Shown here one piece after another: positions 1 through 64,000 of a DNA stretch of 64,000 bases. A program made the position numbers and the translations under genes. The notes beneath the pieces are model-generated. The model made no database searches. It worked only from the letters and a program-made list of their open reading frames with translations, and had not been told where the DNA came from. Position 1 is the first letter of the stretch. Every line of letters begins with the position of its first letter. The DNA comes from a bacterium (lineage in GTDB: Bacteria > Patescibacteriota > Minisyncoccia > Phycocordibacterales > Phycocordibacteraceae), in contig JAJZRL010000004.1 of the NCBI GenBank assembly GCA_021802705.1, forward strand, positions 13,862 to 77,861, in the 5' to 3' direction.

Positions 1-1219
1 AAAGGCCGAGGTGAAGCAGGTCGCTTCGATTTCGGCGGAATCCGAAGTGCTCGGAAGCATCATCGCCGAGGCGGTCGAAAAGGTCGGCAGCAGCGGCGTC
101 GTCACCGTCGAGGAGTCGCAAGGAACCGAGCTCTCCTATGACATCGTCGAAGGATTGGAGATTGATAAAGGGTATGTCTCGCCCTATATGGTCACGAACC
201 CTGAACGGATGGAAGCGGAGATGAAAGATGCGGCTATCCTGCTCACCGATAAGAAAATCGGGAACATACAGGAAATCCTGCCGCTTCTTGAAAAGGTCGC
301 TCAGTCGGGAAAGAAAGAGCTCGTCATCGTCGCTGACGATGTCGAGGGGGATGCGCTCGCGACGTTCGTCGTCAACAAGCTGCGAGGCGCCTTCAACGTG
401 CTTGCCGTAAAAGCGCCGGGCTACGGCGACCGGAAAAAGGACATGCTTGCCGATATCGCGACAGTCGTCGGCGGACAGATTATCTCCGACGAAGTCGGTA
501 TCAAATTCGAGAACGCGACGCTCGGCATGCTCGGGAAAGCCGCCCGCGTGGTCGCGACGAAGGATTCGACGACCATTGTCGGAGGAAAGGGGAAGAAGGC
601 GGACATCACTGCGCGTATCGGGCAGTTGAAAGCGCAAGCGGAGCTCACGGAATCGAAATTCGATAAAGAGAAGCTCGAAGAACGCATCGCGAAGCTCTCC
701 GGCGGCGTTGCGGTCATATCGGTCGGCGCCGCGACCGAGACGGAGATGAAATACCTGAAAGACAAGATTGACGACGCGGTGAAGGCGACGAAAGCCTCTA
801 TCGAGGAGGGGATCGTCCCCGGCGGCGGCACGGCTCTCGCCAAGGTCGCCAAGAAGATTTCCGCGAACGAAGGCAAGATGTCTGCGGATGAAGCCGCCGG
901 TTTCGCTATCGTCGTGAGCGCTCTTGAGAAGCCGCTCACCCAGATAGCCATCAATGCCGGCAAAGACGATGCCGCAGTCATCGTTTCGAAAGTACAGGCG
1001 GGGAAGGCGAATGCCGGTTACGACGCGATTTCAGACGAGATCGTCGACGACATGCTCGCGAAGGGCATCGTCGATCCGGCAAAGATGCCGCGTATGGCGC
1101 TTGAGAATGCCGTTTCCGCTGCGGCGATGCTGCTTACGACCGAAGCGGCGGTTGCCGACATTCCGGAACCGAAGAAGGAGATGCCGGCAGGCGGCGGGAT
1201 GGACGGGATGGGGTTCTAA
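1..1219 (+). CDS. groL: chaperonin GroEL, C-terminal ~400 aa (5' end lies outside window)
   Basis: Open frame continues from position 2; GroEL motifs (AAVEEGIVPGGG) and characteristic C-terminal GGM tail (GGGMDGMGF). Confidence 0.95.
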   Translation, partial: KAEVKQVASISAESEVLGSIIAEAVEKVGSSGVVTVEESQGTELSYDIVEGLEIDKGYVSPYMVTNPERMEAEMKDAAILLTDKKIGNIQEILPLLEKVAQSGKKELVIVADDVEGDALATFVVNKLRGAFNVLAVKAPGYGDRKKDMLADIATVVGGQIISDEVGIKFENATLGMLGKAARVVATKDSTTIVGGKGKKADITARIGQLKAQAELTESKFDKEKLEERIAKLSGGVAVISVGAATETEMKYLKDKIDDAVKATKASIEEGIVPGGGTALAKVAKKISANEGKMSADEAAGFAIVVSALEKPLTQIAINAGKDDAAVIVSKVQAGKANAGYDAISDEIVDDMLAKGIVDPAKMPRMALENAVSAAAMLLTTEAAVADIPEPKKEMPAGGGMDGMGF

Positions 1220-1265
1220 AACAGAACGAGGGAGAATAAAACGGCGGCGCACCTGCGCCGCCATT

Positions 1266-2003
1266 TTATTCTCCGAGCGTCTCGTTGTAGCGTATGACTT
1301 CCCACCCGCGCGTCGCTGAGAAAATCTTCCACGGATGGAATTCGCAAATAGTGATACCGGCGTTATCCGAGGCATTGAAGAACGAGAGCTTCACGTAATC
1401 GGCGGCGTGGAGGCGTTTGCGGTAGAGCAAGTAGGCGACAAACATCTTCAGGAAGATGCTGTGGGTTACGACGCAGACATCGCGCTTATGCTGGTACGAA
1501 AGGTATGCGAGCGCCCTCCGCGCCCGCTTCTTAAGGTCTTCGAAATTCTCTTCGTCCGAGAAACGGTATGCGTCGTCGTGATACGCGCGATCTATCTGGT
1601 CGACGATAGGCACGACCTCCGGATCATCAGCCGGTTTGCCGACTATTTCGCTCGGGTTTCGACGTTCTTCGAAAAGCGCCGAGTAGATGATCGGTACCTT
1701 GAGGTACTGGTTGATGATGTCCGCGGTTTCCCGCGTCCGTTCGTAAGGGCTTGCGATGATGCGCTTGATAGGAAAGCGCGCAAGGTAACGCCCGACCCGT
1801 TCCGTCTGATGCTTCCCGTTTTCCGAAAGCCCGCCATCCGGGCCTTGGCGGATGTGTTCGGCATTCAGGATGGTTTCGCCGTGGCGCACGAGATAAAAGC
1901 GCCGCGGCCGCAAGAGGATCGAGAGGATGAACCCGACCGAAATCAGGAACAGCGCGATGAAAAGCGGCTCAAACGCGGTAAGGATGATGGAAAGCGACGG
2001 CAT
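1266..2003 (-). CDS. histidine phosphatase (phosphoglycerate mutase-like) family protein with N-terminal TM anchor
   Basis: RHG catalytic motif (LVRHGETILN) of His-phosphatase superfamily; hydrophobic N-terminus. Confidence 0.75.
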   Translation of the reverse strand: MPSLSIILTAFEPLFIALFLISVGFILSILLRPRRFYLVRHGETILNAEHIRQGPDGGLSENGKHQTERVGRYLARFPIKRIIASPYERTRETADIINQYLKVPIIYSALFEERRNPSEIVGKPADDPEVVPIVDQIDRAYHDDAYRFSDEENFEDLKKRARRALAYLSYQHKRDVCVVTHSIFLKMFVAYLLYRKRLHAADYVKLSFFNASDNAGITICEFHPWKIFSATRGWEVIRYNETLGE

Positions 2004-2055
2004 ATGTCGTCTCTCAGTATAGCCGACGTGTTACACTTATGCCTATCGTTTTAGT

Positions 2056-2229
2056 ATGAATGGCAAATCGCTCATCTGGGGCGGGATGGTTGTCGGATCG
2101 ACCGTCGGAAGCATCGTGCCGTATTTTTGGAACGGCGGCGTTCTTTCCTATACGCTTTGGAGCGCCATCGGCGGCTTCATCGGCATCTATCTCGGCTTCA
2201 AGCTCGCCAAAGCGACCGGCGCGCTATAA
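2056..2229 (+). CDS. small Gly-rich membrane protein (57 aa; GlsB/YeaQ/YmgE-like)
   Basis: ATG ORF below ORF-track size cutoff: MNGKSLIWGGMVVGSTVGSIVPYFWNGGVLSYTLWSAIGGFIGIYLGFKLAKATGAL; two Gly-zipper helices; coordinates +/-1. Confidence 0.5.
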   Translation: MNGKSLIWGGMVVGSTVGSIVPYFWNGGVLSYTLWSAIGGFIGIYLGFKLAKATGAL

Positions 2230-2703
2230 CCAGCGTCTCACGCTCAAGCGGTACCGGCGGTACTCTTCGCCGAACTTCTTTTCAAGGTATGCCTCTTCGC
2301 GCGCAATGACCTTGAACCGTATGAGTGCGAGGATAGGGATCAGCATGAGAAGCATCCAGAATGCGTTGAACCACGAAGTTGCGCCGAAAGAGAAGAGCGT
2401 CATGGAAAGATAGATCGGATTGCGGCTGAAACGGTACGGGCCGCTCGTTACGATGGCCGTTGTCGGCCGGCGCACATCCATGTTCGTTTTCGCGTTTCGA
2501 AGCGCGCGCGCCGCCGCGGCGATAAGCGCGAGAGAAACCGCCATAAGCGCCGCTCCGATCGGGTAGGCGAAACGCTCCGGCAAAAACGGGAAAGGGAAGA
2601 TCTCGTTCAGGAGCAGTCCGAGAGCGAGTCCGCCCGCATAGATGAACGGGGGCGGCAGAATGACTTTCGGCGAATCAGGCGGAGCGGTTTCGTTTGGATG
2701 CAT
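2224..2703 (-). CDS. isoprenylcysteine carboxyl methyltransferase (ICMT/PEMT) family membrane methyltransferase
   Basis: C-terminal consensus RxEExxLxxxFGxxYxxY (REEAYLEKKFGEEYRRYR) and several TM helices. Confidence 0.75.
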   Translation of the reverse strand: MHPNETAPPDSPKVILPPPFIYAGGLALGLLLNEIFPFPFLPERFAYPIGAALMAVSLALIAAAARALRNAKTNMDVRRPTTAIVTSGPYRFSRNPIYLSMTLFSFGATSWFNAFWMLLMLIPILALIRFKVIAREEAYLEKKFGEEYRRYRLSVRRWL

Positions 2704-2760
2704 AGGTATATCGTATATATTTTACAGCATTATATTTTGCCCGCCGATGTCTCTCGTCAT

Positions 2761-2790
2761 AAAAACTCCCGCAGGAAGCGGGAGTTTTTA
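2761..2790. terminator. intrinsic terminator-like hairpin (AAAAACTCCCGC-AGGA-GCGGGAGTTTTT), potentially bidirectional
   Basis: perfect 12-bp stem flanked by A-run and T-run, seen directly. Confidence 0.6.
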
Positions 2791-2796
2791 ACAAGA

Positions 2797-2988
2797 TCAT
2801 TCGGTATCGGATCGAGGGTGTTTTTCGCGAAACCTGTCACTCGCTCCGCACGCTATGTAATAACAAACAAGCTCGTCCTCATTCGGTTCATGCCCAAGAA
2901 CGAGCCCTGCGCCCCATCGATTGAGAGGGCTTAGTATTTCGATTCTCTGGAGAGCTAGATACTCTTCGAGCGTCAGACCTGTTTTCAT
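2797..2988 (-). CDS. hypothetical small protein (63 aa)
   Basis: ORF only; ends just upstream of hairpin at 2761-2790. Confidence 0.3.
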   Translation of the reverse strand: MKTGLTLEEYLALQRIEILSPLNRWGAGLVLGHEPNEDELVCYYIACGASDRFREKHPRSDTE

Positions 2989-3179
2989 CGAGAGTCTCCT
3001 TTCGTCAACAACTCACGGTACTGCTTTCCGTAGCGTAGCACCCCGTTGCGTAATTTCAATAACCTTGTTGTGCAACTCTTTATCGTTCCTGACCATTCTT
3101 CCGCCGTGCTTCGCGTCGCGATCCTCTTTCAGCGTTCAGTTCGAATCTTGGCGGGATCGAAGATATAATTCAAATATGT

Positions 3180-5081
3180 ATGGAAGATAACCACGCTCAT
3201 CATCACGACAGGCATGCCAGTCATCATGCCGCCGATTTTCTAAAGAAATTCTGGGTCGCGCTGGTGCTCTGCGTTCCTATCTTTTTCTACTCCGAAATGG
3301 CGCGGTCTGTGTTCGGCATACAAGGACCATCGTTCTCTGGTTCGGAATACGTCGGCCTGGTATTGGGCTCGATCGTTTTCTTTTATTGCGGCTGGGTCTT
3401 TCTCAAAAGCTCATATGGCGAATTGAAAGACAGGCAACCGGGCATGATGACACTAATCGCGCTCGCGATCACAGCGGCGTACCTCTACAGCTTTGTTTCC
3501 GTCACGGAAGGCACGCGCCATGACCTTCTCTTCGAGCTCTCTTCCCTGATTGCCATCATGCTTCTTGGGCACTGGATCGAGATGCGATCGGTTCAGGGAG
3601 CGCAAGGGGCGCTGAAAGAGCTCGCGAGACTCCTGCCGGACACAGCAGAAGTGATAAGAAACGGAAACGTGCGAAGCATCTCGCTCAATGAACTGGAAGC
3701 CGGCGATAGGATACTCGTTCGGCCCGGCGCAAAAGTCCCTGCGGACGGCGAAATTATAGAAGGCCAATCCGAGCTGAACGAGTCGATCATCACCGGCGAG
3801 TCAAAGCCGGTGTCAAAATCCGAAGGCATGAAAGCTATTGCCGGCTCCATAAACGGCGACGGAAGCCTGACCATCAAAGTCACCGGCATTGGCGAGGGCA
3901 CGTTCCTTGCGGGAGTGATGCGGTTAGTTGCCGACGCACAAGCATCCAAATCACGCCTCCAGATGCTTTCGGACCAAGCGGCTTTTTATTTAACCCTCAT
4001 TACTGTTGGAGCAGGAGCGCTAACGTTTATTGCCTGGATCATTGCACAAGCGGGTATCGGAACAGCAACCGAGCGGCTTATTGCCGTACTCGTCATCGCG
4101 TGCCCGCATGCATTGGGCCTCGCTATCCCGCTTGTCGCCGCAATATCGACGGCCATGGCTGCTCGCAACGGCTTGCTTATCAGAGAACGTCGGGCGCTGG
4201 AATCCGCGAGGAACATCGATACTGTGCTCTTTGACAAAACAGGAACACTCACCGAAGGCGTATTTGCCGTTACGTCTTTGAGTTCTGATGAAGCCCTCGC
4301 TCTCGCCGCAGCGGTTGAAACTCATTCGGAACATCCGATTGCGAAAGCGGTCGTCATGGAAGCAAAAGCGCGCGGCCTTGCCGTCGGAGATGCTCAGAAT
4401 TTCAAACGCATCGCTGGCGCCGGGGTTCAGGCAGAAGTGGAAGGTAGAACGGTCTTCGTCGGTCAGCGCAGCGGCGAGGATATTGTCGTGGAAATCGATG
4501 GAAAGAACGCCGGCAGTATTACCGTCGCAGACAAGGTGCGCCCTGAAGCTAAGGAAGCGATCGCTTCCTTGAAGCACATGAACGTGCAAGTTGCCATGAT
4601 TACCGGCGATTCTCAAGAAGTCGCACGAGACGTCGCCAGGCAGCTCGGCATACAAGAGTACTTTTCGCGCGCGCGGCCGGAGGAGAAAGCCGAAAAGGTG
4701 AAACTTCTACAATCGCAAGGTAAGAAGGTTGCTATGGTTGGCGATGGCGTGAACGACGCTCCCGCATTAACACAAGCCGACATTGGCATCGCCATAGGCG
4801 CTGGCACGAATGTGGCTATTGAATCGGCAGGAATAATTCTGGTACGGAGTGATCCACGCGACATCCCGAAGATTTTTTTACTCTCGCGCCTCACGTACCG
4901 TAAGATGATCCAAAATCTATTTTGGGCTACCGGTTATAATGTCGTGGCGATCCCGTTGGCGGCAGGGGTACTGGCGTTTAAGGGTGTCGTGTTACAGCCG
5001 GCTCTGGCTGCGATTTTTATGTCTGCTAGCACGGTTATCGTTGCAGCCAACGCAATGCTATTACGGAATCAGAAGTTCTAA
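3180..5081 (+). CDS. copB: heavy-metal (copper) translocating P1B-type ATPase, CopB-like (CPH subtype), His-rich N-terminus
   Basis: DKTGTLT phosphorylation motif, GDGVNDAPAL hinge, TM6 CPH motif ([10 protein letters not shown]), N-terminal HAHHHDRHASHH. Confidence 0.9.
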   Translation: MEDNHAHHHDRHASHHAADFLKKFWVALVLCVPIFFYSEMARSVFGIQGPSFSGSEYVGLVLGSIVFFYCGWVFLKSSYGELKDRQPGMMTLIALAITAAYLYSFVSVTEGTRHDLLFELSSLIAIMLLGHWIEMRSVQGAQGALKELARLLPDTAEVIRNGNVRSISLNELEAGDRILVRPGAKVPADGEIIEGQSELNESIITGESKPVSKSEGMKAIAGSINGDGSLTIKVTGIGEGTFLAGVMRLVADAQASKSRLQMLSDQAAFYLTLITVGAGALTFIAWIIAQAGIGTATERLIAVLVIACPHALGLAIPLVAAISTAMAARNGLLIRERRALESARNIDTVLFDKTGTLTEGVFAVTSLSSDEALALAAAVETHSEHPIAKAVVMEAKARGLAVGDAQNFKRIAGAGVQAEVEGRTVFVGQRSGEDIVVEIDGKNAGSITVADKVRPEAKEAIASLKHMNVQVAMITGDSQEVARDVARQLGIQEYFSRARPEEKAEKVKLLQSQGKKVAMVGDGVNDAPALTQADIGIAIGAGTNVAIESAGIILVRSDPRDIPKIFLLSRLTYRKMIQNLFWATGYNVVAIPLAAGVLAFKGVVLQPALAAIFMSASTVIVAANAMLLRNQKF

Positions 5082-5186
5082 AGTTCGAATCCCTTCACGG
5101 GTGGCTAGATTTCCTAAAATTGTACTGCGTAATAACGGTCTAGGATAAAGGATATCGGGTCTGTCTGATACAAAAGTCTTCGGGCG

Positions 5187-5267
5187 GTGAGATATTAGCC
5201 TTCGCTTTCAAGCCACCACGCGCTCGGCGCGTGCGAAGAAGGTTCGAGCGAAGGCTAATATCTCACC
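5187..5267. repeat. perfect 20-bp inverted repeat (GGTGAGATATTAGCCTTCGC / GCGAAGGCTAATATCTCACC) with 41-nt GC-rich spacer
   Basis: seen directly; lies between copB stop and the GC-rich ATPase gene. Confidence 0.8.
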
Positions 5268-5343
5268 GCAGATTGAAACTTCCTCGGGACTGAGGGCCGT
5301 GCAGATCGAGCGGGTAAGGTGTCTCATGCTATGATGAGAGGCG

Positions 5344-7731
5344 ATGCAAGCGGAAGCGTCGAGAGCGGCCGCCGATGATTCGGCGGAGAGTGGCGCGTAT
5401 GCGGGGCTGCAGACCATAGCACTTGATGCCCTGCGCGCGCAGTACGGCTACAACGAGCTGCCGGAATTCCGCGAGAACCCGCTCCTCCTCTACCTGAAGA
5501 ATTTCTGGGGGCCGCTCCCCTGGCTCATGGAGCTCATGGTCGTGGTGACGTTCGTCTCGGGGAGCCGGGTGGAGGCGCTCATCATCATCGCGCTCCTCCT
5601 CACAAACAGCGGCATCAACATCCTTGAGCGCCGTTCTGCAGATCGGGCCCTCGCGACCCTGCGCGAGGCCATCCAGGTCACCGCGCGTGTGTGGCGCGAT
5701 GGGGCGTGGGCGGTCATCCCTGCGCGCGAGCTCCTCCCCGGGGATGTCATCCGCGCGCGGGCGGGAGACGTCGTTCCGGCGGATGCGGTGCTCCTTGCAG
5801 GAGCAGTGAGTGTGGACGCTTCAAGCCTCACCGGCGAGTCGCTTCCGGACGATCTCGACGCGGGCGATCCCGCGTACTCGGGAAGCATCGTCCGGCGCGG
5901 CGAAGCGACCGCGCGCGTGACGGCGATCGGCAGGGAGACGCGATATGCGCAGACGACCGAGCTCCTCGAGACAGCCCACCCGCCGACTCACATGGAGAAG
6001 GTTATCTTCGCCGTCATCCGGTACTTCTTCCTCATGAACGTTCTCGTCGCAATCGGCATTACGGTCTTCGGCGTCGCCGTACACGCGCCGGCGATCGAGA
6101 TCGTAAACTACGTCATCGTTCTCCTCATGATGTCGGTGCCGATCGCGTTCCCGACCATGTTTGTAGTGGCGCAGACCTACGGCGCCCTGCAGCTTAGTAC
6201 GGACGGCGCCGGCGTGCGGGACGCGGGCAAGCGGGCGCTCACCCGCCGGCTCGGGGCGGTGCAGGAGGCGGCCGTCATGGACGTCCTCTGCAGCGACAAG
6301 ACCGGGACGCTCACGAAAAATGAGCTCGCGGTTGCCGCCGTCACGCACTATGGAGACTGTGATGAGAGGCGCGTACTCGCGCTTGCCGCCGCAGCGAGCG
6401 ATACGGAGGGCGGGGATGCCATAGATCAGGCGGTGCTCGCCCGCGCGGCCGAAGCGACCGCGCGCGTGCCCGAACGGGAAAGCTTCACGCCGTTCGACTC
6501 GTCGACCAAGCGCACGAGCGCCGTCGTCGTCGAAGCGGACGGGCGGCGCGAGGTGACGCTCGGGCTTGCAGACCTGCTGCTCGGCCCCGACGTGCGTTTC
6601 GCCGACGCCGCGCTTGAGGACGTCGCTGCGATGAGCGCCCGTGGGCTGCGGGTGCTCGCACTCGTCGTCTCTGACGAGCGGGGCGGGAAAGCCTGCGCGG
6701 GCCTCGTGGGACTCCACGACCCGATCCGCCCGGACGCACCCGCGCTCATCCGCGAGCTTTCCGAGCTCGGGATCCGGGTGGTTATGATCACAGGCGACGG
6801 GCGGATCACGGCGGAAGCCGTCGCCCGGGAGCTCGGCCTTGCGGGCGAAGTCTTCACGCCGGCAGACCTCAAGGAGCATCCAGGCATCGCGCTCTCCGGC
6901 GCGGTCTTTGCCGAAGCATACCCCGAAGACAAGCTTGTCATCATCGAGGCGCTCCAGAAGGCCGGCCACGTGGTCGGCATGACCGGCGACGGGGTGAACG
7001 ACGCGCCTGCTCTGCACCGCGCTGAGGTGGGCATCGCCGTGCTCGGAGCGACCGAGGTGGCAAAACAGGCAGCGAGCTTCATCCTGACGAGCGCGGGTCT
7101 CGAGGGGGTCCGGCGAGTGGTGACGGCCGGCCGGCGGGTGTACGTGCGCATCCACACGTGGGTGCTCAACAAGGTCGTGAAGTCCGTGGAGTCGCTTTTC
7201 ATCGCAACGGTCATCTTTGTGCTCACCCATGCCTACATCCTCTCGCCGCTCCTTGCTATCCTCATCCTCCTCTCGAACGATTTCGTAACGATCGCCATTG
7301 CCGCCGATCACACGCGTCCCTTGGCGCGGCCGGCTCGGTGGGACATCCCGCACCTCGTCGCCGGATCGTTCCTCGTCGCCACCGTGCCATACGCGTGCAC
7401 CATGGGCCTCTATCTGTTCGCCGCGCATGAGGGGTATCCGTTCGAGACGATACGCACGGTGGCGTACGTTTCGCTCATCTACCTCGGAGCAACGACCTTG
7501 CTCGCCGTGCGCGCCTGGCCGTTCGGCTGGAGCGTCCGCCCGAAAGGCATCCTCGTCGCCGCGCTCGTCTTCTCGCTCGTCTTCTCGTCGGTAGTGGCCG
7601 GATTCGGTATCTTCATCGCACCTCTGCCACTGGTCTTCTTCCCGCTTATCATCGCGCTGTCCGTCGCAAGCTTCTTCCTGATCGAGCTCGTCAAACGCGC
7701 TGCGTTCGTTCGGAGGTCTATCGGCGCATGA
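5344..7731 (+). CDS. P3A-type plasma-membrane H+-ATPase-like P-type ATPase
   Basis: N-terminal region YGYNELPEFRENPLLLYLKNFWGPLPWLMELM parallels AHA-type FGPNKLEEKKE..FLGFMWNPLSWVME; [31 protein letters not shown]; markedly GC-richer than neighbours. Confidence 0.85.
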   Translation: MQAEASRAAADDSAESGAYAGLQTIALDALRAQYGYNELPEFRENPLLLYLKNFWGPLPWLMELMVVVTFVSGSRVEALIIIALLLTNSGINILERRSADRALATLREAIQVTARVWRDGAWAVIPARELLPGDVIRARAGDVVPADAVLLAGAVSVDASSLTGESLPDDLDAGDPAYSGSIVRRGEATARVTAIGRETRYAQTTELLETAHPPTHMEKVIFAVIRYFFLMNVLVAIGITVFGVAVHAPAIEIVNYVIVLLMMSVPIAFPTMFVVAQTYGALQLSTDGAGVRDAGKRALTRRLGAVQEAAVMDVLCSDKTGTLTKNELAVAAVTHYGDCDERRVLALAAAASDTEGGDAIDQAVLARAAEATARVPERESFTPFDSSTKRTSAVVVEADGRREVTLGLADLLLGPDVRFADAALEDVAAMSARGLRVLALVVSDERGGKACAGLVGLHDPIRPDAPALIRELSELGIRVVMITGDGRITAEAVARELGLAGEVFTPADLKEHPGIALSGAVFAEAYPEDKLVIIEALQKAGHVVGMTGDGVNDAPALHRAEVGIAVLGATEVAKQAASFILTSAGLEGVRRVVTAGRRVYVRIHTWVLNKVVKSVESLFIATVIFVLTHAYILSPLLAILILLSNDFVTIAIAADHTRPLARPARWDIPHLVAGSFLVATVPYACTMGLYLFAAHEGYPFETIRTVAYVSLIYLGATTLLAVRAWPFGWSVRPKGILVAALVFSLVFSSVVAGFGIFIAPLPLVFFPLIIALSVASFFLIELVKRAAFVRRSIGA

Positions 7732-7865
7732 GTCCGCGCTTCGGGCCCCGCACCCGACGCTGCAACCCGGTGTTTCCGCGAGTTCTAGAGGGTAGAACAG
7801 CACCTATTGAGGGTCGCAACAAAACCTCGGCATTGCGGGAACACGCCGATAATAAGTTGTCAATG

Positions 7866-7952
7866 CGGAGACGGTGGGATTCGAACCCACGAGAGGATTT
7901 CTCCCCTGCCTCATTAGCAGCGAGGTGCTTTCGACCACTCAGCCACGTCTCC
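7866..7952 (-). tRNA. tRNA-Ser (anticodon GCU), long variable arm
   Basis: reverse complement GGAGACGTGGCTGAGTGGTCGAAAGC...anticodon loop CTGCTAA...T-arm GGGTTCGAATCCCACC; 87 nt. Confidence 0.85.
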
Positions 7953-7972
7953 GTAGGGCAAGGATAACAGAC

Positions 7973-8587
7973 TTAATGAGCGAGGGCGAGCGGGATGACA
8001 TGTCTTGCCCCGGCTGCTATAAGCGCGTCGATAGCTTCTTGAAGGGTTGCGCCGGTAGTAAGGACGTCGTCAAGGATGATGTAGGTGTAAGAGGGGTCGG
8101 CCTTGCGGACAGCCTTGAAGGCGTCTCGTACGTTTTCTTTGCGCGCAGCTCGGGAGAGTGTCGTTTGTGATTCCGTGTCGCGGACGCGCGTAAGGAGCGT
8201 CGTTTCTACGAGCATGCCGCCGGCCTTCTCTGCGGCACGCCGCGCGACTTCCTCGACCTGGTTATATCCGCGCATCCTGCGCCGCTTCTTGCTAAGCGGG
8301 ATCGGTATGATCGAGAATGTGCAGAAATCCGCTTCGTCGATCATGAGCAGGTATTCGGCGAGAGTGTCGGCGAGAAGATCGAAAGCGCGTTCGTTGCCGT
8401 GGTATTTCGCTTCATGGATAGCGGCCCGCACGCGAGTATCGGAGAAGGGAAGGAGCGCGGTTGCGGGTGGTCGCGTATCGGGAACCTGGCGCGGATCCAG
8501 AAGCGCCGCAAAGTCGTCGGGCGCGAGGCCGCGGAGCGCCTTCTCGTCCGCGCGCGGAGGGAAAAGGATGTCAAGCCAGCGCAGCAT
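7973..8587 (-). CDS. ComF family phosphoribosyltransferase-domain protein
   Basis: C-terminal PRTase motif YIILDDVLTTGATL. Confidence 0.75.
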   Translation of the reverse strand: MLRWLDILFPPRADEKALRGLAPDDFAALLDPRQVPDTRPPATALLPFSDTRVRAAIHEAKYHGNERAFDLLADTLAEYLLMIDEADFCTFSIIPIPLSKKRRRMRGYNQVEEVARRAAEKAGGMLVETTLLTRVRDTESQTTLSRAARKENVRDAFKAVRKADPSYTYIILDDVLTTGATLQEAIDALIAAGARHVIPLALAH

Positions 8588-8601
8588 GATATCATTCTTA
8601 C

Positions 8602-9681
8602 ATGTCCGGACTTTCGTTTTTCGCTAATCTCTTTGGGAAAAAGGAAGAGAGCGTCCTTGGCGTCGATATCGGCTCCTCGTCTTTGAAGGTCGTGCAGCTT
8701 CGGAAAAAGCAAGGGCGGGTCGTGCTTGAAACCTATGGCGAACTCGCGCTCGGTCCTTACGGCGGCGCGGAAGTAGGGCAAGCGATGAACCTCTCCGCCG
8801 AGCAGATTACCGAAACGCTCAAGGACTTGCTGCGCGAAGCGAAAGTGACGGCAAAGAGCTGCGGCGTTTCGATACCGTTCGCCCGGTCCCTCCTCACGCT
8901 CGTTGAGCTTCCTTATCGCAAGGATCCGCGAGAGCAGAAGACCGTCATCGAGCTCGAAGCGAGGAAATATATCCCTGTGCCAGTGAGCGAGATACAGCTC
9001 GACTGGTTCATCGTTCCCGAGGAAGACCCGTCGCAGAACGCTCCCAAAGAAAAGATCGACGTGCTTATCGTCGCCGTCCACAATGACGAGCTGAAGTTCC
9101 TTCAGAGCGTTATCACGGGCGCGCATCTCGCGGCGAGCTTCTATGAGATCGAGATTTTCAGCACTATCCGTGCGGCTGTCGGGGAGCAGGTGAAGCCGGT
9201 CATGATCCTTGATATCGGCGCCGCTTCGACGAAAACGTACGTAGTCGAGCACGGGGTCGTGGCGCTTTCGCACGCCATAAGCGTCGGGAGCCAGGATATC
9301 ACCCGCGCTATCGCGGTTTCCGGCAATCTTCCCATCGCCCGTGCGGAAGTGCTTAAAAAAGAAAAAGGCCTTGAAGGGGGCGAATCGCTGAGCTCCCTCG
9401 AGCTCGTCTTCTCTCGAATCTTTTCGGAAGTGCGGCGTGTGCTCATACAGTATGAGACGGCTCATAAGAAATCCATCACATCGATCGTGCTTACCGGCGG
9501 CGGTGGTATCACGAAAGCGCTCGACGATTACGCGAAAAGCATCTTTTCGATCGACGTGCATGTCGCGGATCCGTTCTCGAAAACGGAGGCGCCGGCCTTC
9601 ATGCGGTCGGTTCTCGAAGAGATCGGTCCCGAGTTCGCGGTTGCCGTCGGACTCGCGCTTCGCAAGCTCGAGGAGATGTAG
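8602..9681 (+). CDS. pilM: type IV pilus assembly protein PilM (actin-like ATPase)
   Basis: N-terminus GVDIGSSSLKVVQL, size and position at head of pil cluster. Confidence 0.85.
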   Translation: MSGLSFFANLFGKKEESVLGVDIGSSSLKVVQLRKKQGRVVLETYGELALGPYGGAEVGQAMNLSAEQITETLKDLLREAKVTAKSCGVSIPFARSLLTLVELPYRKDPREQKTVIELEARKYIPVPVSEIQLDWFIVPEEDPSQNAPKEKIDVLIVAVHNDELKFLQSVITGAHLAASFYEIEIFSTIRAAVGEQVKPVMILDIGAASTKTYVVEHGVVALSHAISVGSQDITRAIAVSGNLPIARAEVLKKEKGLEGGESLSSLELVFSRIFSEVRRVLIQYETAHKKSITSIVLTGGGGITKALDDYAKSIFSIDVHVADPFSKTEAPAFMRSVLEEIGPEFAVAVGLALRKLEEM

Positions 9682-9714
9682 AAGAAAGTTTTACACACGT
9701 GTCGCGCTCGAAGC

Positions 9715-10401
9715 TTGCGAAGCTGTCGTATACTAAAAGAAATGGCTCTTCCTCCGACAATACCGACCTCTTTCGTTCCGTACTCGGCGTCTGCGTCGAC
9801 GCGGCAGTTCCGCGGCGATTTCTCAGGCGCATTCAATTTCTTCGCGTACGCCGCGTTTTTCATCGCGCTCTCGCTCGCCGTCGGAGTTTTCTTTTACGGC
9901 CGCATCCTTTCCGCGACGCTCGCATCGAAAGACGCCGATTTAAGCAAAGCCGAAGCGTCGGTTGACGAGACGACCGTCAACAGCTTCCTGCAGCTGCACA
10001 ACCGCCTCCTTTCCGGAGAAACGCTCCTCGGGAACCATGTCGCTCTCTCGAATTTCTTCACGCTACTCGAGACCATCATGCCGACGAGCGTCCGCTTCTC
10101 CTCGTTGAATCTTTCGCTCGACAGTTCATCCGGTGCGGTACAAGTAGACGGATCAGGCGTTGCGAAGAGTTTTAACGCTCTAGCATCCGCTTCTATCGCT
10201 TTCGCGAAGGACGGCCGCATCAAGAACGCCATATTCTCGAATATCAGCGTCAATAAGAACAGCTCGGTCACCTTCGCCTTCACCGCATCGCTTGATCCGA
10301 AACTCGTCGCGTTCTCGCCGTCGGCTTCCGCAACGCTTGCGCCGAATGCCTCGACGACAACAGCATCAACGACGGCGACGACGAGCGCCCCTCTGCCATG
10401 A
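9715..10401 (+). CDS. PilN-like pilus assembly membrane protein
   Basis: single N-terminal TM followed by coiled-coil region; follows pilM. Confidence 0.55.
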   Translation: MRSCRILKEMALPPTIPTSFVPYSASASTRQFRGDFSGAFNFFAYAAFFIALSLAVGVFFYGRILSATLASKDADLSKAEASVDETTVNSFLQLHNRLLSGETLLGNHVALSNFFTLLETIMPTSVRFSSLNLSLDSSSGAVQVDGSGVAKSFNALASASIAFAKDGRIKNAIFSNISVNKNSSVTFAFTASLDPKLVAFSPSASATLAPNASTTTASTTATTSAPLP

Positions 10402-10967
10402 ACAGCCGCGTCCTTCCGCTCCTCGCTCTCATCGCGACCATCGCCATCTTTTTCGGGTATGTGAAGCCTACCTGGAGCGGCGAGATAGCGAATCTCAATA
10501 CCGCTATCGCCGCCGACGATCAGGCTCTTGCAGCCGCGGATGCATACGCTTCACAGCAGAATGCGCTCATTGCCGCGCGCAACGCCATCAATCCACAGGA
10601 CCTTTCGAGGCTCTCGACGTTCTTGCCGAGCTCGGCCGATAATGTCGGCATCATCCTCGACCTGAACGCTCTCGCCGCCCGCTCCGGCCTTTCCCTCTCG
10701 AGCATCGATGTTTCTAAAAATGCGGCGGCAGATGCTACTCCGACAAGCGCTCCGAACGGAACCTTCTCAGCAACTCCTTCGACCGGCTCCGTGAACTCGG
10801 TCGATCTCTCCCTTTCCGCCGTCGGTACCTATAGCGCATTCCAGACATTTCTTCAGGGGATTGAAAAGAGCCTCCGTCTTCTCGATGTCCAGAGTCTTTC
10901 CGTGACAGGCTCCGATACCGGATCGTATAATTACAGTATGACCATCCGTTTATACTGGCTCCGCTAA
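10398..10967 (+). CDS. PilO-like pilus assembly membrane protein
   Basis: TM anchor plus coiled coil; start overlaps previous gene (operon-like coupling). Confidence 0.55.
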   Translation: MNSRVLPLLALIATIAIFFGYVKPTWSGEIANLNTAIAADDQALAAADAYASQQNALIAARNAINPQDLSRLSTFLPSSADNVGIILDLNALAARSGLSLSSIDVSKNAAADATPTSAPNGTFSATPSTGSVNSVDLSLSAVGTYSAFQTFLQGIEKSLRLLDVQSLSVTGSDTGSYNYSMTIRLYWLR

Positions 10968-10973
10968 TCCGCT

Positions 10974-11276
10974 ATGAAATTCAATTCAAGCACCATCCTT
11001 ACGATTCTCGCGACGCTTATCGCTGCGGCCGGCGCGTATTGGTATTTCTTCACCGGAACAGGAAATCAGCCGCCGCTTACCGCAAACGCATCGAAAAACG
11101 AGGCACAAGCGCATTTCCAAGCGCTCGTCAGCGAACTGCAGACGATTTCCTTCGATACCGGCATTTTTTCTGATCCGCGTTTCAACGCGCTCGCCGATCT
11201 TACGACGCCCGTCGCTCCGGAAACATTGGGCCGTCTGGATCCATTCGCCCCGATTCCTGGCATAAGCGGAAAATGA
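10974..11276 (+). CDS. hypothetical membrane-anchored protein (possible PilP-like)
   Basis: signal-anchor N-terminus; position in pil cluster. Confidence 0.4.
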   Translation: MKFNSSTILTILATLIAAAGAYWYFFTGTGNQPPLTANASKNEAQAHFQALVSELQTISFDTGIFSDPRFNALADLTTPVAPETLGRLDPFAPIPGISGK

Positions 11277-11279
11277 GTA

Positions 11280-13058
11280 ATGAATCTTCTCGGACTTCTT
11301 CTTGATAAAGGCCTTCTCTCTGCGAATGATCGCGTAGCGATCGAGGCCGAACTCGCGAAGAATCGTCCGCTTAAGGACGTGCTTGCCGAACACGGCATCT
11401 CGCTCAAAGATGCGCTCGCCTCCGCAGGGGAGGTCTACAAGCTCCCTACCCGGATACTCGGTAATCCTCCGGCCAGCGAAGACGCGCTGAGCTATATCCC
11501 GATCGACTCGGCGCGCCACTACGGATTCGTCCCGCTTAACATAGTCGACGGGGCGCTCGAGGTCGGCATCGTCGATCCTGACAATATCGAGGCGCTCGAT
11601 GCGTTGCAGTTCATCTCAGGCCAGACGGGCGTGCCATATAAGATCTTCCTCATCTCGAAGGAAGATTTCGAGCGGGTCCTTAAGGCGTATCAGAACCTTA
11701 CCGGCGAGATAGGGAAGGCGCTTTCCGAGTATGAAATGAGCAGCAAGCCTGCCGCTGCGCAGCCCGCCTCTCCCGAGGCGGAGTCGCAAGACGACAAGCC
11801 GCTCACTCTCACGACCGGCGCCCAGCACGAGACCCTCAAAGAGGATGCGCCGGTAACGAAGATCGTCTCGACGATACTGCGGTACGCTATCGAAGGCCAC
11901 GCTTCCGACATCCATATCGAGCCGTCGCCGACCAAGACCCGGGTGCGTTTCCGTACGGACGGCGATCTCCACACCTCTCTTGAACTCCCCGCAAAAGTGC
12001 GCGATGCGGTCATCGCGCGCGTGAAGATTCTCGCAAAACTGCGTCTCGATGAGAAAAGAAAACCGCAGGACGGCCGTTTTTCAGCGACCATCGATATGCG
12101 ACGTATCGATTTCCGCGTCTCGACCTTCCCGACGGAATACGGAGAAAAGGTCGTGATGCGTATCCTCGATCAGTCGGCCGCGACGGCGACGCTCGATTCG
12201 ATTGGCTTTTCGGAGGAGCAGCTCTCCGGCATACGCGATATGATGAAAGCGCCCTACGGCATTATTCTTATCGCCGGTCCGACCGGATCAGGAAAGTCGA
12301 CGACGCTCTTCGCTATGCTTTCCGAGCTTGATCGCGAGACCGCCAACGTGGTTTCGCTCGAAGACCCCGTCGAGTACGAGATACCCGGCGTTTCCCAGAG
12401 CCAGGTGCGGCCGGAGATAGGCTATACTTTCGCGAGCGGGCTGCGATCTATCTTGCGCCAAGACCCGGATGTCATCATGGTCGGCGAGATCCGTGATAAC
12501 GAAACCGCAGTCCTCGCCGTGCAGGCGGCTCTTACTGGTCATCTCGTTTTCTCCACCATCCATACGAATACCGCCACCGGCGCGATACCGCGCCTCATCG
12601 ACATGGGCGTCGACCCTTTCCTTATCGCGCCGACGCTCGTTGCGGTTATCGGGCAACGTCTCGTGCAGAAGCTCTGCGACGGCGCGGGGAAGCCTTTTCC
12701 GATCACCGCGAGCATGAAAGCGTTTCTGGAGCGGGAATTCGAGGACCTGCCCGCCGAATACAAGAAGAAACTGCCTCCGTTTGAAAATTTCTATCGCGCG
12801 AGCCCGACGACCGAGTGTCCGAACGGTACGCGTGGCCGCACGGCGGTCTTCGAGATCCTCAACATGGAGAAGAGTATCGAACAGGTCGTGCTCAAGGAGC
12901 CGGTTGAGGAAACCATTTATACCGCCGCGCGTGCGAACGGGATGCTCACGATGCACGAAGATGCCATCATAAAGGCTCTTCAAGGGAAGATTCCTTTCGA
13001 GGAGGTGAATACGCTCGGCGGAGACCTTCTTCCCGAAGGGGATAGCGATACCGAGTAA
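11280..13058 (+). CDS. pilB: type IV pilus assembly ATPase PilB (GspE family)
   Basis: Walker A GPTGSGKSTT, GspE N-domain, C-terminal Cys cluster. Confidence 0.9.
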   Translation: MNLLGLLLDKGLLSANDRVAIEAELAKNRPLKDVLAEHGISLKDALASAGEVYKLPTRILGNPPASEDALSYIPIDSARHYGFVPLNIVDGALEVGIVDPDNIEALDALQFISGQTGVPYKIFLISKEDFERVLKAYQNLTGEIGKALSEYEMSSKPAAAQPASPEAESQDDKPLTLTTGAQHETLKEDAPVTKIVSTILRYAIEGHASDIHIEPSPTKTRVRFRTDGDLHTSLELPAKVRDAVIARVKILAKLRLDEKRKPQDGRFSATIDMRRIDFRVSTFPTEYGEKVVMRILDQSAATATLDSIGFSEEQLSGIRDMMKAPYGIILIAGPTGSGKSTTLFAMLSELDRETANVVSLEDPVEYEIPGVSQSQVRPEIGYTFASGLRSILRQDPDVIMVGEIRDNETAVLAVQAALTGHLVFSTIHTNTATGAIPRLIDMGVDPFLIAPTLVAVIGQRLVQKLCDGAGKPFPITASMKAFLEREFEDLPAEYKKKLPPFENFYRASPTTECPNGTRGRTAVFEILNMEKSIEQVVLKEPVEETIYTAARANGMLTMHEDAIIKALQGKIPFEEVNTLGGDLLPEGDSDTE

Positions 13059-13087
13059 CCGGCTCTCATGTACTATACTATCCTATA

Positions 13088-13507
13088 ATGGCTTACCGAA
13101 TCTATCTCGTCGACGACGACCGTTTCCTCCTCGATTTGTATGCGATAAAGTTTAAGAATGCCGGTCACGACGTAAGCGTGTTTAATGGCGGCGAAGACCT
13201 TCTCGCCGCGCTCCGCAAGGAAGACGCGCCCGTACCAAGCGCCATCCTGCTCGACGTTATCATGCCCGGCATGAGCGGTTTCGAGATTCTCGATACGATA
13301 CGGAAAGAGGGTCTTGCGAAAGGGGCGAAGTTCATCATCCTTTCAAATCAAGGACAGGATTCCGATTTCGAGAAGGCGAAGGAGCTCTCCGTTGACGGCT
13401 ACATCATAAAAGCATCCGCCATCCCGTCAGAGGTGCTCACGGAGACTATCCGTACCATCGAGGGTGGTGCGCAGCAGGGCGGCGGAGAACTGCCGATCCA
13501 CCAGTAA
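13088..13507 (+). CDS. single-domain response regulator (CheY-like receiver)
   Basis: YLVDDD...LDVIMPGMSGFEIL receiver motifs, no output domain. Confidence 0.8.
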   Translation: MAYRIYLVDDDRFLLDLYAIKFKNAGHDVSVFNGGEDLLAALRKEDAPVPSAILLDVIMPGMSGFEILDTIRKEGLAKGAKFIILSNQGQDSDFEKAKELSVDGYIIKASAIPSEVLTETIRTIEGGAQQGGGELPIHQ

Positions 13508-13519
13508 AATTTAACCACC

Positions 13520-14581
13520 ATGGCTGCTGACAAACGTCTTGAAGAACTCCTCGATATCGTCATCACGGAAGGCGGCTCCGATCTGCATCTTTTCGTCGGC
13601 GGTCGCCCGGTGGTTCGGATCGCGGGCGCGCTCATCCCGCTCTCGAAGTACCCGGTATTTGCCGCTGACGAGACGGAGGCGATGTTGAAGAGCATCGTGC
13701 CGCCGGACCGCTGGGATTCTTTTATGGAAAATCAGACCATCGATCTTTCGTACGCCTACCGGGAAGACATGCGTTTCCGCGTAAACGGCTACCGGGTACA
13801 GGGAGGGGTAGCTATCGCGTTCCGGCTTATTCCGCATGCGGTACGCACCTTCTCCGATCTCAACCTCCCGTCCGTGCTCGAAGTCTTCACGCAGCGCGAA
13901 CAAGGCTTCTTTATCGTCGTGGGGCCGGTCGGGCACGGCAAATCAACGACGCTTGCCGCGATGATAAACCGCATCAACGATTCTCGTGCGGAGCACATCC
14001 TCACCATCGAAGATCCGGTCGAATACGTCTTTACGCCCAAGAAATCGCTCATCCATCAGCGTGAAGTGTACGTCGATGCGCCCAGCTTCAGCACGGCCTT
14101 ACAGAGCGCGTTCCGTGAAGATGTCGATGTCATCATGGTCGGCGAGATGCGCGATTATGAGACTATCTCGGCGGCAGTAACCGCCGCCGAAACCGGCCAT
14201 CTCGTCTTTTCGACGCTCCACACCAACAACGCCGCGCAGACCATCGACCGCATCATCGACATGTTTCCGGCCGAGCAACAAGACCAGGTGCGCGTGCAGC
14301 TCGCCGGTTCCCTGGCGGGTATCTTTTCCCAACGGCTCATACCGCGCGTTTCAGGCGGGCTTATTCCGGCGTACGAGCTCCTCATCAACAACAACGCCGT
14401 CGCAAACCTCATCCGCGAGGCGCAGACCCACGAGATCAGCGCCGTCATCCAGACCTCTTCGCAAGATGGCATGATCGACATGGACCGCATGCTCGCAGAC
14501 CTTGTTCATCGCGGGGAAGTCACGGTCGAGCACGCCTATGAGCACTCGATGGACCCGAAAACCTTTGAACGCTATCTTTAG
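13520..14581 (+). CDS. pilT: twitching motility ATPase PilT
   Basis: Walker A GPVGHGKSTT, PilT-family length and motifs. Confidence 0.9.
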   Translation: MAADKRLEELLDIVITEGGSDLHLFVGGRPVVRIAGALIPLSKYPVFAADETEAMLKSIVPPDRWDSFMENQTIDLSYAYREDMRFRVNGYRVQGGVAIAFRLIPHAVRTFSDLNLPSVLEVFTQREQGFFIVVGPVGHGKSTTLAAMINRINDSRAEHILTIEDPVEYVFTPKKSLIHQREVYVDAPSFSTALQSAFREDVDVIMVGEMRDYETISAAVTAAETGHLVFSTLHTNNAAQTIDRIIDMFPAEQQDQVRVQLAGSLAGIFSQRLIPRVSGGLIPAYELLINNNAVANLIREAQTHEISAVIQTSSQDGMIDMDRMLADLVHRGEVTVEHAYEHSMDPKTFERYL

Positions 14582-14587
14582 CCTGCC

Positions 14588-15793
14588 ATGCTTTTCAAAT
14601 ATCACGCTATCGATCAAGACGGTCATGAGCGGGACGGAACCATCGAAGCGCCGTCGCAGGAAGTCGCCATCTCGGCGCTGCAGCGCCGCAATCTCATCAT
14701 TTCGGCGATAGAGTCGACCGAGAAGCGGTCGGTGCTCGAGATCGAGATACCGTTTTTCAACCAGGTCTCGAACAAGGACGTCGTCGTCCTTTCGCGCCAG
14801 GTAGCGACGCTCTTCGAAGCGCAGGTGTCTGCGCTTCGCGTCTTCAGGCTCCTCGCCGCCGAAGTCGACAATAAGCAGCTCTCGTCCGTCCTCTCCGCAG
14901 TCGGAGACGACCTCCAAAGCGGAAGCCCCATAAGCAAGGCTCTTGCGCGCCACCCGAAAGTATTCAAGCCGTTTTACGTAAACATGGTCGCAGCCGGAGA
15001 AGAGTCCGGGAAACTCTCGGAAACGTTCGTCTACCTCGCCGACTACCTCGACCGCTCCTACGATGTCATCAGCAAGGCCGAGAACGCGCTCATCTATCCG
15101 ATCTTCGTCATCGCCGTCTTCTTCGGCGTCATGGCGCTCATGCTCACGCTCGTGATCCCGAAGATAAGCGCGGTGCTGCTCGATTCCGGCCAGCCGGTGC
15201 CGCTCTATACGAGCATCATCATCGGCTTTTCGAACTTCCTCATCCAGTACGGCATCTTCCTGATCATCGGGCTCATCGGGCTTGGCATATATGCGTGGCA
15301 GCTCAGCAAGACCGAGCGCGGCAAGCTTCTTCTCGACGGGATCAAGCTTTCGGTGCCGTACGTAGGCGACCTCTACAAGAAGCTCTATCTCGCGCGCATC
15401 GCGGACAACTTCTCCACCATGCTTACTAGCGGCGTCTCGGTCATCAAGGCGCTTGAGATTTCCGCAGCTGTCGTCGATAACTCCGTCTATGCGAACGTCC
15501 TTACCGCCGTCGGGGCGGACGTGCGCGGCGGCTCGGCCGTCTCAAGCGCGCTCGGGAAGCATCCGGAGATGCCGGGCATCATGGTCGCCATGACAAGGGT
15601 CGGAGAGGAGACCGGCGAGCTCGGCAAGATCCTCACGACGCTCGCGAAGTTCTATAACCGCGAAGTGGTGAATGCGGTCGATACGCTCGTCGGGCTCATC
15701 GAGCCGATCATGATCGTGATGCTCGGCCTTGGCGTCGGTACGCTCCTCGCCGCGGTGCTCCTTCCTATCTACAACCTCGCAAGCGCCATTTGA
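14588..15793 (+). CDS. pilC: type IV pilus platform protein PilC (GspF family)
   Basis: duplicated GspF domains, polytopic. Confidence 0.85.
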   Translation: MLFKYHAIDQDGHERDGTIEAPSQEVAISALQRRNLIISAIESTEKRSVLEIEIPFFNQVSNKDVVVLSRQVATLFEAQVSALRVFRLLAAEVDNKQLSSVLSAVGDDLQSGSPISKALARHPKVFKPFYVNMVAAGEESGKLSETFVYLADYLDRSYDVISKAENALIYPIFVIAVFFGVMALMLTLVIPKISAVLLDSGQPVPLYTSIIIGFSNFLIQYGIFLIIGLIGLGIYAWQLSKTERGKLLLDGIKLSVPYVGDLYKKLYLARIADNFSTMLTSGVSVIKALEISAAVVDNSVYANVLTAVGADVRGGSAVSSALGKHPEMPGIMVAMTRVGEETGELGKILTTLAKFYNREVVNAVDTLVGLIEPIMIVMLGLGVGTLLAAVLLPIYNLASAI

Positions 15794-15899
15794 GCGCTTC
15801 CGAGAAAACGCTATCCACAGCCTGTGCCCAAAAAGCGTATGCGTGCGCTAAAATAGAACACAGGTATAGATAACAAGTTAATAATCGCAAATAATCTTT

Positions 15900-16382
15900 A
15901 TGTATAACAATCGTTCTCGAGGTTTCACCCTCATCGAGCTCCTCGTCGTGATCGCCATCATCGGCATCCTCTCGGCGGTCGTGCTCGCTTCGCTTAGCAC
16001 CGCTCGCAGCAAAGGTAGTATCGCCGCCATCCAATCAAATATAAATGCGGTACAGACGCAGGCGGAAATATATTACGGTAGCAATTCTAATAGTTATGGT
16101 ACGCAAGCATGGTCAAGCGGGGCCGCGTCAGCGTGTACGGGAGGCATGTTCTCTGATTCGACCATAACAAAGGCGCTTGCGCAGGCAGATTCTTCGAACG
16201 GAAGCGGCAATATAGACTGCGTTGCGAATGGCACCTCATACGTTGTCGCCGCAGATATCAGCCAGCTTCAAGCTCCCGTTTCCCCGCAAGTTGGAAATTG
16301 GTGGTGTGTTGATTCCTCGGGAACGGCACGACAAGAAACAGCAACCGCATTCCCAACGGCTGCCATCTCTGTCTGCCCGTAG
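15900..16382 (+). CDS. type IV major pilin (prepilin-type N-terminal cleavage/methylation domain)
   Basis: RGFTLIELLVVIAIIGIL prepilin leader/TM. Confidence 0.85.
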   Translation: MYNNRSRGFTLIELLVVIAIIGILSAVVLASLSTARSKGSIAAIQSNINAVQTQAEIYYGSNSNSYGTQAWSSGAASACTGGMFSDSTITKALAQADSSNGSGNIDCVANGTSYVVAADISQLQAPVSPQVGNWWCVDSSGTARQETATAFPTAAISVCP

Positions 16383-16399
16383 GAAGAAGTAGTAAACAC

Positions 16400-16428
16400 A
16401 AAAACCCGCGGCTATGCCGCGGGTTTTT
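16400..16428 (+). terminator. rho-independent terminator after pilin gene
   Basis: AAAACCCGCGG-CTAT-GCCGCGGGTTTTT. Confidence 0.8.
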
Positions 16429-16442
16429 GATATGATACAAGG

Positions 16443-17207
16443 ATGCTTTCTCTCTCGCTTATAACGTTCTTCGCTCTTGGCGCGCTCGTCGCGAGCTTCA
16501 TAGGCGTGGTCGTTGCGCGCCTCAACACCGGGGAAGGTTTCCTTACGGGCCGCTCGCGGTGCGATGTCTGCGGGGCGCCGCTCTCGTTTCTCTCGCTCGT
16601 GCCGATCGTCTCATACCTCGCTTCGTGCGGCCGCGCCCGCTGCTGCGGCGCGCGCATTTCGGCGCGCGCGCCGCTCTCCGAATTCCTTCTCGGCGCGCTC
16701 TTCGCCCTCTCTTTCGCACGGCTCGGGCTTACCGTGACGCTCCTCTTCATGCTCGTGTCCCTTTCGATGCTCCTTGCCCTTGTCCTCTACGACCTCATGC
16801 ATCAGATACTGCCGGCCGGACTCCTTACGGCATTCGTCCTTGCTGCGGCGGCAACCGGATTTTTATCGGCGAGCGATTTTGAGACGTTTGGAAGATCGCT
16901 TCTCGTCGCAGGTGTTTTCGCGCTCTTTTTCGCGCTCATTCACTTTCTCTCGCACGGCCGCGCCATGGGCTTTTCCGACACCCCGCTTGTTTTCGGTCTC
17001 GCTCTCCTTGCGGGGGAGCATGCGCTGCCCGGGTTCGTCTTCTCGTTTTGGATCGGCGCCGTCATAGGGATAACGCTGTTGGCGCGGCGGCCTCATGGTT
17101 CTAGAATAGGGGTTGAGGTGCCGTTCGCCCCGTTTCTGGCCGCCGGCTTCCTTCTCGCATACTTCACCCAATGGAATCCTTTCCTTATCGCCGCGGTTTT
17201 ACCCTGA
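16443..17207 (+). CDS. pilD: prepilin peptidase PilD (A24 family)
   Basis: polytopic, N-terminal Cys-pair region CDVCGAPL...CGRARCCGA. Confidence 0.8.
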   Translation: MLSLSLITFFALGALVASFIGVVVARLNTGEGFLTGRSRCDVCGAPLSFLSLVPIVSYLASCGRARCCGARISARAPLSEFLLGALFALSFARLGLTVTLLFMLVSLSMLLALVLYDLMHQILPAGLLTAFVLAAAATGFLSASDFETFGRSLLVAGVFALFFALIHFLSHGRAMGFSDTPLVFGLALLAGEHALPGFVFSFWIGAVIGITLLARRPHGSRIGVEVPFAPFLAAGFLLAYFTQWNPFLIAAVLP

Positions 17208-17851
17208 TCGAGCTTCTGGTCGTGTTCGCTATCATCGCCGTCCTTTCTCTCGTCGTGATTACCAGCCAGAGCTCTTTCAATAAGACGCTCGTCCTTACCA
17301 ATACCGCGTATGACCTCGCGCTCGCGCTCCGTTCCACCGAAACCTACGGCATCGGCAATCGCGCGATCGGTTCGAGTCAGAATGCGAATGCCGGTTACGG
17401 TCTCGACTTCCAGAAAGCGAACCAGACATCCTTCACGCTTTTTGCCGACACCTATCCGCCGATAGGGAGTTCAGGGCTCTGCCACACGCCGCCCGCAAAT
17501 GATCCGACCGGTCCGAACGCCGTACCCGGTAATTGCGTATATGATGCGACTCAAGGAGAAAAAGTGATGAGCTATACCATCGCAAACAACATCACGATAA
17601 GCAATTTTTGCGCAGGGGTGGGCAGCTCTTGGGCATGCGCGAATGGGACAGGATTCTTCACGCTCTCTTCTCTCGACATCGTATTCTCGCGGCCGAATCC
17701 GGTCCCTTTCATACGGGCACGCATCCTTACTTTCCCTCCGGTTTCCGCGGACGCGGCGTGCATCACGCTCTCTTCTCCTTACGGCGGCTCGCGTTACGTC
17801 GCGGTTAACGCTGCGGGAGAGATAACCGTCGCAACCTCATCATGTCCATGA
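17171..17851 (+). CDS. minor pilin / pseudopilin (prepilin N-terminal domain)
   Basis: RRGFTLIELLVVFAIIAVL. Confidence 0.75.
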   Translation: MESFPYRRGFTLIELLVVFAIIAVLSLVVITSQSSFNKTLVLTNTAYDLALALRSTETYGIGNRAIGSSQNANAGYGLDFQKANQTSFTLFADTYPPIGSSGLCHTPPANDPTGPNAVPGNCVYDATQGEKVMSYTIANNITISNFCAGVGSSWACANGTGFFTLSSLDIVFSRPNPVPFIRARILTFPPVSADAACITLSSPYGGSRYVAVNAAGEITVATSSCP

Positions 17852-18387
17852 CCCGCTCAAGAGGCTACACGCTCGTCGAGCTCATCGTTGCGATGGGTCT
17901 CTTCGCGCTCGTCATGCTGCTTGCTTCAGGCGCGTACCTCATGATGATAGGGGCAAACCGGCAAGCGCAAGCCATCTCTACCGGCATCGACAACCTCTCT
18001 TTCGCGCTTGAAAGCATGACCCGCAGCATACGCACGGGCACATCCTATGATTGCGGTACCCTGACTGCCAGCCCTAACGACTGTTCCGGTGGCAAGAGCA
18101 CCTTTTCATTCAAAGACCAGTCCGGGAAGATAATCGCTTACACGGTAAATGCATCGACGCTTCAGGAGTCGACCGACGGGGGCAACACGTGGGTTTCGCT
18201 TACCGACCCGTCGGTAAACATCTCGTCGCTCATGTTTTATGCCTATGATACGGAGCCGACGTCGGACGGCAACTACGGCCAGCCGCGCGTTACGATCGTC
18301 GTGTCCGGCAGCGTCTCTTCTGGGCCCAACAAGACGGTACCTTTCACGGTTGAGACGGGCGCGACGATGCGCGGCGTGGACCTATAG
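17842..18387 (+). CDS. minor pilin / pseudopilin
   Basis: RGYTLVELIVAMGLFALV. Confidence 0.75.
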   Translation: MSMTRSRGYTLVELIVAMGLFALVMLLASGAYLMMIGANRQAQAISTGIDNLSFALESMTRSIRTGTSYDCGTLTASPNDCSGGKSTFSFKDQSGKIIAYTVNASTLQESTDGGNTWVSLTDPSVNISSLMFYAYDTEPTSDGNYGQPRVTIVVSGSVSSGPNKTVPFTVETGATMRGVDL

Positions 18388-18404
18388 TATATGAAGTATC
18401 CAAT

Positions 18405-19073
18405 ATGCGTATGAAAAACGTCGCCGCCAAACAGGAAAAACAGGAGAATGGTCTCTTTTATCCGGCTACGAACGGGAAGCGAAGAGACCGACAGGGCGGG
18501 TTTACGCTCGTCGAAACTCTGGTTGCCATCGCGATCCTTGCCCTTGCCGTCTCGGGACCGCTCTTCATAGCGGATCGCGCCATCGTTGCGGCGCAGTCGG
18601 CGCAATATCAGCTCACGGCTTCATATCTCGCGCAGGAAGGCATCGAATACGTGCGCGCGATGCGTGATAACGCCTATCTCGCCGCGTACCAGACCAATAA
18701 AACCAACAATACCGCATGGTGGAACGGTTTGAACGGTTTCTTAACTGGGAATTCGTCGAGCTCGATCATGCCCTGCGTTTCGTTGCTCTGCACGCTCGAC
18801 CCGACGCGCCCTATGGGCGCTGGAGTCTTCAACAGCAACCAGGCGCTTGCAGAGTGCAGTGGCGCGTGCCAGCCTCTCTATCTCACAAGCACCGGCTATA
18901 CCGAACAGAGCGCTCTTCCGGGTGCTGTGAAGACCCCGTTTACCCGTACGATAGAAATCGGTTATACGCCCGCGATGCCGGATTTCGCCGAAGCGACCTC
19001 TACCGTATCGTGGAACTTCCATGGCACCATGTATTCCGTCGAGATTGTCGACTACCTTACGCCATGGCAATAA
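18405..19073 (+). CDS. minor pilin / pseudopilin
   Basis: GGFTLVETLVAIAILALAV. Confidence 0.7.
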   Translation: MRMKNVAAKQEKQENGLFYPATNGKRRDRQGGFTLVETLVAIAILALAVSGPLFIADRAIVAAQSAQYQLTASYLAQEGIEYVRAMRDNAYLAAYQTNKTNNTAWWNGLNGFLTGNSSSSIMPCVSLLCTLDPTRPMGAGVFNSNQALAECSGACQPLYLTSTGYTEQSALPGAVKTPFTRTIEIGYTPAMPDFAEATSTVSWNFHGTMYSVEIVDYLTPWQ

Positions 19074-19639
19074 CGATGAAAAGAGCGGGTAGGAAAGCGT
19101 ACGCTCGGAATCCCCGGCGAGGGTTTGCGCTCCTTGTCGCCGTCATCTTCATGTCGGTGATGCTCGTTCTCGGTCTCATCCTCGGCTCGTTAAGCTATAA
19201 GCAGCAGATACTCGCTTCCTCCGCCATCGAATCGCAAGATGCGTTCTATGTGGCTGACGCCGCGCTCGAATGCGCCCTGTTTTCCGACCAAAAACAGAAT
19301 GAGTTTGCCTATCCTTCGCCGTACAACCCGCTCTCTTCTCCTTCCGCGCCTGGTCTTATATGCCGGTATGTTTCTCCGGTTTCTTCGACCGTACTTTCTT
19401 ACACGTCGCAAGAAATGGTTACTTTTAATCGCGTTCAGATCGATTCGGGTACGGGAAGCGGCTGCGCGGACGTGACCGTCTATAAGCCTTCTTCAAGCAC
19501 GGGGACAACCTACATCTTCTCGCAGGGCTACAACGTTCCGTGCAGCACAGTGCAAAGCGCTTCAAGCGGCGTTAATGCGGGAAACCTCTTCAGCAATGCG
19601 CGCATCGTGGCGCGCGGCTTGAGCGCCGAATACAACTAG
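19064..19639 (+). CDS. PilX-like minor pilin (internal start of track ORF 18716..19639)
   Basis: MAITMKRAG...RRGFALLVAVIFMSVMLVLGL; the upstream part of the track ORF overlaps the preceding gene in another frame. Confidence 0.6.
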   Translation: MAITMKRAGRKAYARNPRRGFALLVAVIFMSVMLVLGLILGSLSYKQQILASSAIESQDAFYVADAALECALFSDQKQNEFAYPSPYNPLSSPSAPGLICRYVSPVSSTVLSYTSQEMVTFNRVQIDSGTGSGCADVTVYKPSSSTGTTYIFSQGYNVPCSTVQSASSGVNAGNLFSNARIVARGLSAEYN

Positions 19640-19655
19640 GACCGAGCTGGTATAG

Positions 19656-21662
<2,007 letters not shown>

Positions 21663-21676
21663 TAGAGTGCAAGGCA

Positions 21677-21970
21677 ATGGCGACGGTAGAGGAGGTAAAA
21701 AAGCTCGCGATGCTCGCGCGCATCGCGATAGCCGAGGAAGACGTCCTGAAATTCACGAACGAATTCGACGCTATCCTTGCATACGTGGGGCAGCTCGAAA
21801 CGCTCGATCTCTCCGACAGCACGACGGATGCGAAGCCGCCTTTGCGCAACAGCATGCGCATCGATGGCGACCCCCATGCTCCGGGCGTTTATACCGAGAC
21901 ACTCGCCGCGCAATTCCCCGACCGCGAGGACGATGCGCTTTCGGTAAAACAGATTGTCCAGCATGACTAA
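21677..21970 (+). CDS. gatC: Asp/Glu-tRNA amidotransferase subunit C
   Basis: MATVEEVKKLAMLARIAIAEEDV... typical GatC; immediately upstream of gatA. Confidence 0.8.
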   Translation: MATVEEVKKLAMLARIAIAEEDVLKFTNEFDAILAYVGQLETLDLSDSTTDAKPPLRNSMRIDGDPHAPGVYTETLAAQFPDREDDALSVKQIVQHD

Positions 21971-23396
21971 GCCGAACGAAATGACGGTGAGCGAAGCGGC
22001 GCGCGCGCTGCGCGCGCGCGATATCTCCGTGCAGGAGCTTTGGGATGCGTGTGTTCTCGCGTCTCACGAGCGAAATCAAGAGCTCAACGCATTCCTTGAG
22101 ATCTTTGAAGCCGACAAAGCGGCGGTAGCAGCTGCGCAAAAACGTATCGATACGGAAGGCGAGACGGCGCCGCTTCTCGCCGGTATCCCCCTCGCGATAA
22201 AAGACAACATCCTCATAGAAGGAAAGGTCGCAAGCGCGGCATCGAAGATGCTTGAGAACTACAGAGCGACCTATGACGCGACAGTCGTGAAAAAGCTCAA
22301 AGAGGCGGGGGCGCTCTTCCTCGGGCGCACCAACATGGACGAGTTCGCGATGGGTTCTTCGACCGAACACTCCGCATACGGAACGACGAAGAACCCGCGC
22401 GATACGCGCCGTGTTCCGGGCGGATCTTCCGGAGGCTCCGCTGCCGCGGTTGCCGCGCATCTCGCTCTCGCCGCTCTCGGTTCCGACACGGGCGGCTCCA
22501 TACGCCAGCCGGCGGCGCACACCGGCATCGTAGGATTGAAGCCGACGTACGGCTCCGTCTCGCGGTCCGGGCTTATCGCGATGGGTTCTTCGCTCGACCA
22601 AGTCGGTCCTTTGGCGAAGACGGTCGAAGACGCTCGCCTCATCTACGAAGCGATCGCCGGCCAGGACCCGCTTGATGCGACGACGATTCCTCCCGGCCTT
22701 TGTCCCGCGCGCCCGATGAAGAAGCCCATGCGCATAGGTGTCCCGAGGCATCTTATCGGCGAAGGGGTCGACCCCGACATACGCGCCGCTTTCAGTGCCA
22801 CGCTCGATGCTCTTGCTGACGCCGGACACACGCTTACGGATATCGAGCTGCCGATGAGCCATCACGCGCTTGCCGCGTATTACGTCATCATGCCCGCCGA
22901 GGTCTCGACCAACCTCGCGCGGCTCGACGGCATCCGCTACGGGCTTGCACAGCGCGGCGATACTTTGCTCGACGACTACCTTCTTTCACGCACGAGCGGT
23001 TTTGGCGAAGAGACGCGCCGACGCATCCTGCTTGGGACCTTCGTGCTCTCTTCCGGCTATATCGACGCGTATTACCGCAAAGCCGACGCTGCCCGCGCCG
23101 TATTGCGCAAGGAGTACGCGGATGCTTTCGATAAGGTTGACGCTATCGTGTTCCCGACAACGCCATCGCCGGCGTTTGCGTTTGGCGAAAAGAGCGATCC
23201 GCTCGCGATGTATCTTGAAGACATTTTCACGGTCACCGCGAACCTGACCGGCATGCCGGCGCTCTCCGTCCCGATGGGTTTCGTCGAGCGGGACGGGGCC
23301 TCGCTTCCGGTGGGGATGCATATCACCGCGCCGCACGGAGCAGAAGACACGCTTTTCTCCTTAGGCGCAGAGGTGGAGAAAGAGCGCCGCGCATAG
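21954..23396 (+). CDS. gatA: Asp/Glu-tRNA amidotransferase subunit A (amidase)
   Basis: amidase signature GGSSGGSAAAVAA, Ser-cisSer-Lys triad context. Confidence 0.9.
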   Translation: MSSMTKPNEMTVSEAARALRARDISVQELWDACVLASHERNQELNAFLEIFEADKAAVAAAQKRIDTEGETAPLLAGIPLAIKDNILIEGKVASAASKMLENYRATYDATVVKKLKEAGALFLGRTNMDEFAMGSSTEHSAYGTTKNPRDTRRVPGGSSGGSAAAVAAHLALAALGSDTGGSIRQPAAHTGIVGLKPTYGSVSRSGLIAMGSSLDQVGPLAKTVEDARLIYEAIAGQDPLDATTIPPGLCPARPMKKPMRIGVPRHLIGEGVDPDIRAAFSATLDALADAGHTLTDIELPMSHHALAAYYVIMPAEVSTNLARLDGIRYGLAQRGDTLLDDYLLSRTSGFGEETRRRILLGTFVLSSGYIDAYYRKADAARAVLRKEYADAFDKVDAIVFPTTPSPAFAFGEKSDPLAMYLEDIFTVTANLTGMPALSVPMGFVERDGASLPVGMHITAPHGAEDTLFSLGAEVEKERRA

Positions 23397-23421
23397 CGTA
23401 TTTTCATCTATACTGGAAACG

Positions 23422-23988
23422 ATGCCTATCACGCATGTAAACTTCTTCCAGATCGCTCATAACCTCGCTTACGGCAGCTACACATCGGCAAGCTACGCGA
23501 CGCTCCAGCAGCTCGCCGCTCACGTATGGTTTTGGGTCGTTATCGTCGGCTACGCGCTTTCGGGAATCGGTTTTTTTCTGGTCATCTATACGACCAGAAA
23601 GATCTTCGACCTTCGCGCGCGCGAAAGCGAATATTATGGTGCGGTATTGATCGCGCCCGAAGCCGAGATCGGGACGAATCCTCGGTGGCAGCACATCGAA
23701 TCGCTTGTCGCTGATATGAGTGCGAGCGAGTGGCGCGAGGCCATCATCGAAGCCGACATCATGCTCGATGACCTGCTCACGAAGCAGGGTTATACGGGAG
23801 AAGGAGTCGGCGAAAAACTGAAGGCTGTCGAGCCGTCCGACTTCGATACGCTGCAAGACGCATGGGAAGCGCACAAAGTGCGCAACCAGATAGCGCACGA
23901 AGGATCTTCCTTCGACCTCTCCGAGACGCTCGCGCGCCGTACCATCGCCCGTTATGAAGCCGTCTTCCGCGAGTTCAAGGTCATCTAA
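23422..23988 (+). CDS. hypothetical membrane protein
   Basis: ORF with one strong TM segment; the overlapping minus-strand ORF runs across the tRNA and was rejected. Confidence 0.4.
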   Translation: MPITHVNFFQIAHNLAYGSYTSASYATLQQLAAHVWFWVVIVGYALSGIGFFLVIYTTRKIFDLRARESEYYGAVLIAPEAEIGTNPRWQHIESLVADMSASEWREAIIEADIMLDDLLTKQGYTGEGVGEKLKAVEPSDFDTLQDAWEAHKVRNQIAHEGSSFDLSETLARRTIARYEAVFREFKVI

Positions 23989-24040
23989 AAGGATTTTGGT
24001 CGGGTTGCATTGTCGAGCTCGTTTCTTTATACTTGCAGAA

Positions 24041-24112
24041 GCGGGGTAGAGGAGAGGTACCTCGGGAGGCTCATAACCTCCAGACGCCGGTTCAATTCCG
24101 GCCCCCGCAACA
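24041..24112 (+). tRNA. tRNA-Met/Ile2-like (anticodon CAT); integration target
   Basis: cloverleaf: acceptor GCGGGG, D-stem GAGG/CCTC, anticodon stem GGAGG/CCTCC with loop CTCATAA, T-arm GCCGG-TTCAATT-CCGGC; acceptor stem looks 6 bp, so score moderate. Confidence 0.65.
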
Positions 24113-24221
24113 AGGTAGTGCGGCCTGCCATACAGACCGTCCGGCATCGAAAGTGCCAAAAATCAGTTCAAGACCGACACGATTAAAACTTGCGAAAGGC
24201 GCCCGAAAGGGCGCCTTTCGC
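24111..24221 (+). ncRNA. conserved ~100-nt junction element, copy C1, ending in terminator GCGAAAGGCGCCC-GAAA-GGGCGCCTTTCGC
   Basis: paralogous copies at 47074-47230 and 61508-61640 (partial at 59829-59980); compensatory changes in internal hairpins; each copy ends in a different terminator. Confidence 0.45.
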
Positions 24222-24250
24222 AATGCATCTTCACGGGAATGAGGTTCTCG

Positions 24251-24520
24251 TCATTTCTTTCGGGACACTTTATACACCGCCAGAATCTCGCTGATGGCTT
24301 TCTTCTGCGCTCCGCCCCGCATCTGCTCGACCACATGCGTCGAGAGGTGGTTCTCAAGCATCGCGTCCTCGACTGCCGAAAGCGCCTGCCGTATCGCGGA
24401 CGCCTGCGTTATCACGTCGATGCAATACGTATCGTTCTCGACCATCTTCTCCAACCCTCGTACCTGCCCTTCGATAGTTTTCAACCTGCGCACCACTTTC
24501 CGCTTGACGTCGGGTTTCAT
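24251..24520 (-). CDS. csoR: CsoR/RcnR-family metal-sensing transcriptional repressor
   Basis: W-X-Y-Z ligand positions (YCIDVITQ ... ENHLSTH), ~90 aa all-helical. Confidence 0.85.
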   Translation of the reverse strand: MKPDVKRKVVRRLKTIEGQVRGLEKMVENDTYCIDVITQASAIRQALSAVEDAMLENHLSTHVVEQMRGGAQKKAISEILAVYKVSRKK

Positions 24521-24527
24521 AGGTCCA

Positions 24528-24548
24528 TAATACCCCTAGGGGGTGTTA
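24528..24548. promoter_or_regulatory. candidate CsoR operator palindrome ATACCCCTAGGGGGTGT in divergent promoter region
   Basis: resembles GC-tract inverted repeats of known CsoR operators (TACCC-N-GGGTA type); sits between csoR and the cop operon. Confidence 0.55.
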
Positions 24549-24582
24549 GGTCAAGAATGCTTACTCGCATAATCCTTTTTGT

Positions 24583-25176
24583 ATGAAAACATTCGCACTA
24601 GGCACATTTCTCGCGGCTCTCGCACTCGTCGGTTTCGGCGGTGCGGCGCACGCGCAGATGATGTACGGCAACGGCTACGGCTCGGGCATGATGGGCTACT
24701 ACGGCAATACGGAAACGTCGACCTCTACCGCGACGACGACGAACGCGGGCGATGCCGCCGGTGCCGCGCTCTGGCAGAAACTCTCCTCTGGACAGGTCTC
24801 CTGCGGCTCACTTTCCCAGAGCGACTTCGCGACCCTCGGCGACTACGTTATGGGCAACATGATGGGCGCGTACCACGATCAAGCCGACCAGTACATGACG
24901 CGCTCTCTCGGGCAACAGGGAGAGGAACAGATGCATATCGCGATGGGGGAACGCCTCTCTGGTTGCAACCCGTCTGCCGCGTATCCCTCGGGCGTATCGG
25001 ACTTTTACCCGATGATGGGTGGCTGGGGGCCAGGCAGCTACTCAATGATGGGCTTCGGTTCTGGCGTATTCGACTACAGCGCCTTCGGCGGCATCGTCAT
25101 GGCGCTCGTGTGGCTCTTCGCGATTATCGGCGTCGTAGCATCGATCATGTGGCTCGTGCGGCGCACGGATAAGTGA
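24583..25176 (+). CDS. secreted Met/Gly-rich repeat protein with C-terminal TM anchor (putative Cu(I)-binding)
   Basis: signal peptide, repeats MMGYYG / MGNMMG / MMGGWG / SMMGFG, C-terminal hydrophobic helix; first gene of csoR-regulated operon. Confidence 0.5.
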   Translation: MKTFALGTFLAALALVGFGGAAHAQMMYGNGYGSGMMGYYGNTETSTSTATTTNAGDAAGAALWQKLSSGQVSCGSLSQSDFATLGDYVMGNMMGAYHDQADQYMTRSLGQQGEEQMHIAMGERLSGCNPSAAYPSGVSDFYPMMGGWGPGSYSMMGFGSGVFDYSAFGGIVMALVWLFAIIGVVASIMWLVRRTDK

Positions 25177-27308
25177 GTATGTATTTACCAGAACACGAAC
25201 AAAGCGAAAATAAAACAACCGGACACTACACATGCCCGATGCATCCCGAGATCATGCAAGAGCGTCCCGGCATCTGCTCCGAATGCGGCATGAACCTCGT
25301 TCCTGCGGATAGGGCGAGTGATCATGACCATTCGCATGATTGGCATGACCGGCACGCCGGACACTCGACCGCCATGTTCTTGCGAAAGTTCTGGGTGAGC
25401 TCCGTGCTCTCGATTCCGGTCGTGCTGTACTCATCGATACTCAATATACTTTTCGGTTTTTCTGCCCCGGCGTTCCCCGGCTCCGCCTACATCCCGCTCA
25501 TTCTCGGCTCCATCGTCTTCTTCTACGGCGGTTCCGTCTTCCTCGCGAGCGCGTGGCGCGAGATCAAGGCACGCGTGCCCGGCATGATGACGCTCATTTC
25601 GGTCGCCATCCTGACGGCGTACCTCTGGAGCGTCTACGCGGTTTTCTTCGGACAGGAACCGCTCCTCTGGGAACTCACGACCCTTATCGTCATCATGCTT
25701 CTCGGCCACTATATCGAGATGCGAGCCGTCTCCGGCGCACAAGGAGCGCTCAAAGAGCTTTCCAAACTCCTACCGGACACTGCAGAGGTTATCCGCGGAA
25801 CCGAGACGAAGGTCATTCCGCTCGCTGATCTAAAGGAAAACGACGTCGTGCTCGTGAAGCCCGGCGACAAAATCCCGGCGGACGGATCAATCATCGAAGG
25901 CGAATCGGAGGTGAACGAATCGATGGTTACCGGCGAATCGAAACCCGTCAATAAGCGCATGGGAAGCGCGGTCATCGCGGGCACAGTCAATGGCGACGGA
26001 GCACTCAAGATACAAGTCGCACACATAGGTGAGAAAACATTCCTCGCGGGCGTCATGCGACTCGTCGCGGAAGCGCAAGCCTCCAAATCGAAGCTTCAGA
26101 TACTTTCCGATAAGGCGGCGTTTCTCCTCACCGTCGTCGCCATAGGCGTCGGCGTCGCGACGTTCGGCGCATGGGTCCTGCTCAGCGCGGGGATCGCCTT
26201 CGCGGTCTCGCGCGTCGTCGCGGTCTTGGTCATCGCTTGTCCGCACGCGCTCGGCCTCGCCGTGCCCTTGGTCGCTTCCATTTCCACGACCAAGGCAGCG
26301 AAGAACGGCTTTCTCGTGAAGCAGCGTCTTGCGCTCGAAGCCGCGCGGAGCATAGACACGGTGCTTTTCGACAAGACCGGCACGCTCACCAAAGGCGCGT
26401 TCGGCGTTACGGGCGTCTTCGCGGTATCCGATCATTCGGAGGACGACGTGCTCGCGCTTGCCGCATCGCTTGACGCGCTCTCCGCACATCCCATTGCTCA
26501 AGCGATTGTCGCAGATGCAAAAACAAGAAAGATTCAGTTCTCGGAAGCGAAGAGTCATACCGCCATCAAAGGACGAGGGGCTAAAGCAATGATCGGGGGT
26601 AAGGAAACGCATGTGGGCGGTCCGGCGCTGCTTGAGAGTCTAGGGCTCGCGATACCGGCCGGTATCCTCGAAAAGGTTACGGCTGCAGGATCTCAAGGGC
26701 AGACCGTCGTGTTTGTCGTGCAAGAGAATAGTGTCCTAGGCGCAATCGCGCTCGCCGATGTCGTTCGCGAAGAATCGAAAGAGGCGGTACGAGAACTCAA
26801 GGCGATGGGCATCCGCTCGGTGATGATTACGGGCGATTCCGAGGATGTCGCCAAAGCGGTTGCGGCGGAAATCGGCCTCGACGAGTACTTCGCGCGTGTT
26901 CTCCCTGAACAGAAGTCGGCGAAGGTCAAAGAGCTTCAGGATAAGGGACGGAAGGTCGCGATGGTGGGCGACGGTATCAACGATGCCCCCGCTCTCACCC
27001 AGGCCGACCTCGGCATCGCGATAGGCGCAGGCACGAATGTCGCCATCGAGTCGGCGGGCATCATTCTCGTGCGCGACGACCCGCGCGACATTGCGAAGAT
27101 TGTCCGGCTCTCCAAGATGACGTACTCGAAGATGATTCAGAACCTCTGGTGGGCGGCCGGGTACAACATCTTCGCCATTCCGCTCGCGGCGGGCGTCCTC
27201 GCGCCGTGGGGCATCTTTCTCCAGCCCGCCTTCGCGGCAGTCCTCATGTCCGCGAGCACAGTCATCGTCTCAATAAATGCTGCGCTTTTGGGGCGACGGA
27301 CGTTATAA
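25173..27308 (+). CDS. copB: CopB-like P1B-type ATPase (CPH subtype) with N-terminal heavy-metal-binding domain
   Basis: YTCPMHPEI...[11 protein letters not shown]-terminal metal-binding module, His-rich stretch, CPH in TM6, [17 protein letters not shown]; paralog of 3180..5081. Confidence 0.9.
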
Positions 27309-27315
27309 TACTCAC

Positions 27316-27714
27316 ATGTCGATTCTGAAGCGTGCGTTCGCCAGCTCGTTCATCGCCGCTCTCATTCTTATGTCGGGCGTGTGCGCGGTAACGTATGCAC
27401 CGCCATCGATGCATTCTTCAGGCATGGGAATGGTCGGATGTCCGTTCGCGGGACACGGCGGCGCGGTGTGCGGCATGAGTCCTCTCGATCATCTTGACGG
27501 GATGCAGCTTGCGCTCGCCGCAGTCGTCCCGAGCATCGGGATACTGTTTTTGTTACTTCTTGCATCGTTCCTCGTAGCAGTTCTCGCATCAGTATCGGAA
27601 TGGATTCCTGTCCCGCTCGCGCTTTCATACGAACCGCCTGATACGAGAGTGCGTACGTACGATCCTCTTAAGCGCTACGCCGCACGCGGCCTACTGAATC
27701 CAAAGATTCCCTAA
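27316..27714 (+). CDS. small secreted/membrane protein with Cys/Met/His cluster (putative metal-binding)
   Basis: internal ATG of track ORF 27277..27714; signal peptide; HSSGMGMVGCPFAGHGGAVCGMSPLDHLDGM; C-terminal TM. Confidence 0.45.
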   Translation: MSILKRAFASSFIAALILMSGVCAVTYAPPSMHSSGMGMVGCPFAGHGGAVCGMSPLDHLDGMQLALAAVVPSIGILFLLLLASFLVAVLASVSEWIPVPLALSYEPPDTRVRTYDPLKRYAARGLLNPKIP

Positions 27715-27768
27715 TGATTCCATTGATGTTTATTAACACGGCACAAACGCCGTATTCTTACAAACACC

Positions 27769-28482
27769 ATGGAACCATCATCGAAATTCACCCAGTTTGC
27801 TACGCCCGCCGCCGTGCTCCTCGGAGGAGCGTTCATCGCAGGGGCTATGATATGGAATAATGCGCACCCGAACTCGCAACCACTCCAAGCCGGGAGTCAG
27901 CCGCAACTCGCTGTTGCCGCAGACGTATCGAAGGTCAAGACGGCTGGTGAGCCTTTCATTGGCAGCCCGAACGCGCCTGTCACGATGGCGTACTGGTACG
28001 ACTACCAATGCCCGTTCTGCCAGCGCAACGAGGAGCAGACGATGCCGCAGATAATCAAGGACTACGTTGACACCGGCAAGCTCAAGATCGTATTCAAGGA
28101 TTACCAATTCCTCGGTCCCGATTCGCAGACGCTTGGGAAATTCTCCCGCGCCGTGTGGGAGGTCGCGCCCGACAAGTTCTACCAGTGGCACAAAGCAATC
28201 TACGACAACCAGGGCACGGAAAACACCGGCTGGGCGACCGACGCAAAGATAACATCAATAACGACCGGCGTTCTTGGCGCGTCCGACACCGCGAAAGTCG
28301 CCGCGCTCGTGAAGTCAAACGGCGACGAGTACCAAAAAGAAATGGATGCGGACAGGGCCGAAGGCACCGCGATGGGCATTTCCGGCACGCCGGGCGCGAT
28401 CATCGGCAAGCAGTTAATCTCGGGAGCGCAGCCGTACGCGGCATTCCAGACGGCGATAGATGCGGCTCTGAAGAGCCAATAG
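27769..28482 (+). CDS. DsbA-family thiol:disulfide oxidoreductase
   Basis: thioredoxin-fold CPFC active site (YDYQCPFCQRN), signal anchor. Confidence 0.8.
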   Translation: MEPSSKFTQFATPAAVLLGGAFIAGAMIWNNAHPNSQPLQAGSQPQLAVAADVSKVKTAGEPFIGSPNAPVTMAYWYDYQCPFCQRNEEQTMPQIIKDYVDTGKLKIVFKDYQFLGPDSQTLGKFSRAVWEVAPDKFYQWHKAIYDNQGTENTGWATDAKITSITTGVLGASDTAKVAALVKSNGDEYQKEMDADRAEGTAMGISGTPGAIIGKQLISGAQPYAAFQTAIDAALKSQ

Positions 28483-28486
28483 CCCC

Positions 28487-29149
28487 ATGCGGAGAAAATA
28501 TGTTCCTATCCTCATCATTGCCATTGCTGCGGTGATCGGAGGGTACCTCATCGCAAAACCTCATACGCCTGTGGCGAATGCCGAAATTGCCGCGGAGTAC
28601 GCAAAAATCCCTACCGAAAGCGGTAAGGCGGCTTTCATGACTCAGAGCAATAACCTCACGACGCCGGTCGATTCGACGCTCGTCGACCTCGACTCGCAAC
28701 TCATCACCTGCTCTCCGAATGTCGACAGTTTGCTTTCGGCAAGTCCGTCAGTCGGCGGCAGCTGCGTCGCGGGTGGGACGAATCTCGCCTCGACAACCGG
28801 CATGTACCTGGGTGGTCAGTGTTGCGGGGCCATGAAAGACCTTAGCGAGTACAACAAAGAGCTACAAAATCTGCAACAGTACAAAAACATTCCCGATGTG
28901 CCGATGAATCCGTACAAGACGCCGATCGCAATCGCGAAAAAGTGGATTGATTACGACAACGCTACGACGCTCACGCCGCAGGAACAAACCATCATGGACC
29001 AAGCGATGAAAACGTCGAAAGAAGGTCCTTGCTGCTGCAAATGCTGGCACTATTTCGTCAACGAAGGTATCGCCAAGAAAATGATCAAAGATTACCACTA
29101 CAGCGCGCAGCAGATCGCCGCGTACTGGGATACCTCAAGTATCTGTTAA
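28487..29149 (+). CDS. secreted Cys-rich hypothetical protein
   Basis: signal anchor; Cys clusters CSPN, GGSCVAGG, GQCCGAMKDL, GPCCCKCWHY. Confidence 0.45.
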   Translation: MRRKYVPILIIAIAAVIGGYLIAKPHTPVANAEIAAEYAKIPTESGKAAFMTQSNNLTTPVDSTLVDLDSQLITCSPNVDSLLSASPSVGGSCVAGGTNLASTTGMYLGGQCCGAMKDLSEYNKELQNLQQYKNIPDVPMNPYKTPIAIAKKWIDYDNATTLTPQEQTIMDQAMKTSKEGPCCCKCWHYFVNEGIAKKMIKDYHYSAQQIAAYWDTSSIC

Positions 29150-29161
29150 CCAACTAACATT

Positions 29162-29578
29162 ATGAAAACAATTATTGGAATCGGCGCAGCCGTTGTTCTG
29201 CTTCTCGTGGGCGGTGCGCTGTGGTCAAACGGCCTGGCAAACAGCAATCCCGATATTGTTTCTCGAAGGGGTATTCACTGGCACCCGCAACTCACCATCA
29301 TGGTCGGAACGACGACCGTGCCGATCCCTGCTGGTATTGGACTCGGTCCATCCGAAATGCCCATCCACACGCATGACGATTCCGGAACGATACACCTTGA
29401 GTTCTCGGGCGTCGTTCGTAAAGAGCAACTGACGTTGGGCGAGTTCTTCAGAGTATGGGGTAAAGATATGCGCTCGTTCGGCACAAATATGCGCATGACG
29501 GTCAATGGCGTGCCTAACACCGATTACGAGAATTATGTTATGCGAGATGGAGATAAGATCGTCTTGCAATTCGATTAA
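29162..29578 (+). CDS. secreted hypothetical protein
   Basis: signal peptide ORF, operon-like spacing. Confidence 0.4.
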   Translation: MKTIIGIGAAVVLLLVGGALWSNGLANSNPDIVSRRGIHWHPQLTIMVGTTTVPIPAGIGLGPSEMPIHTHDDSGTIHLEFSGVVRKEQLTLGEFFRVWGKDMRSFGTNMRMTVNGVPNTDYENYVMRDGDKIVLQFD

Positions 29579-30102
29579 CGTACAATCCTTGCCCGTTCGT
29601 GCAACGTGCGGCGCAGATACCGCCATTCGTGCCATGTAAGCGCGATGACGACGAGATCGAGGACCGTGATGAGGATGAGCAGGAGCGAGTGCGTGAAAGC
29701 GAAGCGGTAGAGCTGGTAGACGATAAAGAGGCCGAATACGACCATGGCGGTCGGGTAATACCAGAGCCGTTTCCGGAGGAGGCCCACGATGAGCCAGAGC
29801 TTCACGACGCCGTGCGCGATGAGGTAGATCGCGGCAAAATCACGCGCGCCGATGGAGAGGTTCTGAGCGGTGTGAAGCAGATAACTTGCGAGTTGGTCGT
29901 GCGGATCCTCGGCGAACTCAGCTCGCGTGATGAACAAGACTATCTGCACAAGCAACTCCTTCGAGACGAGATAGGTGGCGATGCCCGAGACGATTTCACC
30001 AAGCGCAAAAACAGCCTTCAGCCACAAGCTGACGTCGAAGACGAGGTGGATATTCCTCTCGCTAAGCAATCGCTGTATGCCAGAGGTGTTTGTATGCGGC
30101 AT
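29575..30102 (-). CDS. hypothetical polytopic membrane protein
   Basis: 4 predicted TM helices. Confidence 0.4.
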   Translation of the reverse strand: MPHTNTSGIQRLLSERNIHLVFDVSLWLKAVFALGEIVSGIATYLVSKELLVQIVLFITRAEFAEDPHDQLASYLLHTAQNLSIGARDFAAIYLIAHGVVKLWLIVGLLRKRLWYYPTAMVVFGLFIVYQLYRFAFTHSLLLILITVLDLVVIALTWHEWRYLRRTLHERARIVR

Positions 30103-30535
30103 AGGTCAATAGTACCGCCACGGCGGATATGACGATACTGCCTGCCACGTCGAGTACGTGACGCACGCCGACGTACACGCGGCCGATCGCGACGAGAATC
30201 GCGAGGACCCAGAGCGCGATACCGAGGCGCCGGTTCCAGAGTGTGCCGATCATGGCGATGGCAGAGACGAGGAGCGCATGGTCGGACGGGAATCCGTTAT
30301 CCGGCGCATGCGGTACGAGCGGCGTGAAATGTCCGACAACGAATGGGCGAGGGTCGAAGTACAGATGGTTTGCAAGCAGTCCAAGCACGAGAGCAAAGAG
30401 GCCGGCGGGAATCGCGAAGAGCGCCCGGCGTTTCCACGAGTCGCGCGGCTGAAGGAAGAAGTACACGCCGAGAATCACGACAGAGACGAGGTACAGGTAT
30501 TCGGCGGCGAAGATGAAAAACGCATCCATCGTCAT
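30062..30535 (-). CDS. PAP2-family phosphatase (undecaprenyl-diphosphatase-like)
   Basis: PSDH acid-phosphatase motif (FPSDHALL), polytopic. Confidence 0.7.
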   Translation of the reverse strand: MTMDAFFIFAAEYLYLVSVVILGVYFFLQPRDSWKRRALFAIPAGLFALVLGLLANHLYFDPRPFVVGHFTPLVPHAPDNGFPSDHALLVSAIAMIGTLWNRRLGIALWVLAILVAIGRVYVGVRHVLDVAGSIVISAVAVLLTYAAYKHLWHTAIA

Positions 30536-30578
30536 TTTATATCACACCGCAAGGTGGCATGACTGAATGACGTTCGTC

Positions 30579-31904
30579 CTATTTCGTAAGTGCAATCTGT
30601 TTGTCTTTCATCACGATCTTCCCGCGCATATATTCGAGCAGATCGCGCTTCTCCTCGACGGTGCCATTTTGTAGCAAGTACTTGGCGTAGCGGCGCACGT
30701 CCATTTCCTTCGCCTTGAGCCGCTCTCCCGGATTCCGGGTAGCCGCCTGGAGCTTGTTGTACCGGGCGACCTCTGCCTCGATAACCTTCCGCGCTCCAAT
30801 CTCGTCAAGCTCGACCTGGTCGATCATGGCCGCAAGCTGCTCGATGAGGTTGTCCTCGCGGATGTACGGATTCGCACACGGCACGCCCTTTGACTTCGTG
30901 CAGGTATAGTAGATGTAAGTGCGCTCGGTGCCGTCGCTCTTGATGATTTTCTTCTTCTCGACACCCGTGATGCCCGAGCCGCATTCGCCGCAGACCATGA
31001 TCTTCGTGAAGGTGAACGAGTGCTGCGTGTGCTTCGGCTTGTGATCCTCGAGGAGCTTGTCCTGCACGAGCTGATACAGGTCCCGGCTGATAAGCGCCGT
31101 GTGCCTTCCCGTATACCAGTTGCCGCTCCCTCGCGGGTATTCGTACACGCCGCAGTAGAAGGGATTTTTGAGCGTCAGGTACACCGAGCTCACGGACAGG
31201 TGCTTGTTATTCTTCGTGCGGAAATCGAGGTCGTTCTTGAGCCAGGCGTAAATCCTCCGGCCGCTCCACCGCTCGTATCCGGCCTTCTCGAACATCTGCT
31301 TCACGATGGGGGAGCGTATCGGGTCTACCACCATCTCGCACTTGTGGTCGCGCCGCCTGTCGTTCGCGTATCCGACCGGCGCGACGCCCGGTAGAAGGCC
31401 CATCTCCGCGCGGGTCTTGAGGCCGCGCTTCACGTTGATGCGCTTGTTGTCGTTTTCGAGCTTCGCCTGGCTCCCGAGAATCATGAGTAAGAACTTCTCA
31501 TTCGGATTGTTCGAGAATTTCTGATTGTACGTGCGTATCTCGCGCAGAAGCCCCGCGTCCATGAGGTCGATGACCTTGCCGAGGTCGCCAGCATTTCGGG
31601 CAATGCGGTCTGGTGCCCAGGTGAGGAGTCCATCGAATTTTCCGACCCGCACTTCGTCGATAATCTGGTTGAAGACCGGCCGCTGACCCGTCTCTTTGGC
31701 CGAGTGCGATTCGCGCTTTACCTCGATCACGTCGATGCCGTCCCGTTCGGCGAGCGCCGTCATCTCCTTGATCTGGCTATCTATCGAGAGCGCCTGGACC
31801 TCGTCCTGCTCCGTCGATTTGCGGGCGTACAGGCAGTACCGGATCGGGCGCACCTCTTCGACGACCGGGACGCTCCCCATTTCCCTTGCTAAGGTTGTCT
31901 CCAT
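30579..31904 (-). CDS. large serine recombinase (resolvase catalytic domain + recombinase domain + zinc ribbon)
   Basis: YARKSTEQD catalytic Ser region, CGECGSGITG zinc ribbon, coiled-coil tail; paralog at 50998..52353. Confidence 0.9.
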   Translation of the reverse strand: METTLAREMGSVPVVEEVRPIRYCLYARKSTEQDEVQALSIDSQIKEMTALAERDGIDVIEVKRESHSAKETGQRPVFNQIIDEVRVGKFDGLLTWAPDRIARNAGDLGKVIDLMDAGLLREIRTYNQKFSNNPNEKFLLMILGSQAKLENDNKRINVKRGLKTRAEMGLLPGVAPVGYANDRRRDHKCEMVVDPIRSPIVKQMFEKAGYERWSGRRIYAWLKNDLDFRTKNNKHLSVSSVYLTLKNPFYCGVYEYPRGSGNWYTGRHTALISRDLYQLVQDKLLEDHKPKHTQHSFTFTKIMVCGECGSGITGVEKKKIIKSDGTERTYIYYTCTKSKGVPCANPYIREDNLIEQLAAMIDQVELDEIGARKVIEAEVARYNKLQAATRNPGERLKAKEMDVRRYAKYLLQNGTVEEKRDLLEYMRGKIVMKDKQIALTK

Positions 31905-31990
31905 ATCCCTTGTGGTTATTGGCTAATGGCACAGCCACAAGGAATGACGCAACCCCTGCTGGGCGTCCAGACCTGAGTCCGGTACCCATT
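31905..31990. other. att-like site abutting recombinase 5' end: CCTTGTGG-N19-CCACAAGG palindrome followed by AATGACGCAAC-N14-GTCCAGAC
   Basis: same architecture at 52320-52400; half-site only at 35686-35730. Confidence 0.5.
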
Positions 31991-32035
31991 TCTCGCCCTC
32001 TTGCGCGGGATATTCAAAAGAGTAGCCTTAAGGCC

Positions 32036-33652
32036 ATGCCACGATCGGCTGTCAAGACGAACAAGCTGAGCATTTATATGATCAAGCCGCAGTTTCAGCG
32101 GCTTGAAGAAATCGTTAACACGACAAGCGACCCTGTCGAGATCGAGGGCGTCGGCCATTTCTTCTACGAGCGATCAGCCCCTCGTGCACCCGCATGGTTG
32201 CGTTCATTTTTCGGGAGCACGCTCGATAGCATCGACGGCATCCTGAGCTCGAGCGCAAAGGGCGTGCTCGTGGTTCCCGTGCGCGACGGGGACGGGACGG
32301 TACATTCCGCGCTTCCGTTCGGCGTCGGTCGGCATCTCCTGCGAGACGACGTTACCGAAGAACGATTCGGCCTCAAGGTCGTTCTCAATTCGGTGGATCC
32401 CGAGAGCCTGCGCAGCATCGATAAGACCACGCTCGGGACGGTACCGAAGCATAGCCGCGAGCAGATGAGCCGCGAAGTGAACGCAAGTGAGTTCGGAATC
32501 GACGTCGATCAGGATCTTCTCACTGCCGTCACGGCGAAATCGCTTGATGAGCGGCTAGGCAAGATGCCGAGCGGGAAAGACGCGCTTAGCCTTAACGTGC
32601 AGGTGTGCGCCGACGGCATTGTCGACCTGCTCCAGCATTGCCTGGCGCGCTATCGCAGCGACGAGTACAAAAAGACCTTTGGCTGGATAGACCAAATCGC
32701 CGAGGTGCGCGATCGCGAGAAAATCGCAGCTCTCAAAGCGAGGCTTGCTGAAAAGCTCGTCGCCGGAGACCTCACTAAGATTTGGATGGCCGTACCCGAG
32801 GTCGTCGACTGGGAGGACGTTCAGGGGTTTCGGTACTTTACGCCGAAGCGAGGCGAGCTTCTGAACGACATTGGTATGGAGTCGTTTCTACACAGAGTCG
32901 ATGACCGCCCAATTACGGCAGAGATGCTGGAAGATGAAATGGTCTACATGATATCGACTCGTACCGGTGAATGGTCGTCACGCTGGACGGCCTACCGTTG
33001 CACGTATGCTGAGATCGAACACGACGGGAAGCTTTACATACTAAATAACGGCCAGTGGTACGAAATTGATAAGGACTTCACTGACTCCGTCCTGGCCGGA
33101 TACCACAGCCTGCCACGTTCGACGACGGTTCTCCCGGACTACGCGCAAGCGACCGAAGGAGCGTACAACCGCGCGGTCGCGACATCTCTCGGGCTGTGCT
33201 GCATGGATAACGACCCGATTGTTCACGGCGGCGGGCGAAGCAAAATCGAGTTCTGCGACCTCCTTACGCCAGACAAGAAAATAATTCACGTGAAGCGATA
33301 TGGCGGCTCGAGTCCTCTCAGCCACCTGTTCGCGCAAGGAGTCGTATCCGGTGAGCTGTTCGCGAGTGACGCGGAATTTCGCAGGAAGGTTAACGATAGG
33401 CTCCCCGACGCATACAAGCTCGCGAATCCAGATACTCGTCCGAAGGCTGGCGAGTACGAGGTCGTCTACGCAATCATCAGCCATTCCGACGCCGACCTCG
33501 ATATCCCATTCTTCAGCAAGGTCAGTCTTAAGAACGCGAGGAGCCGCCTCGAGTTCTGCGGCTATAATGTCAGCCTTAAGAAGGTCGGGAAAGTTAAGCC
33601 GATGAGAGTAGCTGCCGCCGTTGCTGCTGAAGTACCATCGGTCGCCACCTAA
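32036..33652 (+). CDS. hypothetical protein (~539 aa; possibly TIGR04141-like sporadically distributed family)
   Basis: internal ATG of track ORF 31886..33652 (the N-terminal extension overlaps the att-like site); family recall is weak. Confidence 0.5.
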   Translation: MPRSAVKTNKLSIYMIKPQFQRLEEIVNTTSDPVEIEGVGHFFYERSAPRAPAWLRSFFGSTLDSIDGILSSSAKGVLVVPVRDGDGTVHSALPFGVGRHLLRDDVTEERFGLKVVLNSVDPESLRSIDKTTLGTVPKHSREQMSREVNASEFGIDVDQDLLTAVTAKSLDERLGKMPSGKDALSLNVQVCADGIVDLLQHCLARYRSDEYKKTFGWIDQIAEVRDREKIAALKARLAEKLVAGDLTKIWMAVPEVVDWEDVQGFRYFTPKRGELLNDIGMESFLHRVDDRPITAEMLEDEMVYMISTRTGEWSSRWTAYRCTYAEIEHDGKLYILNNGQWYEIDKDFTDSVLAGYHSLPRSTTVLPDYAQATEGAYNRAVATSLGLCCMDNDPIVHGGGRSKIEFCDLLTPDKKIIHVKRYGGSSPLSHLFAQGVVSGELFASDAEFRRKVNDRLPDAYKLANPDTRPKAGEYEVVYAIISHSDADLDIPFFSKVSLKNARSRLEFCGYNVSLKKVGKVKPMRVAAAVAAEVPSVAT

Positions 33653-33700
33653 CATCTTCGTTAGATTGACATTGTATTTCTAGGGACGTACGTTTACGTC

Positions 33701-34696
33701 ATGAAGCCTGACGTGAAGCTCGCAACACTTAAGAACAACCGCAGACAGATCGTACAGCTCCTTGAGGAGCTGGTACTTGCGCCGCGCGTGAACGCACTCA
33801 AGTGGTCGGCCATCACCAAGCAGACTCCAAACATAAAGGTCGGATATCCCGGCCAGCATCTTGCGTCGCTTATTACCGGCATGCCCGGCGAACGGACAGG
33901 TGCTCGAGGGAATGACCTCGTTGATGGATCGGAAGTGAAGTCGTGCTCCCGCATTGACCAGCTCGATGTGTGCAAGAAATGTGGCGCCTCAGTTGCCCGC
34001 AGCGAAACCGAGTGCAGCGCCTGTGGCTCCACCGATATCATTCGCAAAGACGATTCGAAGTGGCTCTTTACGATTCGGAGCGAGGATGATTTACGAGTGC
34101 TCGTGAAGGACGTGAATCGCGTCATGCTTCTCATCGGCGACTACCCAAACTTCGAGAAAGGCGATTACTCAACACTGCGCTTCCAGGCATTTGAGATATG
34201 GACGCATAGCTCACGCAACGCACGCTTCGTCGAGCTTATGACGAACTATTACCGCAAAATCTATCTTGCCCACAAGAAAAGGAATCCGGCGAAGACGCCT
34301 GCACCCAAGAACTTCTGGCCGTTCTCATATCAGTTCTACCTCTGCAACCCAATCCTTGTGTTCGCGTGTACCGTCACGGCGGCCGACACTAATCCGAAGA
34401 TAAAAATCGACCACTATGTTGAACCGACGACGGATCGTTCGAAACTCGAGTCCGTCCCAATGCCCGTGACCTTGCTTAACGAGCAAGAGCTGGCCATTCT
34501 TTTTAAGAAAGCTAAGCCAGCCGAGCTTCAGAAGTGTCTCGTGCCAGGCGCCTCCGTAAAAGGCATGACGCTCGGACGATTCGGCGCTTCACTGAAGTAC
34601 GTTGATGAGCGTCTCCGTAGCTATCTGCCGCTTCGAGATACCGACCGTATCGCTACCGCCAAAGTCGCTTACGTACGACGTCGGAACGGTAGCTAA
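33701..34696 (+). CDS. putative type II restriction endonuclease
   Basis: convergent 4-bp overlap with DNA MTase gene; CxxC...CxxC zinc ribbon; no family-level recognition. Confidence 0.45.
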   Translation: MKPDVKLATLKNNRRQIVQLLEELVLAPRVNALKWSAITKQTPNIKVGYPGQHLASLITGMPGERTGARGNDLVDGSEVKSCSRIDQLDVCKKCGASVARSETECSACGSTDIIRKDDSKWLFTIRSEDDLRVLVKDVNRVMLLIGDYPNFEKGDYSTLRFQAFEIWTHSSRNARFVELMTNYYRKIYLAHKKRNPAKTPAPKNFWPFSYQFYLCNPILVFACTVTAADTNPKIKIDHYVEPTTDRSKLESVPMPVTLLNEQELAILFKKAKPAELQKCLVPGASVKGMTLGRFGASLKYVDERLRSYLPLRDTDRIATAKVAYVRRRNGS

Positions 34697-35646
34697 ATCA
34701 GCTTCTGCTGCACCCTGAGCGCTTCAAGGCGTTCGTTCGCAGCCTTTACATACGCAGGCTCGACTTCGATTCCAATAAACGGCCGGTTGAGTTCTGTTGC
34801 CGCGAGCGCCGTCGATCCAGCCCCAAGGAAAGGATCCAAAACGACCATTCCTTCATGCGTGCTGGCATTGATGATGCGTTTTATGAGCTCGATCGGTTTT
34901 TGCGTTGGGTGATAGCGCTCCTCTTTGTAGAAGTCGAAGTCGCGCCATACGTCCGTAACCCCCATCTCGATGTTGAAAGTCTGACCGATGTCTTCATATG
35001 GATATTTAAATTCCAGGGCTTCTTGCAACCGGTCCCACATTTCTCGAGTAGGAACTTGTGCGAGGATGTTTTCACCCGTATAGAGCGACCATACGCCGCC
35101 GCCGTTCACTTTCACCCCAAGTCGCTTATTAATTTCGAGGGCCGTCAAGCCAAGTTCCTGCTGCCGCTCCTTCAGCATCTGTTTGATAAACGGCTTGCTG
35201 TCGAATATGAAAAAGAGAAGACTCTCCGTCGCGTTCGGAAACATTTTATAGCCGCGCGTCGCCCTGCCTCCAAGCGCTTTCACTCCCTTGTCTATGACGA
35301 CCTGCTGCCGGAAAACGAATCCGAGATCGAGGATGTCTTTGTAGAGGTAAACGAGATTTCGTAGGTACCCGAATAGATAGAGACTGCCAGAAAGCTTTAT
35401 CACTCTCGATAGTTCCTGGAACCACTCGAAGCACCACTTTGCGTAGTCGCTCTCGGTGCGCCACTGATAATCCCAGTGCTCTTTGGCGACCTTCCAATAG
35501 GGCGGATCAAGAATAATCAGGTCAACACTGCGATCTGGAAGTTTCTTCAACTCCTCGACGCAGTCGCCCAAGATAATTTGATTCAGCGGAAGCTGAGTCT
35601 TAAGTTTTTGGCCTTTTCGTTGTGTCGCTTGGGCAGCCATTTGCAT
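34693..35646 (-). CDS. DNA methyltransferase, beta-class (N4-cytosine or N6-adenine)
   Basis: motif IV DPPY (LIILDPPYW) N-terminal of motif I FxGxG (VVLDPFLGAGSTA). Confidence 0.85.
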   Translation of the reverse strand: MQMAAQATQRKGQKLKTQLPLNQIILGDCVEELKKLPDRSVDLIILDPPYWKVAKEHWDYQWRTESDYAKWCFEWFQELSRVIKLSGSLYLFGYLRNLVYLYKDILDLGFVFRQQVVIDKGVKALGGRATRGYKMFPNATESLLFFIFDSKPFIKQMLKERQQELGLTALEINKRLGVKVNGGGVWSLYTGENILAQVPTREMWDRLQEALEFKYPYEDIGQTFNIEMGVTDVWRDFDFYKEERYHPTQKPIELIKRIINASTHEGMVVLDPFLGAGSTALAATELNRPFIGIEVEPAYVKAANERLEALRVQQKLI

Positions 35647-35685
35647 AGATTATTGCGCATTTACTCCAGTTGATAAAGTCGCCCC

Positions 35686-35730
35686 GCATGACAAGGAATG
35701 ACGCGGCTCTCCTTGAATGTCCAGAGCGCT
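35686..35730. other. orphan half att-like motif ACAAGGAATGACGC-N14-GTCCAGAGC, no adjacent recombinase
   Basis: matches the right half of the sites at 31936 and 52354. Confidence 0.45.
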
Positions 35731-35739
35731 GTTCCGATC

Positions 35740-36990
35740 CTTGTCCCCAGCGAGTAAGGTCTCGATCGGGCGCCCGCCCGGCCCGTAACCCTGAAATCAC
35801 ATGGAAAAGACCCTTACCTACGCCGAATACCAGGCTCGGCTTAAAAACGTGCGCACCCCAGAGGACGCCGCCGCCCTCGCCGAAGAGCTGACCGCCTCCG
35901 CGCTCGCCGCTATCCCGCAGGCCGAGCCGGAGGAGGAAGCCCCGGCCCCGAAGGCGAAATACAAGCGCCGTCTTGGCATCCCCGCGATCGACAAAGACGA
36001 CCTTGCCTTCGCTCCGTGGTACGACGTGGTCGCCAACGACAACGAAGCGATGGTCATCACCCTATACGCCAAGGGCCTCACAACCCGCGACATCTCGCGG
36101 TACATGAAGGCGCATCACGGCGTCGACATCTCCCAGCCTGGCGTCTCATCGATCACGGACAAAGTGTTCCCGCTCGTTAAAGAATGGCAGGCGCGCCCGC
36201 TCTCCGCGATGTACCCGATCGTGTATCTGGACGGCATTCACTTCAAGGTCCGCGATGCGGGGAAGATAGCGTCGAAAGTCGCGTACATCGCGCTCGGCAT
36301 CAATCCGTACGGCATTAAAGAAGTGCTCGGCATCTGGGTGACCGATACGGAGGGCGCGAAGTATTGGATGCACGTCCTGAATGACCTCAAAAATCGAGGC
36401 GTCGACGACATCCTCATCGCGTGCGTTGACGGCCTCAAGGGATTCCCTGAGGCGATCAAGGCGGTGTACCCGAACACGGACGTACAGGTGTGCATCGCGC
36501 ACCAGATCCGGAACACCATGAAGTTCCTGCCGTTCCACGATCGCGAGGCCTTCTGCAAAGACCTCAAACTCGTGTACACGGCGGCGAATGCCGAAGCGGG
36601 CCGCGAAGCGCTGGATGAGGTGAAGGAGAAATGGCCTCAATACCGGCCGTACCTCCGCAGCTGGGAAGAAAAGTGGTCGGATCTCGCCACCTTCTTCGAG
36701 TATCCGGCTCCGGTTCGCCGCATGATCTACACGACGAACATGATCGAGAACCTGAACCGGCAGTTCCGGAAGGTGACGAAGACGACCAACGTCTTCCCGC
36801 ACGACGACTCGCTCGTGAAGCTCCTCTGGCTCGCGCAGTCGGACTTCTCGAAGGCTCGTTCCATGGCGCTTCGCAATTGGAGCGAGATCATGGCACAGCT
36901 TTCCGTCCTCTTTGAGGACCGCGTGCGGTTCTAGCAGATCTCTATTAACCAACGGCCGGGCAGGGCTCCCGCCGAATGCCGCTGAGAGCG
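35740..36990 (+). mobile_element. IS256-family insertion sequence (boundaries approximate)
   Basis: mutator-type transposase ORF; short imperfect inverted repeats GCCCGCCCGGCC near 35770 and 36960; ends not precisely resolved. Confidence 0.5.
35801..36934 (+). CDS. IS256-family (mutator-type) transposase
   Basis: DDE region YLDGIHFKV ... VCIAHQIRN, ~380 aa. Confidence 0.85.
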   Translation: MEKTLTYAEYQARLKNVRTPEDAAALAEELTASALAAIPQAEPEEEAPAPKAKYKRRLGIPAIDKDDLAFAPWYDVVANDNEAMVITLYAKGLTTRDISRYMKAHHGVDISQPGVSSITDKVFPLVKEWQARPLSAMYPIVYLDGIHFKVRDAGKIASKVAYIALGINPYGIKEVLGIWVTDTEGAKYWMHVLNDLKNRGVDDILIACVDGLKGFPEAIKAVYPNTDVQVCIAHQIRNTMKFLPFHDREAFCKDLKLVYTAANAEAGREALDEVKEKWPQYRPYLRSWEEKWSDLATFFEYPAPVRRMIYTTNMIENLNRQFRKVTKTTNVFPHDDSLVKLLWLAQSDFSKARSMALRNWSEIMAQLSVLFEDRVRF

Positions 36991-37266
36991 GCATTCGCGC
37001 TCCCGGCCCAGCAAGCGTATAGTGCCGCTATGCGAGAAAAGGAGTGGTACAGAAAAACGCCCGAGGAGAAAATCGCCTCGTTTTTCCTGATGCTCGGCTA
37101 CGGTCTTTTCATGATGGTTTGGGTCCCGATAAAGTGGATCGGGGCTGGGCTCTGGAAACTCGCCAGTGACGTTGCGAAGGGCACCTACGGGCGGCTGGTC
37201 AATTGGGTCGCCGGGATTTTATTTATCGCAATCGCAGGTTGGATCGTAACGGTAGTCGCTCATTAA
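36976..37266 (+). CDS. hypothetical membrane protein (96 aa)
   Basis: two TM helices. Confidence 0.35.
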   Translation: MPLRAAFALPAQQAYSAAMREKEWYRKTPEEKIASFFLMLGYGLFMMVWVPIKWIGAGLWKLASDVAKGTYGRLVNWVAGILFIAIAGWIVTVVAH

Positions 37267-37272
37267 AATCCT

Positions 37273-38772
37273 ATGGCAACCCTGATCTCCAAAACGACCT
37301 TCTTGGAGTTTCTTATGTGCCCAAAGAATATTTGGCTAAAAATCCATAAGCCCGAACTGATAGACCTTTTTGGCCTATCGCCATTTGAACTTCAGTTGGC
37401 CGAGCAAGGCAATGAGGTTGAGGAGTGGGCCCGCAAACTCTTCCCACAAGGAGTGCTTGTCACGCAAACCGGGGACGGTGCCGTCGAAGAAACGCAGCAT
37501 CTCATGGCTGCCGAGACGCCTGCGATTTTTCAGGCAACTTTCGTGGTCGACGGCTTTATTGCGAAAAACGATGTGCTGGCGTACGACAAGAAAAATCAGA
37601 GATGGGACCTCTACGAAATTAAGGGCACGAATTCGATAAAAGAGGACGGCGGCGATCGCGACCATATCGACGACCTCGCATTCCAGGCATCCGTCCTGAG
37701 GCGCGCGGGAATCTCGACGGGTCGTTATTTCCTGATCCACCTCAATAAGGATTACATTCGTGCGGGGGACCTCGAAATAGACCAGCTCTTCCTCGTCGAG
37801 GATATGACGGAGAAAATCACGGCCCGCCTCCCTCAGGTGGAGGAGCAGATGGAGGCCGCTCGCGTGCACCTAACGAAAGAAACCGAGCCGATGGTCGGGT
37901 GCGACTGTATATACGCAGGTCGGAGTTCGCACTGCTCCACATTCAAATACTCGAATCCTCAGGTACCCGAATATTCAATCCATGATCTTGCCCGAATCGG
38001 CAACAGCAAGAAGAAGCTCAAGATCATGGTCGAACGCGGCGCCGTCGATCTCAGGGATATCCCCGAGGATGTGGAGTTGAGCGACATTCAAAAGAACCAG
38101 GTGCGTGTACATCTCACGCAGACACCCATTGTCGATGTCGATGAAATCAAGAAGGAACTCGAGGCGCTGACCTTCCCGTTGTACTTCCTCGACTACGAAA
38201 CCTTCGCTCCTGCAATTCCGATGTTCGGTGGCTACGGGCCGTATGACCGGATTCCATTCCAGTTCTCCCTTCATATTCTCCGCGATCCAAACTCGGAGCC
38301 GGAGCATGTCGAATATCTTCATCTAGACCGTTCAGATCCCTCTCAACCGGTCGCCGAGTTGCTCGCAAAACACATACAGCCGGGTGGCACTGTTATCGCC
38401 TGGAACAAGGGGTTCGAGCAGGGAGTCAATAAGGAGCTTGCGGTTCGTAAATCCGAATACGCTCAACCGCTCGAGCAGATCAACGCGCAGATGTATGACC
38501 TTCGCGACATTTTCCATAAGCAACATTATGTACATCCGGAATTTAAGGGGAAAACCTCTATCAAGAAAGTCCTCCCTCCGCTCGTGCCAGGGGTGCGACA
38601 CGCCGATCTAAACATCAAAGAAGGCGGTCAGGCATCTGACGCCTGGTCACAGATGATCGCGCCTGCCACTTCGCCGGGAGAGCGCGAGAAAATCGCTCAG
38701 GATCTTTTGACGTACTGTGGTCTCGATACGTATGCGATGTTCCAGATCTGGAAACATCTCGCCGAGCTTTAA
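37273..38772 (+). CDS. DUF2779-like protein (RecB/PD-(D/E)xK-like nuclease fold, Cys cluster)
   Basis: N-terminus ISKTTFLEFLMCPKNIWLKIHKPEL typical of DUF2779; internal CDCIYAG..SHC cluster. Confidence 0.55.
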   Translation: MATLISKTTFLEFLMCPKNIWLKIHKPELIDLFGLSPFELQLAEQGNEVEEWARKLFPQGVLVTQTGDGAVEETQHLMAAETPAIFQATFVVDGFIAKNDVLAYDKKNQRWDLYEIKGTNSIKEDGGDRDHIDDLAFQASVLRRAGISTGRYFLIHLNKDYIRAGDLEIDQLFLVEDMTEKITARLPQVEEQMEAARVHLTKETEPMVGCDCIYAGRSSHCSTFKYSNPQVPEYSIHDLARIGNSKKKLKIMVERGAVDLRDIPEDVELSDIQKNQVRVHLTQTPIVDVDEIKKELEALTFPLYFLDYETFAPAIPMFGGYGPYDRIPFQFSLHILRDPNSEPEHVEYLHLDRSDPSQPVAELLAKHIQPGGTVIAWNKGFEQGVNKELAVRKSEYAQPLEQINAQMYDLRDIFHKQHYVHPEFKGKTSIKKVLPPLVPGVRHADLNIKEGGQASDAWSQMIAPATSPGEREKIAQDLLTYCGLDTYAMFQIWKHLAEL

Positions 38773-38810
38773 TCGGCATGCGAAGGAGCTCTTTTGCTGA
38801 TTTGTAGGTA

Positions 38811-39035
38811 AGCCCCTTCGCAAGGCCGCCATTCTAAGCTACCCTTAAGAGACTAGCCCCGTGCTAGTACGACCTAAACCAATGGCCCTGGCCGCTGGCA
38901 TGGTCGAAAATCGCATCGAACCTAGAAAACCCGTCATCAGGGCGTTCGATGCGTTATACGGGGAAACTCGTATAGGCCCGCAAGGGCTCCTGGTGGCGGG
39001 TTTTGTGGCACCCGTCCGACAGGATTTATTCGTTA
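38811..39035 (+). ncRNA. candidate structured RNA (5' leader motif, copy A)
   Basis: homologous to 54297-54560 with compensatory stem substitutions and GCAA<->TTCG tetraloop swap. Confidence 0.55.
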
Positions 39036-39045
39036 GCAACCCTGT

Positions 39046-39612
39046 ATGGACTCGCAAGAAAAACCGACGAAGAAGTTTTACAAGCAATGGTGGTTCTGGG
39101 TGATCGTCGTGCTCGTCCTCGCCGTCATAGGCGAGAGCGGCGGCTCGAAGACTTCCGATCAGACGACCGCGCAGACGGAAGCCGTGCCGACGACGCAGTC
39201 CGCGCCCGCCGAGACGGCGAGTGCCCCGGCGCAAACCGCCGCAGCTCCCGCGAAGCAGACGGCTCCCGCCAAGACGACGACCGCGTCCGTTCCGGCCCCA
39301 GCATCCGCGCCAGCCTCAGCCCCGCACGTTCCCGTCGTCCTGCTCCAAGTGAGCGGCAACGGGCAGAAATCCACGCAGACTTTCACCGCGCCCTCGAACT
39401 GGACGATGGACTACACGTACGACTGTTCTTCGTTCGGGATGCGCGGCAACTTCCAGGTGTACGTGTATAACGCGAACGGCACCATGGCGCTCCTCTCGGG
39501 CCCGAACGAGCTCGGCACCTCCGGCTCCGACACCGAGTACTACCACCAAGGCGGCCAGTTCTACCTCGAGGTCAACTCCGAGTGCAGCTGGACGATCACG
39601 GCGAAGGGGTAG
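39046..39612 (+). CDS. membrane-anchored low-complexity protein (paralog of 54571..55042 in N-terminus)
   Basis: KKFYKQWWFWVIVVLVL anchor, Ala/Pro/Thr-rich linker, C-terminal beta-rich domain. Confidence 0.6.
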   Translation: MDSQEKPTKKFYKQWWFWVIVVLVLAVIGESGGSKTSDQTTAQTEAVPTTQSAPAETASAPAQTAAAPAKQTAPAKTTTASVPAPASAPASAPHVPVVLLQVSGNGQKSTQTFTAPSNWTMDYTYDCSSFGMRGNFQVYVYNANGTMALLSGPNELGTSGSDTEYYHQGGQFYLEVNSECSWTITAKG

Positions 39613-39723
39613 GCCGCTACCAAATCCTTCCGCGATAGACCGTGTGCCAAAGGTGCTCGTCGGTAAGCCAAGCGAGAGGATCTATCTTCTTCGGCGGAAC
39701 GGGACGACGACGCGGTGTCTTGT

Positions 39724-41196
39724 TCATATCACGAAGATGCGCGGCACCCACGGCGGGTCCTCGGTCATCGAGAGTGCGAGCGTCGTAAACGCGTCGGCGA
39801 GGTCGTCGTGCTTCTCGACGCCGAAGTGGACGATCTGCCGGATGAGCTCTTCCGCTCCCGTGCGCGGGAACAGAATTGTGCCGTTCCGGATCATGTTTGC
39901 CGTGAGAATGAGTCGCGTGCGCTTGTCCTGGCTGCCCGGCCTGGTGGTGCGCACGTCGTGCAGCCCTTCTTTCTCGAGTTGTTGCGGAAGCGCTTTTTGG
40001 TACGCAACGTCCTCGACCACGAAGGCAGGATATCGGCCGTCGCTCTCGTAGTAGCTGTCCTCGAGCGTCTTGCAGAGGTCGACGGTCTCCGGGAACGAGA
40101 GACGGCGATTGATGATTTTCGGGAGAATATACAGTCGATAGCCCTCGCGCGTTTCGTAGAGCAGGCCTGGCACCATCGCCGTGTAGTCGGCAGTATCACG
40201 TTTCGAGATTGCGAGGTCGACGGCGATACGCACCACCATATTCGATCTGTACTTTCCTTCGAAAAGCGGCAGAGGCGGCGGGATTTCGTCGTAGTAGTGG
40301 ATCCACGCTGGGTCGATGGCCTGGTCCTCGGCGGGAACGATGTTAAGGAGGTATTCGCGTTGCCACGCATATTCGTTCGCGGCTTTTGCTTTCTCATCCT
40401 CGACATCCGCCATGGTCGGATACTTACCGAGCCAGGCGATGACGCCGTCTTTCACGAGAGGATATGCGCGGAACTCTCCCTTTATCCGACCCTTGTCCAT
40501 GTCGTCCTTGAGCCGCATAAGGGTCGAGTCTTCGTGGAGCAGGTTTCCGACGATTACCATGCGCGTATCGCGGTCTCCCGCCGGGACAACTTCGCCCGTG
40601 AGCCATTGGTACGTCTTATCGCGCCCTTCGCGCGTTTTCGTCGAAGCGATGTCCTCGAGGTCATCGCCGACGATGAGATCGGGACGGTGCTGGTTGTGGC
40701 GGAGTCCGCGAATGGCCTGCTCGGTCGAGACGGCGGTGATCCGCGCGTTTAAGCGCGAGAACACGAGCGAGGACGAACCCCATTCATTTTGCTCCTCTTG
40801 GAAGGGGCCGAGGTCATTCTTCAAGAGGTGATTGCCCTCGAGTTCGCGACGCAAGTTCATCATGTGCTGTTTCGCTTGCGCTTGCGTTTGGCACAGGAGG
40901 AGCACGAACTTCTTTTCGTGTTCGCCGAGGATCGCCCATATCGGGTACGACGTGGTGAATATCGTCGATTTTGCCGACCCGCGAAACGCGACAATGAGAA
41001 GGTTGCGCACCTCCCGATCTTCCGAAAGCCGGAACATTTCATGCTGAAACTTCGCCGTCGGATATCTCACGTAGTGCGCGAAGTAGAAGTGGAAGAACAT
41101 GAAGTGGCTCTTCCGCGTTATCGCCGCGCGGATTTTCCGGTCGCGGAACATCTTGTCCGCGAGGTCAGGCGGCAGGCCGGTCGGTTGAGGGTCCAT
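39724..41196 (-). CDS. phage terminase large subunit-like protein
   Basis: Walker A-like VAFRGSAKST, C-terminal RNaseH-like nuclease acidic residues (VAVDLAIS..D, VVEDVAY, DDLADAF). Confidence 0.7.
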   Translation of the reverse strand: MDPQPTGLPPDLADKMFRDRKIRAAITRKSHFMFFHFYFAHYVRYPTAKFQHEMFRLSEDREVRNLLIVAFRGSAKSTIFTTSYPIWAILGEHEKKFVLLLCQTQAQAKQHMMNLRRELEGNHLLKNDLGPFQEEQNEWGSSSLVFSRLNARITAVSTEQAIRGLRHNQHRPDLIVGDDLEDIASTKTREGRDKTYQWLTGEVVPAGDRDTRMVIVGNLLHEDSTLMRLKDDMDKGRIKGEFRAYPLVKDGVIAWLGKYPTMADVEDEKAKAANEYAWQREYLLNIVPAEDQAIDPAWIHYYDEIPPPLPLFEGKYRSNMVVRIAVDLAISKRDTADYTAMVPGLLYETREGYRLYILPKIINRRLSFPETVDLCKTLEDSYYESDGRYPAFVVEDVAYQKALPQQLEKEGLHDVRTTRPGSQDKRTRLILTANMIRNGTILFPRTGAEELIRQIVHFGVEKHDDLADAFTTLALSMTEDPPWVPRIFVI

Positions 41197-41614
41197 GGGG
41201 TTCGGGGTTAGCAGTCGGCGTCTCGGTGTCGGCAGCTTCGAGCGGCAAGGAGGCCAAGCGCAGCGCCTCTTTCACCACCGCTTCCTGTTCAGGAGACAGC
41301 TCGTCTTGCGGCGGTGCGGCTGCGACGACCTCGAGACGGTCGCGGAACTTCGGGTTGCGCTTCCTAAGCCAAAACGAGATGGCGTGCCAGTTCTTTTCTT
41401 TCATGAGCGTGAGGAGTTGCGATTCGCCCATATCGTTCACGATCGCTTCGCCCTCGGCGAGCGCCTCGTCCATCGCTTTCGCGAACTCCGGATCCTCCTT
41501 GCGCCAGCGGTACACGCTGTTACGGGCGATCCCGACCTTCTCGCATGCGACCTGTACGATCGGGATTTTGCGCAGCTGCTCGAGGAAGATGTCTTGGGTG
41601 CGGTCCTTTTTCAT
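41165..41614 (-). CDS. HTH DNA-binding protein, putative terminase small subunit
   Basis: VACEKVGIARNSVYRWRKED helix-turn-helix; upstream of terL; paralog 55043..55495. Confidence 0.5.
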   Translation of the reverse strand: MKKDRTQDIFLEQLRKIPIVQVACEKVGIARNSVYRWRKEDPEFAKAMDEALAEGEAIVNDMGESQLLTLMKEKNWHAISFWLRKRNPKFRDRLEVVAAAPPQDELSPEQEAVVKEALRLASLPLEAADTETPTANPEPHGPSTDRPAA

Positions 41615-42384
41615 ACCTTCTTCGCCTTAAGTCCGAACTCGCGCTCGAAGCGGTTGATAATCGTTTGGCAGTATCCCTCGTCGCGTTCGACGAGGATGGA
41701 CTTACGCTTGCATTGCTCGGCCGCGATGCCGGTCGAGCCCGATCCCGCAAAACAGTCGTACACGATGTCGCCGATGTTCGAACTGTTGAGGACGAGGCGG
41801 CGCAAGAGGCCGACGGGCTTTTGCGTCGGGTGAAGCGGGCTTCGGCTCGGTTTCGGATAGAAGAGGACGGACTTGTCCTTCGCCTTCTTGAAGTCGTGCG
41901 TTCCGTGCCACCCGTACGCGACGAGTTCGTGCTGGGGAAGATAGTCTTTGCGTCCGACGACGACGTGGTTTTTCACCCAGATAAGAAGCTGCGCGAAGCG
42001 GATGCCGGAGCGTTCCATGCCGTCCCGAAGCGCGAAGAGCATCTTGTCCGAATTGAAGACGTACGCCGCGTTCTTTGCCGCGAAATGCGGCACGACGGGC
42101 GCAAGCCAGTCTTTCGTGAACTGCGCGTATTCGGATTCTGAGACGATGCCGTCGTTGAGAATCTTCTTTTTCACGCGGATCTTTGCGAATGACTCTTTGC
42201 TCTCGACGAATGCGACGCCGTAGGGCGGGTCAACGAGCAGGAGCGCGATCTTTGTTTTGCCGAGGACGCGGTCGACGAACGCCGCGTCACGCGCGTCGCC
42301 GCATCCGAGAACATGGTCCCCGATGCGGAATACGTCGCCCGCTTTAACCGAGCTTGCGTGCTTTTTCATGGGAGAGGGCTTCAT
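41611..42384 (-). CDS. DNA methyltransferase (beta-class, DPPY)
   Basis: LLVDPPYGV motif IV then DCFAGSGSTG motif I. Confidence 0.8.
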   Translation of the reverse strand: MKPSPMKKHASSVKAGDVFRIGDHVLGCGDARDAAFVDRVLGKTKIALLLVDPPYGVAFVESKESFAKIRVKKKILNDGIVSESEYAQFTKDWLAPVVPHFAAKNAAYVFNSDKMLFALRDGMERSGIRFAQLLIWVKNHVVVGRKDYLPQHELVAYGWHGTHDFKKAKDKSVLFYPKPSRSPLHPTQKPVGLLRRLVLNSSNIGDIVYDCFAGSGSTGIAAEQCKRKSILVERDEGYCQTIINRFEREFGLKAKKV

Positions 42385-43618
42385 AGCGCTTGATAATGAG
42401 GTCGCAGAAGGCGGGTTCGAGTTCGACCAGAAACGCCCGCCGCTTCAGCTGCTGCGCGGCTACGAGCGTGCTGCCTGAGCCGCCGAAGGAATCGAGAATG
42501 AGGTCGCCCGGCCGGGTGCAGCGACGAATCGCTTTCTCGTGCAGAGTCGGCGGTTTGGCGGTCGCGTGCTGGTAGTCCTGCCCGGCCATGCGCTTCACGA
42601 GCCAGATGTTGAGAAGGTCGAGGATGTCGTCGATAGCGCGGTTACCGGTCGTAATCTCCTTGTTGAAGATCTCGTTCAGTGAATCGACGCCCTTGGCGAG
42701 GTACGGTTTGCCGCGCGTGCCGTATATGCAGGGCTCATAGCACTTGTTGAACGCGACGCTGGGTGTCGGGTTCTGCCCGTTCTTGATCCACATGCACACA
42801 CGCCGATTGGCGATACCGATTTCCTCGAAAAGCGATTGCACGAGTCCGATCTGCGATTCGTCGTTCCAGTAGAAGACATGCGCGTCGTCTTTCGCGACGG
42901 CGAGCGCCGCTTCCAAGCTCTTTTTGAGGAAGGCGCGGTACTCGGCGGGGGAGCGCTTATCGTTTACTGCGCCCCCGTACGCCTGCTTGCCGCCGATGCC
43001 GCGGTCATAGTCGATGCCGATGTTGTAGACCGGATCGCTGTATATCATCGAAGCGCGGTCCTTGCCGACGAGCCGCTTCAACACCGACGGCTCGGTCGAG
43101 TCGCCGCAGATAAGGCGATGCGGGCCGAGCTGGTACAGGTCGCCGAGCTTCGTTTTCGGTTTCTTTATCTTGAAGAGTTCTTTGTCGACCTCGAATCCGT
43201 CGTCCTCGGTTTCGAGGTTCTCGTCCCAGATATGCGCGAGATCTTCCGCGTCGAAACCGGTATCGAGCAGGGCGTCGATGTCGAAGAGCTTGAGTTTCGA
43301 GAAGTCCCATTCCCCGGTATTGTGGTTGAGGCGGAGATTGAGTTCCTTTTCTTTCTCCAAGCTCGGGAGGTTGACGTACACGACGGGGACGGTCTTGAGG
43401 CCGAGCTCTTTCGCGGCGCGAAGCCGCATATGGCCGCCGATAACGACGCCGCGGCGCTTCGGCGCGGAGTTGACGATGACCGGATCGATCATCCGGAAAC
43501 GCGCGATGCTCTCTTTGAGGTGTGCGAACGCCTCGTCGGAAATCTTGCGCGGATTGTACGGAGCGGGGCGCAAATCGCCGACCGGTACGTACACGATGCT
43601 GATGTCTTGCTTGTTCAT
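42344..43618 (-). CDS. ParB-like nuclease domain fused to DNA methyltransferase
   Basis: N-terminal ParB box (IVYVPVGDLRPAPYNPRK...GGHMRLRAAKELG), C-terminal ILDSFGGSGSTL; paralog 55482..56882. Confidence 0.8.
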   Translation of the reverse strand: MNKQDISIVYVPVGDLRPAPYNPRKISDEAFAHLKESIARFRMIDPVIVNSAPKRRGVVIGGHMRLRAAKELGLKTVPVVYVNLPSLEKEKELNLRLNHNTGEWDFSKLKLFDIDALLDTGFDAEDLAHIWDENLETEDDGFEVDKELFKIKKPKTKLGDLYQLGPHRLICGDSTEPSVLKRLVGKDRASMIYSDPVYNIGIDYDRGIGGKQAYGGAVNDKRSPAEYRAFLKKSLEAALAVAKDDAHVFYWNDESQIGLVQSLFEEIGIANRRVCMWIKNGQNPTPSVAFNKCYEPCIYGTRGKPYLAKGVDSLNEIFNKEITTGNRAIDDILDLLNIWLVKRMAGQDYQHATAKPPTLHEKAIRRCTRPGDLILDSFGGSGSTLVAAQQLKRRAFLVELEPAFCDLIIKRYEALSHEKARKLG

Positions 43619-43769
43619 ATTCGCGTTATTAATGGGGTAATAACGAGAAAGCCCACTTCGCGAAGAAGACTCGGAGAACCAGCAATGCTGATTCGTCAGG
43701 CTTTCTCTACGAAGTGGGCGTGGCGACGAGCGCGAGGCACCACCTGTAATATTCAGTTGTACCTACATT

Positions 43770-44123
43770 CTACTCCTTATCGCCCTGGTGCCAAGTGCGC
43801 CCCCGGTGGATGAGCTGGCGCCGTTGCGCCCGATTCATTCCGTCGAGGAACTCGTAGACATCCTTGCCCGCGTAGACGGGCAACCCGCCCTCCGGCATCA
43901 TCAGCTCGACTTCGCCGCGATCGACGCGTTCTTGCAGATCGGGCGGCAAGGAAAAATGCATGCCAAACGTCCCGTCTTTCGAAACGGGAGAACGCTTGGC
44001 GTAATCCTTGGGCAGTGGCGAATACATGCGTCCTTTTTGCGCCACCTTCGAGAAGCTCCCGGTTTGCCGGTGCCCGCGAACGTGCAGCATTATGTCAGTC
44101 AGGTACACGCGCTCTTTTTCCAT
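43770..44123 (-). CDS. hypothetical protein
   Basis: ORF only. Confidence 0.35.
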   Translation of the reverse strand: MEKERVYLTDIMLHVRGHRQTGSFSKVAQKGRMYSPLPKDYAKRSPVSKDGTFGMHFSLPPDLQERVDRGEVELMMPEGGLPVYAGKDVYEFLDGMNRAQRRQLIHRGRTWHQGDKE

Positions 44124-44134
44124 AGGATTGGCGA

Positions 44135-44329
44135 TTATTTCTTGCGGAGCTCCTTGATGACCTGGTCGAGCGAGTCGACGCCGAACTTATCCTTGAGCGT
44201 GCCGAGGTGCATGTTGCCGTTGATGCCCTCGAACTCCGGATAGTCCTTCTTGAGCGTTTCGACCTTCGTGTCGGAACGCTTCTCGCGCCATTCGCCGTCC
44301 TTGTCGCGAGAGCGGTTGGGTACTGCCAT
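44135..44329 (-). CDS. small conserved hypothetical protein (64 aa)
   Basis: paralog at 57169..57372 (shared KDYPEF..NGN..LGTLK-KF). Confidence 0.5.
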   Translation of the reverse strand: MAVPNRSRDKDGEWREKRSDTKVETLKKDYPEFEGINGNMHLGTLKDKFGVDSLDQVIKELRKK

Positions 44330-44401
44330 GGCGATTCGGTTAGGGCCGCGGGTAATCGGCCATCCCTATTGTAGGGGAGAGCTTGCAAGGGTGCAAGTGA
44401 T

Positions 44402-45178
44402 ATGCTAAGACATAAGGGTATGCCCACCAACCACCAGGATTCCTACGAAGCCACCGTCGAGCTCCTGCGCGAGTTCCCCCAATGGCGCGGGGTCATCGCG
44501 GCGGCGCTTGAAGAGGCTCAGACCATCACCACCGAGCGTTTCGCCGGGAAGTGGGTTCTCAACCGTGCCAAGAAGCACGGTGTTACTTGGGTGCCAAACC
44601 TCCGGAAACTCGTCTCTCACGGGATTCTCCAAAAGGAGGGCGAATCGACGCGGGGCGGCAGCCGCGCCTACTACTCCATGCCCGATCCGGCAGGAGTGGC
44701 ACGCGCGCTCCGTGACGTGAAGATTTCCTCGGTGAGCGAGCCGTATGCGGGTCACTTCGTAACGAAGGAGGGCGTCGCGCAGCGTGGCACCGTCTCCGTT
44801 CCATTTTATGCGACGCTCGCGTCGTGCGGAAGTCCGAATATGGCCGAAGCACACACCGACGAACACATGGATGTCGATGCACGTCTCATTAAGCCGAACC
44901 AGGAATATTTCCTTGTCCGCGCCGAAGGCGACTCAATGGATTTGGCGGGTATACGAAGCGGCGACCTACTCCTCGTGCGCTGTCAGGACTACGCCGACGT
45001 GGGACAAAAAGTCCTTGCGTGCATCGACGGTGGCGTGACCGTGAAGGAGTATCAACATACGGGCGAGTACGCGGTGCTCATACCGCGTTCCTCGAATCCG
45101 GCGAACAGGCCGGTCATCATGGCGGAAGACGCGCACATTCAAGGGGTCGTCGCGGCGGTAATTCCGGGCTTCACATAG
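44402..45178 (+). CDS. LexA/CI-like repressor with S24 peptidase domain
   Basis: C-terminal S24 autoproteolysis domain (GDSMDLAGIRSGDLLLV ... K in GQKVLACIDGGVTVKEY). Confidence 0.75.
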   Translation: MLRHKGMPTNHQDSYEATVELLREFPQWRGVIAAALEEAQTITTERFAGKWVLNRAKKHGVTWVPNLRKLVSHGILQKEGESTRGGSRAYYSMPDPAGVARALRDVKISSVSEPYAGHFVTKEGVAQRGTVSVPFYATLASCGSPNMAEAHTDEHMDVDARLIKPNQEYFLVRAEGDSMDLAGIRSGDLLLVRCQDYADVGQKVLACIDGGVTVKEYQHTGEYAVLIPRSSNPANRPVIMAEDAHIQGVVAAVIPGFT

Positions 45179-45185
45179 CATCACG

Positions 45186-45608
45186 ATGGACGCAAAACTC
45201 AAACATCTGGAATTCATTCAGGAGACCATCAAAAGGATGGCGGGGAATTCCTTTTTGCTGAGGGGGTGGAGCATCACGCTCGTGGTAGCCATCTTCACTA
45301 TCGCGAGTCAGACATACAAGCCCGTCTACCTATGGATCGCGCTTTTCGTAACCGGCGTGTTCTGGCTGCTCGATTCTTACTATCTCTTCCAGGAGAGACG
45401 GTTTCGTTGCCTCTACGACGAAGTGCGGGTTAAGGATCCATCCGCCATCGATTTCTCGATGGCTCTCCCAAAGAATCATTGCGATAAGTGCACGTGGCGG
45501 TCGTCCGCAAAATCTCCGATCTTCCTCGTGTTCTATGGCGTCGCGGCGGTGGTTCTGGTAGCGATATTACTAACGGTTTATCTCAACATATCCGTAACAC
45601 TTAAATAA
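45186..45608 (+). CDS. small 3-TM membrane protein (SLATT-like), putative effector
   Basis: N-terminal amphipathic helix then TM helices WSITLVVAIFTIA / VYLWIALFVTGVFWLL / IFLVFYGVAAVVLVAILL; immediately upstream of TIR gene. Confidence 0.5.
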   Translation: MDAKLKHLEFIQETIKRMAGNSFLLRGWSITLVVAIFTIASQTYKPVYLWIALFVTGVFWLLDSYYLFQERRFRCLYDEVRVKDPSAIDFSMALPKNHCDKCTWRSSAKSPIFLVFYGVAAVVLVAILLTVYLNISVTLK

Positions 45609-45610
45609 TT

Positions 45611-46216
45611 ATGACTAGGAAAATATTCTTCAGCTTCCATTACGAGCGCGACGCCTGGCGGGCTGGCCAGATTCGCAACAGCGATCTGCTCAGCCCCGAG
45701 GACAATGTCGGTTTCATCGATGCCGCCGCGTGGGAGGAGATTAAACGCAAAGGCGATGCCGCAGTAGAAAAATGGATAAACGAACAACTCGAAGGGACGT
45801 CGGTCACGGTTGTTCTCATCGGCGCAGAGACCTCACAGCGTCCCTGGGTCGATTATGAAATTCGTACGAGCTGGGAGCGCGGTAACGCGATAATCGGCCT
45901 CTACATACATAACGTTAAGGACAACGAACGCAAAACGGATATGCAGGGAGCGAATCCGCTCGACAACATCCTGCTTACCGACGGCCAACCGCTTTCTTCG
46001 GTCTGCAAGACATACGATTGGGTCAACGACGACGGTCGCAGTAATCTTGGCACCTGGGCAAACGAGGCGGCGAATGCGCGAGTGTCGTATAAAGGAGTGA
46101 CGACCCTTAAGGCTGGCACTCTGGATCGCCATGCGGCGACACCCTCGCTCCGCAAGTCCTATGCGACCACCGGCCCCACCGTTATCAACAATCCCTCCGG
46201 TCCTTGGGCGCAGTAG
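45611..46216 (+). CDS. TIR-like (DUF1863) protein, ThsB-like
   Basis: N-terminal KIFFSFHYERD, then VTVVLIGAETSQRPWVDYEI..ERGNAIIGLYIHNVKD and YDWVNDDG, matching the ThsB/DUF1863 pattern as I recall it. Confidence 0.7.
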   Translation: MTRKIFFSFHYERDAWRAGQIRNSDLLSPEDNVGFIDAAAWEEIKRKGDAAVEKWINEQLEGTSVTVVLIGAETSQRPWVDYEIRTSWERGNAIIGLYIHNVKDNERKTDMQGANPLDNILLTDGQPLSSVCKTYDWVNDDGRSNLGTWANEAANARVSYKGVTTLKAGTLDRHAATPSLRKSYATTGPTVINNPSGPWAQ

Positions 46217-46926
46217 GTATGGCTGCTGTGTTTTCCGATGAGGAAATCGCAGCGGTGAAGACTCGATATCCAGGCCTCGTCAGGGCAGGTCCGGACGTCG
46301 TTCAGGGGACGTTACGGATGGAGGCCGTCTACAACGGCGAGACCTTGAGCGGCGACTTTCAAATTCGTATCACTGCCACGAACCCGAATTCCGACGTTTT
46401 GCCTGCCCTCTACGAAACGGGTGGACGTACAGCGGCAATAGCCGCTGCGCACGGGATTACTGACTTACGAACGCTCCACCGCAACCGAGACGGAACTGCG
46501 TGCGTATGCGTAAAGCAGATTGAGCGGCGGAAATACCCGCCAGGATCCGATTTGTTGGTGTTCGTGGAAAATCTCGCGGTACCGTATTTGTATTGGCTGA
46601 CTTACTACGAACGATACGGGGAAGGTCCTTGGAAAGATTATGCTCACGGCGGTCTTGGCCTGCTGGAATTTTATTCTGAAGATACGGAGCCGCAAACCAC
46701 TGAAGGCATCAGAGAAATCCTCCCGACGCTTCGTAGAGAATTGAATTGGCAGGAGTATCATAAGCAGCTTAGAAAACCGAGTGGTGATAGGGCATGCTTG
46801 TGCGGCTCGGGCAAACCTTTTCGCACGTGCCACAAGAAGGCGTGGCAGGGAGTGGAGCGCCTTCATCGCGAGTTTCTCCGGCTCGGCATCAACCCTCGTT
46901 CGTTATTCGAGGGTATAAAAAAGTGA
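46204..46926 (+). CDS. hypothetical protein with C-terminal SEC-C metal-binding motif
   Basis: CLCGSGKPFRTCH; start overlaps TIR gene stop. Confidence 0.5.
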   Translation: MGAVGMAAVFSDEEIAAVKTRYPGLVRAGPDVVQGTLRMEAVYNGETLSGDFQIRITATNPNSDVLPALYETGGRTAAIAAAHGITDLRTLHRNRDGTACVCVKQIERRKYPPGSDLLVFVENLAVPYLYWLTYYERYGEGPWKDYAHGGLGLLEFYSEDTEPQTTEGIREILPTLRRELNWQEYHKQLRKPSGDRACLCGSGKPFRTCHKKAWQGVERLHREFLRLGINPRSLFEGIKK

Positions 46927-47073
46927 CATGCGCGTGTCCCGTTCTTATGTCACTTTTGTAACTCTGGTACGAGACCGACACGCCCTCGAAAATCGTCGGA
47001 ATCGCCGAAATGCCCTCGAATTCGCTCAAACCCTGCCGAGACCGACTGGCCTCGGACGGGAGTAGAGAAGCGC

Positions 47074-47230
47074 GCCGGAAACGCCCTTGGATACCTTACA
47101 TAGCGGGGTGCAAGACCGCTGCGGGCAACAAGGTAGTGCGGCCTGCAATGCAGACCGCCTGGCATCAAAAGTGCCGAAATTCAGTTCAAGACCGACACGG
47201 TCAAAACTCGCAAAAGGCGCTCGAAAGAGC
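47074..47230 (+). ncRNA. conserved junction element, copy C2, ending in terminator GCAAAAGGCGCTC-GAAA-GAGCGCCTTTTGC
   Basis: ~80% identical to 24111-24221 over ~95 nt; compensatory hairpin CTGCAATGCAG vs CTGCCATACAG. Confidence 0.45.
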
Positions 47231-47265
47231 GCCTTTTGCGTAGTCGGTAAAATTAAGCTAATTCG

Positions 47266-48720
47266 GTGTTTTTTGCTAGAATGGTCAGAATGGCAACGCT
47301 GAACTGGATTGGCAAAGAAGCCGTGGTAAACCACGACAAGGAGGTGCCTTTCAAGCTGCTCAAAAAGGTCCCATCCGCATCGGTCGGCAAGGAGTCGAAA
47401 AACCTCATCGTTCACGGGGATAACCTCGAAGCGCTCAAGGCGTTGATGCCTTTCTACAAGGGTAAAGTGAAATGTATTTACATTGATCCTCCCTATAATA
47501 CGGGAAACGAAAAATGGACTTATAACGATAAAGTGAATTCGCCAAAGATACGTGAATGGCTCGGGAAGGTTGTCGGAGGTGATGCAGAAGATCTGACGCG
47601 TCACGACAAGTGGCTCTGTATGATGTATCCGCGTCTCAAGTTGTTGAGAGAACTGTTAAGTGAGGACGGGGCTATTTACATGCAGTTGGACTACAACGAA
47701 GTTCATTACGGAAAGTTATTGATGGACGAAATTTTTGGTAGAGATAATTTCCAACGAGAAATCATTTGGAGAATTGGCTGGATTTCTGGTTTCAAATCGG
47801 CTGATGCAAATTGGGTTAGAAATCACGACACAATTCTTTTTTATTCTAAAAATGCCAAGAAACTTGAGTTCATAAAGCAGTACAACAAACCAGAAGAATA
47901 TCTCGAAAGGTTTAATGGTGAGACAACAAAAGCACTGGCTCAGTATTTTCAGGACCTTGGCCTAGACAAGAAAGCAACTGAGAAGGCCATAAAATATGCT
48001 GCAACAGTCGGATTGCCCGATAGATATCCCCTAGAGGATACTTGGAATGCAAGTGTTTACGACAAGCTGAACAGCATCGCCATCGTTTCCTTCTCAGGAG
48101 AGAAGGTCTCCAAGCTTTTAAACGTTGAAGAATTCAAGGGACAGAAGAGTATTGAATTGGTAAAGAGAATTATCAGGGCGCATACTAAAGAGGACGATAT
48201 TGTGCTCGATTCCTTTGCGGGAACTGGCAGTACGGGTCACGCCGTTTTGGATTTAAATAAAGAAGATGGGCAGCATAGAAAGTTTATTCTTGTGGAAATG
48301 GATGATCATGTAGCGGAAAAGATTACCTCCAAGAGGCTGAAAAAGAATATAGAGAAAAGTGGATATAAAGATAGCTTTGAATATTGTGACCTCGCCGAAC
48401 CACTCTTTGATGAGAAGGGGCAAATAAATGTGGAGTGTTCGTATGACGAGCTTGCGACCTATATCTACTTCACCGAGACCCAGACCAATCTCGAGAAAAA
48501 GACGATCAAGAAGCCGTTTATCGGCGAGAGTCACGGCACCTCGTACTACCTCATTTACGCCGGGAAGGATAAAAATGATCTCACGCGAGCGACCATCGAA
48601 AAGTTGAAATTAACTGGCCCAGCAGTAATCTACGCAGACCGATGTCTCGTGGACGAAGACGAGCTAGAAGAGAAGGGTATTGTCTTCAAGCAGATTCCAT
48701 ACGAGATCAAGGTTTACTAA
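47266..48720 (+). CDS. mod: type III R-M methyltransferase (Mod, N6-adenine)
   Basis: DPPYNTGNEKWTYNDK motif IV, C-terminal FAGTGSTGHA. Confidence 0.85.
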   Translation: MFFARMVRMATLNWIGKEAVVNHDKEVPFKLLKKVPSASVGKESKNLIVHGDNLEALKALMPFYKGKVKCIYIDPPYNTGNEKWTYNDKVNSPKIREWLGKVVGGDAEDLTRHDKWLCMMYPRLKLLRELLSEDGAIYMQLDYNEVHYGKLLMDEIFGRDNFQREIIWRIGWISGFKSADANWVRNHDTILFYSKNAKKLEFIKQYNKPEEYLERFNGETTKALAQYFQDLGLDKKATEKAIKYAATVGLPDRYPLEDTWNASVYDKLNSIAIVSFSGEKVSKLLNVEEFKGQKSIELVKRIIRAHTKEDDIVLDSFAGTGSTGHAVLDLNKEDGQHRKFILVEMDDHVAEKITSKRLKKNIEKSGYKDSFEYCDLAEPLFDEKGQINVECSYDELATYIYFTETQTNLEKKTIKKPFIGESHGTSYYLIYAGKDKNDLTRATIEKLKLTGPAVIYADRCLVDEDELEEKGIVFKQIPYEIKVY

Positions 48721-48724
48721 TCCT

Positions 48725-51001
48725 ATGCAATTCAAGCGCTATCAAACTGCTGCCCTAGAGACGCTCGACACCTTCTTGGGGAGCATCAAAAAGACGCCCT
48801 TGCGTCACGCTTTTCTCGACATAACGGACGAGAAGTACAACCAGGACTGGTTCGGTGAAGTCCCGTTCGTCTGTGTCCGCATACCAACCGGCGGAGGTAA
48901 GACTCTCGTGGCGTGTAAGTCAGTGGAACGGATCATGAGTACGATCCTCCAGTACAAGCTGGATACAGGAGTCGTCATGTGGTTCGTGCCGTCGGACTCG
49001 ATCAAGACGCAGACGCTCAAGAAGTTTAAGGACTCGCGGGACTGGCACAACGAAGTGCTGAACGAGTCTTTTGATGGGAAGGTAAAGGTTTTCTCGAATG
49101 AGGAAGCACTTACTATCACTCCTGAAGATGTGCGCAATAATCTCTGCATCATTGTGGCGAGTCTCGAGGCCTTCCGTAAGGAGGCATCCATCCAGAAGAA
49201 ATACAAAGTCTACAAGGAAAACGGCGCTCTGATGGATCACTTCTTGAATCTCAAAGACACCAAAGATCTTGAGAAGGACTCGGAAGGTGAAGTGATTAAT
49301 TCGCTCGCAAACGTCATCCGCAAGAACAACCCACTCATCGTTATCGATGAAGGCCACCACACACAGACCGAGCTTTCTGTGCAGTTCCTCTCCGACCTCA
49401 AACCGTCTTTCATTATCGAGTTCACGGCTACGCCGCGTGATGGCAGTAACGTGCTCGTGCGCATCAGTGCTTCCGAACTCAAGAATGAGCAGATGGTGAA
49501 GATTCCTATCGTGCTTGAGAGCCGTTCGCAGTGGGAGCAGGTAGTGGCAGACGGCTTGGTCAAACGAGAGGAGCTCGAGAAGCGGGCCAAGAAACTCGCC
49601 AAGGAATATATACGCCCGATTGCACTCCTTCAGGCACAGCCGAAGAGCAAGGTCCGTACCACGGTTACCGTCGAAGACCTCAAACAGATGCTTCTTGCTC
49701 GCAAGATTCCGGAGAGCCAGATCAAGATAAAGACCTCTGATGTCGATGAACTTGAGGGAATAGATCTCTTTGATAAGAAGTGCGAGGTCCGCTATATCTT
49801 GACCGTCAACGCTCTCGCAGAGGGGTGGGACTGCTCATTTGCATATGTGCTTATCTCAGTTGCAAACCTTGGAGCAAAAGTAGCCGTTGAACAGATCATC
49901 GGCCGCGTTATTCGCATGCCGAATGCAAAGAGGAAAACTGACGATGCTCTCAACCGCAGCTATGTGTTTGCCTCGGCAGCCAACTTCAATGAAGCCGCTT
50001 CTAGAATTATCGGCGGCCTCGAGGACAACGGCTACAGCCGGTCCGACTTCGTGGGAGTTGCTGAAGAGAAGGAGTATTCTGATCCTCTTGAAGCGAAGAA
50101 GGCAATCAAGAAAGATTTGAAAGTCCCGATGATGGCTATCGGGAAGCAGAAGCTCTCATTTGAGGATTTGCTCGGAGAGGATTTTGAGCTTGCGAAGCAG
50201 AACCCCGACTGCGACTTCAAGATCCATTATGACCTCGATGGGCAGGCGACTATCGACATCTCAGAAGACGAAGAGTGGCTTCAGGGGAAACAGCTAGCGC
50301 TCTCGTTCCAGTACCTCGATGGGAATCATTCTGTAGATGAGTTGGTGACGTGGCTTGATAAGAAGCTCCGTTTCCCGATGCTGAGTCCGGAGGATAAAAT
50401 CGCCTTTCTCGAGAGGGCCGTGCAGTCGCAGATAAAGAAGAATAAGCGGACGCTTCCGGAGTTGTCCGTTAACCGGTATCTTCTTGCAGAACGCCTGAAC
50501 CTTCTTATCACTGAACGACTCGAAACCTATACGAAGAAAGCATATAAGGATCTTCTTGCAAAGAAGAAGTTGGTCGTCGCGCCTTTTGATTCATACCCCG
50601 CGACTATTGCCCTCAAATCTCCGGTACCGAAGGTCTTCAATAAGAACCTCTATGAGCGTATCGACTCAATTAACGGTGAAGAGCGCGGGTTTGTGGAACG
50701 CATCGATCTTGGTGCTTTGGACAATATTGAGTTCTGGGTTCGCAACCGAGAAAAGGTAGACCCGTTTTATATCCAGGGATGGAAGAAAGGAAAGTTCTAT
50801 CCAGACTTTGTCGCCGTGACGAAGAAGGGAAATATCGTTGCGCTTGAATGGAAAGGGGAGGACCGGATCAGCAACGAGGATACTTCTTACAAAGTCGAGA
50901 TTGCAAAAGAATGGGAGAAACTGGGCAAAGGTAAGACGCATTTCTTCCTTGTGCATAACGGGAAAGTCGACGAAGTCCTTGCCGGAATCAAGGCACTCTA
51001 G
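48725..51001 (+). CDS. res: type III restriction enzyme Res subunit (helicase-nuclease)
   Basis: SF2 helicase motif I IPTGGGKT, DEGHH motif II, immediately downstream of mod. Confidence 0.85.
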   Translation: MQFKRYQTAALETLDTFLGSIKKTPLRHAFLDITDEKYNQDWFGEVPFVCVRIPTGGGKTLVACKSVERIMSTILQYKLDTGVVMWFVPSDSIKTQTLKKFKDSRDWHNEVLNESFDGKVKVFSNEEALTITPEDVRNNLCIIVASLEAFRKEASIQKKYKVYKENGALMDHFLNLKDTKDLEKDSEGEVINSLANVIRKNNPLIVIDEGHHTQTELSVQFLSDLKPSFIIEFTATPRDGSNVLVRISASELKNEQMVKIPIVLESRSQWEQVVADGLVKREELEKRAKKLAKEYIRPIALLQAQPKSKVRTTVTVEDLKQMLLARKIPESQIKIKTSDVDELEGIDLFDKKCEVRYILTVNALAEGWDCSFAYVLISVANLGAKVAVEQIIGRVIRMPNAKRKTDDALNRSYVFASAANFNEAASRIIGGLEDNGYSRSDFVGVAEEKEYSDPLEAKKAIKKDLKVPMMAIGKQKLSFEDLLGEDFELAKQNPDCDFKIHYDLDGQATIDISEDEEWLQGKQLALSFQYLDGNHSVDELVTWLDKKLRFPMLSPEDKIAFLERAVQSQIKKNKRTLPELSVNRYLLAERLNLLITERLETYTKKAYKDLLAKKKLVVAPFDSYPATIALKSPVPKVFNKNLYERIDSINGEERGFVERIDLGALDNIEFWVRNREKVDPFYIQGWKKGKFYPDFVAVTKKGNIVALEWKGEDRISNEDTSYKVEIAKEWEKLGKGKTHFFLVHNGKVDEVLAGIKAL

Positions 51002-52353
51002 CCCACTGACTCGAGGGAAATTTTTCTATCTTTCATCACGATCTTGCCGCGCATGTATTCGAGCAGGTCGCGCTTTTCCTGCACGGTTCCGTTCTGGAGT
51101 AGGTACTTCGCATAGCGTCGCACATCCATTTCTTTTGCCTTGAGCCGCTCTCCTGGATGCTGTGTGGCCGCTTGTAACTTGTTGTATCGCGAAACCTCCG
51201 CCTCAATGACTCTCCGCGCCCCGATCTCATCCAGCTCGACTTGGTCCATTATCGCCGCCAGCTGTTCGATAAGATGATCCTCGCGGATATAAGGGTTCTC
51301 GCAGGGATTGCCCTTGGATTTCGTACAGGTGTAGTAGATGTAGGAACGCTCTGAGCCGTCAGATTTGATGATCTTCTTTTTCTCTACACCCGTGATGCCG
51401 GAGCCGCATTCGCCACAGATCATGATCTTGGTGAAGGTGAATGAGTGCCGTGTATGTTTCGGTTTGTGGTCTTCGGCGAGCTTCTCTTGCACGAGCTGGT
51501 ATAACTCGCGTGTGATAAGCGGTGTGTGTTTGCCGGTATACCAGTTGCCGCTACCACGTGGGTATTCGTACACGCCGCAGTAGAAGGGATTCTTCAGTGT
51601 CGTGTATACCAGACTTACCGGTAGATGTTTATTGCTCCTCGTCCTGAAATCGATTTCTTTTAGCCATGCGTATATCTTGCGTCCGCTCCATCGTTCGTAT
51701 GCCGCCTTTTCGAACATCTGCTTCACGATAGGGGAGCGGACGGAGTCGACGAGCATTTCACACTTGTGATCGCGTCGTTTGTCATTTAGGTATCCGAGCG
51801 GAGCGACTCCAGGCAAGAGTCCCATCTCGGCTCGGGTCTTCAGGCCGCGCTTCACGTTGATGCGCTTGTTGTCGTTCTCAAGCTTTGCTTGGCTCCCCAG
51901 AATCATGAGAAGGAATTTCTCATTCGGGTTATTCGAGAACTTTTGATTGTATGTCCGTATCTCGCGCAGAAGTCCTGCGTCCATGAGGTCTATAACTTTC
52001 CCGAGATCGCCCGCGTTACGCGCGATGCGATCTGGCGCCCAAGTGAGCAGGCCATCGAACTTACCGATCCGTATCTCGTCGATGATTTGGTTGTACACCG
52101 GCCGTTGGCCAGTCTCTTTTGCAGAGTGCGATTCGCGTTTAATCTCGACCACGTTTATGCCGTCGCGCCTGGCGAGCTCGGTCATTTCCTTGATCTGACT
52201 GTCGATCGATAGCGCTTGAACCTCATCTTGCTCGGTTGATTTGCGGGCGTATAGACAGTACCGGATCGGGTGTATCACCTCGACGACCGGCATGCTTCCC
52301 ATTTCTCTCGCTAAAGTGGCTTCCATTTCCTTGTATTTACTGGCTAATGGCAC
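50998..52353 (-). CDS. large serine recombinase (paralog of 30579..31904)
   Basis: YARKSTEQD, CGECGSGITG; ~85% identical to the first copy by eye. Confidence 0.9.
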   Translation of the reverse strand: MPLASKYKEMEATLAREMGSMPVVEVIHPIRYCLYARKSTEQDEVQALSIDSQIKEMTELARRDGINVVEIKRESHSAKETGQRPVYNQIIDEIRIGKFDGLLTWAPDRIARNAGDLGKVIDLMDAGLLREIRTYNQKFSNNPNEKFLLMILGSQAKLENDNKRINVKRGLKTRAEMGLLPGVAPLGYLNDKRRDHKCEMLVDSVRSPIVKQMFEKAAYERWSGRKIYAWLKEIDFRTRSNKHLPVSLVYTTLKNPFYCGVYEYPRGSGNWYTGKHTPLITRELYQLVQEKLAEDHKPKHTRHSFTFTKIMICGECGSGITGVEKKKIIKSDGSERSYIYYTCTKSKGNPCENPYIREDHLIEQLAAIMDQVELDEIGARRVIEAEVSRYNKLQAATQHPGERLKAKEMDVRRYAKYLLQNGTVQEKRDLLEYMRGKIVMKDRKISLESVG

Positions 52354-52400
52354 GAGTACAAGGAATGACGCAACCGTCCCGGGTAGTCCAGACTAGCGTC
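52320..52400. other. att-like site: CCTTGTA-N-TACAAGG palindrome followed by AATGACGCAAC-N14-GTCCAGAC
   Basis: same architecture as 31905-31990. Confidence 0.5.
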
Positions 52401-52412
52401 CGATAGGCGTAG

Positions 52413-53531
52413 TTGGTAAAAGACTCTTTATTTCGATACAATAGTGTTGTGAAATATAAAATCTTTGTAGATACAAACCAGGTATTTTTCTCGAATAAAG
52501 CCCCCTTGAACGAGGTGTTCAGCAACAGCATTCCTGAACTCCGTTCTTTTTTGCAGGAACACAATCTAGATATACCTATTTGCTTGCCAGAAATTGTCAT
52601 TCGCGAACGTATCCAACAACGACTTGAAGACGTGGCTGGGACGGTGCAGTCCGTAAATGATGCTCTCAATAAGCTTTTGCCGTTGAAACACAAAACTGCT
52701 CAAATAAAATCCCGGAAGGACTATTTGAAGACATTATCTCAAAATGCGGACTCCTTTCTACAAGAACACTCTGTGACTAAGGTTCCCGTTCCTTCAATAA
52801 CGAAAAATGAGCTTATTGATCGCGCAATTCTCAAGCGGCGTCCTTTCAATGATAATAGTGCTGGATTTAAAGACACCCTCATCTATCTTTCGATAGTCGA
52901 GGATGCTCTAGGGGAGGAAAGTGCGGATCGTTACATCTTCTGTACTAATGATAGTAAAGAGTTTACTGAGGACGTCGTTCAAGAATTTAGGGAATGTACA
53001 GCAAAGGAATTGTACATTGTTAAAAATATGGAAGAGGTACGGGAAAAACTTGATACGCTTGTGCCGCTCAGTCTCCATCTTGAAGAAAGAAATCGAGAGA
53101 TAAGGAATCTTGTTTTCAAACATCTTGGCGATTTGATGCATCTGGCCAACAAATCGATAAAGCCGGCCTCTTCGCGATGGGGAGGGCCACTTGATTATTC
53201 TTCTCGAGTTTTCCGTACAGTCCATGTGGATTCAGTTCTGTCGGGAGAAAATAATTCTGAAGATAAAATTGAAGGTCTCAATTACCAGAATCTCTCCCTG
53301 TTGAGCATCACTGAAATGGCCGGTGGTAGATTCAAGGTCAATGGAACTCTTGAGGTAGAAATTCAATATCAGGATAAGGATCGGGATGCTAATCCATATG
53401 ATGTTGTGTGGAGGACGAATTGGGGGATGGGTTCTTATAGACCTCAACATAAAACGTTCGACGTGTTGTTTGTGTGCAGTCTCACTGACAATACGGTTGA
53501 CATCGAGTATGTAAATTCGATGTTCGCCTGA
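52413..53531 (+). CDS. PIN-like domain protein (DUF4935-like), low-GC
   Basis: N-terminal KIFVDTNQVFFSN and downstream acidic residues in PIN-like spacing; AT-rich codon usage unlike surroundings. Confidence 0.45.
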   Translation: MVKDSLFRYNSVVKYKIFVDTNQVFFSNKAPLNEVFSNSIPELRSFLQEHNLDIPICLPEIVIRERIQQRLEDVAGTVQSVNDALNKLLPLKHKTAQIKSRKDYLKTLSQNADSFLQEHSVTKVPVPSITKNELIDRAILKRRPFNDNSAGFKDTLIYLSIVEDALGEESADRYIFCTNDSKEFTEDVVQEFRECTAKELYIVKNMEEVREKLDTLVPLSLHLEERNREIRNLVFKHLGDLMHLANKSIKPASSRWGGPLDYSSRVFRTVHVDSVLSGENNSEDKIEGLNYQNLSLLSITEMAGGRFKVNGTLEVEIQYQDKDRDANPYDVVWRTNWGMGSYRPQHKTFDVLFVCSLTDNTVDIEYVNSMFA

Positions 53532-53561
53532 TTGCGCAAACAAGCGGGTTACTATTAGGTC

Positions 53562-54284
53562 ATGTGGACGAAAGAAGAGTGTCGGACTTTTTTCTCTCGA
53601 ATACTCGGTCTTGATTTGACTGATGCCGAGCTCGAGAGCACCCATACATTTTTGAGCGCTAATACGGCGACCGCTATGCCTCGTCACGGGAGTCCGAATG
53701 CTGGACTTAGCCCAAATATACTTCAGCTTTTTATCGGAGTTGCTGTACAGCGCACAGGACTACAGCTCGATCATGCGCGCTTCAAAAAGGTACGAGAGGA
53801 AATTCTCCCAGCCGCACATTTTGCCATTCTACTCCGCAAGCTCGGGTACGGAGATTTTCTCCTCGTATCGAGCGACATGCCGAATCCTGATATCTCTCTA
53901 GTAAGACTTGATCCTGCCACGGTTGGTCCATCTTCAACTGGGCTTAATGCGTTACCACTCGAGATGATGTATGCGCATCCACATGCGCTTGCGAATGCTC
54001 ACGGAGCCTCGAATGCTGAGAAAATAGCGAATGCAATTTTTGATATAAAATTCTCCATGAGGTACCTTCCGCAGACTATCCTCATTGTGACGCTGCATTC
54101 TAGTATTTCCGATGCGGACGTAGAAACGATTGCGAGAATGCTTCCTTCTGGTGCGGAGAATCCATTTCATCAAGTTTGGCTGTGCTTTGCTCGCGATAAT
54201 CATGTTTCCACTCTTGCGATGATTGCTCCCCAGCATGAGAATCATGACTTAACCGTCGAAGACTTGCGTCAGTACAGTTACTAA
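53562..54284 (+). CDS. hypothetical protein, low-GC cargo
   Basis: ORF only; composition matches 52413..53531. Confidence 0.4.
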   Translation: MWTKEECRTFFSRILGLDLTDAELESTHTFLSANTATAMPRHGSPNAGLSPNILQLFIGVAVQRTGLQLDHARFKKVREEILPAAHFAILLRKLGYGDFLLVSSDMPNPDISLVRLDPATVGPSSTGLNALPLEMMYAHPHALANAHGASNAEKIANAIFDIKFSMRYLPQTILIVTLHSSISDADVETIARMLPSGAENPFHQVWLCFARDNHVSTLAMIAPQHENHDLTVEDLRQYSY

Positions 54285-54296
54285 AGGTGAACAGGC

Positions 54297-54560
54297 AAGC
54301 CCCTTCGCAAAGCCCTAATACTAAGTTAGGGTCGTGGGCAGGCTCAATTTGAGTTATTATGTTCTTGTAAACCGAATAAAGAGGCCTAAACCGGCTTGAG
54401 AATCCTTGATTCTCCCGGCATGGCCGCAAATCGCGACCAGCGTACTGAACCCGTCATCGGGAGCGCTGGTCGCGTTACAGGGGGAAACTCTTGTAGGGCC
54501 TTCGGGCCCACCCGGTGGCGGGTTCAGTGCGTCTCTCCATCGGGCATTACAAATCGCGAC
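54297..54560 (+). ncRNA. candidate structured RNA (5' leader motif, copy B)
   Basis: see copy A. Confidence 0.55.
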
Positions 54561-54570
54561 CAGCAAATAT

Positions 54571-55042
54571 GGATGTTCAATCTGCACCAAAGAAGTTTTA
54601 CAAGAAGTGGTGGTTCTGGCTCATTATAGTGCTCGTTCTTGGCGGCCTCGCGTCGACGCCTGATTCCCCGAGCACGACTGCAACAACGGCGACCGCCTCT
54701 GACACGCAAAGCGCTCCGACCCCGAAAGAAGCGCGAACGCTCGGACAAGACGCGTACCTGCGTCTTCCGAATAACAGCGATCCGAAACAGATCCTCTGCC
54801 TCGCGCCGACCAAGAATGTGTACGACGAGTACACCAAGGCGCTCATGGCTCAGGACTACCAAGGCATTCTTGATCTTTCCGCCCAAGGGCTCTTCTGCGT
54901 TCATAACGGCTCCGAAGTGAAAGTCATTGATACGAGCGTCCTGCTCACGAGAGTACGCGTGGTCAAAGGCGCATCGGATGCCGACAGCGACAATGTGGGG
55001 CAGGCCGGATGGTCCGCGAGCGAGTGGATAGTTGATCGGTAA
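54571..55042 (+). CDS. membrane-anchored protein (paralog of 39046..39612 N-terminus)
   Basis: internal ATG MDVQSAPKKFYKKWWFWLIIVLVL of track ORF 54515..55042. Confidence 0.55.
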
Positions 55043-55495
55043 TCACGGTGCCGCTTCGTTCCATGGGTCTGTCAGTGAGCCTAGTCTCCTGTCTCGCTTG
55101 ATGTGATTTTCTCGTGTCGTCTCTTCGTTTGCGTGTTGGTATTCACGTGGATCGACCACTCGAATCTGCACGGTCTGGACAGGCGGTGCTTCCTTGATAT
55201 ACGGAGCGGGCTTGCGCGGTCGGTAGTAGCGCTTTGAGTTCGCTTCGAGAATCAGTTTGATCGCACCGAAGTGTTCCTTGTCGGCCATCTTCACGAGTTT
55301 GCTCTCGGCATGGTCGACCAGCGTGTCCCGCCCGCGTTTCAGCGAACGATCGTACTTCTTTTTGAAGTCAGGGTCGTCCTCGAGCCAGCGATAGATGGTC
55401 GCTTTGCTGATACCGGCACGCTTGCACACCACCGATACGATCGGCAGGTTCTCGAGTTCATCGAGAAATTTCTGTTTATCATCAGGCGGCACCAT
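55043..55495 (-). CDS. HTH DNA-binding protein, putative terminase small subunit
   Basis: VCKRAGISKATIYRWLEDDPDF; paralog of 41165..41614. Confidence 0.5.
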   Translation of the reverse strand: MVPPDDKQKFLDELENLPIVSVVCKRAGISKATIYRWLEDDPDFKKKYDRSLKRGRDTLVDHAESKLVKMADKEHFGAIKLILEANSKRYYRPRKPAPYIKEAPPVQTVQIRVVDPREYQHANEETTRENHIKRDRRLGSLTDPWNEAAP

Positions 55496-56882
55496 GGATC
55501 TTAACGGCCTTCTTCCCAGTCTCCATTTCCCAACGCCGTTTTATGACTTCAGCGTACACGGGACTCTTCTCCATGAGATAGCAACGGCGATGCATCTTGA
55601 TGGATGCGATGAGAGTCGATCCGCTCCCGCCGAATGGCTCAACGATAAGGTCGTCACGCTTCGTGAGCACCTTCACATACGGGATGAGGATCTCGAGCGG
55701 CTTGGTGCCGAAAATGATGCCTTGTCCTGAGGACTGAAGGTCGGCCGCTTTGTACTCGATGAAGTCGGTCGGCTGGATCTTCTTTCCTTTTTCATATCCC
55801 TCCCAGTGTGGCTTACCCGAGATAGCGTAGAGCGCCGTTTCGTACTCGTTATCGAGGAGTTCGCCTTCGCTATCAAGGTTGAGATGCTCGGCATCATCCT
55901 GCGACGAGCCGACCACCGCGATGTCGTGCTTGCTGAACAGCTTGTACTTCCCGGCGTATCCCTGATTGCGGTTTGGCAGATGCCACACAATCATGTTCTT
56001 CACCTTCCAGTATTTCTCCATCTCGCCCCAGATGGTGCGGATGTTCTTCCAGTTCTCATACACGACGATGTGGAAGTCCGGTTTCGCAATTTTCGACACA
56101 TTGCCCATCCAGAGTTCAGTGAAGTTATCGGGCAGTGAATCGGTCTCGAGATAACGGCGGTCACGCTTCGCACCGAAGCCGGTCACGGCCTCGCCATTCT
56201 TTTTCTTCTTGCCGTGAAGATAGTCGAGGATGTATGGAGGATCGGTGAAGCACATATCAGCACGAGCATCGCCCATAAGGGTGAGCATGTCGGCCTCGAC
56301 GGTCGAGTCGCCACACATCATCCTCGACCCGTCGATTTCATAGATATCGCCCTTTTGCACTTTGATCTCGGTGATATCAAGCTTCTCGAGTTCCTTCTCG
56401 AGGTCGAATTTCTCAGGATTATCCTCGGCAGGGAATATGTCATCGAGGTCTTCGCTTGAGAAGCCGACCTCGGTGAGGAGGGAAGCATCGAATTCCTTGA
56501 GGAGCTCGAAGTCCCATTCACCGACCGCCTTGTTCAAGCGAAGACAGAGGTCGCGTTCTTTCTCGATATCGGGAATCGCGAGATACACAACGGGTACTTC
56601 TTCGTGGCCCATGTCCTTCAGCACTTCATACCGAAGGTTGCCGCCGATGATAATGCCTTCGCGCCCGGGCGCATTGTTCACGAGGATTGGATCGGCTACG
56701 CCATGGCGTTCGATGCTCTCGCGCACAGGAAGTTTCGTTTCGTCGTTAAGAACTCGTGGGTTGTACTCCGCGTGGCGGAGGGAAGTAATGGGCACATATA
56801 CGATATTGAGTTTGTTTTCCATAGATGTTGTTTTTAATTGGTAACGAAAACGCCCGAACAAGCGCTCGTGTCGATGACACAA
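55482..56882 (-). CDS. ParB-like nuclease domain fused to DNA methyltransferase
   Basis: N-terminal ParB box, C-terminal IVEPFGGSGSTL. Confidence 0.8.
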   Translation of the reverse strand: MCHRHERLFGRFRYQLKTTSMENKLNIVYVPITSLRHAEYNPRVLNDETKLPVRESIERHGVADPILVNNAPGREGIIIGGNLRYEVLKDMGHEEVPVVYLAIPDIEKERDLCLRLNKAVGEWDFELLKEFDASLLTEVGFSSEDLDDIFPAEDNPEKFDLEKELEKLDITEIKVQKGDIYEIDGSRMMCGDSTVEADMLTLMGDARADMCFTDPPYILDYLHGKKKKNGEAVTGFGAKRDRRYLETDSLPDNFTELWMGNVSKIAKPDFHIVVYENWKNIRTIWGEMEKYWKVKNMIVWHLPNRNQGYAGKYKLFSKHDIAVVGSSQDDAEHLNLDSEGELLDNEYETALYAISGKPHWEGYEKGKKIQPTDFIEYKAADLQSSGQGIIFGTKPLEILIPYVKVLTKRDDLIVEPFGGSGSTLIASIKMHRRCYLMEKSPVYAEVIKRRWEMETGKKAVKIHGAA

Positions 56883-56920
56883 ACGTTTGTTCGGGCGTTC
56901 CGAACTTGCTCGATTGCTCG

Positions 56921-57172
56921 CTAGGCGAGAGAGACGCTAAGCGCGTCGTTCACACCTGTCGATTCCTTGATGTTGAGAAAGATCGCTCCGAAACCGCACT
57001 CTTCGCACACGACTTTTGCTTGATCGCCGTATTCGATTCGCGTCTTCACTGGCCGACCCCGATAGAACTTGATTAGCTCGAGCTCTTGTCGTCCCGACCG
57101 CCTAGCGATAGGTGTATCGCAGAAGCAGTACACCAAATCGCCCACGTCAGCGAATTGATCGGCGCGTTTCAT
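56921..57172 (-). CDS. hypothetical protein
   Basis: ORF only. Confidence 0.3.
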   Translation of the reverse strand: MKRADQFADVGDLVYCFCDTPIARRSGRQELELIKFYRGRPVKTRIEYGDQAKVVCEECGFGAIFLNIKESTGVNDALSVSLA

Positions 57173-57372
57173 TTCTGGTTGCGAAGCGCCTTGAGCACTC
57201 CGTCGAGGGAAGGGGTATCGAACTTCTCCTTGAGGGTGCCGAGCTTCGTATTGCCGTTCACATGATTGAACTCGGGGTAGTCCTTGCGAAGGTTTTTCGC
57301 GAGAGCGTCCGAGCGTTCCTCACGGTAGCGGCCGTCTTGATTGCGACTGCGGGTTCCTTTTGGTACTGGCAT
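57169..57372 (-). CDS. small conserved hypothetical protein (paralog of 44135..44329)
   Basis: shared motif KDYPEF-N-NGN-LGTLK. Confidence 0.5.
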   Translation of the reverse strand: MPVPKGTRSRNQDGRYREERSDALAKNLRKDYPEFNHVNGNTKLGTLKEKFDTPSLDGVLKALRNQK

Positions 57373-57415
57373 AGCGGGGTAGGGGTTAGGGTCGGATAAT
57401 GTCGACCTACTATCA

Positions 57416-58162
57416 GTGTATTCTCGCTATGCACAGTGTCAAGTATTAGGGACTTGCAGACCTTACCGATTCCATGGTATACATCATGTAATGCACCCAA
57501 TTCAAGAACAACTTCTAGCGCTTTCACGTAGGAAAAACCTAGCTGAAATGAGCCTTCGTGAGATGGCCCAGGAAATCGGCGCGACTGATGCATCTCCTCA
57601 GAAAATTAAGCACCATTTGATGCAATTGCAGAAGAAGGGATTCATCATTATTGATCGCCCTCGCGGCGTCATGAAGGCCGGGGCAGAAAAGCCCGCATGG
57701 GCGAAGGGGTTCATGGAAAAGGCAAAGACACTGCTCCGTATTCCAGTCATCGGCACTGCGAACTGCGGTCCCGCCACCATTTATGCAGAAGAGAACTATC
57801 AGGGCTTTCTCCGTGTATCAAGCAGGCTCGCCGGAGTGCGATCTCCCGAAGGGATTTATGCAATCAAGGCTGATGGATCGTCCATGAATCGTGCCGATGT
57901 CGATGGTCGCAAAATTGAGGACGGTGACTATGTCATCGTAGATTCTAAAATTGCCGAGCCGAAGAACAATGACATCGTCGTTGCAATCATTGACGGGAAG
58001 GCGACGATCAAGCGTTTCATCCGCGATGACGCGAACGAACAGATCGTTCTCAAGGCCGATTCTTCAAATGACTATGAGCCGATCTATCTCCACGCTAATG
58101 ATGATTTCACGATAAGCGGAAGAGTGATCAGTGTCGTGAAGAAACCAACGCGCGTAAATTAA
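57416..58162 (+). CDS. LexA/CI-like repressor with HTH and S24 peptidase domain
   Basis: N-terminal wHTH (LREMAQEIGATDASPQKIKHHLMQLQKKG), C-terminal S24 domain (IKADGSSM ... K in DGKATIKRF); true start may be an internal Met. Confidence 0.7.
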   Translation: MYSRYAQCQVLGTCRPYRFHGIHHVMHPIQEQLLALSRRKNLAEMSLREMAQEIGATDASPQKIKHHLMQLQKKGFIIIDRPRGVMKAGAEKPAWAKGFMEKAKTLLRIPVIGTANCGPATIYAEENYQGFLRVSSRLAGVRSPEGIYAIKADGSSMNRADVDGRKIEDGDYVIVDSKIAEPKNNDIVVAIIDGKATIKRFIRDDANEQIVLKADSSNDYEPIYLHANDDFTISGRVISVVKKPTRVN

Positions 58163-58163
58163 T

Positions 58164-59060
58164 ATGTCCTGGGAAGATACATTTCGCACATGGGGAGCTG
58201 CTCCGAGCGCAACGGAACAACAAAAGATGGAAAACGCTGAGACGGCAATTCGCAAGGCTATTAAATCGAATGATCGGCTAGCTGCTATGGATATCACGAT
58301 TGTCTCTCAAGGTTCTTATCGCTCGAAAACAAATGTGCGTCTCGATAGTGATGTTGATATTGCGGTTCGTCTCAACTCGACGTTCTTCGCCCGGTATCCT
58401 GAAGGCAAAAACCGTGAAGATTATGGAAATGTGGAAGGGAGTATTTCCTTCAGAGAGTTCAGGAATCTTGTTCACATCGCTCTCGGGGACTACTTTAATT
58501 TTGCGAATGTCACGCCAGGGAATAAGGCTTTCGATATCCATTCAAATTCTTATCGCGTGGACGCAGATGTAGTTCCCGCGTTTGCGTATCGTTCCTATTA
58601 CGGCAATGGTTTCGATGACTACAGTGAACCGACCGGTACCGCTTTTCTCTATGGCGGCGAAGGTCACCGTATCGTGAATTGGCCGGTGCAAACTTATGAG
58701 AACGGAAAAGATAAACATGATCGCACTGGCCAGCGACATCGCAAGATAGTGCGTATATTGAAGCGTTTGCGAAATAAGATGCAGGACGAGAAAATAGCCG
58801 CCGCGAATGACATCGCCTCTTTTCTGATCGAGAGCATGGTGTGGAATGCTCCCGACGGGCATTTTGGGAACATAGACTACAAAGACGATGTCCGCGCCGT
58901 TCTCGCGTACTGCTTCAATGAGACGCTTCTTGCGGGGAGCCATCCAAAGCTTCGAGAGGTTAATGATCGGAAACTCCTCTTCGGTTCTCATCAGTCATGG
59001 ACACGAGAGCGAGCGCACGATTTCTTCTCAGCAGCTTGGGATTACATCGGATTCAAATAG
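58164..59060 (+). CDS. SMODS/CD-NTase-like nucleotidyltransferase
   Basis: pol-beta NTase signature GSYRSKTNVRLDSDVDIAV plus downstream RVDADVV third acidic residue; ~300 aa with helical C-domain. Confidence 0.65.
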   Translation: MSWEDTFRTWGAAPSATEQQKMENAETAIRKAIKSNDRLAAMDITIVSQGSYRSKTNVRLDSDVDIAVRLNSTFFARYPEGKNREDYGNVEGSISFREFRNLVHIALGDYFNFANVTPGNKAFDIHSNSYRVDADVVPAFAYRSYYGNGFDDYSEPTGTAFLYGGEGHRIVNWPVQTYENGKDKHDRTGQRHRKIVRILKRLRNKMQDEKIAAANDIASFLIESMVWNAPDGHFGNIDYKDDVRAVLAYCFNETLLAGSHPKLREVNDRKLLFGSHQSWTRERAHDFFSAAWDYIGFK

Positions 59061-59062
59061 CC

Positions 59063-59683
59063 ATGGAAAAAGTTAATCATACCGTCGCGCTCTATGCCCA
59101 GTTCATTACGTTCTTGGTTATTTGGTTCGCGTCGATGATTGTCTCTGGGCTAGTCGCGCCGATGGATTTTATTAGCGCGCTCAAGCTCATCCCGACCGCC
59201 ATATCTGTCTATGCTTTCGTTGCTTTGATTTTCACGAAGTGGGTTTGGCGCTGGCCGATTTTTCAGGGGTGGTTGATTAAGGTTCCGGACTTGCGCGGAA
59301 CGTGGCGTGGCGAATTGAAGAGCGATTGGATCGATCCGAAAACAGGTCAATCGATCGATCCAATCCCCGTCGTTCTGTTAATTCGTCAGAGCTTTTCGAA
59401 CATAAATATCACTCTCATGACGAAAGAGTCGACCAGCTACAGTACCACCGCCAGCATAAATGCCGCAGTTAATGGTGAGGATCTCTATCTGACCTATAAC
59501 TACACGAATCGCCCGAAGGCGTCCCTTTGGGACAGGAGTGCTATTCATGACGGTGCAGCTATCCTGAAAATTATCAAGCGGCCGAATCGCCGCCTAGAGG
59601 GTGAGTACTGGACCGGTCGCAAGACGCGAGGTGATCTTTCACTTCAGTTCGATTCTAAAGTTTTGGCAGAGAGCTTTTCATAG
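59063..59683 (+). CDS. 2-TM membrane protein with beta-rich C-terminal domain (Cap15/SLATT-like putative effector)
   Basis: TM helices ALYAQFITFLVIWFASMIVSGL / LIPTAISVYAFVALIF; 3 nt after NTase stop. Confidence 0.55.
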   Translation: MEKVNHTVALYAQFITFLVIWFASMIVSGLVAPMDFISALKLIPTAISVYAFVALIFTKWVWRWPIFQGWLIKVPDLRGTWRGELKSDWIDPKTGQSIDPIPVVLLIRQSFSNINITLMTKESTSYSTTASINAAVNGEDLYLTYNYTNRPKASLWDRSAIHDGAAILKIIKRPNRRLEGEYWTGRKTRGDLSLQFDSKVLAESFS

Positions 59684-59828
59684 GGGGTGTGTCTCATTTG
59701 TCTCATTTTGGTTCAAGACCGATACGCTCCTAAAACGCATTGAAAGTACCGAAGCACGCCCGATCTGCCTCAAAGCCGGATGAGACCGTTAGGCCTAATT
59801 CTAGGAGATAGAAGGGGGCGGGGAAGGT

Positions 59829-59980
59829 CCTTAGATACCTTATATGGTGGGGTGCACGACCGACTCGGGCAACACGGTTGTGACGCCAGGAACCGGTACC
59901 GGTTCCCGTCAAAGTCGGTACTGTACCGGCGCCCCTGTTCAGCCGAAAACCCGCGCAAATTCAATGCGCGGGTTTTCGGC
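59829..59980 (+). repeat. partial junction element, copy C4, ending in terminator GCCGAAAACCCGCGC-AAATTCAAT-GCGCGGGTTTTCGGC
   Basis: CCTTAGATACCTTATATGGTGGGGTGCACGACCGACTCGGGCAACA matches the 5' part of copy C2; GGTTCAAGACCGATACG at 59720 matches the 3' core of the other copies. Confidence 0.45.
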
Positions 59981-59989
59981 CATGTAGCA

Positions 59990-60490
59990 TTTCCAACGTA
60001 TTTCCAGTTCAATTCCCTTTCTGGATCTTTTCTGCCAACTGGTTGCAAGTCGTGTCGCCTGCTCGGCGTGTGCGGAGGTGGTTGTCGGATGGAAGCAAAG
60101 GTCTGCTGTGGGGATCCCTCCGCTCCAGATCCGTATTGTGTGCCGGAGGATGCTGACTTTGCACTAAAGTCTCTTCAGGCTCATCTCGATCGTCGCCAAG
60201 GAAGCACTCCTTTGATTCAAGGTGATGGGCGGTTTGTTATCTTGCCACACCGGAGCAGAGAGGAGCCATTTGGGATGACGGCCCGCGTGAGTGGACAACC
60301 ATACACTTACCTCGACCAAACGGGTATGAAAGTATTCCGGCAGATGCAGGTTGGTGTTGTGTACCAAGTCGGAGACGCGCGTATTCAATGGGGCACAATG
60401 AACCCTTTGAATTTCGTGCGTGGTTTGATTGCTCGCGGTACAGCGGAGATGGTTGACGGAGATAACCAAAAAGTGGTACTCTCTGGCTGA
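59990..60490 (+). pseudogene. 3' fragment of a radical SAM SPASM-domain protein (truncated by element junction)
   Basis: SPASM signature CKSCRLLGVCGGGC with no radical SAM core upstream; the N-terminal part of track ORF 59780..60490 is junction repeat sequence. Confidence 0.4.
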
Positions 60491-60548
60491 GCCGTCTAGA
60501 AGTTAGGCGCACTCAGACACGCGTGTAGTTCAACGAAAGGAGCTCCTT

Positions 60549-60704
60549 ATGAACCAAAACGAAGGGTTCGTTCCCCTCATCTGGAACGGCGATGAGAGCA
60601 ATCTCGAAAGCTCTCGCGCGGCACTTCACACGGCCTCGTTGCAGGACCGCAATCCCTCCTGGGGTGGCGATTGCTGCGATGACGGCTGCGAGAACGGCGG
60701 CTGA
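60549..60704 (+). CDS. small RBS-led peptide ORF (51 aa, Cys/Asp-rich C-terminus)
   Basis: AAAGGAG 7 nt upstream of ATG; predicted MNQNEGFVPLIWNGDESNLESSRAALHTASLQDRNPSWGGDCCDDGCENGG; frame depends on the length of an A-run near 60598-60601, where the printed bases and ORF-track frames disagree by one base. Confidence 0.35.
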   Translation: MNQNEGFVPLIWNGDESNLESSRAALHTASLQDRNPSWGGDCCDDGCENGG

Positions 60705-60785
60705 GAAGCCGACTAGGGCGGGAGCGAAAGCTTCCGCCCGAATTTTTTATGTGACTATTTATCTGATTTACGTAATAATTACAAA

Positions 60786-61412
60786 ATGATCACTCTAGCT
60801 ATTTCGTTTAGTGAAAACAGCGAATTGAATCGCGTAAGAGAAACCCTTAAGAGGTTGCCATGGTATCGCGAACATAAATATCCAGACACTTTCGCCAAAT
60901 TGCCCTTGGATGTAACCGAGACGAGTGCTGAAGCTGCAATAGTCGCGTCTGTCTCAAAAGAATACGATCCCCAATTGTTCAAGGAGACTGAAGAATATGT
61001 CCAGGGGAAATGGAATGTTGTCGTAGAGGGTTTTGAAGAACTGCGGAAGATGCGAGGAATAGAACTACGCGATTCTTATTCAGTTGTGCTGACTAAGTAC
61101 GGAAGTGGCGGTAGTTACAATGGTGCAATCGGGGAGCTGATTATACGAATCGGTTCGCAAAAGAGAAGAGAGCAGATCGTCGGTGTCATCGTGCATGAGA
61201 TAGTCCATATGACGATTCAGCATCTCGTAGATCGGTATGAAGTCCCTCATTGGCGCAAGGAAAAATTGGTGGACATGCTTGTTGAAAGATATTTTCCTGC
61301 TTTGGAAATGAGCCAGAATATTCCCGAAGATGTCTCAATAGTAGAAAGCACTTTCAATTCGCTGTTTCCTGATATAGGGGCTATCGCCAAGGAGATAGGA
61401 GCAAATAAATAA
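60786..61412 (+). CDS. hypothetical protein with HExxH motif (putative metallopeptidase), low-GC
   Basis: VIVHEIVHM. Confidence 0.4.
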   Translation: MITLAISFSENSELNRVRETLKRLPWYREHKYPDTFAKLPLDVTETSAEAAIVASVSKEYDPQLFKETEEYVQGKWNVVVEGFEELRKMRGIELRDSYSVVLTKYGSGGSYNGAIGELIIRIGSQKRREQIVGVIVHEIVHMTIQHLVDRYEVPHWRKEKLVDMLVERYFPALEMSQNIPEDVSIVESTFNSLFPDIGAIAKEIGANK

Positions 61413-61507
61413 CTCAGCATTTTTTCGAGGGATTGAGAGGGCGTCGGAATCGAACCGATTTGTGAACAAAATAGTGAGGAAATATATGGGGGCTGTGAGT
61501 CGGTGAT

Positions 61508-61640
61508 ATTCCGGCCCCCGCAACAAGGTAGTGCGGCCTGGTCATCCAGACCGCCCGGCATTAAAAGCGCCGAAAATCAGTTCAAGACCGGTACGGTCAA
61601 AAACACAAAAGTCGCGACGTATGTCGCGACTTTTGTGTTT
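61508..61640 (+). repeat. distal junction: 16-nt duplicate of tRNA-Met 3' end (ATTCCGGCCCCCGCAA) followed by junction element copy C3 and terminator ACACAAAAGTCGCGAC-GTAT-GTCGCGACTTTTGTGT
   Basis: identical over 33 nt to the tRNA end and C1 start, then ~80% identity. Confidence 0.6.
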
Positions 61641-61666
61641 GTCCATGCACGATATACTGATGCTAT

Positions 61667-62707
61667 ATGAAGACGATGGCTCGACTTAATAAGTTCAAGA
61701 AAGGCGACAAGGTTGCAATCCTCTCGCCTTCGTTCGCGGCCCCCGGTAGATTCCCGCATGTATACGAACTTGGTTTGAAGCGTTTACGGGAAACGTTCGG
61801 TCTTGAGCCCGTCGCATTCCCTGCGACGGCGAAGCTCGGCGCGAGTGGCGAAGAGCGCGCGACTGACCTCATCGCCGCGTTCGAAGACCCGAGCATCAAA
61901 GGAATCATCACTTCGCTCGGCGGCAATGATCAGGTCACGTATATAAAGAATCTTCCACCCGAGCCGTTCATCAATAATCCGAAGCCGTTCTTCGGGTACA
62001 GCGACAATACTCACCTGGCTAATTTTCTTTGGCTGCAGGGCGTACCGTCGTTCTATGGTGGCGCGCTGTTCACACAGTTCGCTATGGAAGGGAAGATAGA
62101 CGACTTCACGCTGAAGTACCTGAAGGTTGCGCTTTTCGAATCGGGTGAGCACGAACTTGAAGCGAGTCCGGTATTTTCAGACATGGGTCTCGATTGGAAC
62201 GATCCGGCAAATCTCGAGAAGCTCGAGATATTCCTGCCGAACGATGGATGGCATTGGGATGGTGAACAGAATGCCGAGGGTATCAGTTGGGGTGGTTGCC
62301 TCGAATCGATAGATGAGTTGCTGCGGCATAGCATCGAGATCCCTTCCCTCGAGGATTTCGAGAACGTCATTCTCTTCACGGAAACTTCAGAAGAAATGCC
62401 TTCAGCTGAGCAGGTCTTCCGCGTGTATCGCGCGCTTGGCGAGCGCGGTATTCTTGCGCGAGTGCGTGGTGTGCTTGTCGGACGACCGAAGGCATGGGAA
62501 TTCGGCAATGAACACGACGAAGCGTGGCAGGTCGCGCATCGTGCGGAGCAACGCGAAACTATTCTCAAAGTGATTCGAGCATACAATCCAAACATTCCAA
62601 TCATCCAAAACATGGACTTCGGGCATACGAGCCCTCAGGTACCACTACCGTATGGCGGCCACATCTGCATTGATTCTGGCGCACGAAAGATATTCGCGAC
62701 GTTCTAA
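61667..62707 (+). CDS. S66-family peptidase (LD-carboxypeptidase/MccF-like)
   Basis: N-terminal GDKVAILSPS..., size ~346 aa, Ser-nucleophile region GYSDNTHL. Confidence 0.75.
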   Translation: MKTMARLNKFKKGDKVAILSPSFAAPGRFPHVYELGLKRLRETFGLEPVAFPATAKLGASGEERATDLIAAFEDPSIKGIITSLGGNDQVTYIKNLPPEPFINNPKPFFGYSDNTHLANFLWLQGVPSFYGGALFTQFAMEGKIDDFTLKYLKVALFESGEHELEASPVFSDMGLDWNDPANLEKLEIFLPNDGWHWDGEQNAEGISWGGCLESIDELLRHSIEIPSLEDFENVILFTETSEEMPSAEQVFRVYRALGERGILARVRGVLVGRPKAWEFGNEHDEAWQVAHRAEQRETILKVIRAYNPNIPIIQNMDFGHTSPQVPLPYGGHICIDSGARKIFATF

Positions 62708-62952
62708 TGGTTATGAAGATCTATGCCGAGGTTGGGATCGGGAATGATACGTTCTTCTCGACCGAATACGAAGACGGGAATCGGGAATATAGAATCCCAA
62801 GCTTCGTGAAGCCACCACACATCATGGAGTATTATGTCCGCATTTGGATACGAAAGACGGTTTATGTATTCTCAACTAAAGATGGTTTCAAAAAATCCTC
62901 GAAAGATAAAAGTAGATTCAAACTCCTGTTGGGAATTGGTGGCGTGCGTTAG
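62707..62952 (+). CDS. hypothetical small protein
   Basis: ORF only, AT-rich. Confidence 0.3.
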   Translation: MVMKIYAEVGIGNDTFFSTEYEDGNREYRIPSFVKPPHIMEYYVRIWIRKTVYVFSTKDGFKKSSKDKSRFKLLLGIGGVR

Positions 62953-62961
62953 TATGGCACT

Positions 62962-63618
62962 ATGACCAAGAACATCTTCTTGCTCAGTATGATGAGCCCG
63001 CTCGACGAGGATTTGCGGCAGGTGCTCGCGCGAGAAATCTTGAAGCGCGGTACGAAAGTAGCTTATGTTTCGTCGAGTCCACAGGACGGGGATCGACCAT
63101 ACTATCAATCCACCATCGCCGACTATGCCGCCATCAGCTCTGAACTCGTAGTCGACTACTTCGATCTTTCAGATGCCTTCACGGATCAAGCGCTCGCGAC
63201 GCTAACAGATTACGCGGCCATCTATCTCTCGGGAGGGAATACGTTCACGTTCATGGACAGTGCGCGCACGCGCGGACTCAAAACCATTCTTGAGCAATAT
63301 CTCGCGAACGGCGGCGTGCTCATTGGCGCGAGCGCGGGGAGCATCATGTGCACACCATCGATTGAGATCGCGAGCGACGCAGATGCGAACGAAGTCGGTA
63401 TGACTGATTTCACCGGCTTCGGTTTTGTCGACTTCGAATTCCAACCGCATTTTAGTGACACAGACGAAGAGCACGCGTGGCTTGCCGAATATCAGAGGAA
63501 AAACGAACGAGAAATCTATACCTGCAAGGATGGTGCTGGGCTGCACGTCACGGATTCAGGAGTCGAGTCATTTGGAAAAGTAAGGAATCTAGACACTCTC
63601 AAAGAAATTGTTTCCTGA
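62962..63618 (+). CDS. S51-family peptidase (peptidase E-like)
   Basis: GGNTFTF and GASAGS nucleophile elbow motifs. Confidence 0.75.
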   Translation: MTKNIFLLSMMSPLDEDLRQVLAREILKRGTKVAYVSSSPQDGDRPYYQSTIADYAAISSELVVDYFDLSDAFTDQALATLTDYAAIYLSGGNTFTFMDSARTRGLKTILEQYLANGGVLIGASAGSIMCTPSIEIASDADANEVGMTDFTGFGFVDFEFQPHFSDTDEEHAWLAEYQRKNEREIYTCKDGAGLHVTDSGVESFGKVRNLDTLKEIVS

Positions 63619-63698
63619 CCCGACATGGATAAAGTGGCACTTTTGTGGTAGAATAATAAATGGAGGGTCGTCCTCCGGCAACCGAAAGGAGCAGTGCT

Positions 63699-63833
63699 AT
63701 GAAAACGCTGACACCGGCACCGGCCGGTACCACCAAGCCCGCCGCCAAGACTCAGGGCGTGCAGGTGCTGAAGCCGGGCCGTCGCCGCATCATCGGCGGC
63801 ACCAAGTTCGGTCAGGACGGTTGCGGGTACTAA
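63699..63833 (+). CDS. small RBS-led peptide ORF (44 aa)
   Basis: AAAGGAG 8 nt upstream; MKTLTPAPAGTTKPAAKTQGVQVLKPGRRRIIGGTKFGQDGCGY; downstream hairpin 63884-63912. Confidence 0.35.
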   Translation: MKTLTPAPAGTTKPAAKTQGVQVLKPGRRRIIGGTKFGQDGCGY

Positions 63834-63883
63834 TCCTGCGACTACTCTGGGGCACAGAGCCTCATCACCAAACGCCCGGGCTT

Positions 63884-63912
63884 CGGCTCGGGCGTCGTTT
63901 CGTCAACCGGAG
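63884..63912 (+). terminator. terminator-like hairpin ACGCCCGGGCTTCGGCTCGGGCGTCGTTT
   Basis: GC stem with TTCG loop and T-tract. Confidence 0.55.
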
Positions 63913-64000
63913 GGAAATCTCAATGTATGCAATCAGTCCTTTTACAATCTTTCATCCCACGTCAGATGGATCTTTGTTCGTCAAGAACCTGTTCACTGGT

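What the first reader, a model, noticed from the sequence alone, without database searches (positions are those of the whole stretch)
44402..59683. Two paralogous phage-like modules carry different defence cargo in the same slot downstream of their repressors
Module A (38.8-47.2 kb) and module B (54.3-59.7 kb) share a gene order: structured-RNA-like leader, membrane-anchored protein (+), then on the minus strand an HTH/TerS-like gene, a ParB-fused DNA methyltransferase, a hypothetical gene and a small conserved 64-67-aa protein, then on the plus strand a LexA/CI-like S24 repressor. Only A retains a terminase large subunit and an extra methyltransferase. Directly after the repressor, A carries the ThsB-like TIR locus and B carries the SMODS/2TM pair. 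The flanks are homologous but the cargo is different, which suggests a cargo-exchange hotspot analogous to defence hotspots described in P2/P4-like prophages and satellites. Both modules lack recognisable capsid, portal and tail genes, so they may be satellites or decayed prophages that are now mainly defence carriers.
Basis: partly seen in the sequence, partly recalled or inferred. Interest (0 to 1): 0.6.

Follow-up and report, generated by a model that had tools for sequence, protein, structure and literature searches.

The report
Defence-gene swap slot behind mobile-element repressors
Two distantly related, virus-like mobile elements sit one after the other beside a tRNA gene, and each carries a different anti-virus system in the same slot just after its repressor gene; relatives from other samples keep the same flanks but hold other defence systems, so the slot is a real exchange hotspot of a kind already known from other elements.

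Summary
Both modules share the order LOOT RNA (Rfam RF03000), membrane-anchored Sie-like protein, then on the minus strand TerS-like gene, ParB-methyltransferase, an unrelated small ORF and a 64/67-aa protein (58% identical), then on the plus strand an S24 LexA/UmuD-type repressor. They are distant homologues (28-58% aa), not recent paralogues.

Each is the core of one of two elements inserted in tandem after tRNA-Met (24.1-61.6 kb). Each element has its own large serine recombinase.

The cargo starts 1-7 nt after the repressor stop codon:
- A: a 3-TM protein, a ThsB TIR protein (PADLOC PDC-M50) and an orphan E2-like gene.
- B: type I CBASS (CD-NTase and Cap15).

The cargo ends at a conserved att-proximal arm.

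The decisive evidence comes from environmental relatives. One contig has a repressor 99% identical to B's, a left flank 94% and a right flank 84% identical in DNA, yet it carries PDC-M50/ThsB instead of CBASS. Other relatives of both repressor lineages carry type III CBASS, SAVED-CBASS, SMODS+SLATT or PDC-M48.

No virion structural genes were found, so a satellite or mobilisable island is the likeliest element type. The concept is known (P2/P4 hotspots, lambda cI-rexAB); the element family is undescribed.

The parts
24040..24111 (+). tRNA-Met (CAT), the chromosomal anchor of the whole insertion
   Evidence: ARAGORN; Rfam
24095..24221 (+). R1: the tRNA 3' end plus about 110 nt. It recurs as a direct repeat at R2 and R3 and contains AGACCGACACG at 24171.
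   Evidence: self-BLAST; alignment; motif
30579..31904 (-). Large serine recombinase of element A (Resolvase + Recombinase + Zn_ribbon_recom)
   Evidence: Pfam; 88% aa identical to the B copy
38871..38988 (+). LOOT RNA (RF03000), 58 nt upstream of the Sie-like gene of A
   Evidence: Rfam 79.7 bits against a gathering score of 46.4
39046..39612 (+). N-terminally membrane-anchored, superinfection-exclusion-like protein of A
   Evidence: PHROGs Sie-like 1.5e-8; TM segment at residues 11-35
39724..41196 (-). Terminase large subunit, present only in A
   Evidence: phrog_38 8.6e-74; at most 27.5% identity to known phage TerL
41165..41614 (-). TerS-like HTH protein of A
   Evidence: PHROGs terminase small subunit 2e-12; 34% identical to the B copy
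41611..42384 (-). Extra N6/N4 DNA methyltransferase, present only in A
   Evidence: Pfam 8.7e-29
42344..43618 (-). ParB_N-fused DNA methyltransferase of A
   Evidence: Pfam; 32% over 442 aa to the B copy
44135..44329 (-). 64-aa basic protein, first gene of the operon divergent from the repressor (A)
   Evidence: 58% identical to the B copy; family of 61 clusters
44420..45178 (+). S24 LexA/UmuD-type self-cleaving repressor of A. It has a Cys-Gly site and a Ser/Lys dyad aligned to UmuD.
   Evidence: Pfam 2.5e-21; UmuD alignment; start taken from gene calls in L014
45186..45608 (+). Cargo A, gene 1: PDC-M50A, about 140 aa, predicted membrane protein (2 hydrophobic segments detected here; 3 in L098/L111 homologues)
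   Evidence: PADLOC 2.7e-45; hydropathy
45611..46216 (+). Cargo A, gene 2: ThsB-type TIR protein (PDC-M50B)
   Evidence: Pfam ThsB_TIR 1.8e-26; PADLOC 1.8e-64
46219..46926 (+). Cargo A, gene 3: orphan CBASS-type E2-like protein, with no cyclase beside it
   Evidence: PADLOC E2 3e-30; 29-33% identical to the third gene of the SAVED-cyclase operons in L106 and L117
46927..47138 (.). Right arm of A: a hairpin, AGACCGACACG at 46972, and a degenerate tRNA-3'-like stretch (47025-47138) that is homologous to B's right arm
47125..47239 (+). R2: junction repeat between elements A and B, 88% identical to R1
47266..51001 (+). Type III restriction-modification pair (mod 47266-48720, res 48680-51001), lying between R2 and the B recombinase
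   Evidence: Pfam
50998..52353 (-). Large serine recombinase of element B
   Evidence: Pfam
54383..54509 (+). LOOT RNA of B
   Evidence: Rfam 68.7 bits
54569..55042 (+). Sie-like protein of B (WWFW hydrophobic N-terminus; no TM segment at the hydropathy threshold used). The 157-aa start is taken from independent gene calls.
   Evidence: PHROGs; L109 gene call; N-terminal sequence, no TM segment scored
55043..55495 (-). TerS-like protein of B
   Evidence: Pfam Sf6_terminase 3.4e-7; PHROGs
55482..56882 (-). ParB_N-fused DNA methyltransferase of B. Gene callers start it at 56822.
   Evidence: Pfam
57169..57372 (-). 67-aa basic protein of B
57373..57490 (.). Divergent switch region of B, with the palindrome CAAGTATTAGGGACTTG at 57440-57456. 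The palindrome is conserved in B-type relatives and is a candidate operator that overlaps a -35-like TTGACA on the minus strand.
   Evidence: one match in the window, 0.02 expected
57491..58162 (+). S24 LexA-type repressor of B (wHTH LexA_DNA_bind plus S24). The start MHPIQEQLL is conserved in relatives.
   Evidence: Pfam
58164..59060 (+). Cargo B, gene 1: CD-NTase
   Evidence: PADLOC cyclase 4.4e-111
59063..59683 (+). Cargo B, gene 2: Cap15 2-TM effector
   Evidence: Pfam Cap15_CD_rec 6.8e-22; PADLOC 8.5e-75; start from L109
59684..59707 (.). Right boundary motif of the slot, GGGGGTGTGTCTCATTTGTCTCATT. It is conserved directly after the last cargo stop codon in B, L111 and L098 even though their cargo differs.
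59708..59882 (.). Right arm of B: AGACCGATACG at 59716 and a degenerate tRNA-3'-like stretch, 73% identical to A's
61508..61615 (+). R3: the last copy of the junction repeat. Chromosomal genes follow it, starting with an LD-carboxypeptidase at 61667.

Best explanation
**What it is.** The 24.1-61.6 kb stretch is an insertion downstream of tRNA-Met. It is built from two related integrative elements placed head to tail, plus a short remnant.

**Shared backbone of each element:**
- a large serine recombinase;
- a LOOT RNA ahead of a membrane-anchored, superinfection-exclusion-like gene;
- a minus-strand operon: small basic protein, small ORF, ParB-methyltransferase, TerS-like gene, with or without TerL;
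- a divergently transcribed S24 LexA/UmuD-type repressor that can cleave itself.

**The slot.** The defence cassette begins 1-7 nt after the repressor stop codon and ends at a conserved att-proximal arm. The slot is therefore the last position of the element, between the immunity gene and the attachment site.

**Shown here.**
- The boundaries are sharp.
- Closely related elements hold unrelated cassettes between near-identical flanks.
- Every cassette seen is a defence system or a candidate one.

**Inferred.**
- The cassette is co-transcribed with the repressor while the element is resident, as lambda rexAB is with cI. The host is then protected from other phages whenever the element is quiescent.
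- DNA damage (RecA*) makes the repressor cleave itself and turns on the divergent packaging and methylation operon.
- Cassettes turn over by homologous recombination between the conserved repressor gene and the att arm of co-resident relatives.
- With TerS (and sometimes TerL) but no virion genes, the elements are most likely helper-dependent satellites or mobilisable islands.
For: **Backbone homology and LOOT RNA.**. LOOT and the same architecture also occur in L098, L019 and L108.

**Tandem insertion.**
- tRNA-Met at 24040-24111.
- Its 3' end plus downstream sequence is repeated at 47125-47239 and 61508-61615, 86-88% identical.
- The 11-mer AGACCGAYACG matches exactly only at 24171, 46972, 47189 and 59716.
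- Chromosomal genes lie on both sides.

**Tight gene spacing, no predicted terminator.** S24 stop 45178 and cargo start 45186; S24 stop 58162 and cargo start 58164.

**Same flanks, different cargo.**
- L111 against B: S24 99% identical, left flank 94.2% over 1305 nt, right flank 84.3% over 115 nt, PDC-M50A/ThsB in place of CBASS.
- L098/L010: 84.4% DNA identity up to 7 nt past the S24 stop, then only the 24-nt motif is shared.

**Cargo diversity.**

**Repressor chemistry.** The S24 Ser/Lys dyad and the Cys-Gly site align to UmuD and LexA structures.

**No structural genes.**

**Independent assemblies.** L014, L015, L016, L109 and L110.
Against: - Co-transcription, SOS induction, excision and packaging are all inferred. 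Nothing was measured.
- Promoter and terminator scans give no signal above chance.
- I could not define att sites for a serine recombinase. There are no inverted half-sites between the recombinase-proximal end and the right end, and 100-nt direct repeats are unusual for serine integrases.
- The left part of the array may be mis-assembled or recombinant. The window matches L013 up to about 31750 and L012 from about 31780, and L012 has MFS and deacetylase genes next to the same recombinase.
- No relative was found in IMG/VR viral contigs, and no replication gene or helper phage was identified, so satellite status is unproven.
- S24-then-defence pairs also occur without this backbone (L105, L106, L117, L063).
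Confidence: 0.75

Rival explanations
1. The S24 repressor and the defence genes form a self-contained, DNA-damage-regulated defence cassette, analogous to CapH/CapP-controlled CBASS. The cassette moves as a unit and merely happens to sit in these elements. On this view there is no element-specific hotspot.
For: - S24-then-defence pairs occur outside the backbone. In L105 the pair lies between Dcm-Vsr-EcoRII and an ABC-3C system.
- In L106 the pair sits between the recombinase and an HTH gene.
- L117 shows the same pairing, and L063 has S24, then the small gene, then CBASS.
- The B-type repressor belongs to a family of more than 3000 LexA-like proteins at about 62-67% identity.
Against: - The regulator stays with the flanks, not with the cargo. 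B and L111 share a 99% identical S24 but carry unrelated cargo.
- L098's S24 is 89% identical to B's, yet its cargo resembles A's, and A's own S24 is only 28% identical.
- DNA homology stops within a few nucleotides of the S24 stop codon.
Confidence: 0.15
2. The two modules are decaying prophage remnants. The shared order is inherited phage synteny, the cargo differences are incidental insertions into dead DNA, and no functional element or selected hotspot exists.
For: - There are no capsid, portal or tail genes.
- TerL is present in A only.
- An IS256-family transposase lies inside A at 35801-36934.
- An orphan E2-like gene is present.
Against: - The same compact architecture, without structural genes, recurs in diverged relatives with intact ORFs: L098, L108, and L019 with TerL.
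- The recombinases are intact in both elements.
- Cargo replacement has sharp, reused boundaries, and every cassette is a complete defence operon.
Confidence: 0.15
3. The picture of the same flank with different cargo, and the tandem array itself, are artefacts of metagenome assembly across repeated sequences.
For: - The window switches from L013-like to L012-like sequence inside the recombinase gene near 31750-31800.
- L111 is only 2.3 kb long.
Against: - There is no shared sequence at L111's left cargo junction for an assembler to cross.
- L111's cargo is not a copy of L098's: 69% and 85% aa identity.
- The L098-type arrangement occurs on at least 10 contigs from different samples.
- B's and A's cargo and flanks are each reproduced at 99.97-100% identity on independent contigs.
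Confidence: 0.05

Closest known systems
Defence hotspots of P2-like prophages and P4-like satellites (Rousset et al. 2022, PMC9122126)
   Same: - Conserved flanking genes in a family of integrated phage-like elements.
- Between them lie highly variable cassettes that are nearly all anti-phage systems.
- The exchange is seen between close relatives.
   Different: - The element family is unrelated: serine recombinase, LexA-type repressor, ParB-methyltransferase, TerS and LOOT RNA, with no P2 or P4 genes.
- The slot is the last position of the element, directly after the repressor gene and beside the att arm.
- The hosts are uncultured bacteria known only from metagenomes.
Lambda cI-rexA-rexB (immunity operon carrying an exclusion system); from general knowledge
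   Same: Defence genes lie immediately downstream of, and are presumably co-transcribed with, a self-cleaving S24-family repressor. That repressor faces a divergent early operon.
   Different: - Lambda is a complete phage.
- Here the content of the slot is interchangeable (CBASS, TIR systems, PDC-M48).
- Co-transcription was not shown here.
Phage-inducible chromosomal islands (SaPI/PICI), including their defence cargo; from general knowledge and PMC10085698
   Same: - Size of about 10-17 kb.
- Integrated, with a master repressor divergent from an operon that ends in a TerS gene.
- No virion genes, and accessory defence cargo near an end.
   Different: - No primase or replicase module and no capsid-remodelling genes were found.
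- The integrase is a large serine recombinase.
- The repressor is of the LexA/S24 type, so it is predicted to respond to SOS directly rather than to a helper anti-repressor.
- Element A also has TerL.
CapH/CapP- and CapW/BrxR-regulated CBASS and BREX operons; from general knowledge
   Same: A DNA-damage-responsive repressor is encoded next to CBASS, so defence expression may be tied to genotoxic stress.
   Different: - The regulator here is a single-chain S24 LexA-like protein encoded upstream on the same strand.
- It stays with the mobile-element flank while the defence genes change.
Thoeris systems with membrane effectors (types V-XI; bioRxiv 10.64898/2025.12.03.692087) and the PADLOC candidate PDC-M50
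   Same: Cargo A pairs a ThsB-type TIR protein with a small 3-TM protein, the layout described for TIR-signal and membrane-effector Thoeris types.
   Different: - The TM protein does not reach the Pfam threshold for DUF2270 (ThsF); E = 0.08-1.3.
- It matches PDC-M50A, which is a prediction that has not been tested.

Membership tests
Defence hotspot in a mobile-element family (sense of Rousset et al. 2022) | Conserved flanks on both sides of the slot in related elements | tested here: met
   - B against L111: left flank 94.2% over 1305 nt, right flank 84.3% over 115 nt.
- A against B: right arm 73% over 115 nt.
Defence hotspot in a mobile-element family (sense of Rousset et al. 2022) | Unrelated gene content between those flanks in close relatives | tested here: met
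   - CBASS (B) against PDC-M50/ThsB (L111, L098).
- Further cassettes in L086, L105, L106, L107, L108 and L117.
Defence hotspot in a mobile-element family (sense of Rousset et al. 2022) | Content dominated by anti-phage systems | tested here: met
   All cassettes examined match PADLOC defence or candidate-defence models, except for a few small ORFs. No formal enrichment statistic was computed.
Type I CBASS (cargo B) | CD-NTase plus one effector, with no Cap2/Cap3 or HORMA/TRIP13 genes | tested here: met
   - Cyclase 4.4e-111 and 2TM effector 8.5e-75.
- Cap15_CD_rec 6.8e-22.
- The next ORFs have no defence hits.
Thoeris type I/II (cargo A) | ThsB TIR together with a ThsA (SIR2-SLOG or Macro) effector | tested here: not met
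   ThsB is present. No SIR2, SLOG or Macro protein is adjacent; the neighbours are a 3-TM protein and an E2-like protein.
Thoeris type V (ThsB + ThsF/DUF2270) | Effector belongs to PF10028 (DUF2270) | tested here: not met
   DUF2270 gives E = 0.079-1.3 at 9-13 bits against a cut-off of 25, and only for the two homologues from L098 and L111. The window protein gives no hit.
PADLOC candidate system PDC-M50 | Adjacent PDC-M50A and PDC-M50B genes | tested here: met
   M50A 2.7e-45 and M50B 3.5e-61, on adjacent genes. Defence activity was not tested.
LexA/UmuD/CI S24 self-cleaving repressors | S24 domain with a Ser-Lys dyad and an Ala/Cys-Gly cleavage site | tested here: met
   - Pfam 2.5e-21 and 5.2e-23.
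- A's CG, GDSM and VTVK align with UmuD Cys24-Gly25, Ser60 and the Lys97 position.
- B has the matching GSSM and TIKR, and an NCGP motif from the translation only.
- Cleavage itself cannot be tested here.
LexA/UmuD/CI S24 self-cleaving repressors | N-terminal DNA-binding domain | tested here: inconclusive
   - B: LexA_DNA_bind 4.9e-6.
- A: only a PadR-like hint at E = 0.14.
PICI/SaPI-type phage satellite | Integrase, divergent master repressor, primase-replicase module, TerS or capsid-redirecting genes, no virion genes | tested here: inconclusive
   An integrase (serine type), a divergent repressor, TerS and the absence of virion genes are all found. No primase or replicase was detected by Pfam or PHROGs.
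PICI/SaPI-type phage satellite | Induction and packaging by a helper phage | not testable with these tools
   No helper phage was identified, and there are no relatives in IMG/VR.
P4-like satellite | Psu, Delta, Sid, alpha primase, P4 integrase | tested here: not met
   None of these families is hit in any ORF of 24-61.6 kb.
Intact temperate prophage | Portal, capsid, tail and lysis modules | tested here: not met
   Only TerL and TerS were found. The remaining ORFs give no structural hits.
LOOT RNA (Rfam RF03000) | Score above Rfam's gathering threshold over the full model | tested here: met
   79.7 and 68.7 bits against 46.4, covering model positions 1-121.

The most novel reading that the evidence does not exclude
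These are members of an undescribed family of phage satellites, or satellite-like islands, of uncultured bacteria (possibly Patescibacteria). A LexA-type self-cleaving repressor wires the host SOS signal both to element induction and to a plug-in defence operon. More broadly, LexA-like S24 repressors would be a widespread and unrecognised class of DNA-damage-responsive regulators placed directly upstream of CBASS, TIR and PDC-M48 systems. LOOT RNA would be a dedicated regulatory part of the same elements, controlling a second interchangeable slot for superinfection-exclusion membrane proteins.
Probability: 0.3. Interest if true: 0.7.

Novelty: new variant of a known kind. Interest (0 to 1): 0.5.

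Why it matters
- It gives a clean natural example of defence-cassette replacement with base-level boundaries. Near-identical flanks hold CBASS in one sample and a TIR system in another.
- The elements and hosts lie outside the well-studied enterobacterial P2/P4 and PICI models.
- The slot can be used as a discovery tool. Anything found between an A- or B-type S24 stop codon and the att arm is a candidate defence system. L107, L117 and L098 already hold unannotated ORFs there.
- It shows how tandem accretion of such elements at one tRNA builds a 37-kb defence island. That island holds two restriction-modification systems, CBASS, a TIR system, and PIN and DUF6119 genes.
- It gives LOOT RNA, a motif of unknown function, a concrete genomic context.

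Tried and rejected
**Searches that found nothing useful.**
- IMG/VR scans with both repressors and with the small-protein profile found no relatives.
- The small protein has no match in GenBank phages.
- The literature and the supplements of the paper I took from memory to be the motif's source (Weinberg et al. 2017) gave nothing usable on LOOT.

**Small protein.** The AlphaFold model has pLDDT 68 and three short helices. Foldseek against the PDB gave no match with E below 5. Its role as a Cro-like or early regulator therefore rests only on its position.

**Serine-integrase att sites.**
- I looked for half-sites as inverted or direct matches between the recombinase-proximal ends and the right ends. 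None were found.
- I first read 24.2-30.5 kb (metal ATPase, DsbA) as cargo of element A.
- L012 then showed the same element next to other genes, and the window changes parent inside the recombinase gene. That assignment is now uncertain.

**Regulatory signals.**
- Sigma-70 promoter and terminator scans of both slots are at chance level.
- Generic repeat search in the switch regions found nothing.
- A conserved palindrome emerged only when B-type relatives were compared.

**Other ideas set aside.**
- Type V Thoeris membership of cargo A was rejected on the DUF2270 score.
- I considered that the small protein defines the element. That was rejected: most of its 61 clusters and 246 metagenome hits lie in other contexts.

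Full report
**1. What is in the window**

ORF listing and Pfam, PHROGs, PADLOC and Rfam searches confirm the two modules almost exactly as described.

Module A, in order:
- LOOT RNA (RF03000, 38871-38988, 79.7 bits);
- an N-terminally anchored Sie-like protein (39046-39612);
- on the minus strand, TerL (39724-41196, phrog_38 8.6e-74), a TerS-like HTH protein (41165-41614), a methyltransferase (41611-42384), a ParB_N-methyltransferase (42344-43618), a 117-aa ORF and a 64-aa protein (44135-44329);
- on the plus strand, an S24 repressor (44420-45178).

Module B repeats this order at 54383-58162, without TerL and without the extra methyltransferase.

Pairwise similarity is modest:

| Pair | Similarity |
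|---|---|
| Sie-like N-terminus | 43% over 56 aa |
| TerS-like | 34% |
| ParB-methyltransferase | 32% over 442 aa |
| Small protein | 56-58% |
| S24 repressors | 28%, S24 domain only (E = 6e-6) |
| 117-aa and 83-aa ORFs | not detectably related |

G+C also differs, 0.59 for the A backbone against 0.53 for B. A and B are therefore diverged members of one element family, not duplicates.

**2. The cargo**

- In A the repressor stop codon (45178) is followed after 7 nt by PDC-M50A, a roughly 140-aa predicted membrane protein with two to three hydrophobic segments. A ThsB-type TIR protein follows (Pfam 1.8e-26, PADLOC 1.8e-64), then a CBASS-type E2-like protein with no cyclase nearby.
- In B the stop codon (58162) is followed after 1 nt by a CD-NTase (4.4e-111) and then Cap15 (Pfam 6.8e-22). 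Together these form a type I CBASS.
- Both repressors keep the S24 Ser/Lys dyad. A's Cys-Gly aligns with the UmuD Cys24-Gly25 cleavage site; B has an NCGP motif at the expected place, read from the translation, not from that alignment. RecA*-stimulated self-cleavage is thus plausible but untested.

**3. The setting: a tandem array at tRNA-Met**

- A tRNA-Met gene lies at 24040-24111.
- Its last bases plus about 110 nt downstream recur at 47125-47239 and 61508-61615, 86-88% identical.
- Left of the middle copy is a degenerate tRNA-3'-like stretch (47025-47138). It is 73% identical to 59769-59882, directly after B's cargo.
- The 11-mer AGACCGAYACG matches exactly at only four places in 64 kb. 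All four are in these junction regions: 24171, 46972, 47189 and 59716.
- Housekeeping genes flank the whole block. LigA and GatA lie upstream; an LD-carboxypeptidase, DUF3977 and an S51 peptidase lie downstream.
- Each unit carries a large serine recombinase (30579-31904 and 50998-52353, 88% aa identical).

So the finding's two modules are the cores of two elements integrated head to tail. The cargo slot is the last position of each element, between the repressor gene and the att-proximal arm.

Two other regions also differ between the units:
- Between the junction repeat and the recombinase: a metal-resistance cluster in one unit, a type III restriction-modification pair in the other.
- Between the recombinase and LOOT: DUF6119, a MamI restriction-modification pair, an IS256-family transposase and DUF2779 in one unit; a PIN_12 protein and a hypothetical ORF in the other.

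**4. The decisive test: relatives**

The 64/67-aa protein and the two repressors were used as anchors, and contigs were fetched.

*B-type flanks.*
- L111 encodes a small protein identical to B's and a repressor 99% identical. It matches B at 94.2% over 1305 nt up to the last codons of the repressor, and again at 84.3% over the 115 nt after the cargo. Between these flanks it has PDC-M50A and ThsB instead of CD-NTase and Cap15.
- L010, L098 and L099, and at least seven further contigs, carry a B-type backbone: TerS 85%, ParB-methyltransferase 92%, small protein 92.5% and S24 89% identical. The DNA is 84.4% identical from 55039 to 58169, which is 7 nt past the stop codon. They again carry PDC-M50/ThsB. 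After the cargo only a 24-nt motif (GGGGGTGTGTCTCATTTGTCTCATT, window 59684-59707) is shared.
- L086 (S24 64%) has a type III CBASS with cyclase, TRIP13 and a TIR effector.
- L105 (S24 65%) has PDC-M48B and a TM protein, inside a chromosomal defence island.

*A-type repressor relatives.*
- L106 (74%): HNH-SAVED, cyclase and an E2-like gene.
- L107 (72%): a 69-aa ORF, PDC-M48B and a TM protein.
- L108 (57%): DUF2188/PDC-S16, SMODS and SLATT, on a full backbone with recombinase, LOOT, Imm_superinfect, TerS and ParB-methyltransferase.
- L117 (57%): a 69-aa ORF, SAVED, then 299-aa and 223-aa ORFs.

A's orphan E2-like gene is 29-33% identical to the third gene of the L106 and L117 operons. This is consistent with a partial replacement of an earlier SAVED-CBASS cassette, but that is an inference.

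*What the comparison shows.*
- The left boundary is the 3' end of the repressor gene. The right boundary is the motif at the start of the att arm.
- The regulator stays with the flanks while the cargo changes.
- Every cassette examined is a defence system or a candidate one.

**5. What kind of element**

- No capsid, portal, tail, lysis or replication gene was found between 24 and 61.6 kb.
- The same compact layout recurs in diverged relatives. L019 has TerS and TerL followed directly by the Sie-like gene and LOOT. L098 and L108 lack TerL.
- In L020 and L001 an HTH and ImmA-type pair replaces the S24 repressor.
- TerL of A is at most 27.5% identical to any GenBank phage terminase, and nothing related occurs in IMG/VR.
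- I read this as a family of helper-dependent satellites or mobilisable islands rather than random prophage debris. There is no direct evidence for mobility or packaging.

**6. Mechanism, and its status**

*Shown:* the anatomy, the sharp slot boundaries, the flank-identical and cargo-different relatives, the defence identity of the cassettes, and the intact catalytic motifs of the repressors.

*Inferred:*
- The cassette is co-transcribed with the repressor. The gaps are 1-7 nt and no terminator is predicted, although the scans are uninformative.
- The host is protected while the element is resident, as with lambda cI-rexAB.
- An SOS signal cleaves the repressor and derepresses the divergent operon.
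- Cassettes are exchanged by homologous recombination between the repressor gene and the att arm.

A palindrome, CAAGT-N7-ACTTG (57440-57456), is unique in the window and conserved in B-type switch regions. It overlaps a -35-like hexamer of the divergent promoter and is a candidate operator.

**7. Caveats**

- The window's recombinase A region is identical to contig L013 up to about 31750 and to contig L012 from about 31780. In L012 the same element is followed by MFS and polysaccharide-deacetylase genes, not by the metal cluster. The left end of the array may therefore be collapsed, chimeric or naturally recombinant.
- This does not touch the finding itself. A's and B's slots and flanks are reproduced on independent contigs.
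- The integration chemistry is unresolved. Long direct repeats are atypical for serine integrases, and I found no half-site symmetry.
- The host is unknown. Related loci come from MAGs labelled Patescibacteria, Bacteroidota or unclassified.

**8. Comparison with what is known, and verdict**

- In concept this matches the defence hotspots of P2/P4 elements (PMC9122126).
- In position it matches lambda cI-rexAB.
- In outline the element resembles PICIs, but it fails or leaves open their defining replication and helper criteria.

It is a well-supported new variant of a known phenomenon. It sits in an undescribed element family and comes with unusually clean comparative evidence. Interest is moderate.

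Noticed in passing
window 24040-24221, 47025-47239, 59769-59882, 61508-61615: The whole 24.1-61.6 kb block lies between tRNA-Met and chromosomal genes. It is punctuated by 86-88% identical copies of the tRNA 3' end plus about 100 nt, and by degenerate tRNA-3'-like stretches. The 11-mer AGACCGAYACG occurs exactly only in these junctions. This looks like tandem site-specific integration, but the only recombinases present are serine-type.
   Followed up: partly
window 38871-38988 and 54383-54509; L098 5952-6076; L108 7040-7152; L019 11211-11337: LOOT RNA (RF03000) is a conserved part of this element family. In all five copies checked it lies 54-60 nt upstream of a membrane or secreted-protein gene. 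The family of that gene changes from element to element: Sie-like, TM2+SHOCT, Imm_superinfect, or a peptidoglycan-binding protein. LOOT may therefore lead a second interchangeable slot.
   Followed up: partly
window 30553-31970: The recombinase A region is identical to contig L013 up to about 31750 and to contig L012 from about 31780. L012 has MFS and polysaccharide-deacetylase genes, not the PAP2/metal cluster, starting 26 nt after the recombinase stop codon. The window contig may be chimeric or collapsed here, or it may be a natural recombinant.
   Followed up: partly
window 24239-30535, 31886-38772, 47266-51001, 52413-54284: Two further variable regions separate the shared backbone parts.
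- Between the junction repeat and the recombinase 3' end: a metal ATPase/DsbA/DUF2127/PAP2 cluster in one unit, a type III restriction-modification pair in the other.
- Between the recombinase 5' end and LOOT: DUF6119, a MamI restriction-modification pair, an IS256-family transposase and DUF2779 in one unit; PIN_12 and a hypothetical ORF in the other. In L098 a copper/cation efflux cluster sits there.
   Followed up: partly
window 46219-46926: An E2-like (CBASS Cap2-type) gene stands without any cyclase in element A. It is 29-33% identical to the third gene of the SAVED-cyclase operons that follow A-type repressors in L106 and L117. It may be a relic of a replaced CBASS cassette, or it may act on the cyclase of element B 12 kb away.
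   Followed up: partly
window 44135-44329 and 57169-57372; loci L043, L063, L093, L094, L030: The 64-67-aa basic protein family is rare (61 clusters) and occurs in many unrelated contexts. It is often directly upstream of defence genes: type III restriction-modification in L043, three ThsB genes in L094, CBASS in L063, PDC-M48B in L093. It has no Pfam or PHROGs match and no structural match.
   Followed up: partly
window 57491-58162; L105 6001-6669: The B-type repressor is 62-67% identical to each of the best 120 listed members of a family of more than 3000 LexA-like proteins, some labelled Patescibacteria. In L105, a 1.76-Mb contig, one of them sits between Dcm-Vsr-EcoRII and PDC-M48B, next to an ABC-3C system. 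I did not determine whether these are host LexA genes or defence-island regulators.
   Followed up: no
window 56849-56899: A 51-nt near-perfect palindrome (AACGCCCGAACAA...TTGTTCGGGCGTT) lies between the 83-aa ORF and the ParB-methyltransferase gene of B. It is conserved in L098, L099 and L109-L113. Its function is unknown; a terminator or attenuator, or a ParB or packaging site, are possibilities.
   Followed up: no
window 3180-5081, 5344-7731, 25173-27308: There are three paralogous heavy-metal P-type ATPase genes. The copy at 25173-27308 is 58% aa identical to the one at 3180-5081.
   Followed up: no
window 59780-61412: Two ORFs (236 and 208 aa) between B's right arm and the last junction repeat have no Pfam, PHROGs or PADLOC match. 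They look like a third, minimal segment of the array.
   Followed up: no
L117 7127-8593: A 488-aa protein fuses LexA_DNA_bind, Peptidase_S24 and an N6/N4 DNA methyltransferase. It lies near an A-type repressor and its CBASS locus.
   Followed up: no

What the first reader, a model, noticed from the sequence alone, without database searches (positions are those of the whole stretch)
45186..46926. Non-canonical Thoeris-like locus: ThsB-like TIR protein paired with a tiny 3-TM protein and a SEC-C-motif protein
45611..46216 encodes a TIR-like/DUF1863 protein. Its N-terminus (KIFFSFHYERD) and internal blocks (VVLIGAETSQRPWVDYEI, GNAIIGLYIHNVKD, YDWVNDDG) line up with Thoeris ThsB as I recall it. 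No SIR2/SLOG or Macro-domain ThsA is present. Instead the TIR gene is preceded (3-nt gap) by a 140-aa protein with an N-terminal amphipathic helix and three TM helices (SLATT-like architecture), and is overlapped at its 3' end by a 240-aa protein ending in a SEC-C zinc motif (CLCGSGKPFRTCH). The operon sits immediately downstream of a LexA/CI-like repressor inside a prophage-like module, which is a classic defence-moron position. A TIR sensor signalling to a minimal membrane effector of this size has not, to my knowledge, been characterised.
Basis: partly seen in the sequence, partly recalled or inferred. Interest (0 to 1): 0.75.

Follow-up and report, generated by a model that had tools for sequence, protein, structure and literature searches.

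The report
Thoeris defence with E2-only regulator
This is a prophage-carried anti-phage system of a recently described kind (type V Thoeris: a TIR signal-maker plus a small membrane-killing protein), with one extra gene, a ubiquitin-E2-like enzyme so far known only from CBASS systems, which probably attaches itself to a special tail on the TIR protein.

Summary
The three genes are real and tightly packed: 45186-45608, 45611-46216 and 46219-46926. The TIR call is correct (Pfam ThsB_TIR 1.8e-26).

The 'uncharacterised minimal membrane effector' is not new. The TM+TIR pair is PADLOC candidate PDC-M50. The TIR domain is 87.8% identical to an entry listed as type V Thoeris (ThsB + 3-TM ThsF) in Yirmiya et al., bioRxiv Dec 2025.

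In about 30 loci from several phyla this E2 directly follows a ThsB gene, whatever the effector. All 22 E2-linked TIRs have a 32-58 aa C-terminal tail. Of 16 unlinked TIRs, 15 lack it; the exception has Cap2/Cap3. The tail ends PxxPW-[small]-x. CD-NTases paired with related E2s end almost identically (PSKPWAQ versus PSGPWAQ here).

Best reading: an E2-only accessory covalently processes ThsB's tail, as SmE2 does to CdnG. I found no paper describing this combination. It is a new variant of known kinds, of moderate interest.

The parts
44402..45178 (+). LexA/UmuD-like S24 autopeptidase repressor. Public gene calls start at 44420 (252 aa). It is the prophage-backbone gene immediately upstream, 7 nt before the TM gene, so it is probably co-transcribed with the defence genes.
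   Evidence: Pfam Peptidase_S24 2.5e-21. NCBIfam LexA/UmuD sub-threshold. PHROG UmuD-like / transcriptional repressor. The same TerL / ParB-MTase / S24 backbone occurs in L010, L017, L020, L028, L038 and L099.
45186..45608 (+). ThsF-like three-helix membrane protein (140 aa). Predicted effector of the type V Thoeris / PDC-M50 pair.
   Evidence: PADLOC PDC-M50A 2.7e-45. 385 homologues. Almost always adjacent to a TIR gene. AF2 pLDDT 88.7 with three long helices. 39% identical to the partner of a homologue of the validated B. thuringiensis ThsB. Pfam PF10028 is only sub-threshold, in 19 of 71 relatives.
45611..46081 (+). ThsB TIR domain (residues 1-157), with the catalytic-Glu motif WVDYE83I.
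   Evidence: Pfam ThsB_TIR 1.8e-26. PADLOC ThsB 1.8e-64 and PDC-M50B 3.5e-61. 87.8% identical to IMG 2709899069, listed as 'DUF2270 - Type V'. 42.9% identical to B. cereus MSX-D12 ThsB, with the WV(R/D)YEI motif aligned.
46082..46216 (+). C-terminal tail of ThsB (residues 158-201 plus stop), ending in the tag P195-S-G-P-W-A200-Q201 (nt 46193-46213). Predicted recognition and processing site for the E2.
   Evidence: A tail of 32-58 aa is present in 22 of 22 E2-linked TIRs. It is absent (2-11 aa) in 15 of 16 TIRs without E2; the exception has Cap2/Cap3. The conserved end is PxxPW[A/S/C/G]x. The same ending occurs on CD-NTases paired with related E2s.
46219..46926 (+). E2-only (Ubc-fold) accessory enzyme, 235 aa. 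H87 (nt 46477-46479) and C95 (nt 46501-46503) are the predicted catalytic pair. H143 is also invariant. C-terminal SEC-C-like zinc knuckle C193-H205 (nt 46795-46833).

Best explanation
The locus is a prophage-borne type V-like Thoeris system with an E2-only accessory of the kind known from 'type II short' (E2-) CBASS. It consists of a ThsF-like 3-TM effector, a ThsB TIR protein and the E2.

Proposed mechanism:
1. The genes sit 7 nt downstream of the element's LexA-like repressor and are probably expressed with it in the lysogen. The position is shown; the expression is inferred.
2. On infection, ThsB (TIR, catalytic Glu83) converts NAD+ into a cADPR-type signal. This is inferred by analogy; 3'cADPR in the validated B. 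thuringiensis type V system is the closest precedent.
3. The signal activates oligomers of the 140-aa membrane protein, which breach the membrane and abort infection. This is inferred from the type V Thoeris work.
4. The E2 acts on ThsB, not on the effector. It recognises the ThsB-specific C-terminal tail ending ...PSGPW-A200-Q201. Using Cys95/His87 as a cysteine protease-ligase, it removes the terminal residue and forms a ThsB~E2 thioester, then an isopeptide link to E2, to ThsB or to another protein. This would set the activity threshold of the TIR enzyme, as SmE2 does for CdnG. The genetic linkage and the shared tag are shown here; the chemistry is inferred.
For: Base system:
- PADLOC PDC-M50A/B and ThsB hits; Pfam ThsB_TIR.
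- The TIR domain is 87.8% identical to a Table S1 'DUF2270 - Type V' entry.
- The TM family is nearly always next to a TIR gene in 80 metagenome loci and on 141 plasmids.
- It also sits next to homologues of the validated type V ThsB.

E2 identity:
- PADLOC E2 3e-30.
- An HxN...C signature with invariant H87, C95 and H143.

Linkage to ThsB:
- The E2 gene is immediately downstream of a close ThsB homologue in 17 of 24 genome loci. These come from Patescibacteria, Saccharibacteria, Gemmatimonadota, Alpha- and Gammaproteobacteria and Binatota. The same holds in further metagenome loci and in independent gene calls.
- The pairing persists when the effector changes: ThsF-like TM, SLOG-patatin, or an unknown 471-aa protein.

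Tail:
- 22 of 22 E2-linked TIRs have a 32-58 aa tail. 15 of 16 TIRs without E2 have 2-11 aa. The one exception is followed by Cap2 (E2-E1) and a JAB gene. Fisher 1e-9, not corrected for relatedness.
- Tails end PxxPW[A/S/C/G] plus 1-12 leaving residues. The divergent E2 subgroup goes with the long-leaving-peptide subtype.
- CD-NTases paired with related E2s carry the same ending: L019 ...GPTIIRNPSKPWAQ against the window's ...GPTVINNPSGPWAQ; L022 ...NPNQPWGF.

Precedent:
- SmE2 uses C101/H87 to cut off the last residue after the conserved penultimate Gly406 of CdnG. It then forms a thioester and an isopeptide.
- Thoeris operons with Cap2/Cap3 and tailed ThsB have already been noted.
Against: - No biochemistry or phage assay exists for this system or for any E2-linked ThsB.
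- The conserved small residue is usually Ala or Ser rather than the Gly of CdnG or ubiquitin. In SmCdnG, G406V and G406L abolished linkage, so the chemistry may differ.
- The effector family does not reach Pfam's DUF2270 threshold, so the ThsF assignment rests on association and on the preprint's table.
- The signal molecule is unknown. In the preprint, one of two type V systems did not respond to 3'cADPR.
- The loci are not phylogenetically independent. Several share one prophage backbone.
- Whether the E2 activates or restrains ThsB cannot be told from sequence.
Confidence: 0.7

Rival explanations
1. The E2-like protein binds the ThsB tail non-covalently, as a scaffold, chaperone or inhibitor that is released on infection. 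There is no protease or ligase chemistry.
For: The penultimate residue is mostly Ala or Ser rather than Gly. The extra C-terminal helical region and zinc knuckle could be a protein- or membrane-binding module. In E2-CBASS, extensive non-covalent interfaces also exist.
Against: His87, Cys95 and His143 are invariant across 80 homologues and across CBASS-linked relatives. That is hard to explain without catalysis. The 'small residue plus short leaving peptide' layout mirrors the SmCdnG G406-E407 cleavage site.
Confidence: 0.13
2. The TIR protein is a NAD+-depleting effector rather than a signal producer. In this reading the membrane protein or the E2 is the sensor or regulator, so this is a PDC-M50-type system that is not Thoeris-like signalling.
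For: Many bacterial TIRs are NADase effectors (one search lists CBASS, Pycsar and pAgo contexts). No signal has been measured for this clade. PADLOC lists PDC-M50 only as a candidate.
Against: The protein is a ThsB-family TIR (PF08937) and 87.8% identical to one classed as type V. Type V ThsB proteins were shown to make 3'cADPR on infection. The same ThsB clade pairs with alternative effectors that carry SLOG signal-binding domains, which fits a diffusible signal.
Confidence: 0.08
3. The E2-like gene is an unrelated neighbour: a separate moron, or part of the Type III restriction-modification unit downstream.
For: It is the last gene before a 340-nt gap and a compositionally different Type III R-M unit.
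Against: Synteny with ThsB at 0-15 nt spacing holds in about 30 loci from several phyla and in different genomic contexts. The TIR tail co-occurs almost perfectly with the E2. The Type III R-M is absent from almost all other loci.
Confidence: 0.03
4. The tail is a bait cleaved by phage proteases, or a degron for host proteases. The E2 would only repair or monitor it.
For: Protease-triggered activation of CBASS CD-NTases was reported recently, with Cap2/Cap3 needed in cells but not in vitro.
Against: That work concerns an internal activation loop, not the C-terminal tail. The strict conservation of only the last 6-7 residues, and its sharing between TIR and CD-NTase partners of one E2 family, point to E2 recognition.
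Confidence: 0.06

Closest known systems
Type V Thoeris (ThsB + ThsF/DUF2270), Yirmiya et al., bioRxiv 10.64898/2025.12.03.692087; listed in PADLOC-DB 2.0.0 as candidate PDC-M50
   Same: A ThsB-family TIR next to a roughly 130-140-aa protein with three membrane helices. The TIR domain is 87.8% identical to a catalogued type V entry. The effector family is the one found next to homologues of the validated B. thuringiensis ThsB.
   Different: This locus has a third gene (E2) and a 44-aa tail on ThsB that plain type V systems lack. The effector does not pass Pfam's PF10028 threshold. The gene order is effector then TIR.
E2-CBASS ('type II short' CBASS), Serratia marcescens CdnG-E2 (PDB 8hsb; Yan et al. 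bioRxiv 10.1101/2022.05.25.493364; Xiao et al. mLife 2026, PMC12948482)
   Different: The partner is a TIR protein, not a CD-NTase, so the locus is not CBASS. The tag ends in Ala/Ser-x rather than Gly-x. This E2 is 235 aa with a helical extension and a SEC-C-like zinc knuckle, whereas SmE2 is about 160 aa.
Thoeris operons with Cap2 + Cap3 (E1-E2 fusion and JAB), noted in Yirmiya et al. 2025, Fig. 6F/S10A
   Same: Ubiquitin-like conjugation machinery attached to Thoeris, with a tailed ThsB. One such locus (L038) occupies the same prophage hotspot with the same TM and TIR families.
   Different: There is no E1 (adenylation) domain and no JAB isopeptidase here, so activation must be ATP-independent peptide exchange, as in E2-CBASS. 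The tail motif differs: L038 has a Pro-rich tail ending in G, against PxxPWAx here.
Type VII Thoeris / CBASS SLATT effectors
   Same: A small membrane-spanning effector activated by a nucleotide signal.
   Different: No SLATT family hit for the 140-aa protein or for 71 relatives. This protein has three TM helices rather than two.

Membership tests
Thoeris (generic) | ThsB-type TIR domain protein with the catalytic Glu | tested here: met
   PF08937 1.8e-26, above the cutoff. WVDYE83I aligns with WVRYEI of B. cereus MSX-D12 ThsB. That this Glu is catalytic is established knowledge, not tested here.
Thoeris (generic) | Adjacent effector gene in the same operon | tested here: met
   The TM gene ends 2 nt before thsB. 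The pair is conserved in most of 80 metagenome loci and on plasmids.
Thoeris (generic) | Infection-triggered NAD+-derived signal that activates the effector; anti-phage protection | not testable with these tools
   Needs phage challenge and LC-MS.
Type V Thoeris (ThsB + ThsF) | Effector with three membrane-spanning helices | tested here: met
   The AF2 model has helices 2-43, 47-82 and 111-139. Hydrophobic segments are seen in the alignment.
Type V Thoeris (ThsB + ThsF) | Effector belongs to Pfam PF10028 (DUF2270) | tested here: not met
   No hit for the window protein at E<=0.1. Only sub-threshold hits in 19 of 71 relatives, best 3e-4. None for the plasmid relatives. The relationship is at best remote at the sequence-profile level.
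Type V Thoeris (ThsB + ThsF) | Catalogued as type V by the authors who defined the type | tested here: met
   Table S1 entry IMG 2709899069, 'DUF2270 - Type V', has a TIR domain 87.8% identical to the window's. The effector sequence of that entry was not available to me.
Type V Thoeris (ThsB + ThsF) | Effector homologous to partners of the experimentally validated ThsB lineage | tested here: met
   The Terribacillus pT1 ThsB is 47% identical to B. thuringiensis DAR 81934 ThsB. It is followed by a 136-aa protein 39% identical (E 1e-29) to the window TM protein. The same holds in Klebsiella.
PADLOC candidate PDC-M50 | Both component HMMs (M50A, M50B) hit adjacent genes | tested here: met
   2.7e-45 and 3.5e-61.
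E2-only CBASS accessory E2 | Ubc/E2 fold | tested here: met
E2-only CBASS accessory E2 | Conserved catalytic Cys with an upstream His (protease-type pair), and a second His | tested here: met
   H87, C95 and H143 are invariant and kept in CD-NTase-linked relatives. The residue equivalence to SmE2 H87/C101/H152 is inferred; it was not superposed residue by residue.
E2-only CBASS accessory E2 | Partner enzyme is a CD-NTase | tested here: not met
   The upstream gene is a TIR. There is no CD-NTase in the locus. It therefore works like an E2-CBASS accessory but is not CBASS.
E2-only CBASS accessory E2 | Partner carries a C-terminal extension with a conserved small penultimate residue | tested here: met
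   The tail is present only with E2 or Cap2 and ends PW-[A/S/C/G]-x. The same ending is found on CD-NTases in L019 and L022. The residue is Ala/Ser more often than Gly.
E2-only CBASS accessory E2 | Covalent E2-partner adduct | not testable with these tools
   Needs co-expression, SDS-PAGE and mass spectrometry.
SLATT effector | Match to a SLATT family model | tested here: not met
   No SLATT family among the Pfam hits of the protein or of 71 relatives, even at E<=10.
SEC-C motif (PF02810) | CxC(x8)C(H/C) zinc knuckle matching the family model | tested here: inconclusive
   17.1 bits against a cutoff of 20.4. The family profile hits SecA zinc-peptide structures at E 0.02-0.04. All four ligands are invariant.

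The most novel reading that the evidence does not exclude
This stand-alone E2 family reads a short portable C-terminal tag (PxxPW-[small]-x). That tag has been grafted onto unrelated immune signal synthases (CD-NTases and TIR/ThsB proteins) and possibly onto a small membrane protein (L018). If so, E2-only conjugation would be an enzyme-agnostic, ATP-independent regulatory module. TIR proteins themselves would be used as ubiquitin-like modifiers, defining a previously undescribed 'E2-Thoeris' class parallel to E2-CBASS.
Probability: 0.5. Interest if true: 0.65.

Novelty: new variant of a known kind. Interest (0 to 1): 0.5.

Why it matters
- How Thoeris TIR enzymes are kept silent and then switched on is still unclear. 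A covalent E2-dependent step acting on ThsB would be a new layer of control.
- The work would extend the ubiquitin-like 'cGASylation' idea from CBASS to TIR signalling.
- A near-identical tag on a nucleotidyltransferase and on a TIR protein gives a simple, testable rule for what the E2 recognises. It also offers a handle for engineering, for example tag swaps.
- The finding argues that annotation tools (PADLOC, DefenseFinder) should score E2-only accessories outside CBASS.

Tried and rejected
- **DNA similarity** of 44300-47100 to E. coli genomes, phages and plasmids gave nothing useful. The only hit was a 262-nt, 68% match in a Halorhabdus plasmid.
- **IMG/VR scan** with the E2 alignment found no relatives.
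- **'PDC-M50'** appears in no paper of the library.
- **Cluster look-up** gave no names or accessions for the window proteins.
- **AFDB fold library** was unavailable.
- **PDB sequence search** with the E2 profile found only the zinc-knuckle peptides of SecA and YchJ, not SmE2.
- **Closest plasmid homologues of the validated ThsB** (B. cereus, Priestia; L110, L111) had no TM-family neighbour, so I used the Terribacillus and Klebsiella plasmids instead.
- **S24 gene as a system-specific regulator.** It is enriched near E2-linked loci (6 of 11 against 1 of 15). I rejected the idea because almost all S24-positive loci share the same TerL / ParB-MTase backbone. The enrichment reflects one prophage family with a defence hotspot.
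- **C97 as catalytic Cys.** I first took it as catalytic because of its canonical HPN-to-Cys spacing. I rejected this because only C95 is conserved in the CBASS-linked relatives.
- **Tail-length formula.** My first version was wrong for long alignments and was corrected.
Full report

The three + strand ORFs exist. The DNA shows a TAA stop at 45606-45608, two bases, then the TIR ATG at 45611. It then shows a TAG stop at 46214-46216, two bases, then an ATG at 46219. Homologues of the third protein are about 235 aa, and public gene calls on three contigs carrying identical proteins start it at that ATG. So it abuts the TIR gene rather than overlapping it.

The TIR identification holds: Pfam ThsB_TIR 1.8e-26 and PADLOC ThsB 1.8e-64. 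An S24 LexA/UmuD-like gene ends 7 nt before the first gene.

**2. The TM + TIR pair is a known kind.**

- PADLOC-DB 2.0.0 matches the 140-aa protein to PDC-M50A (2.7e-45) and the TIR to PDC-M50B (3.5e-61).
- Yirmiya et al. (bioRxiv 10.64898/2025.12.03.692087) defined Thoeris types V-XI. Type V is ThsB plus ThsF, a three-TM 'DUF2270' protein modelled as a heptameric channel. It was validated against phages, with 3'cADPR as the signal in one system.
- Their Table S1 lists IMG 2709899069 as 'DUF2270 - Type V'. Its TIR domain is 87.8% identical (130 of 148) to the window's.
- The TM family has 385 detectable homologues. In 80 metagenome loci it is almost always next to a TIR gene. It lies next to TIR genes on 141 plasmids, including IncC plasmids of E. 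coli and Klebsiella.
- On the Terribacillus and Klebsiella plasmids it follows homologues (47% and 39.5% identity) of the validated B. thuringiensis ThsB. The Terribacillus protein is 39% identical to the window protein.
- Caveat: the family does not reach Pfam's PF10028 threshold. There are only weak hits in 19 of 71 members. There is no SLATT hit.

**3. The third protein is an E2.**

- PADLOC's CBASS 'E2' models match it at 3e-30, and its E1-E2 model at 1.5e-14.
- Eighty homologues share an invariant H87-R-N...A-C95-V-C97 stretch, H143-G, E150, and a C193xC195...C204H205 knuckle.
- The AF2 model is confident (pLDDT 93.7).
- The knuckle resembles the SecA zinc peptide.
- The family has 1,959 representatives at E<=1e-3 and 110 at E<=1e-30 among 1.84 billion cluster representatives.

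**4. Comparative genomics.**

Sampling from the E2 side (24 genome loci):
- The E2 gene lies directly downstream of a close ThsB homologue in 17 loci. These come from Patescibacteria, Saccharibacteria, Gemmatimonadota, Alpha- and Gammaproteobacteria and Binatota.
- The effector varies. It is the ThsF-like TM protein upstream in L004, L005, L010, L014, L015, L017 and L020. It is a SLOG-patatin protein downstream of the E2 in L011 and L013. It is an unannotated 471-aa protein in L006-L009.
- More distant E2 relatives (L019, L022-L024) follow bona fide CD-NTases. L023 also has a patatin gene (Pfam), and the neighbouring gene in L024 has a patatin-like motif. This is classical E2-CBASS.

The E2 thus travels with the signal-producing enzyme, not with the effector.

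Sampling from the TM side found further TM-TIR-E2 triads: L028, L029, L054, L072/L081, L085 and L099. Independent gene calls confirmed more (L114-L116).

**5. The tail.**

- ThsB here is 201 aa, but the PADLOC ThsB models end near residue 157.
- Across loci, 22 of 22 E2-linked TIRs carry 32-58 residues beyond that point. Of 16 TIRs with at least 700 nt of downstream sequence and no E2, 15 carry only 2-11 residues.
- The single exception, L038, is followed by a 603-aa E2-E1 fusion and a JAB-like gene, i.e. Cap2/Cap3.
- Two tailed TIRs on short contigs (L083, L084) are followed by ORFs cut off by the contig end that may be divergent E2 N-termini.
- The loci are related, so Fisher's 1e-9 overstates the independence.
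- The tails are variable except at the very end: P-x-x-P-W-[A/S/C/G] followed by 1-12 residues. A divergent E2 subgroup goes with the long-leaving-peptide form, which suggests co-evolution.
- Most tellingly, the CD-NTase paired with the closest CBASS-type E2 ends ...GPTIIRNPSKPWAQ, against ...GPTVINNPSGPWAQ for the window ThsB. L022's CD-NTase ends ...NPNQPWGF.

Two unrelated enzymes carrying the same terminal tag next to the same E2 family is strong evidence that the tag is what the E2 recognises.

**6. Mechanistic precedent.**

In S. marcescens E2-CBASS, the E2 acts as a cysteine protease-ligase using C101 and H87. It removes E407 after the conserved penultimate G406 of CdnG. It then forms a thioester, followed by an isopeptide (K159) or CdnG chains. 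CdnGs of E2-CBASS have a C-terminal E2-binding extension. Yirmiya et al. also noted Thoeris operons with Cap2/Cap3 and tailed ThsB.

None of my literature searches turned up a description of an E2-only accessory with Thoeris. The library does not contain all journals.

**7. Context.**

- Upstream are a large terminase (39724-41196), two DNA methylases, one of them ParB-fused, and the S24 repressor.
- Downstream are a lower-GC Type III R-M pair (47266-51001) and a serine integrase (50998-52353).
- The S24 gene is enriched near E2-linked loci. Nearly all of those loci share the TerL / ParB-MTase / S24 backbone.
- The better reading is a family of integrative phage-like elements with a defence hotspot just downstream of the repressor. 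In L038 that hotspot holds a Cap2/Cap3 Thoeris instead.
- Outside this backbone, TIR-E2 pairs have other regulators: XRE-HTH plus an M78 IrrE-like peptidase, or WYL-WCX.

**8. Verdict.**

- The claimed novelty (a TIR signalling to a tiny membrane effector) is already known as type V Thoeris / PDC-M50.
- The 'SEC-C protein' is an E2-only accessory of the CBASS type II-short kind. It is genetically coupled to a tagged ThsB.
- I rate this a new variant of known kinds: an 'E2-Thoeris'. The mechanism (E2-mediated covalent processing of ThsB's tail) is plausible and directly testable, but it is inferred and not shown.

Noticed in passing
L018:5660-5998 (+), just upstream of the E2 gene at 6001-6705 (Parcubacteria MAG JAQBRJ010000012.1): A small ORF of about 100 aa, with one or two hydrophobic segments and no TIR or CD-NTase similarity, ends ...PIIDPSGPWASN. 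That is the same tag as on the E2-linked TIRs and CD-NTases. The E2 family may have a third kind of tagged partner.
   Followed up: partly
window 39724-52353; L010, L017, L020, L028, L038, L099, L114: A conserved phage-like backbone: TerL, methylase, ParB-methylase, S24 repressor, cargo, serine integrase. It carries different defence cargo at the same spot: TM-TIR-E2 in most, TM-TIR-Cap2-Cap3 in L038, and here an additional Type III R-M. This is a defence hotspot downstream of the repressor in elements of Patescibacteria-type and other MAGs.
   Followed up: partly
window 47266-51001 (+): A Type III restriction-modification pair: Mod 484 aa (PADLOC MTase_III 7e-140) and Res 773 aa (REase_III 2e-92). 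Its GC content is clearly lower (0.46-0.50) than that of the Thoeris-E2 genes (0.53-0.55) and the phage genes upstream (0.58-0.60). This suggests separately acquired cargo.
   Followed up: partly
window 42344-43618 (-) and 55482-56882 (-); also 39724-41196 (-) and 55043-55495 (-): There are two ParB-N-terminal / N6_N4 DNA methylase fusion genes. One lies near a large terminase gene and the other is adjacent to a small-terminase-like gene. These may be two related elements in tandem, or a rearranged prophage.
   Followed up: no
L006-L009, e.g. L008:6399-7814 (+) (Reyranella / Enhydrobacter): TIR-E2 pairs are followed by a 471-aa protein with no Pfam hit. They are preceded by a divergent XRE-HTH plus M78 IrrE-like peptidase pair (CapH/CapP-like). 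The 471-aa protein is a candidate uncharacterised Thoeris effector.
   Followed up: partly
L011:6748-8424, L013:6769-8430 (+): TIR-E2 followed by a SLOG (LD_cluster2) plus patatin protein. This effector class was predicted by Yirmiya et al., but the two representatives they tested in E. coli gave no defence. Here it comes with the E2 accessory.
   Followed up: partly
L029, L054, L072/L081, L085, L099 (metagenome loci): A divergent E2 subgroup (E about 1e-26 to 1e-31 against the family profile) pairs with ThsB tails that keep PW-[C/S/G] but carry an 8-12-residue leaving peptide rich in D/N and ending in R (L029's tail differs). This looks like co-evolution of the enzyme and its tag.
   Followed up: partly
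window 35801-36934 (+) and 37273-38772 (+): An IS256-family (Transposase_mut) transposase and a DUF2779 protein lie just upstream of the phage-like block, according to public gene calls on the matching contig.
   Followed up: no
window 45709-45970, matching NC_021913.1 188584-188845: The only DNA-level match of the locus in the plasmid collection is a 262-nt, 67.9%-identical stretch of the TIR gene in a Halorhabdus tiamatea (archaeal) plasmid, with no annotated feature there.
   Followed up: no

Follow-up and report, generated by a model that had tools for sequence, protein, structure and literature searches.

A probable type I CBASS lies behind a LexA/CI-type repressor in a phage-derived element of a Patescibacteria genome

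In lambda cI-rexA-rexB, abortive-infection, membrane-targeting genes lie directly downstream of an S24-family lysogeny repressor, and PICI, P4-like satellites and prophage hotspots carry defence genes. Two reports deal with prophage RexAB-type systems (PMC12894663) and with defence-carrying satellites and prophage hotspots (PMC13612085). LpCdnE, EfCdnE, and ClCdnE belong to type I CBASS operons with Cap15 and make cUU/cUC/cCC, with a lid-1 Asn and an (R/Q)xW motif governing the product (PMC10442399). For the S. schleiferi CdnE03-Cap15 operon, membrane-disrupting abortive infection has been shown experimentally, and ligand-induced membrane disruption has been shown for Cap15 homologs (PMC10686824). 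Regulators associated with CBASS include CapW, CapH/CapP, and CapK/CapS (PMC9122588; bioRxiv 10.1101/2022.04.27.489752; PMC13373217), and neither these papers nor a wider literature search yielded mention of a LexA/S24 regulator.

We analyzed a stretch of 64,000 nucleotides (hereafter the window) from a bacterium of the Patescibacteria, or candidate phyla radiation (CPR). Positions 58164..59683 very probably encode a functional-looking type I CBASS, which forms the distal cargo of an S24 repressor unit in a phage-derived integrative element. Type I CBASS is a known kind of system and the CdnE and Cap15 pair is ordinary in itself, with the same cyclase-then-effector order as the two-gene LpCdnE, EfCdnE, ClCdnE, and S. 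schleiferi systems and the same effector build of two transmembrane (TM) helices and a Cap15 receptor barrel. What is unusual is that it is found in a CPR bacterium and apparently shares a transcript with the self-cleaving repressor of a small mobile element of phage origin, whereas the described type I CdnE-Cap15 systems have hosts outside Patescibacteria and stand alone.

The first gene of the pair (58164..59060, plus strand, 298 aa) encodes a CdnE cyclase—i.e. a clade-E CD-NTase—based on PADLOC, PDB-sequence, and Pfam matches. The initial annotation described a pol-beta nucleotidyltransferase of CD-NTase layout and ~300 aa, which agrees with full-length matches to PADLOC and to solved CdnE enzymes. 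Specifically, PADLOC Cyclase PDLC00801 aligns with residues 2–298 of 298 (E = 4.4e-111), and the matched CdnE PDB set (7x4f, 7x4c, 7x4a, and 6e0m; E = 3.8e-64 to 3.7e-34) aligns with residues 2–297. The closest PDB sequence is LpCdnE (7x4f, 3.8e-64, residues 2–295), followed by EfCdnE (5.2e-59), ClCdnE (2.2e-50), and RmCdnE (6e0m, 3.7e-34). The ORF carries QGSYRSKTNVRLDSDVDIAV and SYRVDADVVPA, and the pol-beta core is all there (G-S, D63-V-D65, and the third acidic catalytic residue). Residues G50-S51, D63, D65, D133, and D135 align to LpCdnE and do not vary among 21 homologs, and the C-terminal helical CD-NTase domain is found as PF26305 (CD_NTase_C).

Along its whole length the window's cyclase aligns with the solved CdnE enzymes, and it has the catalytic residues, the lid-1 Asn, and the QxW motif in common with them, but it is ~45% identical to the nearest of them (our own count on the alignment) and has Thr at lid-2. 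In the alignment, lid-1 N172 corresponds to LpCdnE N173, and Q277-S-W279 to LpCdnE Q274-M-W276. From the lid-1 Asn and the (R/Q)xW motif, the product is predicted to be a cyclic di-pyrimidine such as cUU; lid-2 is Thr177, where the studied enzymes have Asn or His, and the product prediction is therefore tentative.

Several other profiles fall below their cut-offs for this protein. The initial annotation had proposed an HMM for SMODS as a check; the CD-NTase identity stands, but Pfam SMODS itself scores 19.6 against a cut-off of 26.5, and NCBIfam CBASS_cyclase_a and CBASS_cyclase_b score 40.7 and 30.9, under 200. A marginal match to Pfam NTP_transf_2 (20.8 vs a cut-off of 21, E = 5e-4, residues 30–91 only) could be taken to favor a toxin-antitoxin minimal nucleotidyltransferase or an antibiotic-modifying enzyme, with the membrane protein being unrelated. 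We rejected this reading as extremely improbable, since the matches to CBASS cyclase models and solved CdnE enzymes are 60–100 orders of magnitude stronger, a HEPN partner is absent, and a Cap15-like gene adjoins the cyclase in 76 of the 80 related genome loci (spacing −20 to +15 nt). The last count also settles whether homologous pairs occur together elsewhere, on which the initial annotation had made its proposal depend.

The second gene (59063..59683, plus strand, 206 aa) encodes a Cap15-type effector, with the two N-terminal TM helices and the C-terminal cyclic-dinucleotide receptor beta-barrel of this family. Its longest ORF begins at 58997, yet the PADLOC profile starts at residue 1 of the 59063 start (Effector 2TM PDLC00702, E = 5.9e-75, residues 1–205 aligned). 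Pfam Cap15_CD_rec (PF18153) matches at 5.6e-22 (78.8 bits, cut-off 31.2), the Cap15 structure sequence 7n34 at 1.4e-4, and a Kyte-Doolittle scan places hydrophobic segments at about residues 8–33 and 37–60; Pfam Cap15_TM remains under its cut-off (20 vs 28.2 bits). The two-TM effector with a Cap15 domain expected from the initial annotation is thereby recovered, and the "SLATT-like" alternative offered with it is superfluous because the effector is Cap15. The match strength of the pair (E = 4e-111 and 6e-75) is far beyond chance, and both proteins match PADLOC models over their full length, such that PADLOC/DefenseFinder-style annotation is expected to detect the pair.

Pfam and PADLOC profiles find no Cap2/Cap3, HORMA/TRIP13, or other accessory genes flanking the pair, in line with the minimal arrangement first proposed, and it is therefore a type I CBASS. 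Upstream it is bordered by the S24 repressor gene, and the sequence that follows it is non-coding or unassigned. The element has terminase genes and no capsid or tail genes, which could mean decay, and the pair might then be a non-functional remnant in a degraded prophage. However, neither ORF is truncated relative to its profile, every position that is invariant in 21 homologs is retained, and three independent assemblies encode an identical protein. The compact backbone is also shared by many species, which favors a maintained element over random decay. A decaying remnant is accordingly very improbable. The CdnE-Cap15 clade is concentrated in Patescibacteria.

Directly upstream of the pair lies a gene for a LexA/CI-type S24 self-cleaving repressor (S24_B; 57491..58162, plus strand, 222 aa), identified from Pfam domains and conserved residues. 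It most likely starts at ATG 57491, which gives 222 aa and a complete winged helix, and not at GTG 57416. The LexA/CI-like repressor reported at this place by the initial annotation is supported by Peptidase_S24 (5.2e-23, 81.4 bits, above cut-off) and LexA_DNA_bind (4.9e-6, 26.7 bits vs a cut-off of 23.7). All 12 relatives compared share Cys92-Gly93, Ser131, and Lys174, and by its residues the repressor is intact, with a winged helix, an S24 peptidase domain, a cleavage site, and a Ser-Lys dyad. The Cys-Gly cleavage site (C92-G93) is of the UmuD type.

The gene order is S24 repressor, cdnE, and cap15, with spacers of 1 and 2 nt. The repressor TAA (58160-58162) is followed by the cyclase ATG at 58164, and the cyclase TAG (59058-59060) by the effector ATG at 59063; each gene does directly follow the other as first annotated, but the spacers given there (2 and 3 nt) are each 1 nt too long. 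The three genes are apparently co-transcribed, and the S24-cyclase spacing suggests translational coupling. The divergent intergenic region 57373..57490, assigned by position only, is the presumed promoter/operator of both the repressor-CBASS unit and the leftward operon. It contains one promoter-like site, on the minus strand (57442-57415), and no sigma-70-like promoter was found on the plus strand ahead of the repressor. The search for operator repeats across 57340-57520 yielded nothing convincing, the sole repeats being an inverted pair of 8 nt and one short palindrome, and neither the intergenic region nor the non-coding tail behind the pair has a blastn match among the other loci. A scan of 78 upstream regions showed an enriched palindrome, CCGACA-N6-TGTCGG, which is absent from the window; we rejected it as an operator given that it lies 105–180 nt upstream, occurs in one subgroup only, and resembles the terminator of the upstream gene.

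Alternatively, the pair could be complete in itself, transcribed from a weak promoter of its own, and have landed beside the repressor by chance, in which case the adjacency would have no regulatory meaning. For example, it lies 8 nt after a type I hsdS gene in 16 of 80 loci (the S. schleiferi operon is likewise flanked by a type I R-M system) and behind a type III res gene in locus L004; being found behind hsdS, res, and S24 genes, it evidently inserts tightly after many kinds of gene. In addition, the sole plus-strand promoter-like site upstream of the cyclase, a weak one with 9/12 matches, lies inside the S24 gene (57924-57951). This site is no better than chance, however, as the promoters and terminators predicted across 56800-60100 are no more numerous than in shuffled sequence (3 promoter-like sites vs 3.4 expected). 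Spacers of 1–8 nt are too short to hold a promoter of the pair's own, and transcription must therefore come at least from read-through or from a start inside the upstream gene. Moreover, an S24 gene is directly upstream on the same strand in 10 of 22 close loci compared with 1 of 58 distant ones (Fisher P = 3.6e-6). Mere adjacency is thus unlikely, and we retain the reading of the CBASS as cargo of the repressor operon.

An integrative element of phage origin, some 9 kb long (about 50998..59930), has the repressor and CBASS as one of its arms. Its GC content is 0.48–0.50, and that of the host sequence in the window is 0.58. At its left end is a large serine recombinase (50998..52353, minus strand; Resolvase, Recombinase, and Zn_ribbon_recom domains), the stop of which overlaps the stop of a type III res gene and which is 88% identical to a recombinase at 30579-31904. 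Next is a first cargo slot (52413..54284, plus strand) that encodes a 372-aa PIN_12 protein (Pfam, 9.1e-18) and a 240-aa protein, without a PADLOC match. A LOOT RNA (RF03000; 54383..54509, plus strand, 68.7 bits, gathering score 46.4) sits just 5' of the gene for a 175-aa protein (54515..55042, plus strand) with weak likeness to a superinfection-exclusion family (phrog_4980, 5.2e-7); a homolog of this protein is at the same place in L006.

The leftward backbone genes, all on the minus strand, encode a small terminase subunit-like HTH protein (55043..55495; Pfam Sf6_terminase 3.4e-7, PHROG best 5.2e-9, the PHROG matches being terminase small subunit families) and a fusion of ParB_N with an N6_N4 DNA methyltransferase (55482..56882; Pfam). 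Homologs of the fusion are at the same position in L005-L008, L010, L013, L014, and L040. Two small ORFs follow, one of 83 aa with only a weak DUF7838 match (56921..57172) and one of 67 aa with no family match, in the Cro position and divergent from the repressor (57169..57372). The latter has homologs beside the S24 gene in 5 loci, divergent and upstream in L110, L136, and L151, and same-strand downstream in L092 and L103. The element closes with a non-coding tail (59684..59930) that is ~70% identical to 46927-47170, behind the cargo of a sister element.

This sister element lies 13 kb upstream, and there a TIR/E2 candidate system occupies the slot equivalent to that of the CBASS. The slot (44402..46926, plus strand; Pfam and PADLOC) encodes the S24_A repressor (44402-45178; Peptidase_S24 2.5e-21), PDC-M50A (2.7e-45), a ThsB-like TIR protein (ThsB_TIR 1.8e-26; PADLOC ThsB 1.8e-64, PDC-M50B 3.5e-61), and an E2-like protein (3e-30). 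The E2-like gene (46204-46926) is part of another operon, 11 kb from the CdnE-Cap15 pair. S24_A and S24_B are unrelated (23% identity), yet they hold the same backbone position. That S24_B might be the host's own LexA is not supported; the TIGR00498 lexA equivalog scores 89.6, under the cut-off of 110.95, and two unrelated copies occupy equivalent element positions. We infer the ends of the element solely from the homology breakpoints between the two elements. No clean direct repeats flank it as att sites, which is expected because the recombinase is of the serine type.

Backbone, S24 gene, and CBASS occur together in L005, L006, L007, L010, L013, and L014, while L008 and L040 have backbone and CBASS without an S24 gene. 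A 56-kb IMG/VR contig (L084) shows lysis genes, S24, DUF2188, CdnE, and Cap15, and then a recombinase on the opposite strand; a DUF2188 gene is inserted between repressor and cyclase in many related loci. The IMG/VR scans returned 5 cyclase relatives and 6 repressor relatives, and viral databases therefore say little on this element family. The two window elements have the recombinase, S24 repressor, and TerS (with TerL in the sister), and Pfam and PHROG profiles reveal no structural genes in them. The element resembles PICI and P4-like phage satellites in being compact and in having a recombinase, a repressor, a terminase small subunit, and variable defence cargo. It differs from them in its large serine recombinase, ParB-methyltransferase fusion, LOOT RNA, and Patescibacteria hosts, and in that some of its relatives also carry a large terminase.

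How specific the coupling is to CBASS can be judged from relatives of the repressor. For the locus scan, a 5-sequence subfamily alignment was used in place of the more divergent 12-sequence S24 alignment, and more than 361 metagenomic loci with S24 relatives were recovered. A CdnE-like cyclase follows close relatives (48–66% identity) in 3 of 80 loci by BLAST/HMM, and PADLOC classes at least 6 of 83 downstream proteins as cyclases, alongside members of many other families. Most close relatives have no CBASS behind them, and we therefore reject the S24 gene as CBASS-specific. The cargo is very varied and often defensive, although not all of it is recognizably so.

The S24 protein might instead be dedicated to sensing DNA damage and controlling the immune genes, and not be primarily the lysogeny repressor of the element. 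The CBASS would then be off until RecA*-triggered S24 cleavage induces it, following the logic of CapW, CapH/CapP, and CapK/CapS; all known CBASS regulators are reported to respond to DNA damage. The window resembles these systems in that a repressor, plausibly released by DNA damage, lies immediately upstream of several kinds of immune operon; the known regulators are WYL, XRE plus metallopeptidase, and kinase plus repressor, whereas here it is a one-protein LexA/CI S24 autoprotease. The intact cleavage site and dyad, the spacing that hints at translational coupling, and the presence of three different S24 subfamilies before the same CBASS clade are consistent with such a role. So are the loci of repressor relatives, where cyclases of several PADLOC families are the commonest defence genes, 24 of 55 spacers are ≤30 nt, and most metagenomic examples have no terminase/ParB backbone nearby. 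On the other hand, a Cro-position gene and the ParB-methyltransferase/terminase operon lie divergently opposite the repressor both here and in at least 6 genome loci, an arrangement typical of an immunity region; unrelated S24 proteins fill the same position in the two window elements, and the cargo behind relatives of the repressor is highly varied and partly not recognizably defensive. We consider a primarily dedicated regulator doubtful, though this role is compatible with, and not exclusive of, the cargo explanation.

As cargo of the element's repressor unit, the CBASS recalls lambda cI-rexA-rexB, with defence genes on the same strand downstream of an S24 repressor that faces a divergent early operon; the differences are that the cargo is CBASS and not RexAB, that co-transcription is a prediction here, and that no capsid or tail genes are present. 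The repressor's promoter would drive S24, cdnE, and cap15 together, as for lambda rexAB with cI, and the CBASS would be expressed while the element is quiescent. By homology with characterized CdnE-Cap15 systems, a phage cue would activate CdnE to make a cyclic dinucleotide, which would bind the C-terminal beta-barrel of Cap15; the two TM helices would then disrupt the inner membrane, and the infected cell would die before phage maturation. RecA-stimulated self-cleavage of the repressor at Cys92-Gly93 may alter CBASS expression during DNA damage or phage replication.

More speculatively, the one-protein LexA/CI-type autoprotease, if translationally coupled to the pair, could be a fourth class of DNA-damage-gated regulator for CBASS and further defence operons, heading a hypervariable slot on terminase-bearing, capsid-less, LOOT-marked elements of Patescibacteria that are candidate phage satellites. 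If true, ultra-small episymbiotic bacteria would gain a portable, SOS-tuned abortive-infection arsenal. The recurrent placement of S24 before defence genes offers a simple hypothesis, open to experiment, of how mobile elements restrain abortive-infection genes. A full-text literature search turned up no paper centered on CBASS in Patescibacteria, and the present data document a CdnE-Cap15 clade in this group, whose anti-phage biology is little studied. The orphan LOOT RNA, which has a second copy in the sister element (38871-38988) and is also present in L006, L007, L008, L010, and L013, is now placed on a defined mobile-element backbone. LigA of the window's host is 72–77% identical to proteins of Minisyncoccia/Paceibacterota MAGs.

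Three closely packed genes on the + strand, found by ORF scan and confirmed on the raw sequence, encode an S24/LexA-like repressor (S24_B), a 298-aa cyclase (58164..59060, +), and a 206-aa effector (59063..59683, +). The longest repressor ORF spans 57416..58162 (+), and the ATG at 57491 is the likely start, giving a 222-aa protein with a complete winged helix. The spacers measure 1 nt between repressor and cyclase (TAA-t-ATG) and 2 nt between cyclase and effector (TAG-cc-ATG). Both pol-beta nucleotidyltransferase motifs read in the cyclase by the initial annotation, GSYRSKTNVRLDSDVDIAV and RVDADVV, are present, and G50-S51, D63, D65, D133, and D135 do not vary across 21 aligned cyclase homologs.

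The PADLOC CBASS cyclase model PDLC00801 matches this protein end to end (E = 4.4e-111), and sequences of solved clade-E CD-NTases match it over near-full protein length, including LpCdnE (7x4f, 3.8e-64), EfCdnE (5.2e-59), ClCdnE (2.2e-50), and RmCdnE (6e0m, 3.7e-34). Its precomputed Pfam match is CD_NTase_C. Generic models are weak for the cyclase: it scores under the cut-off for Pfam NTP_transf_2 and SMODS and for NCBIfam CBASS_cyclase_a and CBASS_cyclase_b, so its place in the family is set by the PADLOC and PDB matches, which span the whole protein. These same matches exclude a minimal nucleotidyltransferase of the toxin-antitoxin kind, and an assignment to the antibiotic nucleotidyltransferases is ruled out on the same grounds.

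For the effector, a hydropathy scan places the two expected membrane-spanning segments at residues ~8–33 and 37–60. The protein matches the PADLOC 2TM effector model PDLC00702 (E = 5.9e-75), exceeds the Pfam threshold for Cap15_CD_rec (78.8 vs 31.2 bits), and matches the sequence of the Cap15 crystal structure 7n34. Pfam and PADLOC profile searches show no accessory genes next to the pair, neither Cap2/Cap3 nor HORMA/TRIP13 nor any other. The two genes make up a CBASS of type I whose effector is Cap15, and the minimal nucleotidyltransferase plus 2-TM effector arrangement described initially is real and was correctly read. We are nearly certain of its identity as a CdnE–Cap15 CBASS. Systems of this kind are already known: the CBASS of Legionella, Enterococcus, and Cecembia share the CdnE plus Cap15 architecture (PMC10442399), as does that of Staphylococcus schleiferi (PMC10686824).

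In CdnE enzymes that form cyclic di-pyrimidines, a lid-1 Asn serves the acceptor uracil, and an (R/Q)xW motif serves the donor pyrimidine (PMC10442399). The window cyclase has N172 and Q277-S-W279 at the positions of LpCdnE N173 and Q274-M-W276, and its N172, W173, and Q277 are fully conserved across the 21 homologs. Because of this alignment with the LpCdnE determinants, we predict that the product is cUU or related cyclic di-pyrimidines, with the caveat that the lid-2 residue is Thr177, vs Asn or His in studied enzymes.

The pairing of the two genes is widely conserved. Among 80 genome loci encoding cyclase relatives (45–69% identity), 76 carry a Cap15-like gene directly 3' of the cyclase, separated from it by an estimated −20 to +15 nt, and the possibility that homologous pairs are unassociated elsewhere is thereby dismissed. 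The nearest genomic relatives of the cyclase are almost all from Patescibacteria (Magasanikbacteria, Parcubacteria, Saccharibacteria, Campbellbacteria, and others), and the window LigA is 72–77% identical to proteins of Minisyncoccia, Paceibacterota, and Patescibacteria MAGs. Of the 22 loci whose cyclase shows at least 59% identity, 10 have a same-strand S24 gene immediately 5' of the pair, compared with 1 of 58 more distant loci (Fisher P = 3.6e-6). In distant lineages, the pair often sits behind a type I hsdS gene, mostly with an 8-nt gap (16 loci: L026, L029, L032, L033, L037, L038, L042, L043, L047, L048, L051, L053, L054, L057, L063, and L065), in hosts that include Verrucomicrobiota, Acidobacteriota, and Nostoc. 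A type I R-M system likewise flanks the CBASS of S. schleiferi (PMC10686824). Many related loci also have a small DUF2188 gene (~80–95 aa) between repressor and cyclase (L007 5717–5998, L009 268–546, L010 5752–5997, L013 5143–5433, L014 5715–5999, L069 5726–5968, and L084 9752–9997), which is absent from the window.

S24_B exceeds the thresholds for its two domains, LexA_DNA_bind and Peptidase_S24, and falls below the cut-off of the NCBIfam LexA equivalog (89.6 vs 110.95). It looks competent for self-cleavage, since a Cys-Gly at the cleavage position and the Ser131/Lys174 dyad are invariant in an alignment with 11 relatives; Cys-Gly is the dipeptide used by UmuD. A metagenome scan with S24_B's own subfamily covered 80 of >361 loci (48–66% identity). 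BLAST or HMM searches detect a downstream cyclase at only 3 of these 80 (L146, L123, and L091), and a role as a CBASS-specific repressor was rejected on this basis. Genes 3' of the relatives are mostly singletons, with PDC-M50/TIR cargo in L127, and the first downstream gene lies within 30 nt of the repressor stop in 24 of 55 loci with a same-strand downstream gene. When 83 downstream proteins from 54 of the 80 loci were compared with PADLOC models, 145 defence-model families were hit in total; the matches comprise at least 6 cyclases, which belong to several PADLOC families, along with PDC-S16, LmuA, PDC-M48B, and others.

The repressor and CBASS are parts of a mobile element. Its GC content is 0.50 (0.48 in the cyclase gene), vs 0.58 in the host part of the window. 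On its left side is a large serine recombinase (50998–52353), followed by a + strand block that encodes a PIN_12 protein, an unassigned 240-aa protein, and, together with a LOOT RNA, a 175-aa protein weakly matching a superinfection-exclusion family. Divergent from S24_B are a small-terminase-like protein (55043–55495), a ParB_N-methyltransferase fusion (55482–56882), and two small leftward genes, one of which (57169–57372) is in the Cro position. The order recombinase, (large terminase), small terminase, ParB-methyltransferase | S24, (DUF2188), CdnE, Cap15 recurs in six Patescibacteria loci (L005, L006, L007, L010, L013, and L014), and in L008 and L040 the backbone and CBASS occur with no S24 gene. 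A 56-kb IMG/VR contig (L084) has the S24-DUF2188-CdnE-Cap15 module with lysis genes on one side and a serine recombinase on the other.

A second, larger copy of this element family, with the same backbone, occupies 30579..47170. Its recombinase (30579–31904) is 88% identical to that of the CBASS element, and its backbone includes a large terminase (39724–41196; phrog_38, 8.6e-74), a small terminase, a methyltransferase, and a ParB-methyltransferase. It also carries DUF6119/TIGR04141, a MamI-type type II R-M pair, an IS256-family Mutator transposase, and a DUF2779 protein. Its repressor, S24_A (44402–45178, +), is divergent from the backbone and unrelated to S24_B (23% identity). The operon it heads (44402–46926, +) continues with PDC-M50A, a ThsB-like TIR protein (PDC-M50B), and an E2-like protein that has a SEC-C motif. 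Together they are a candidate TIR/E2 defence system, perhaps less well characterised than the CBASS. The slot behind the repressor thus differs in cargo between elements. Repressors and cargo also reassort, since L007 pairs an S24_A-type repressor (56% identity to S24_A) with DUF2188 and CBASS.

In our working model, S24_B, cdnE, and cap15 would be co-transcribed from a promoter in 57373–57490 and produce CBASS at a low level while the element is quiescent, much as in the lambda cI-rexAB operon. Phage infection would activate CdnE, and the resulting cyclic di-pyrimidine would activate Cap15, whose membrane disruption would abort infection. For S. schleiferi CdnE03, the activating cue is a structured phage RNA transcribed from terminase genes (PMC10686824). 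Under DNA damage, RecA*-induced cleavage of S24_B could change operon output. The regulatory part is hypothetical, because promoter, repeat, and palindrome searches identified no + strand promoter ahead of S24_B and no operator, and we give it roughly an even chance. Published CBASS-linked regulators are CapW (PMC9122588), CapH/CapP (bioRxiv 10.1101/2022.04.27.489752), and CapK/CapS (PMC13373217); limited full-text searches, of these papers and more broadly, gave no description of a LexA/S24-type regulator. A limited full-text search likewise turned up no article dedicated to CBASS in Patescibacteria. What adds interest is the setting: a CPR host, a variable defence slot led by a repressor, and a terminase-bearing element family marked by LOOT RNA.

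This RNA (RF03000, an sRNA in Rfam) occurs once per window element (38871–38988 and 54383–54509, both +), scoring 79.7 and 68.7 bits against a gathering score of 46.4, and again in five related Patescibacteria loci: L006 (517–629), L007 (2066–2193), L008 (1562–1676), L010 (528–651), and L013 (3806–3930). In six copies, the two of the window and those of L006, L007, L010, and L013, the RNA precedes a + strand gene by a few to ~60 nt. Five of these copies adjoin recombinase or terminase genes, and that of L013 sits between ParB-methyltransferase and S24. It looks like a backbone feature of the element family, and is perhaps a cis-acting leader. In the recombinase-side slot, the PIN_12 protein (372 aa) and the 240-aa protein (52413–54284, +) have no PADLOC match and could be a toxin-like or defence pair.

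Several other features lie around the elements. The ~240 nt after each cargo operon (46927–47170 and 59684–59930) are ~70% identical, contain several GACCG-type motifs, have no match in Rfam or in the other loci, and might represent either an RNA or an end of the element. A 236-aa ORF (59780–60490, +) with no family match has a SPASM-like cysteine pattern (CKSCRLLGVCGGGCRMEAKVCCG...C), and may represent the 3' part of a radical-SAM maturase gene into which the element inserted. Between the two elements is a type III R-M pair (mod and res, 47266–51001, +), the res stop overlapping that of the recombinase; a homologous pair directly precedes CdnE–Cap15 in L004, and mod-res lies ahead of an S24-led cassette in L129 and L140. 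Finally, a ~95-nt unit made of a hairpin, the 17-mer AGTTCAAGACCGACACG (8 matches vs 0.26 expected), and a terminator-like hairpin is found 29 nt after tRNA-Met (24140–24235), after the sister element (47125–47220), and ~1.8 kb after cap15 (61520–61615), the last being 1.6 kb past the conserved noncoding tail of the CBASS element. This unit could be an island-boundary mark or a REP-like terminator element.
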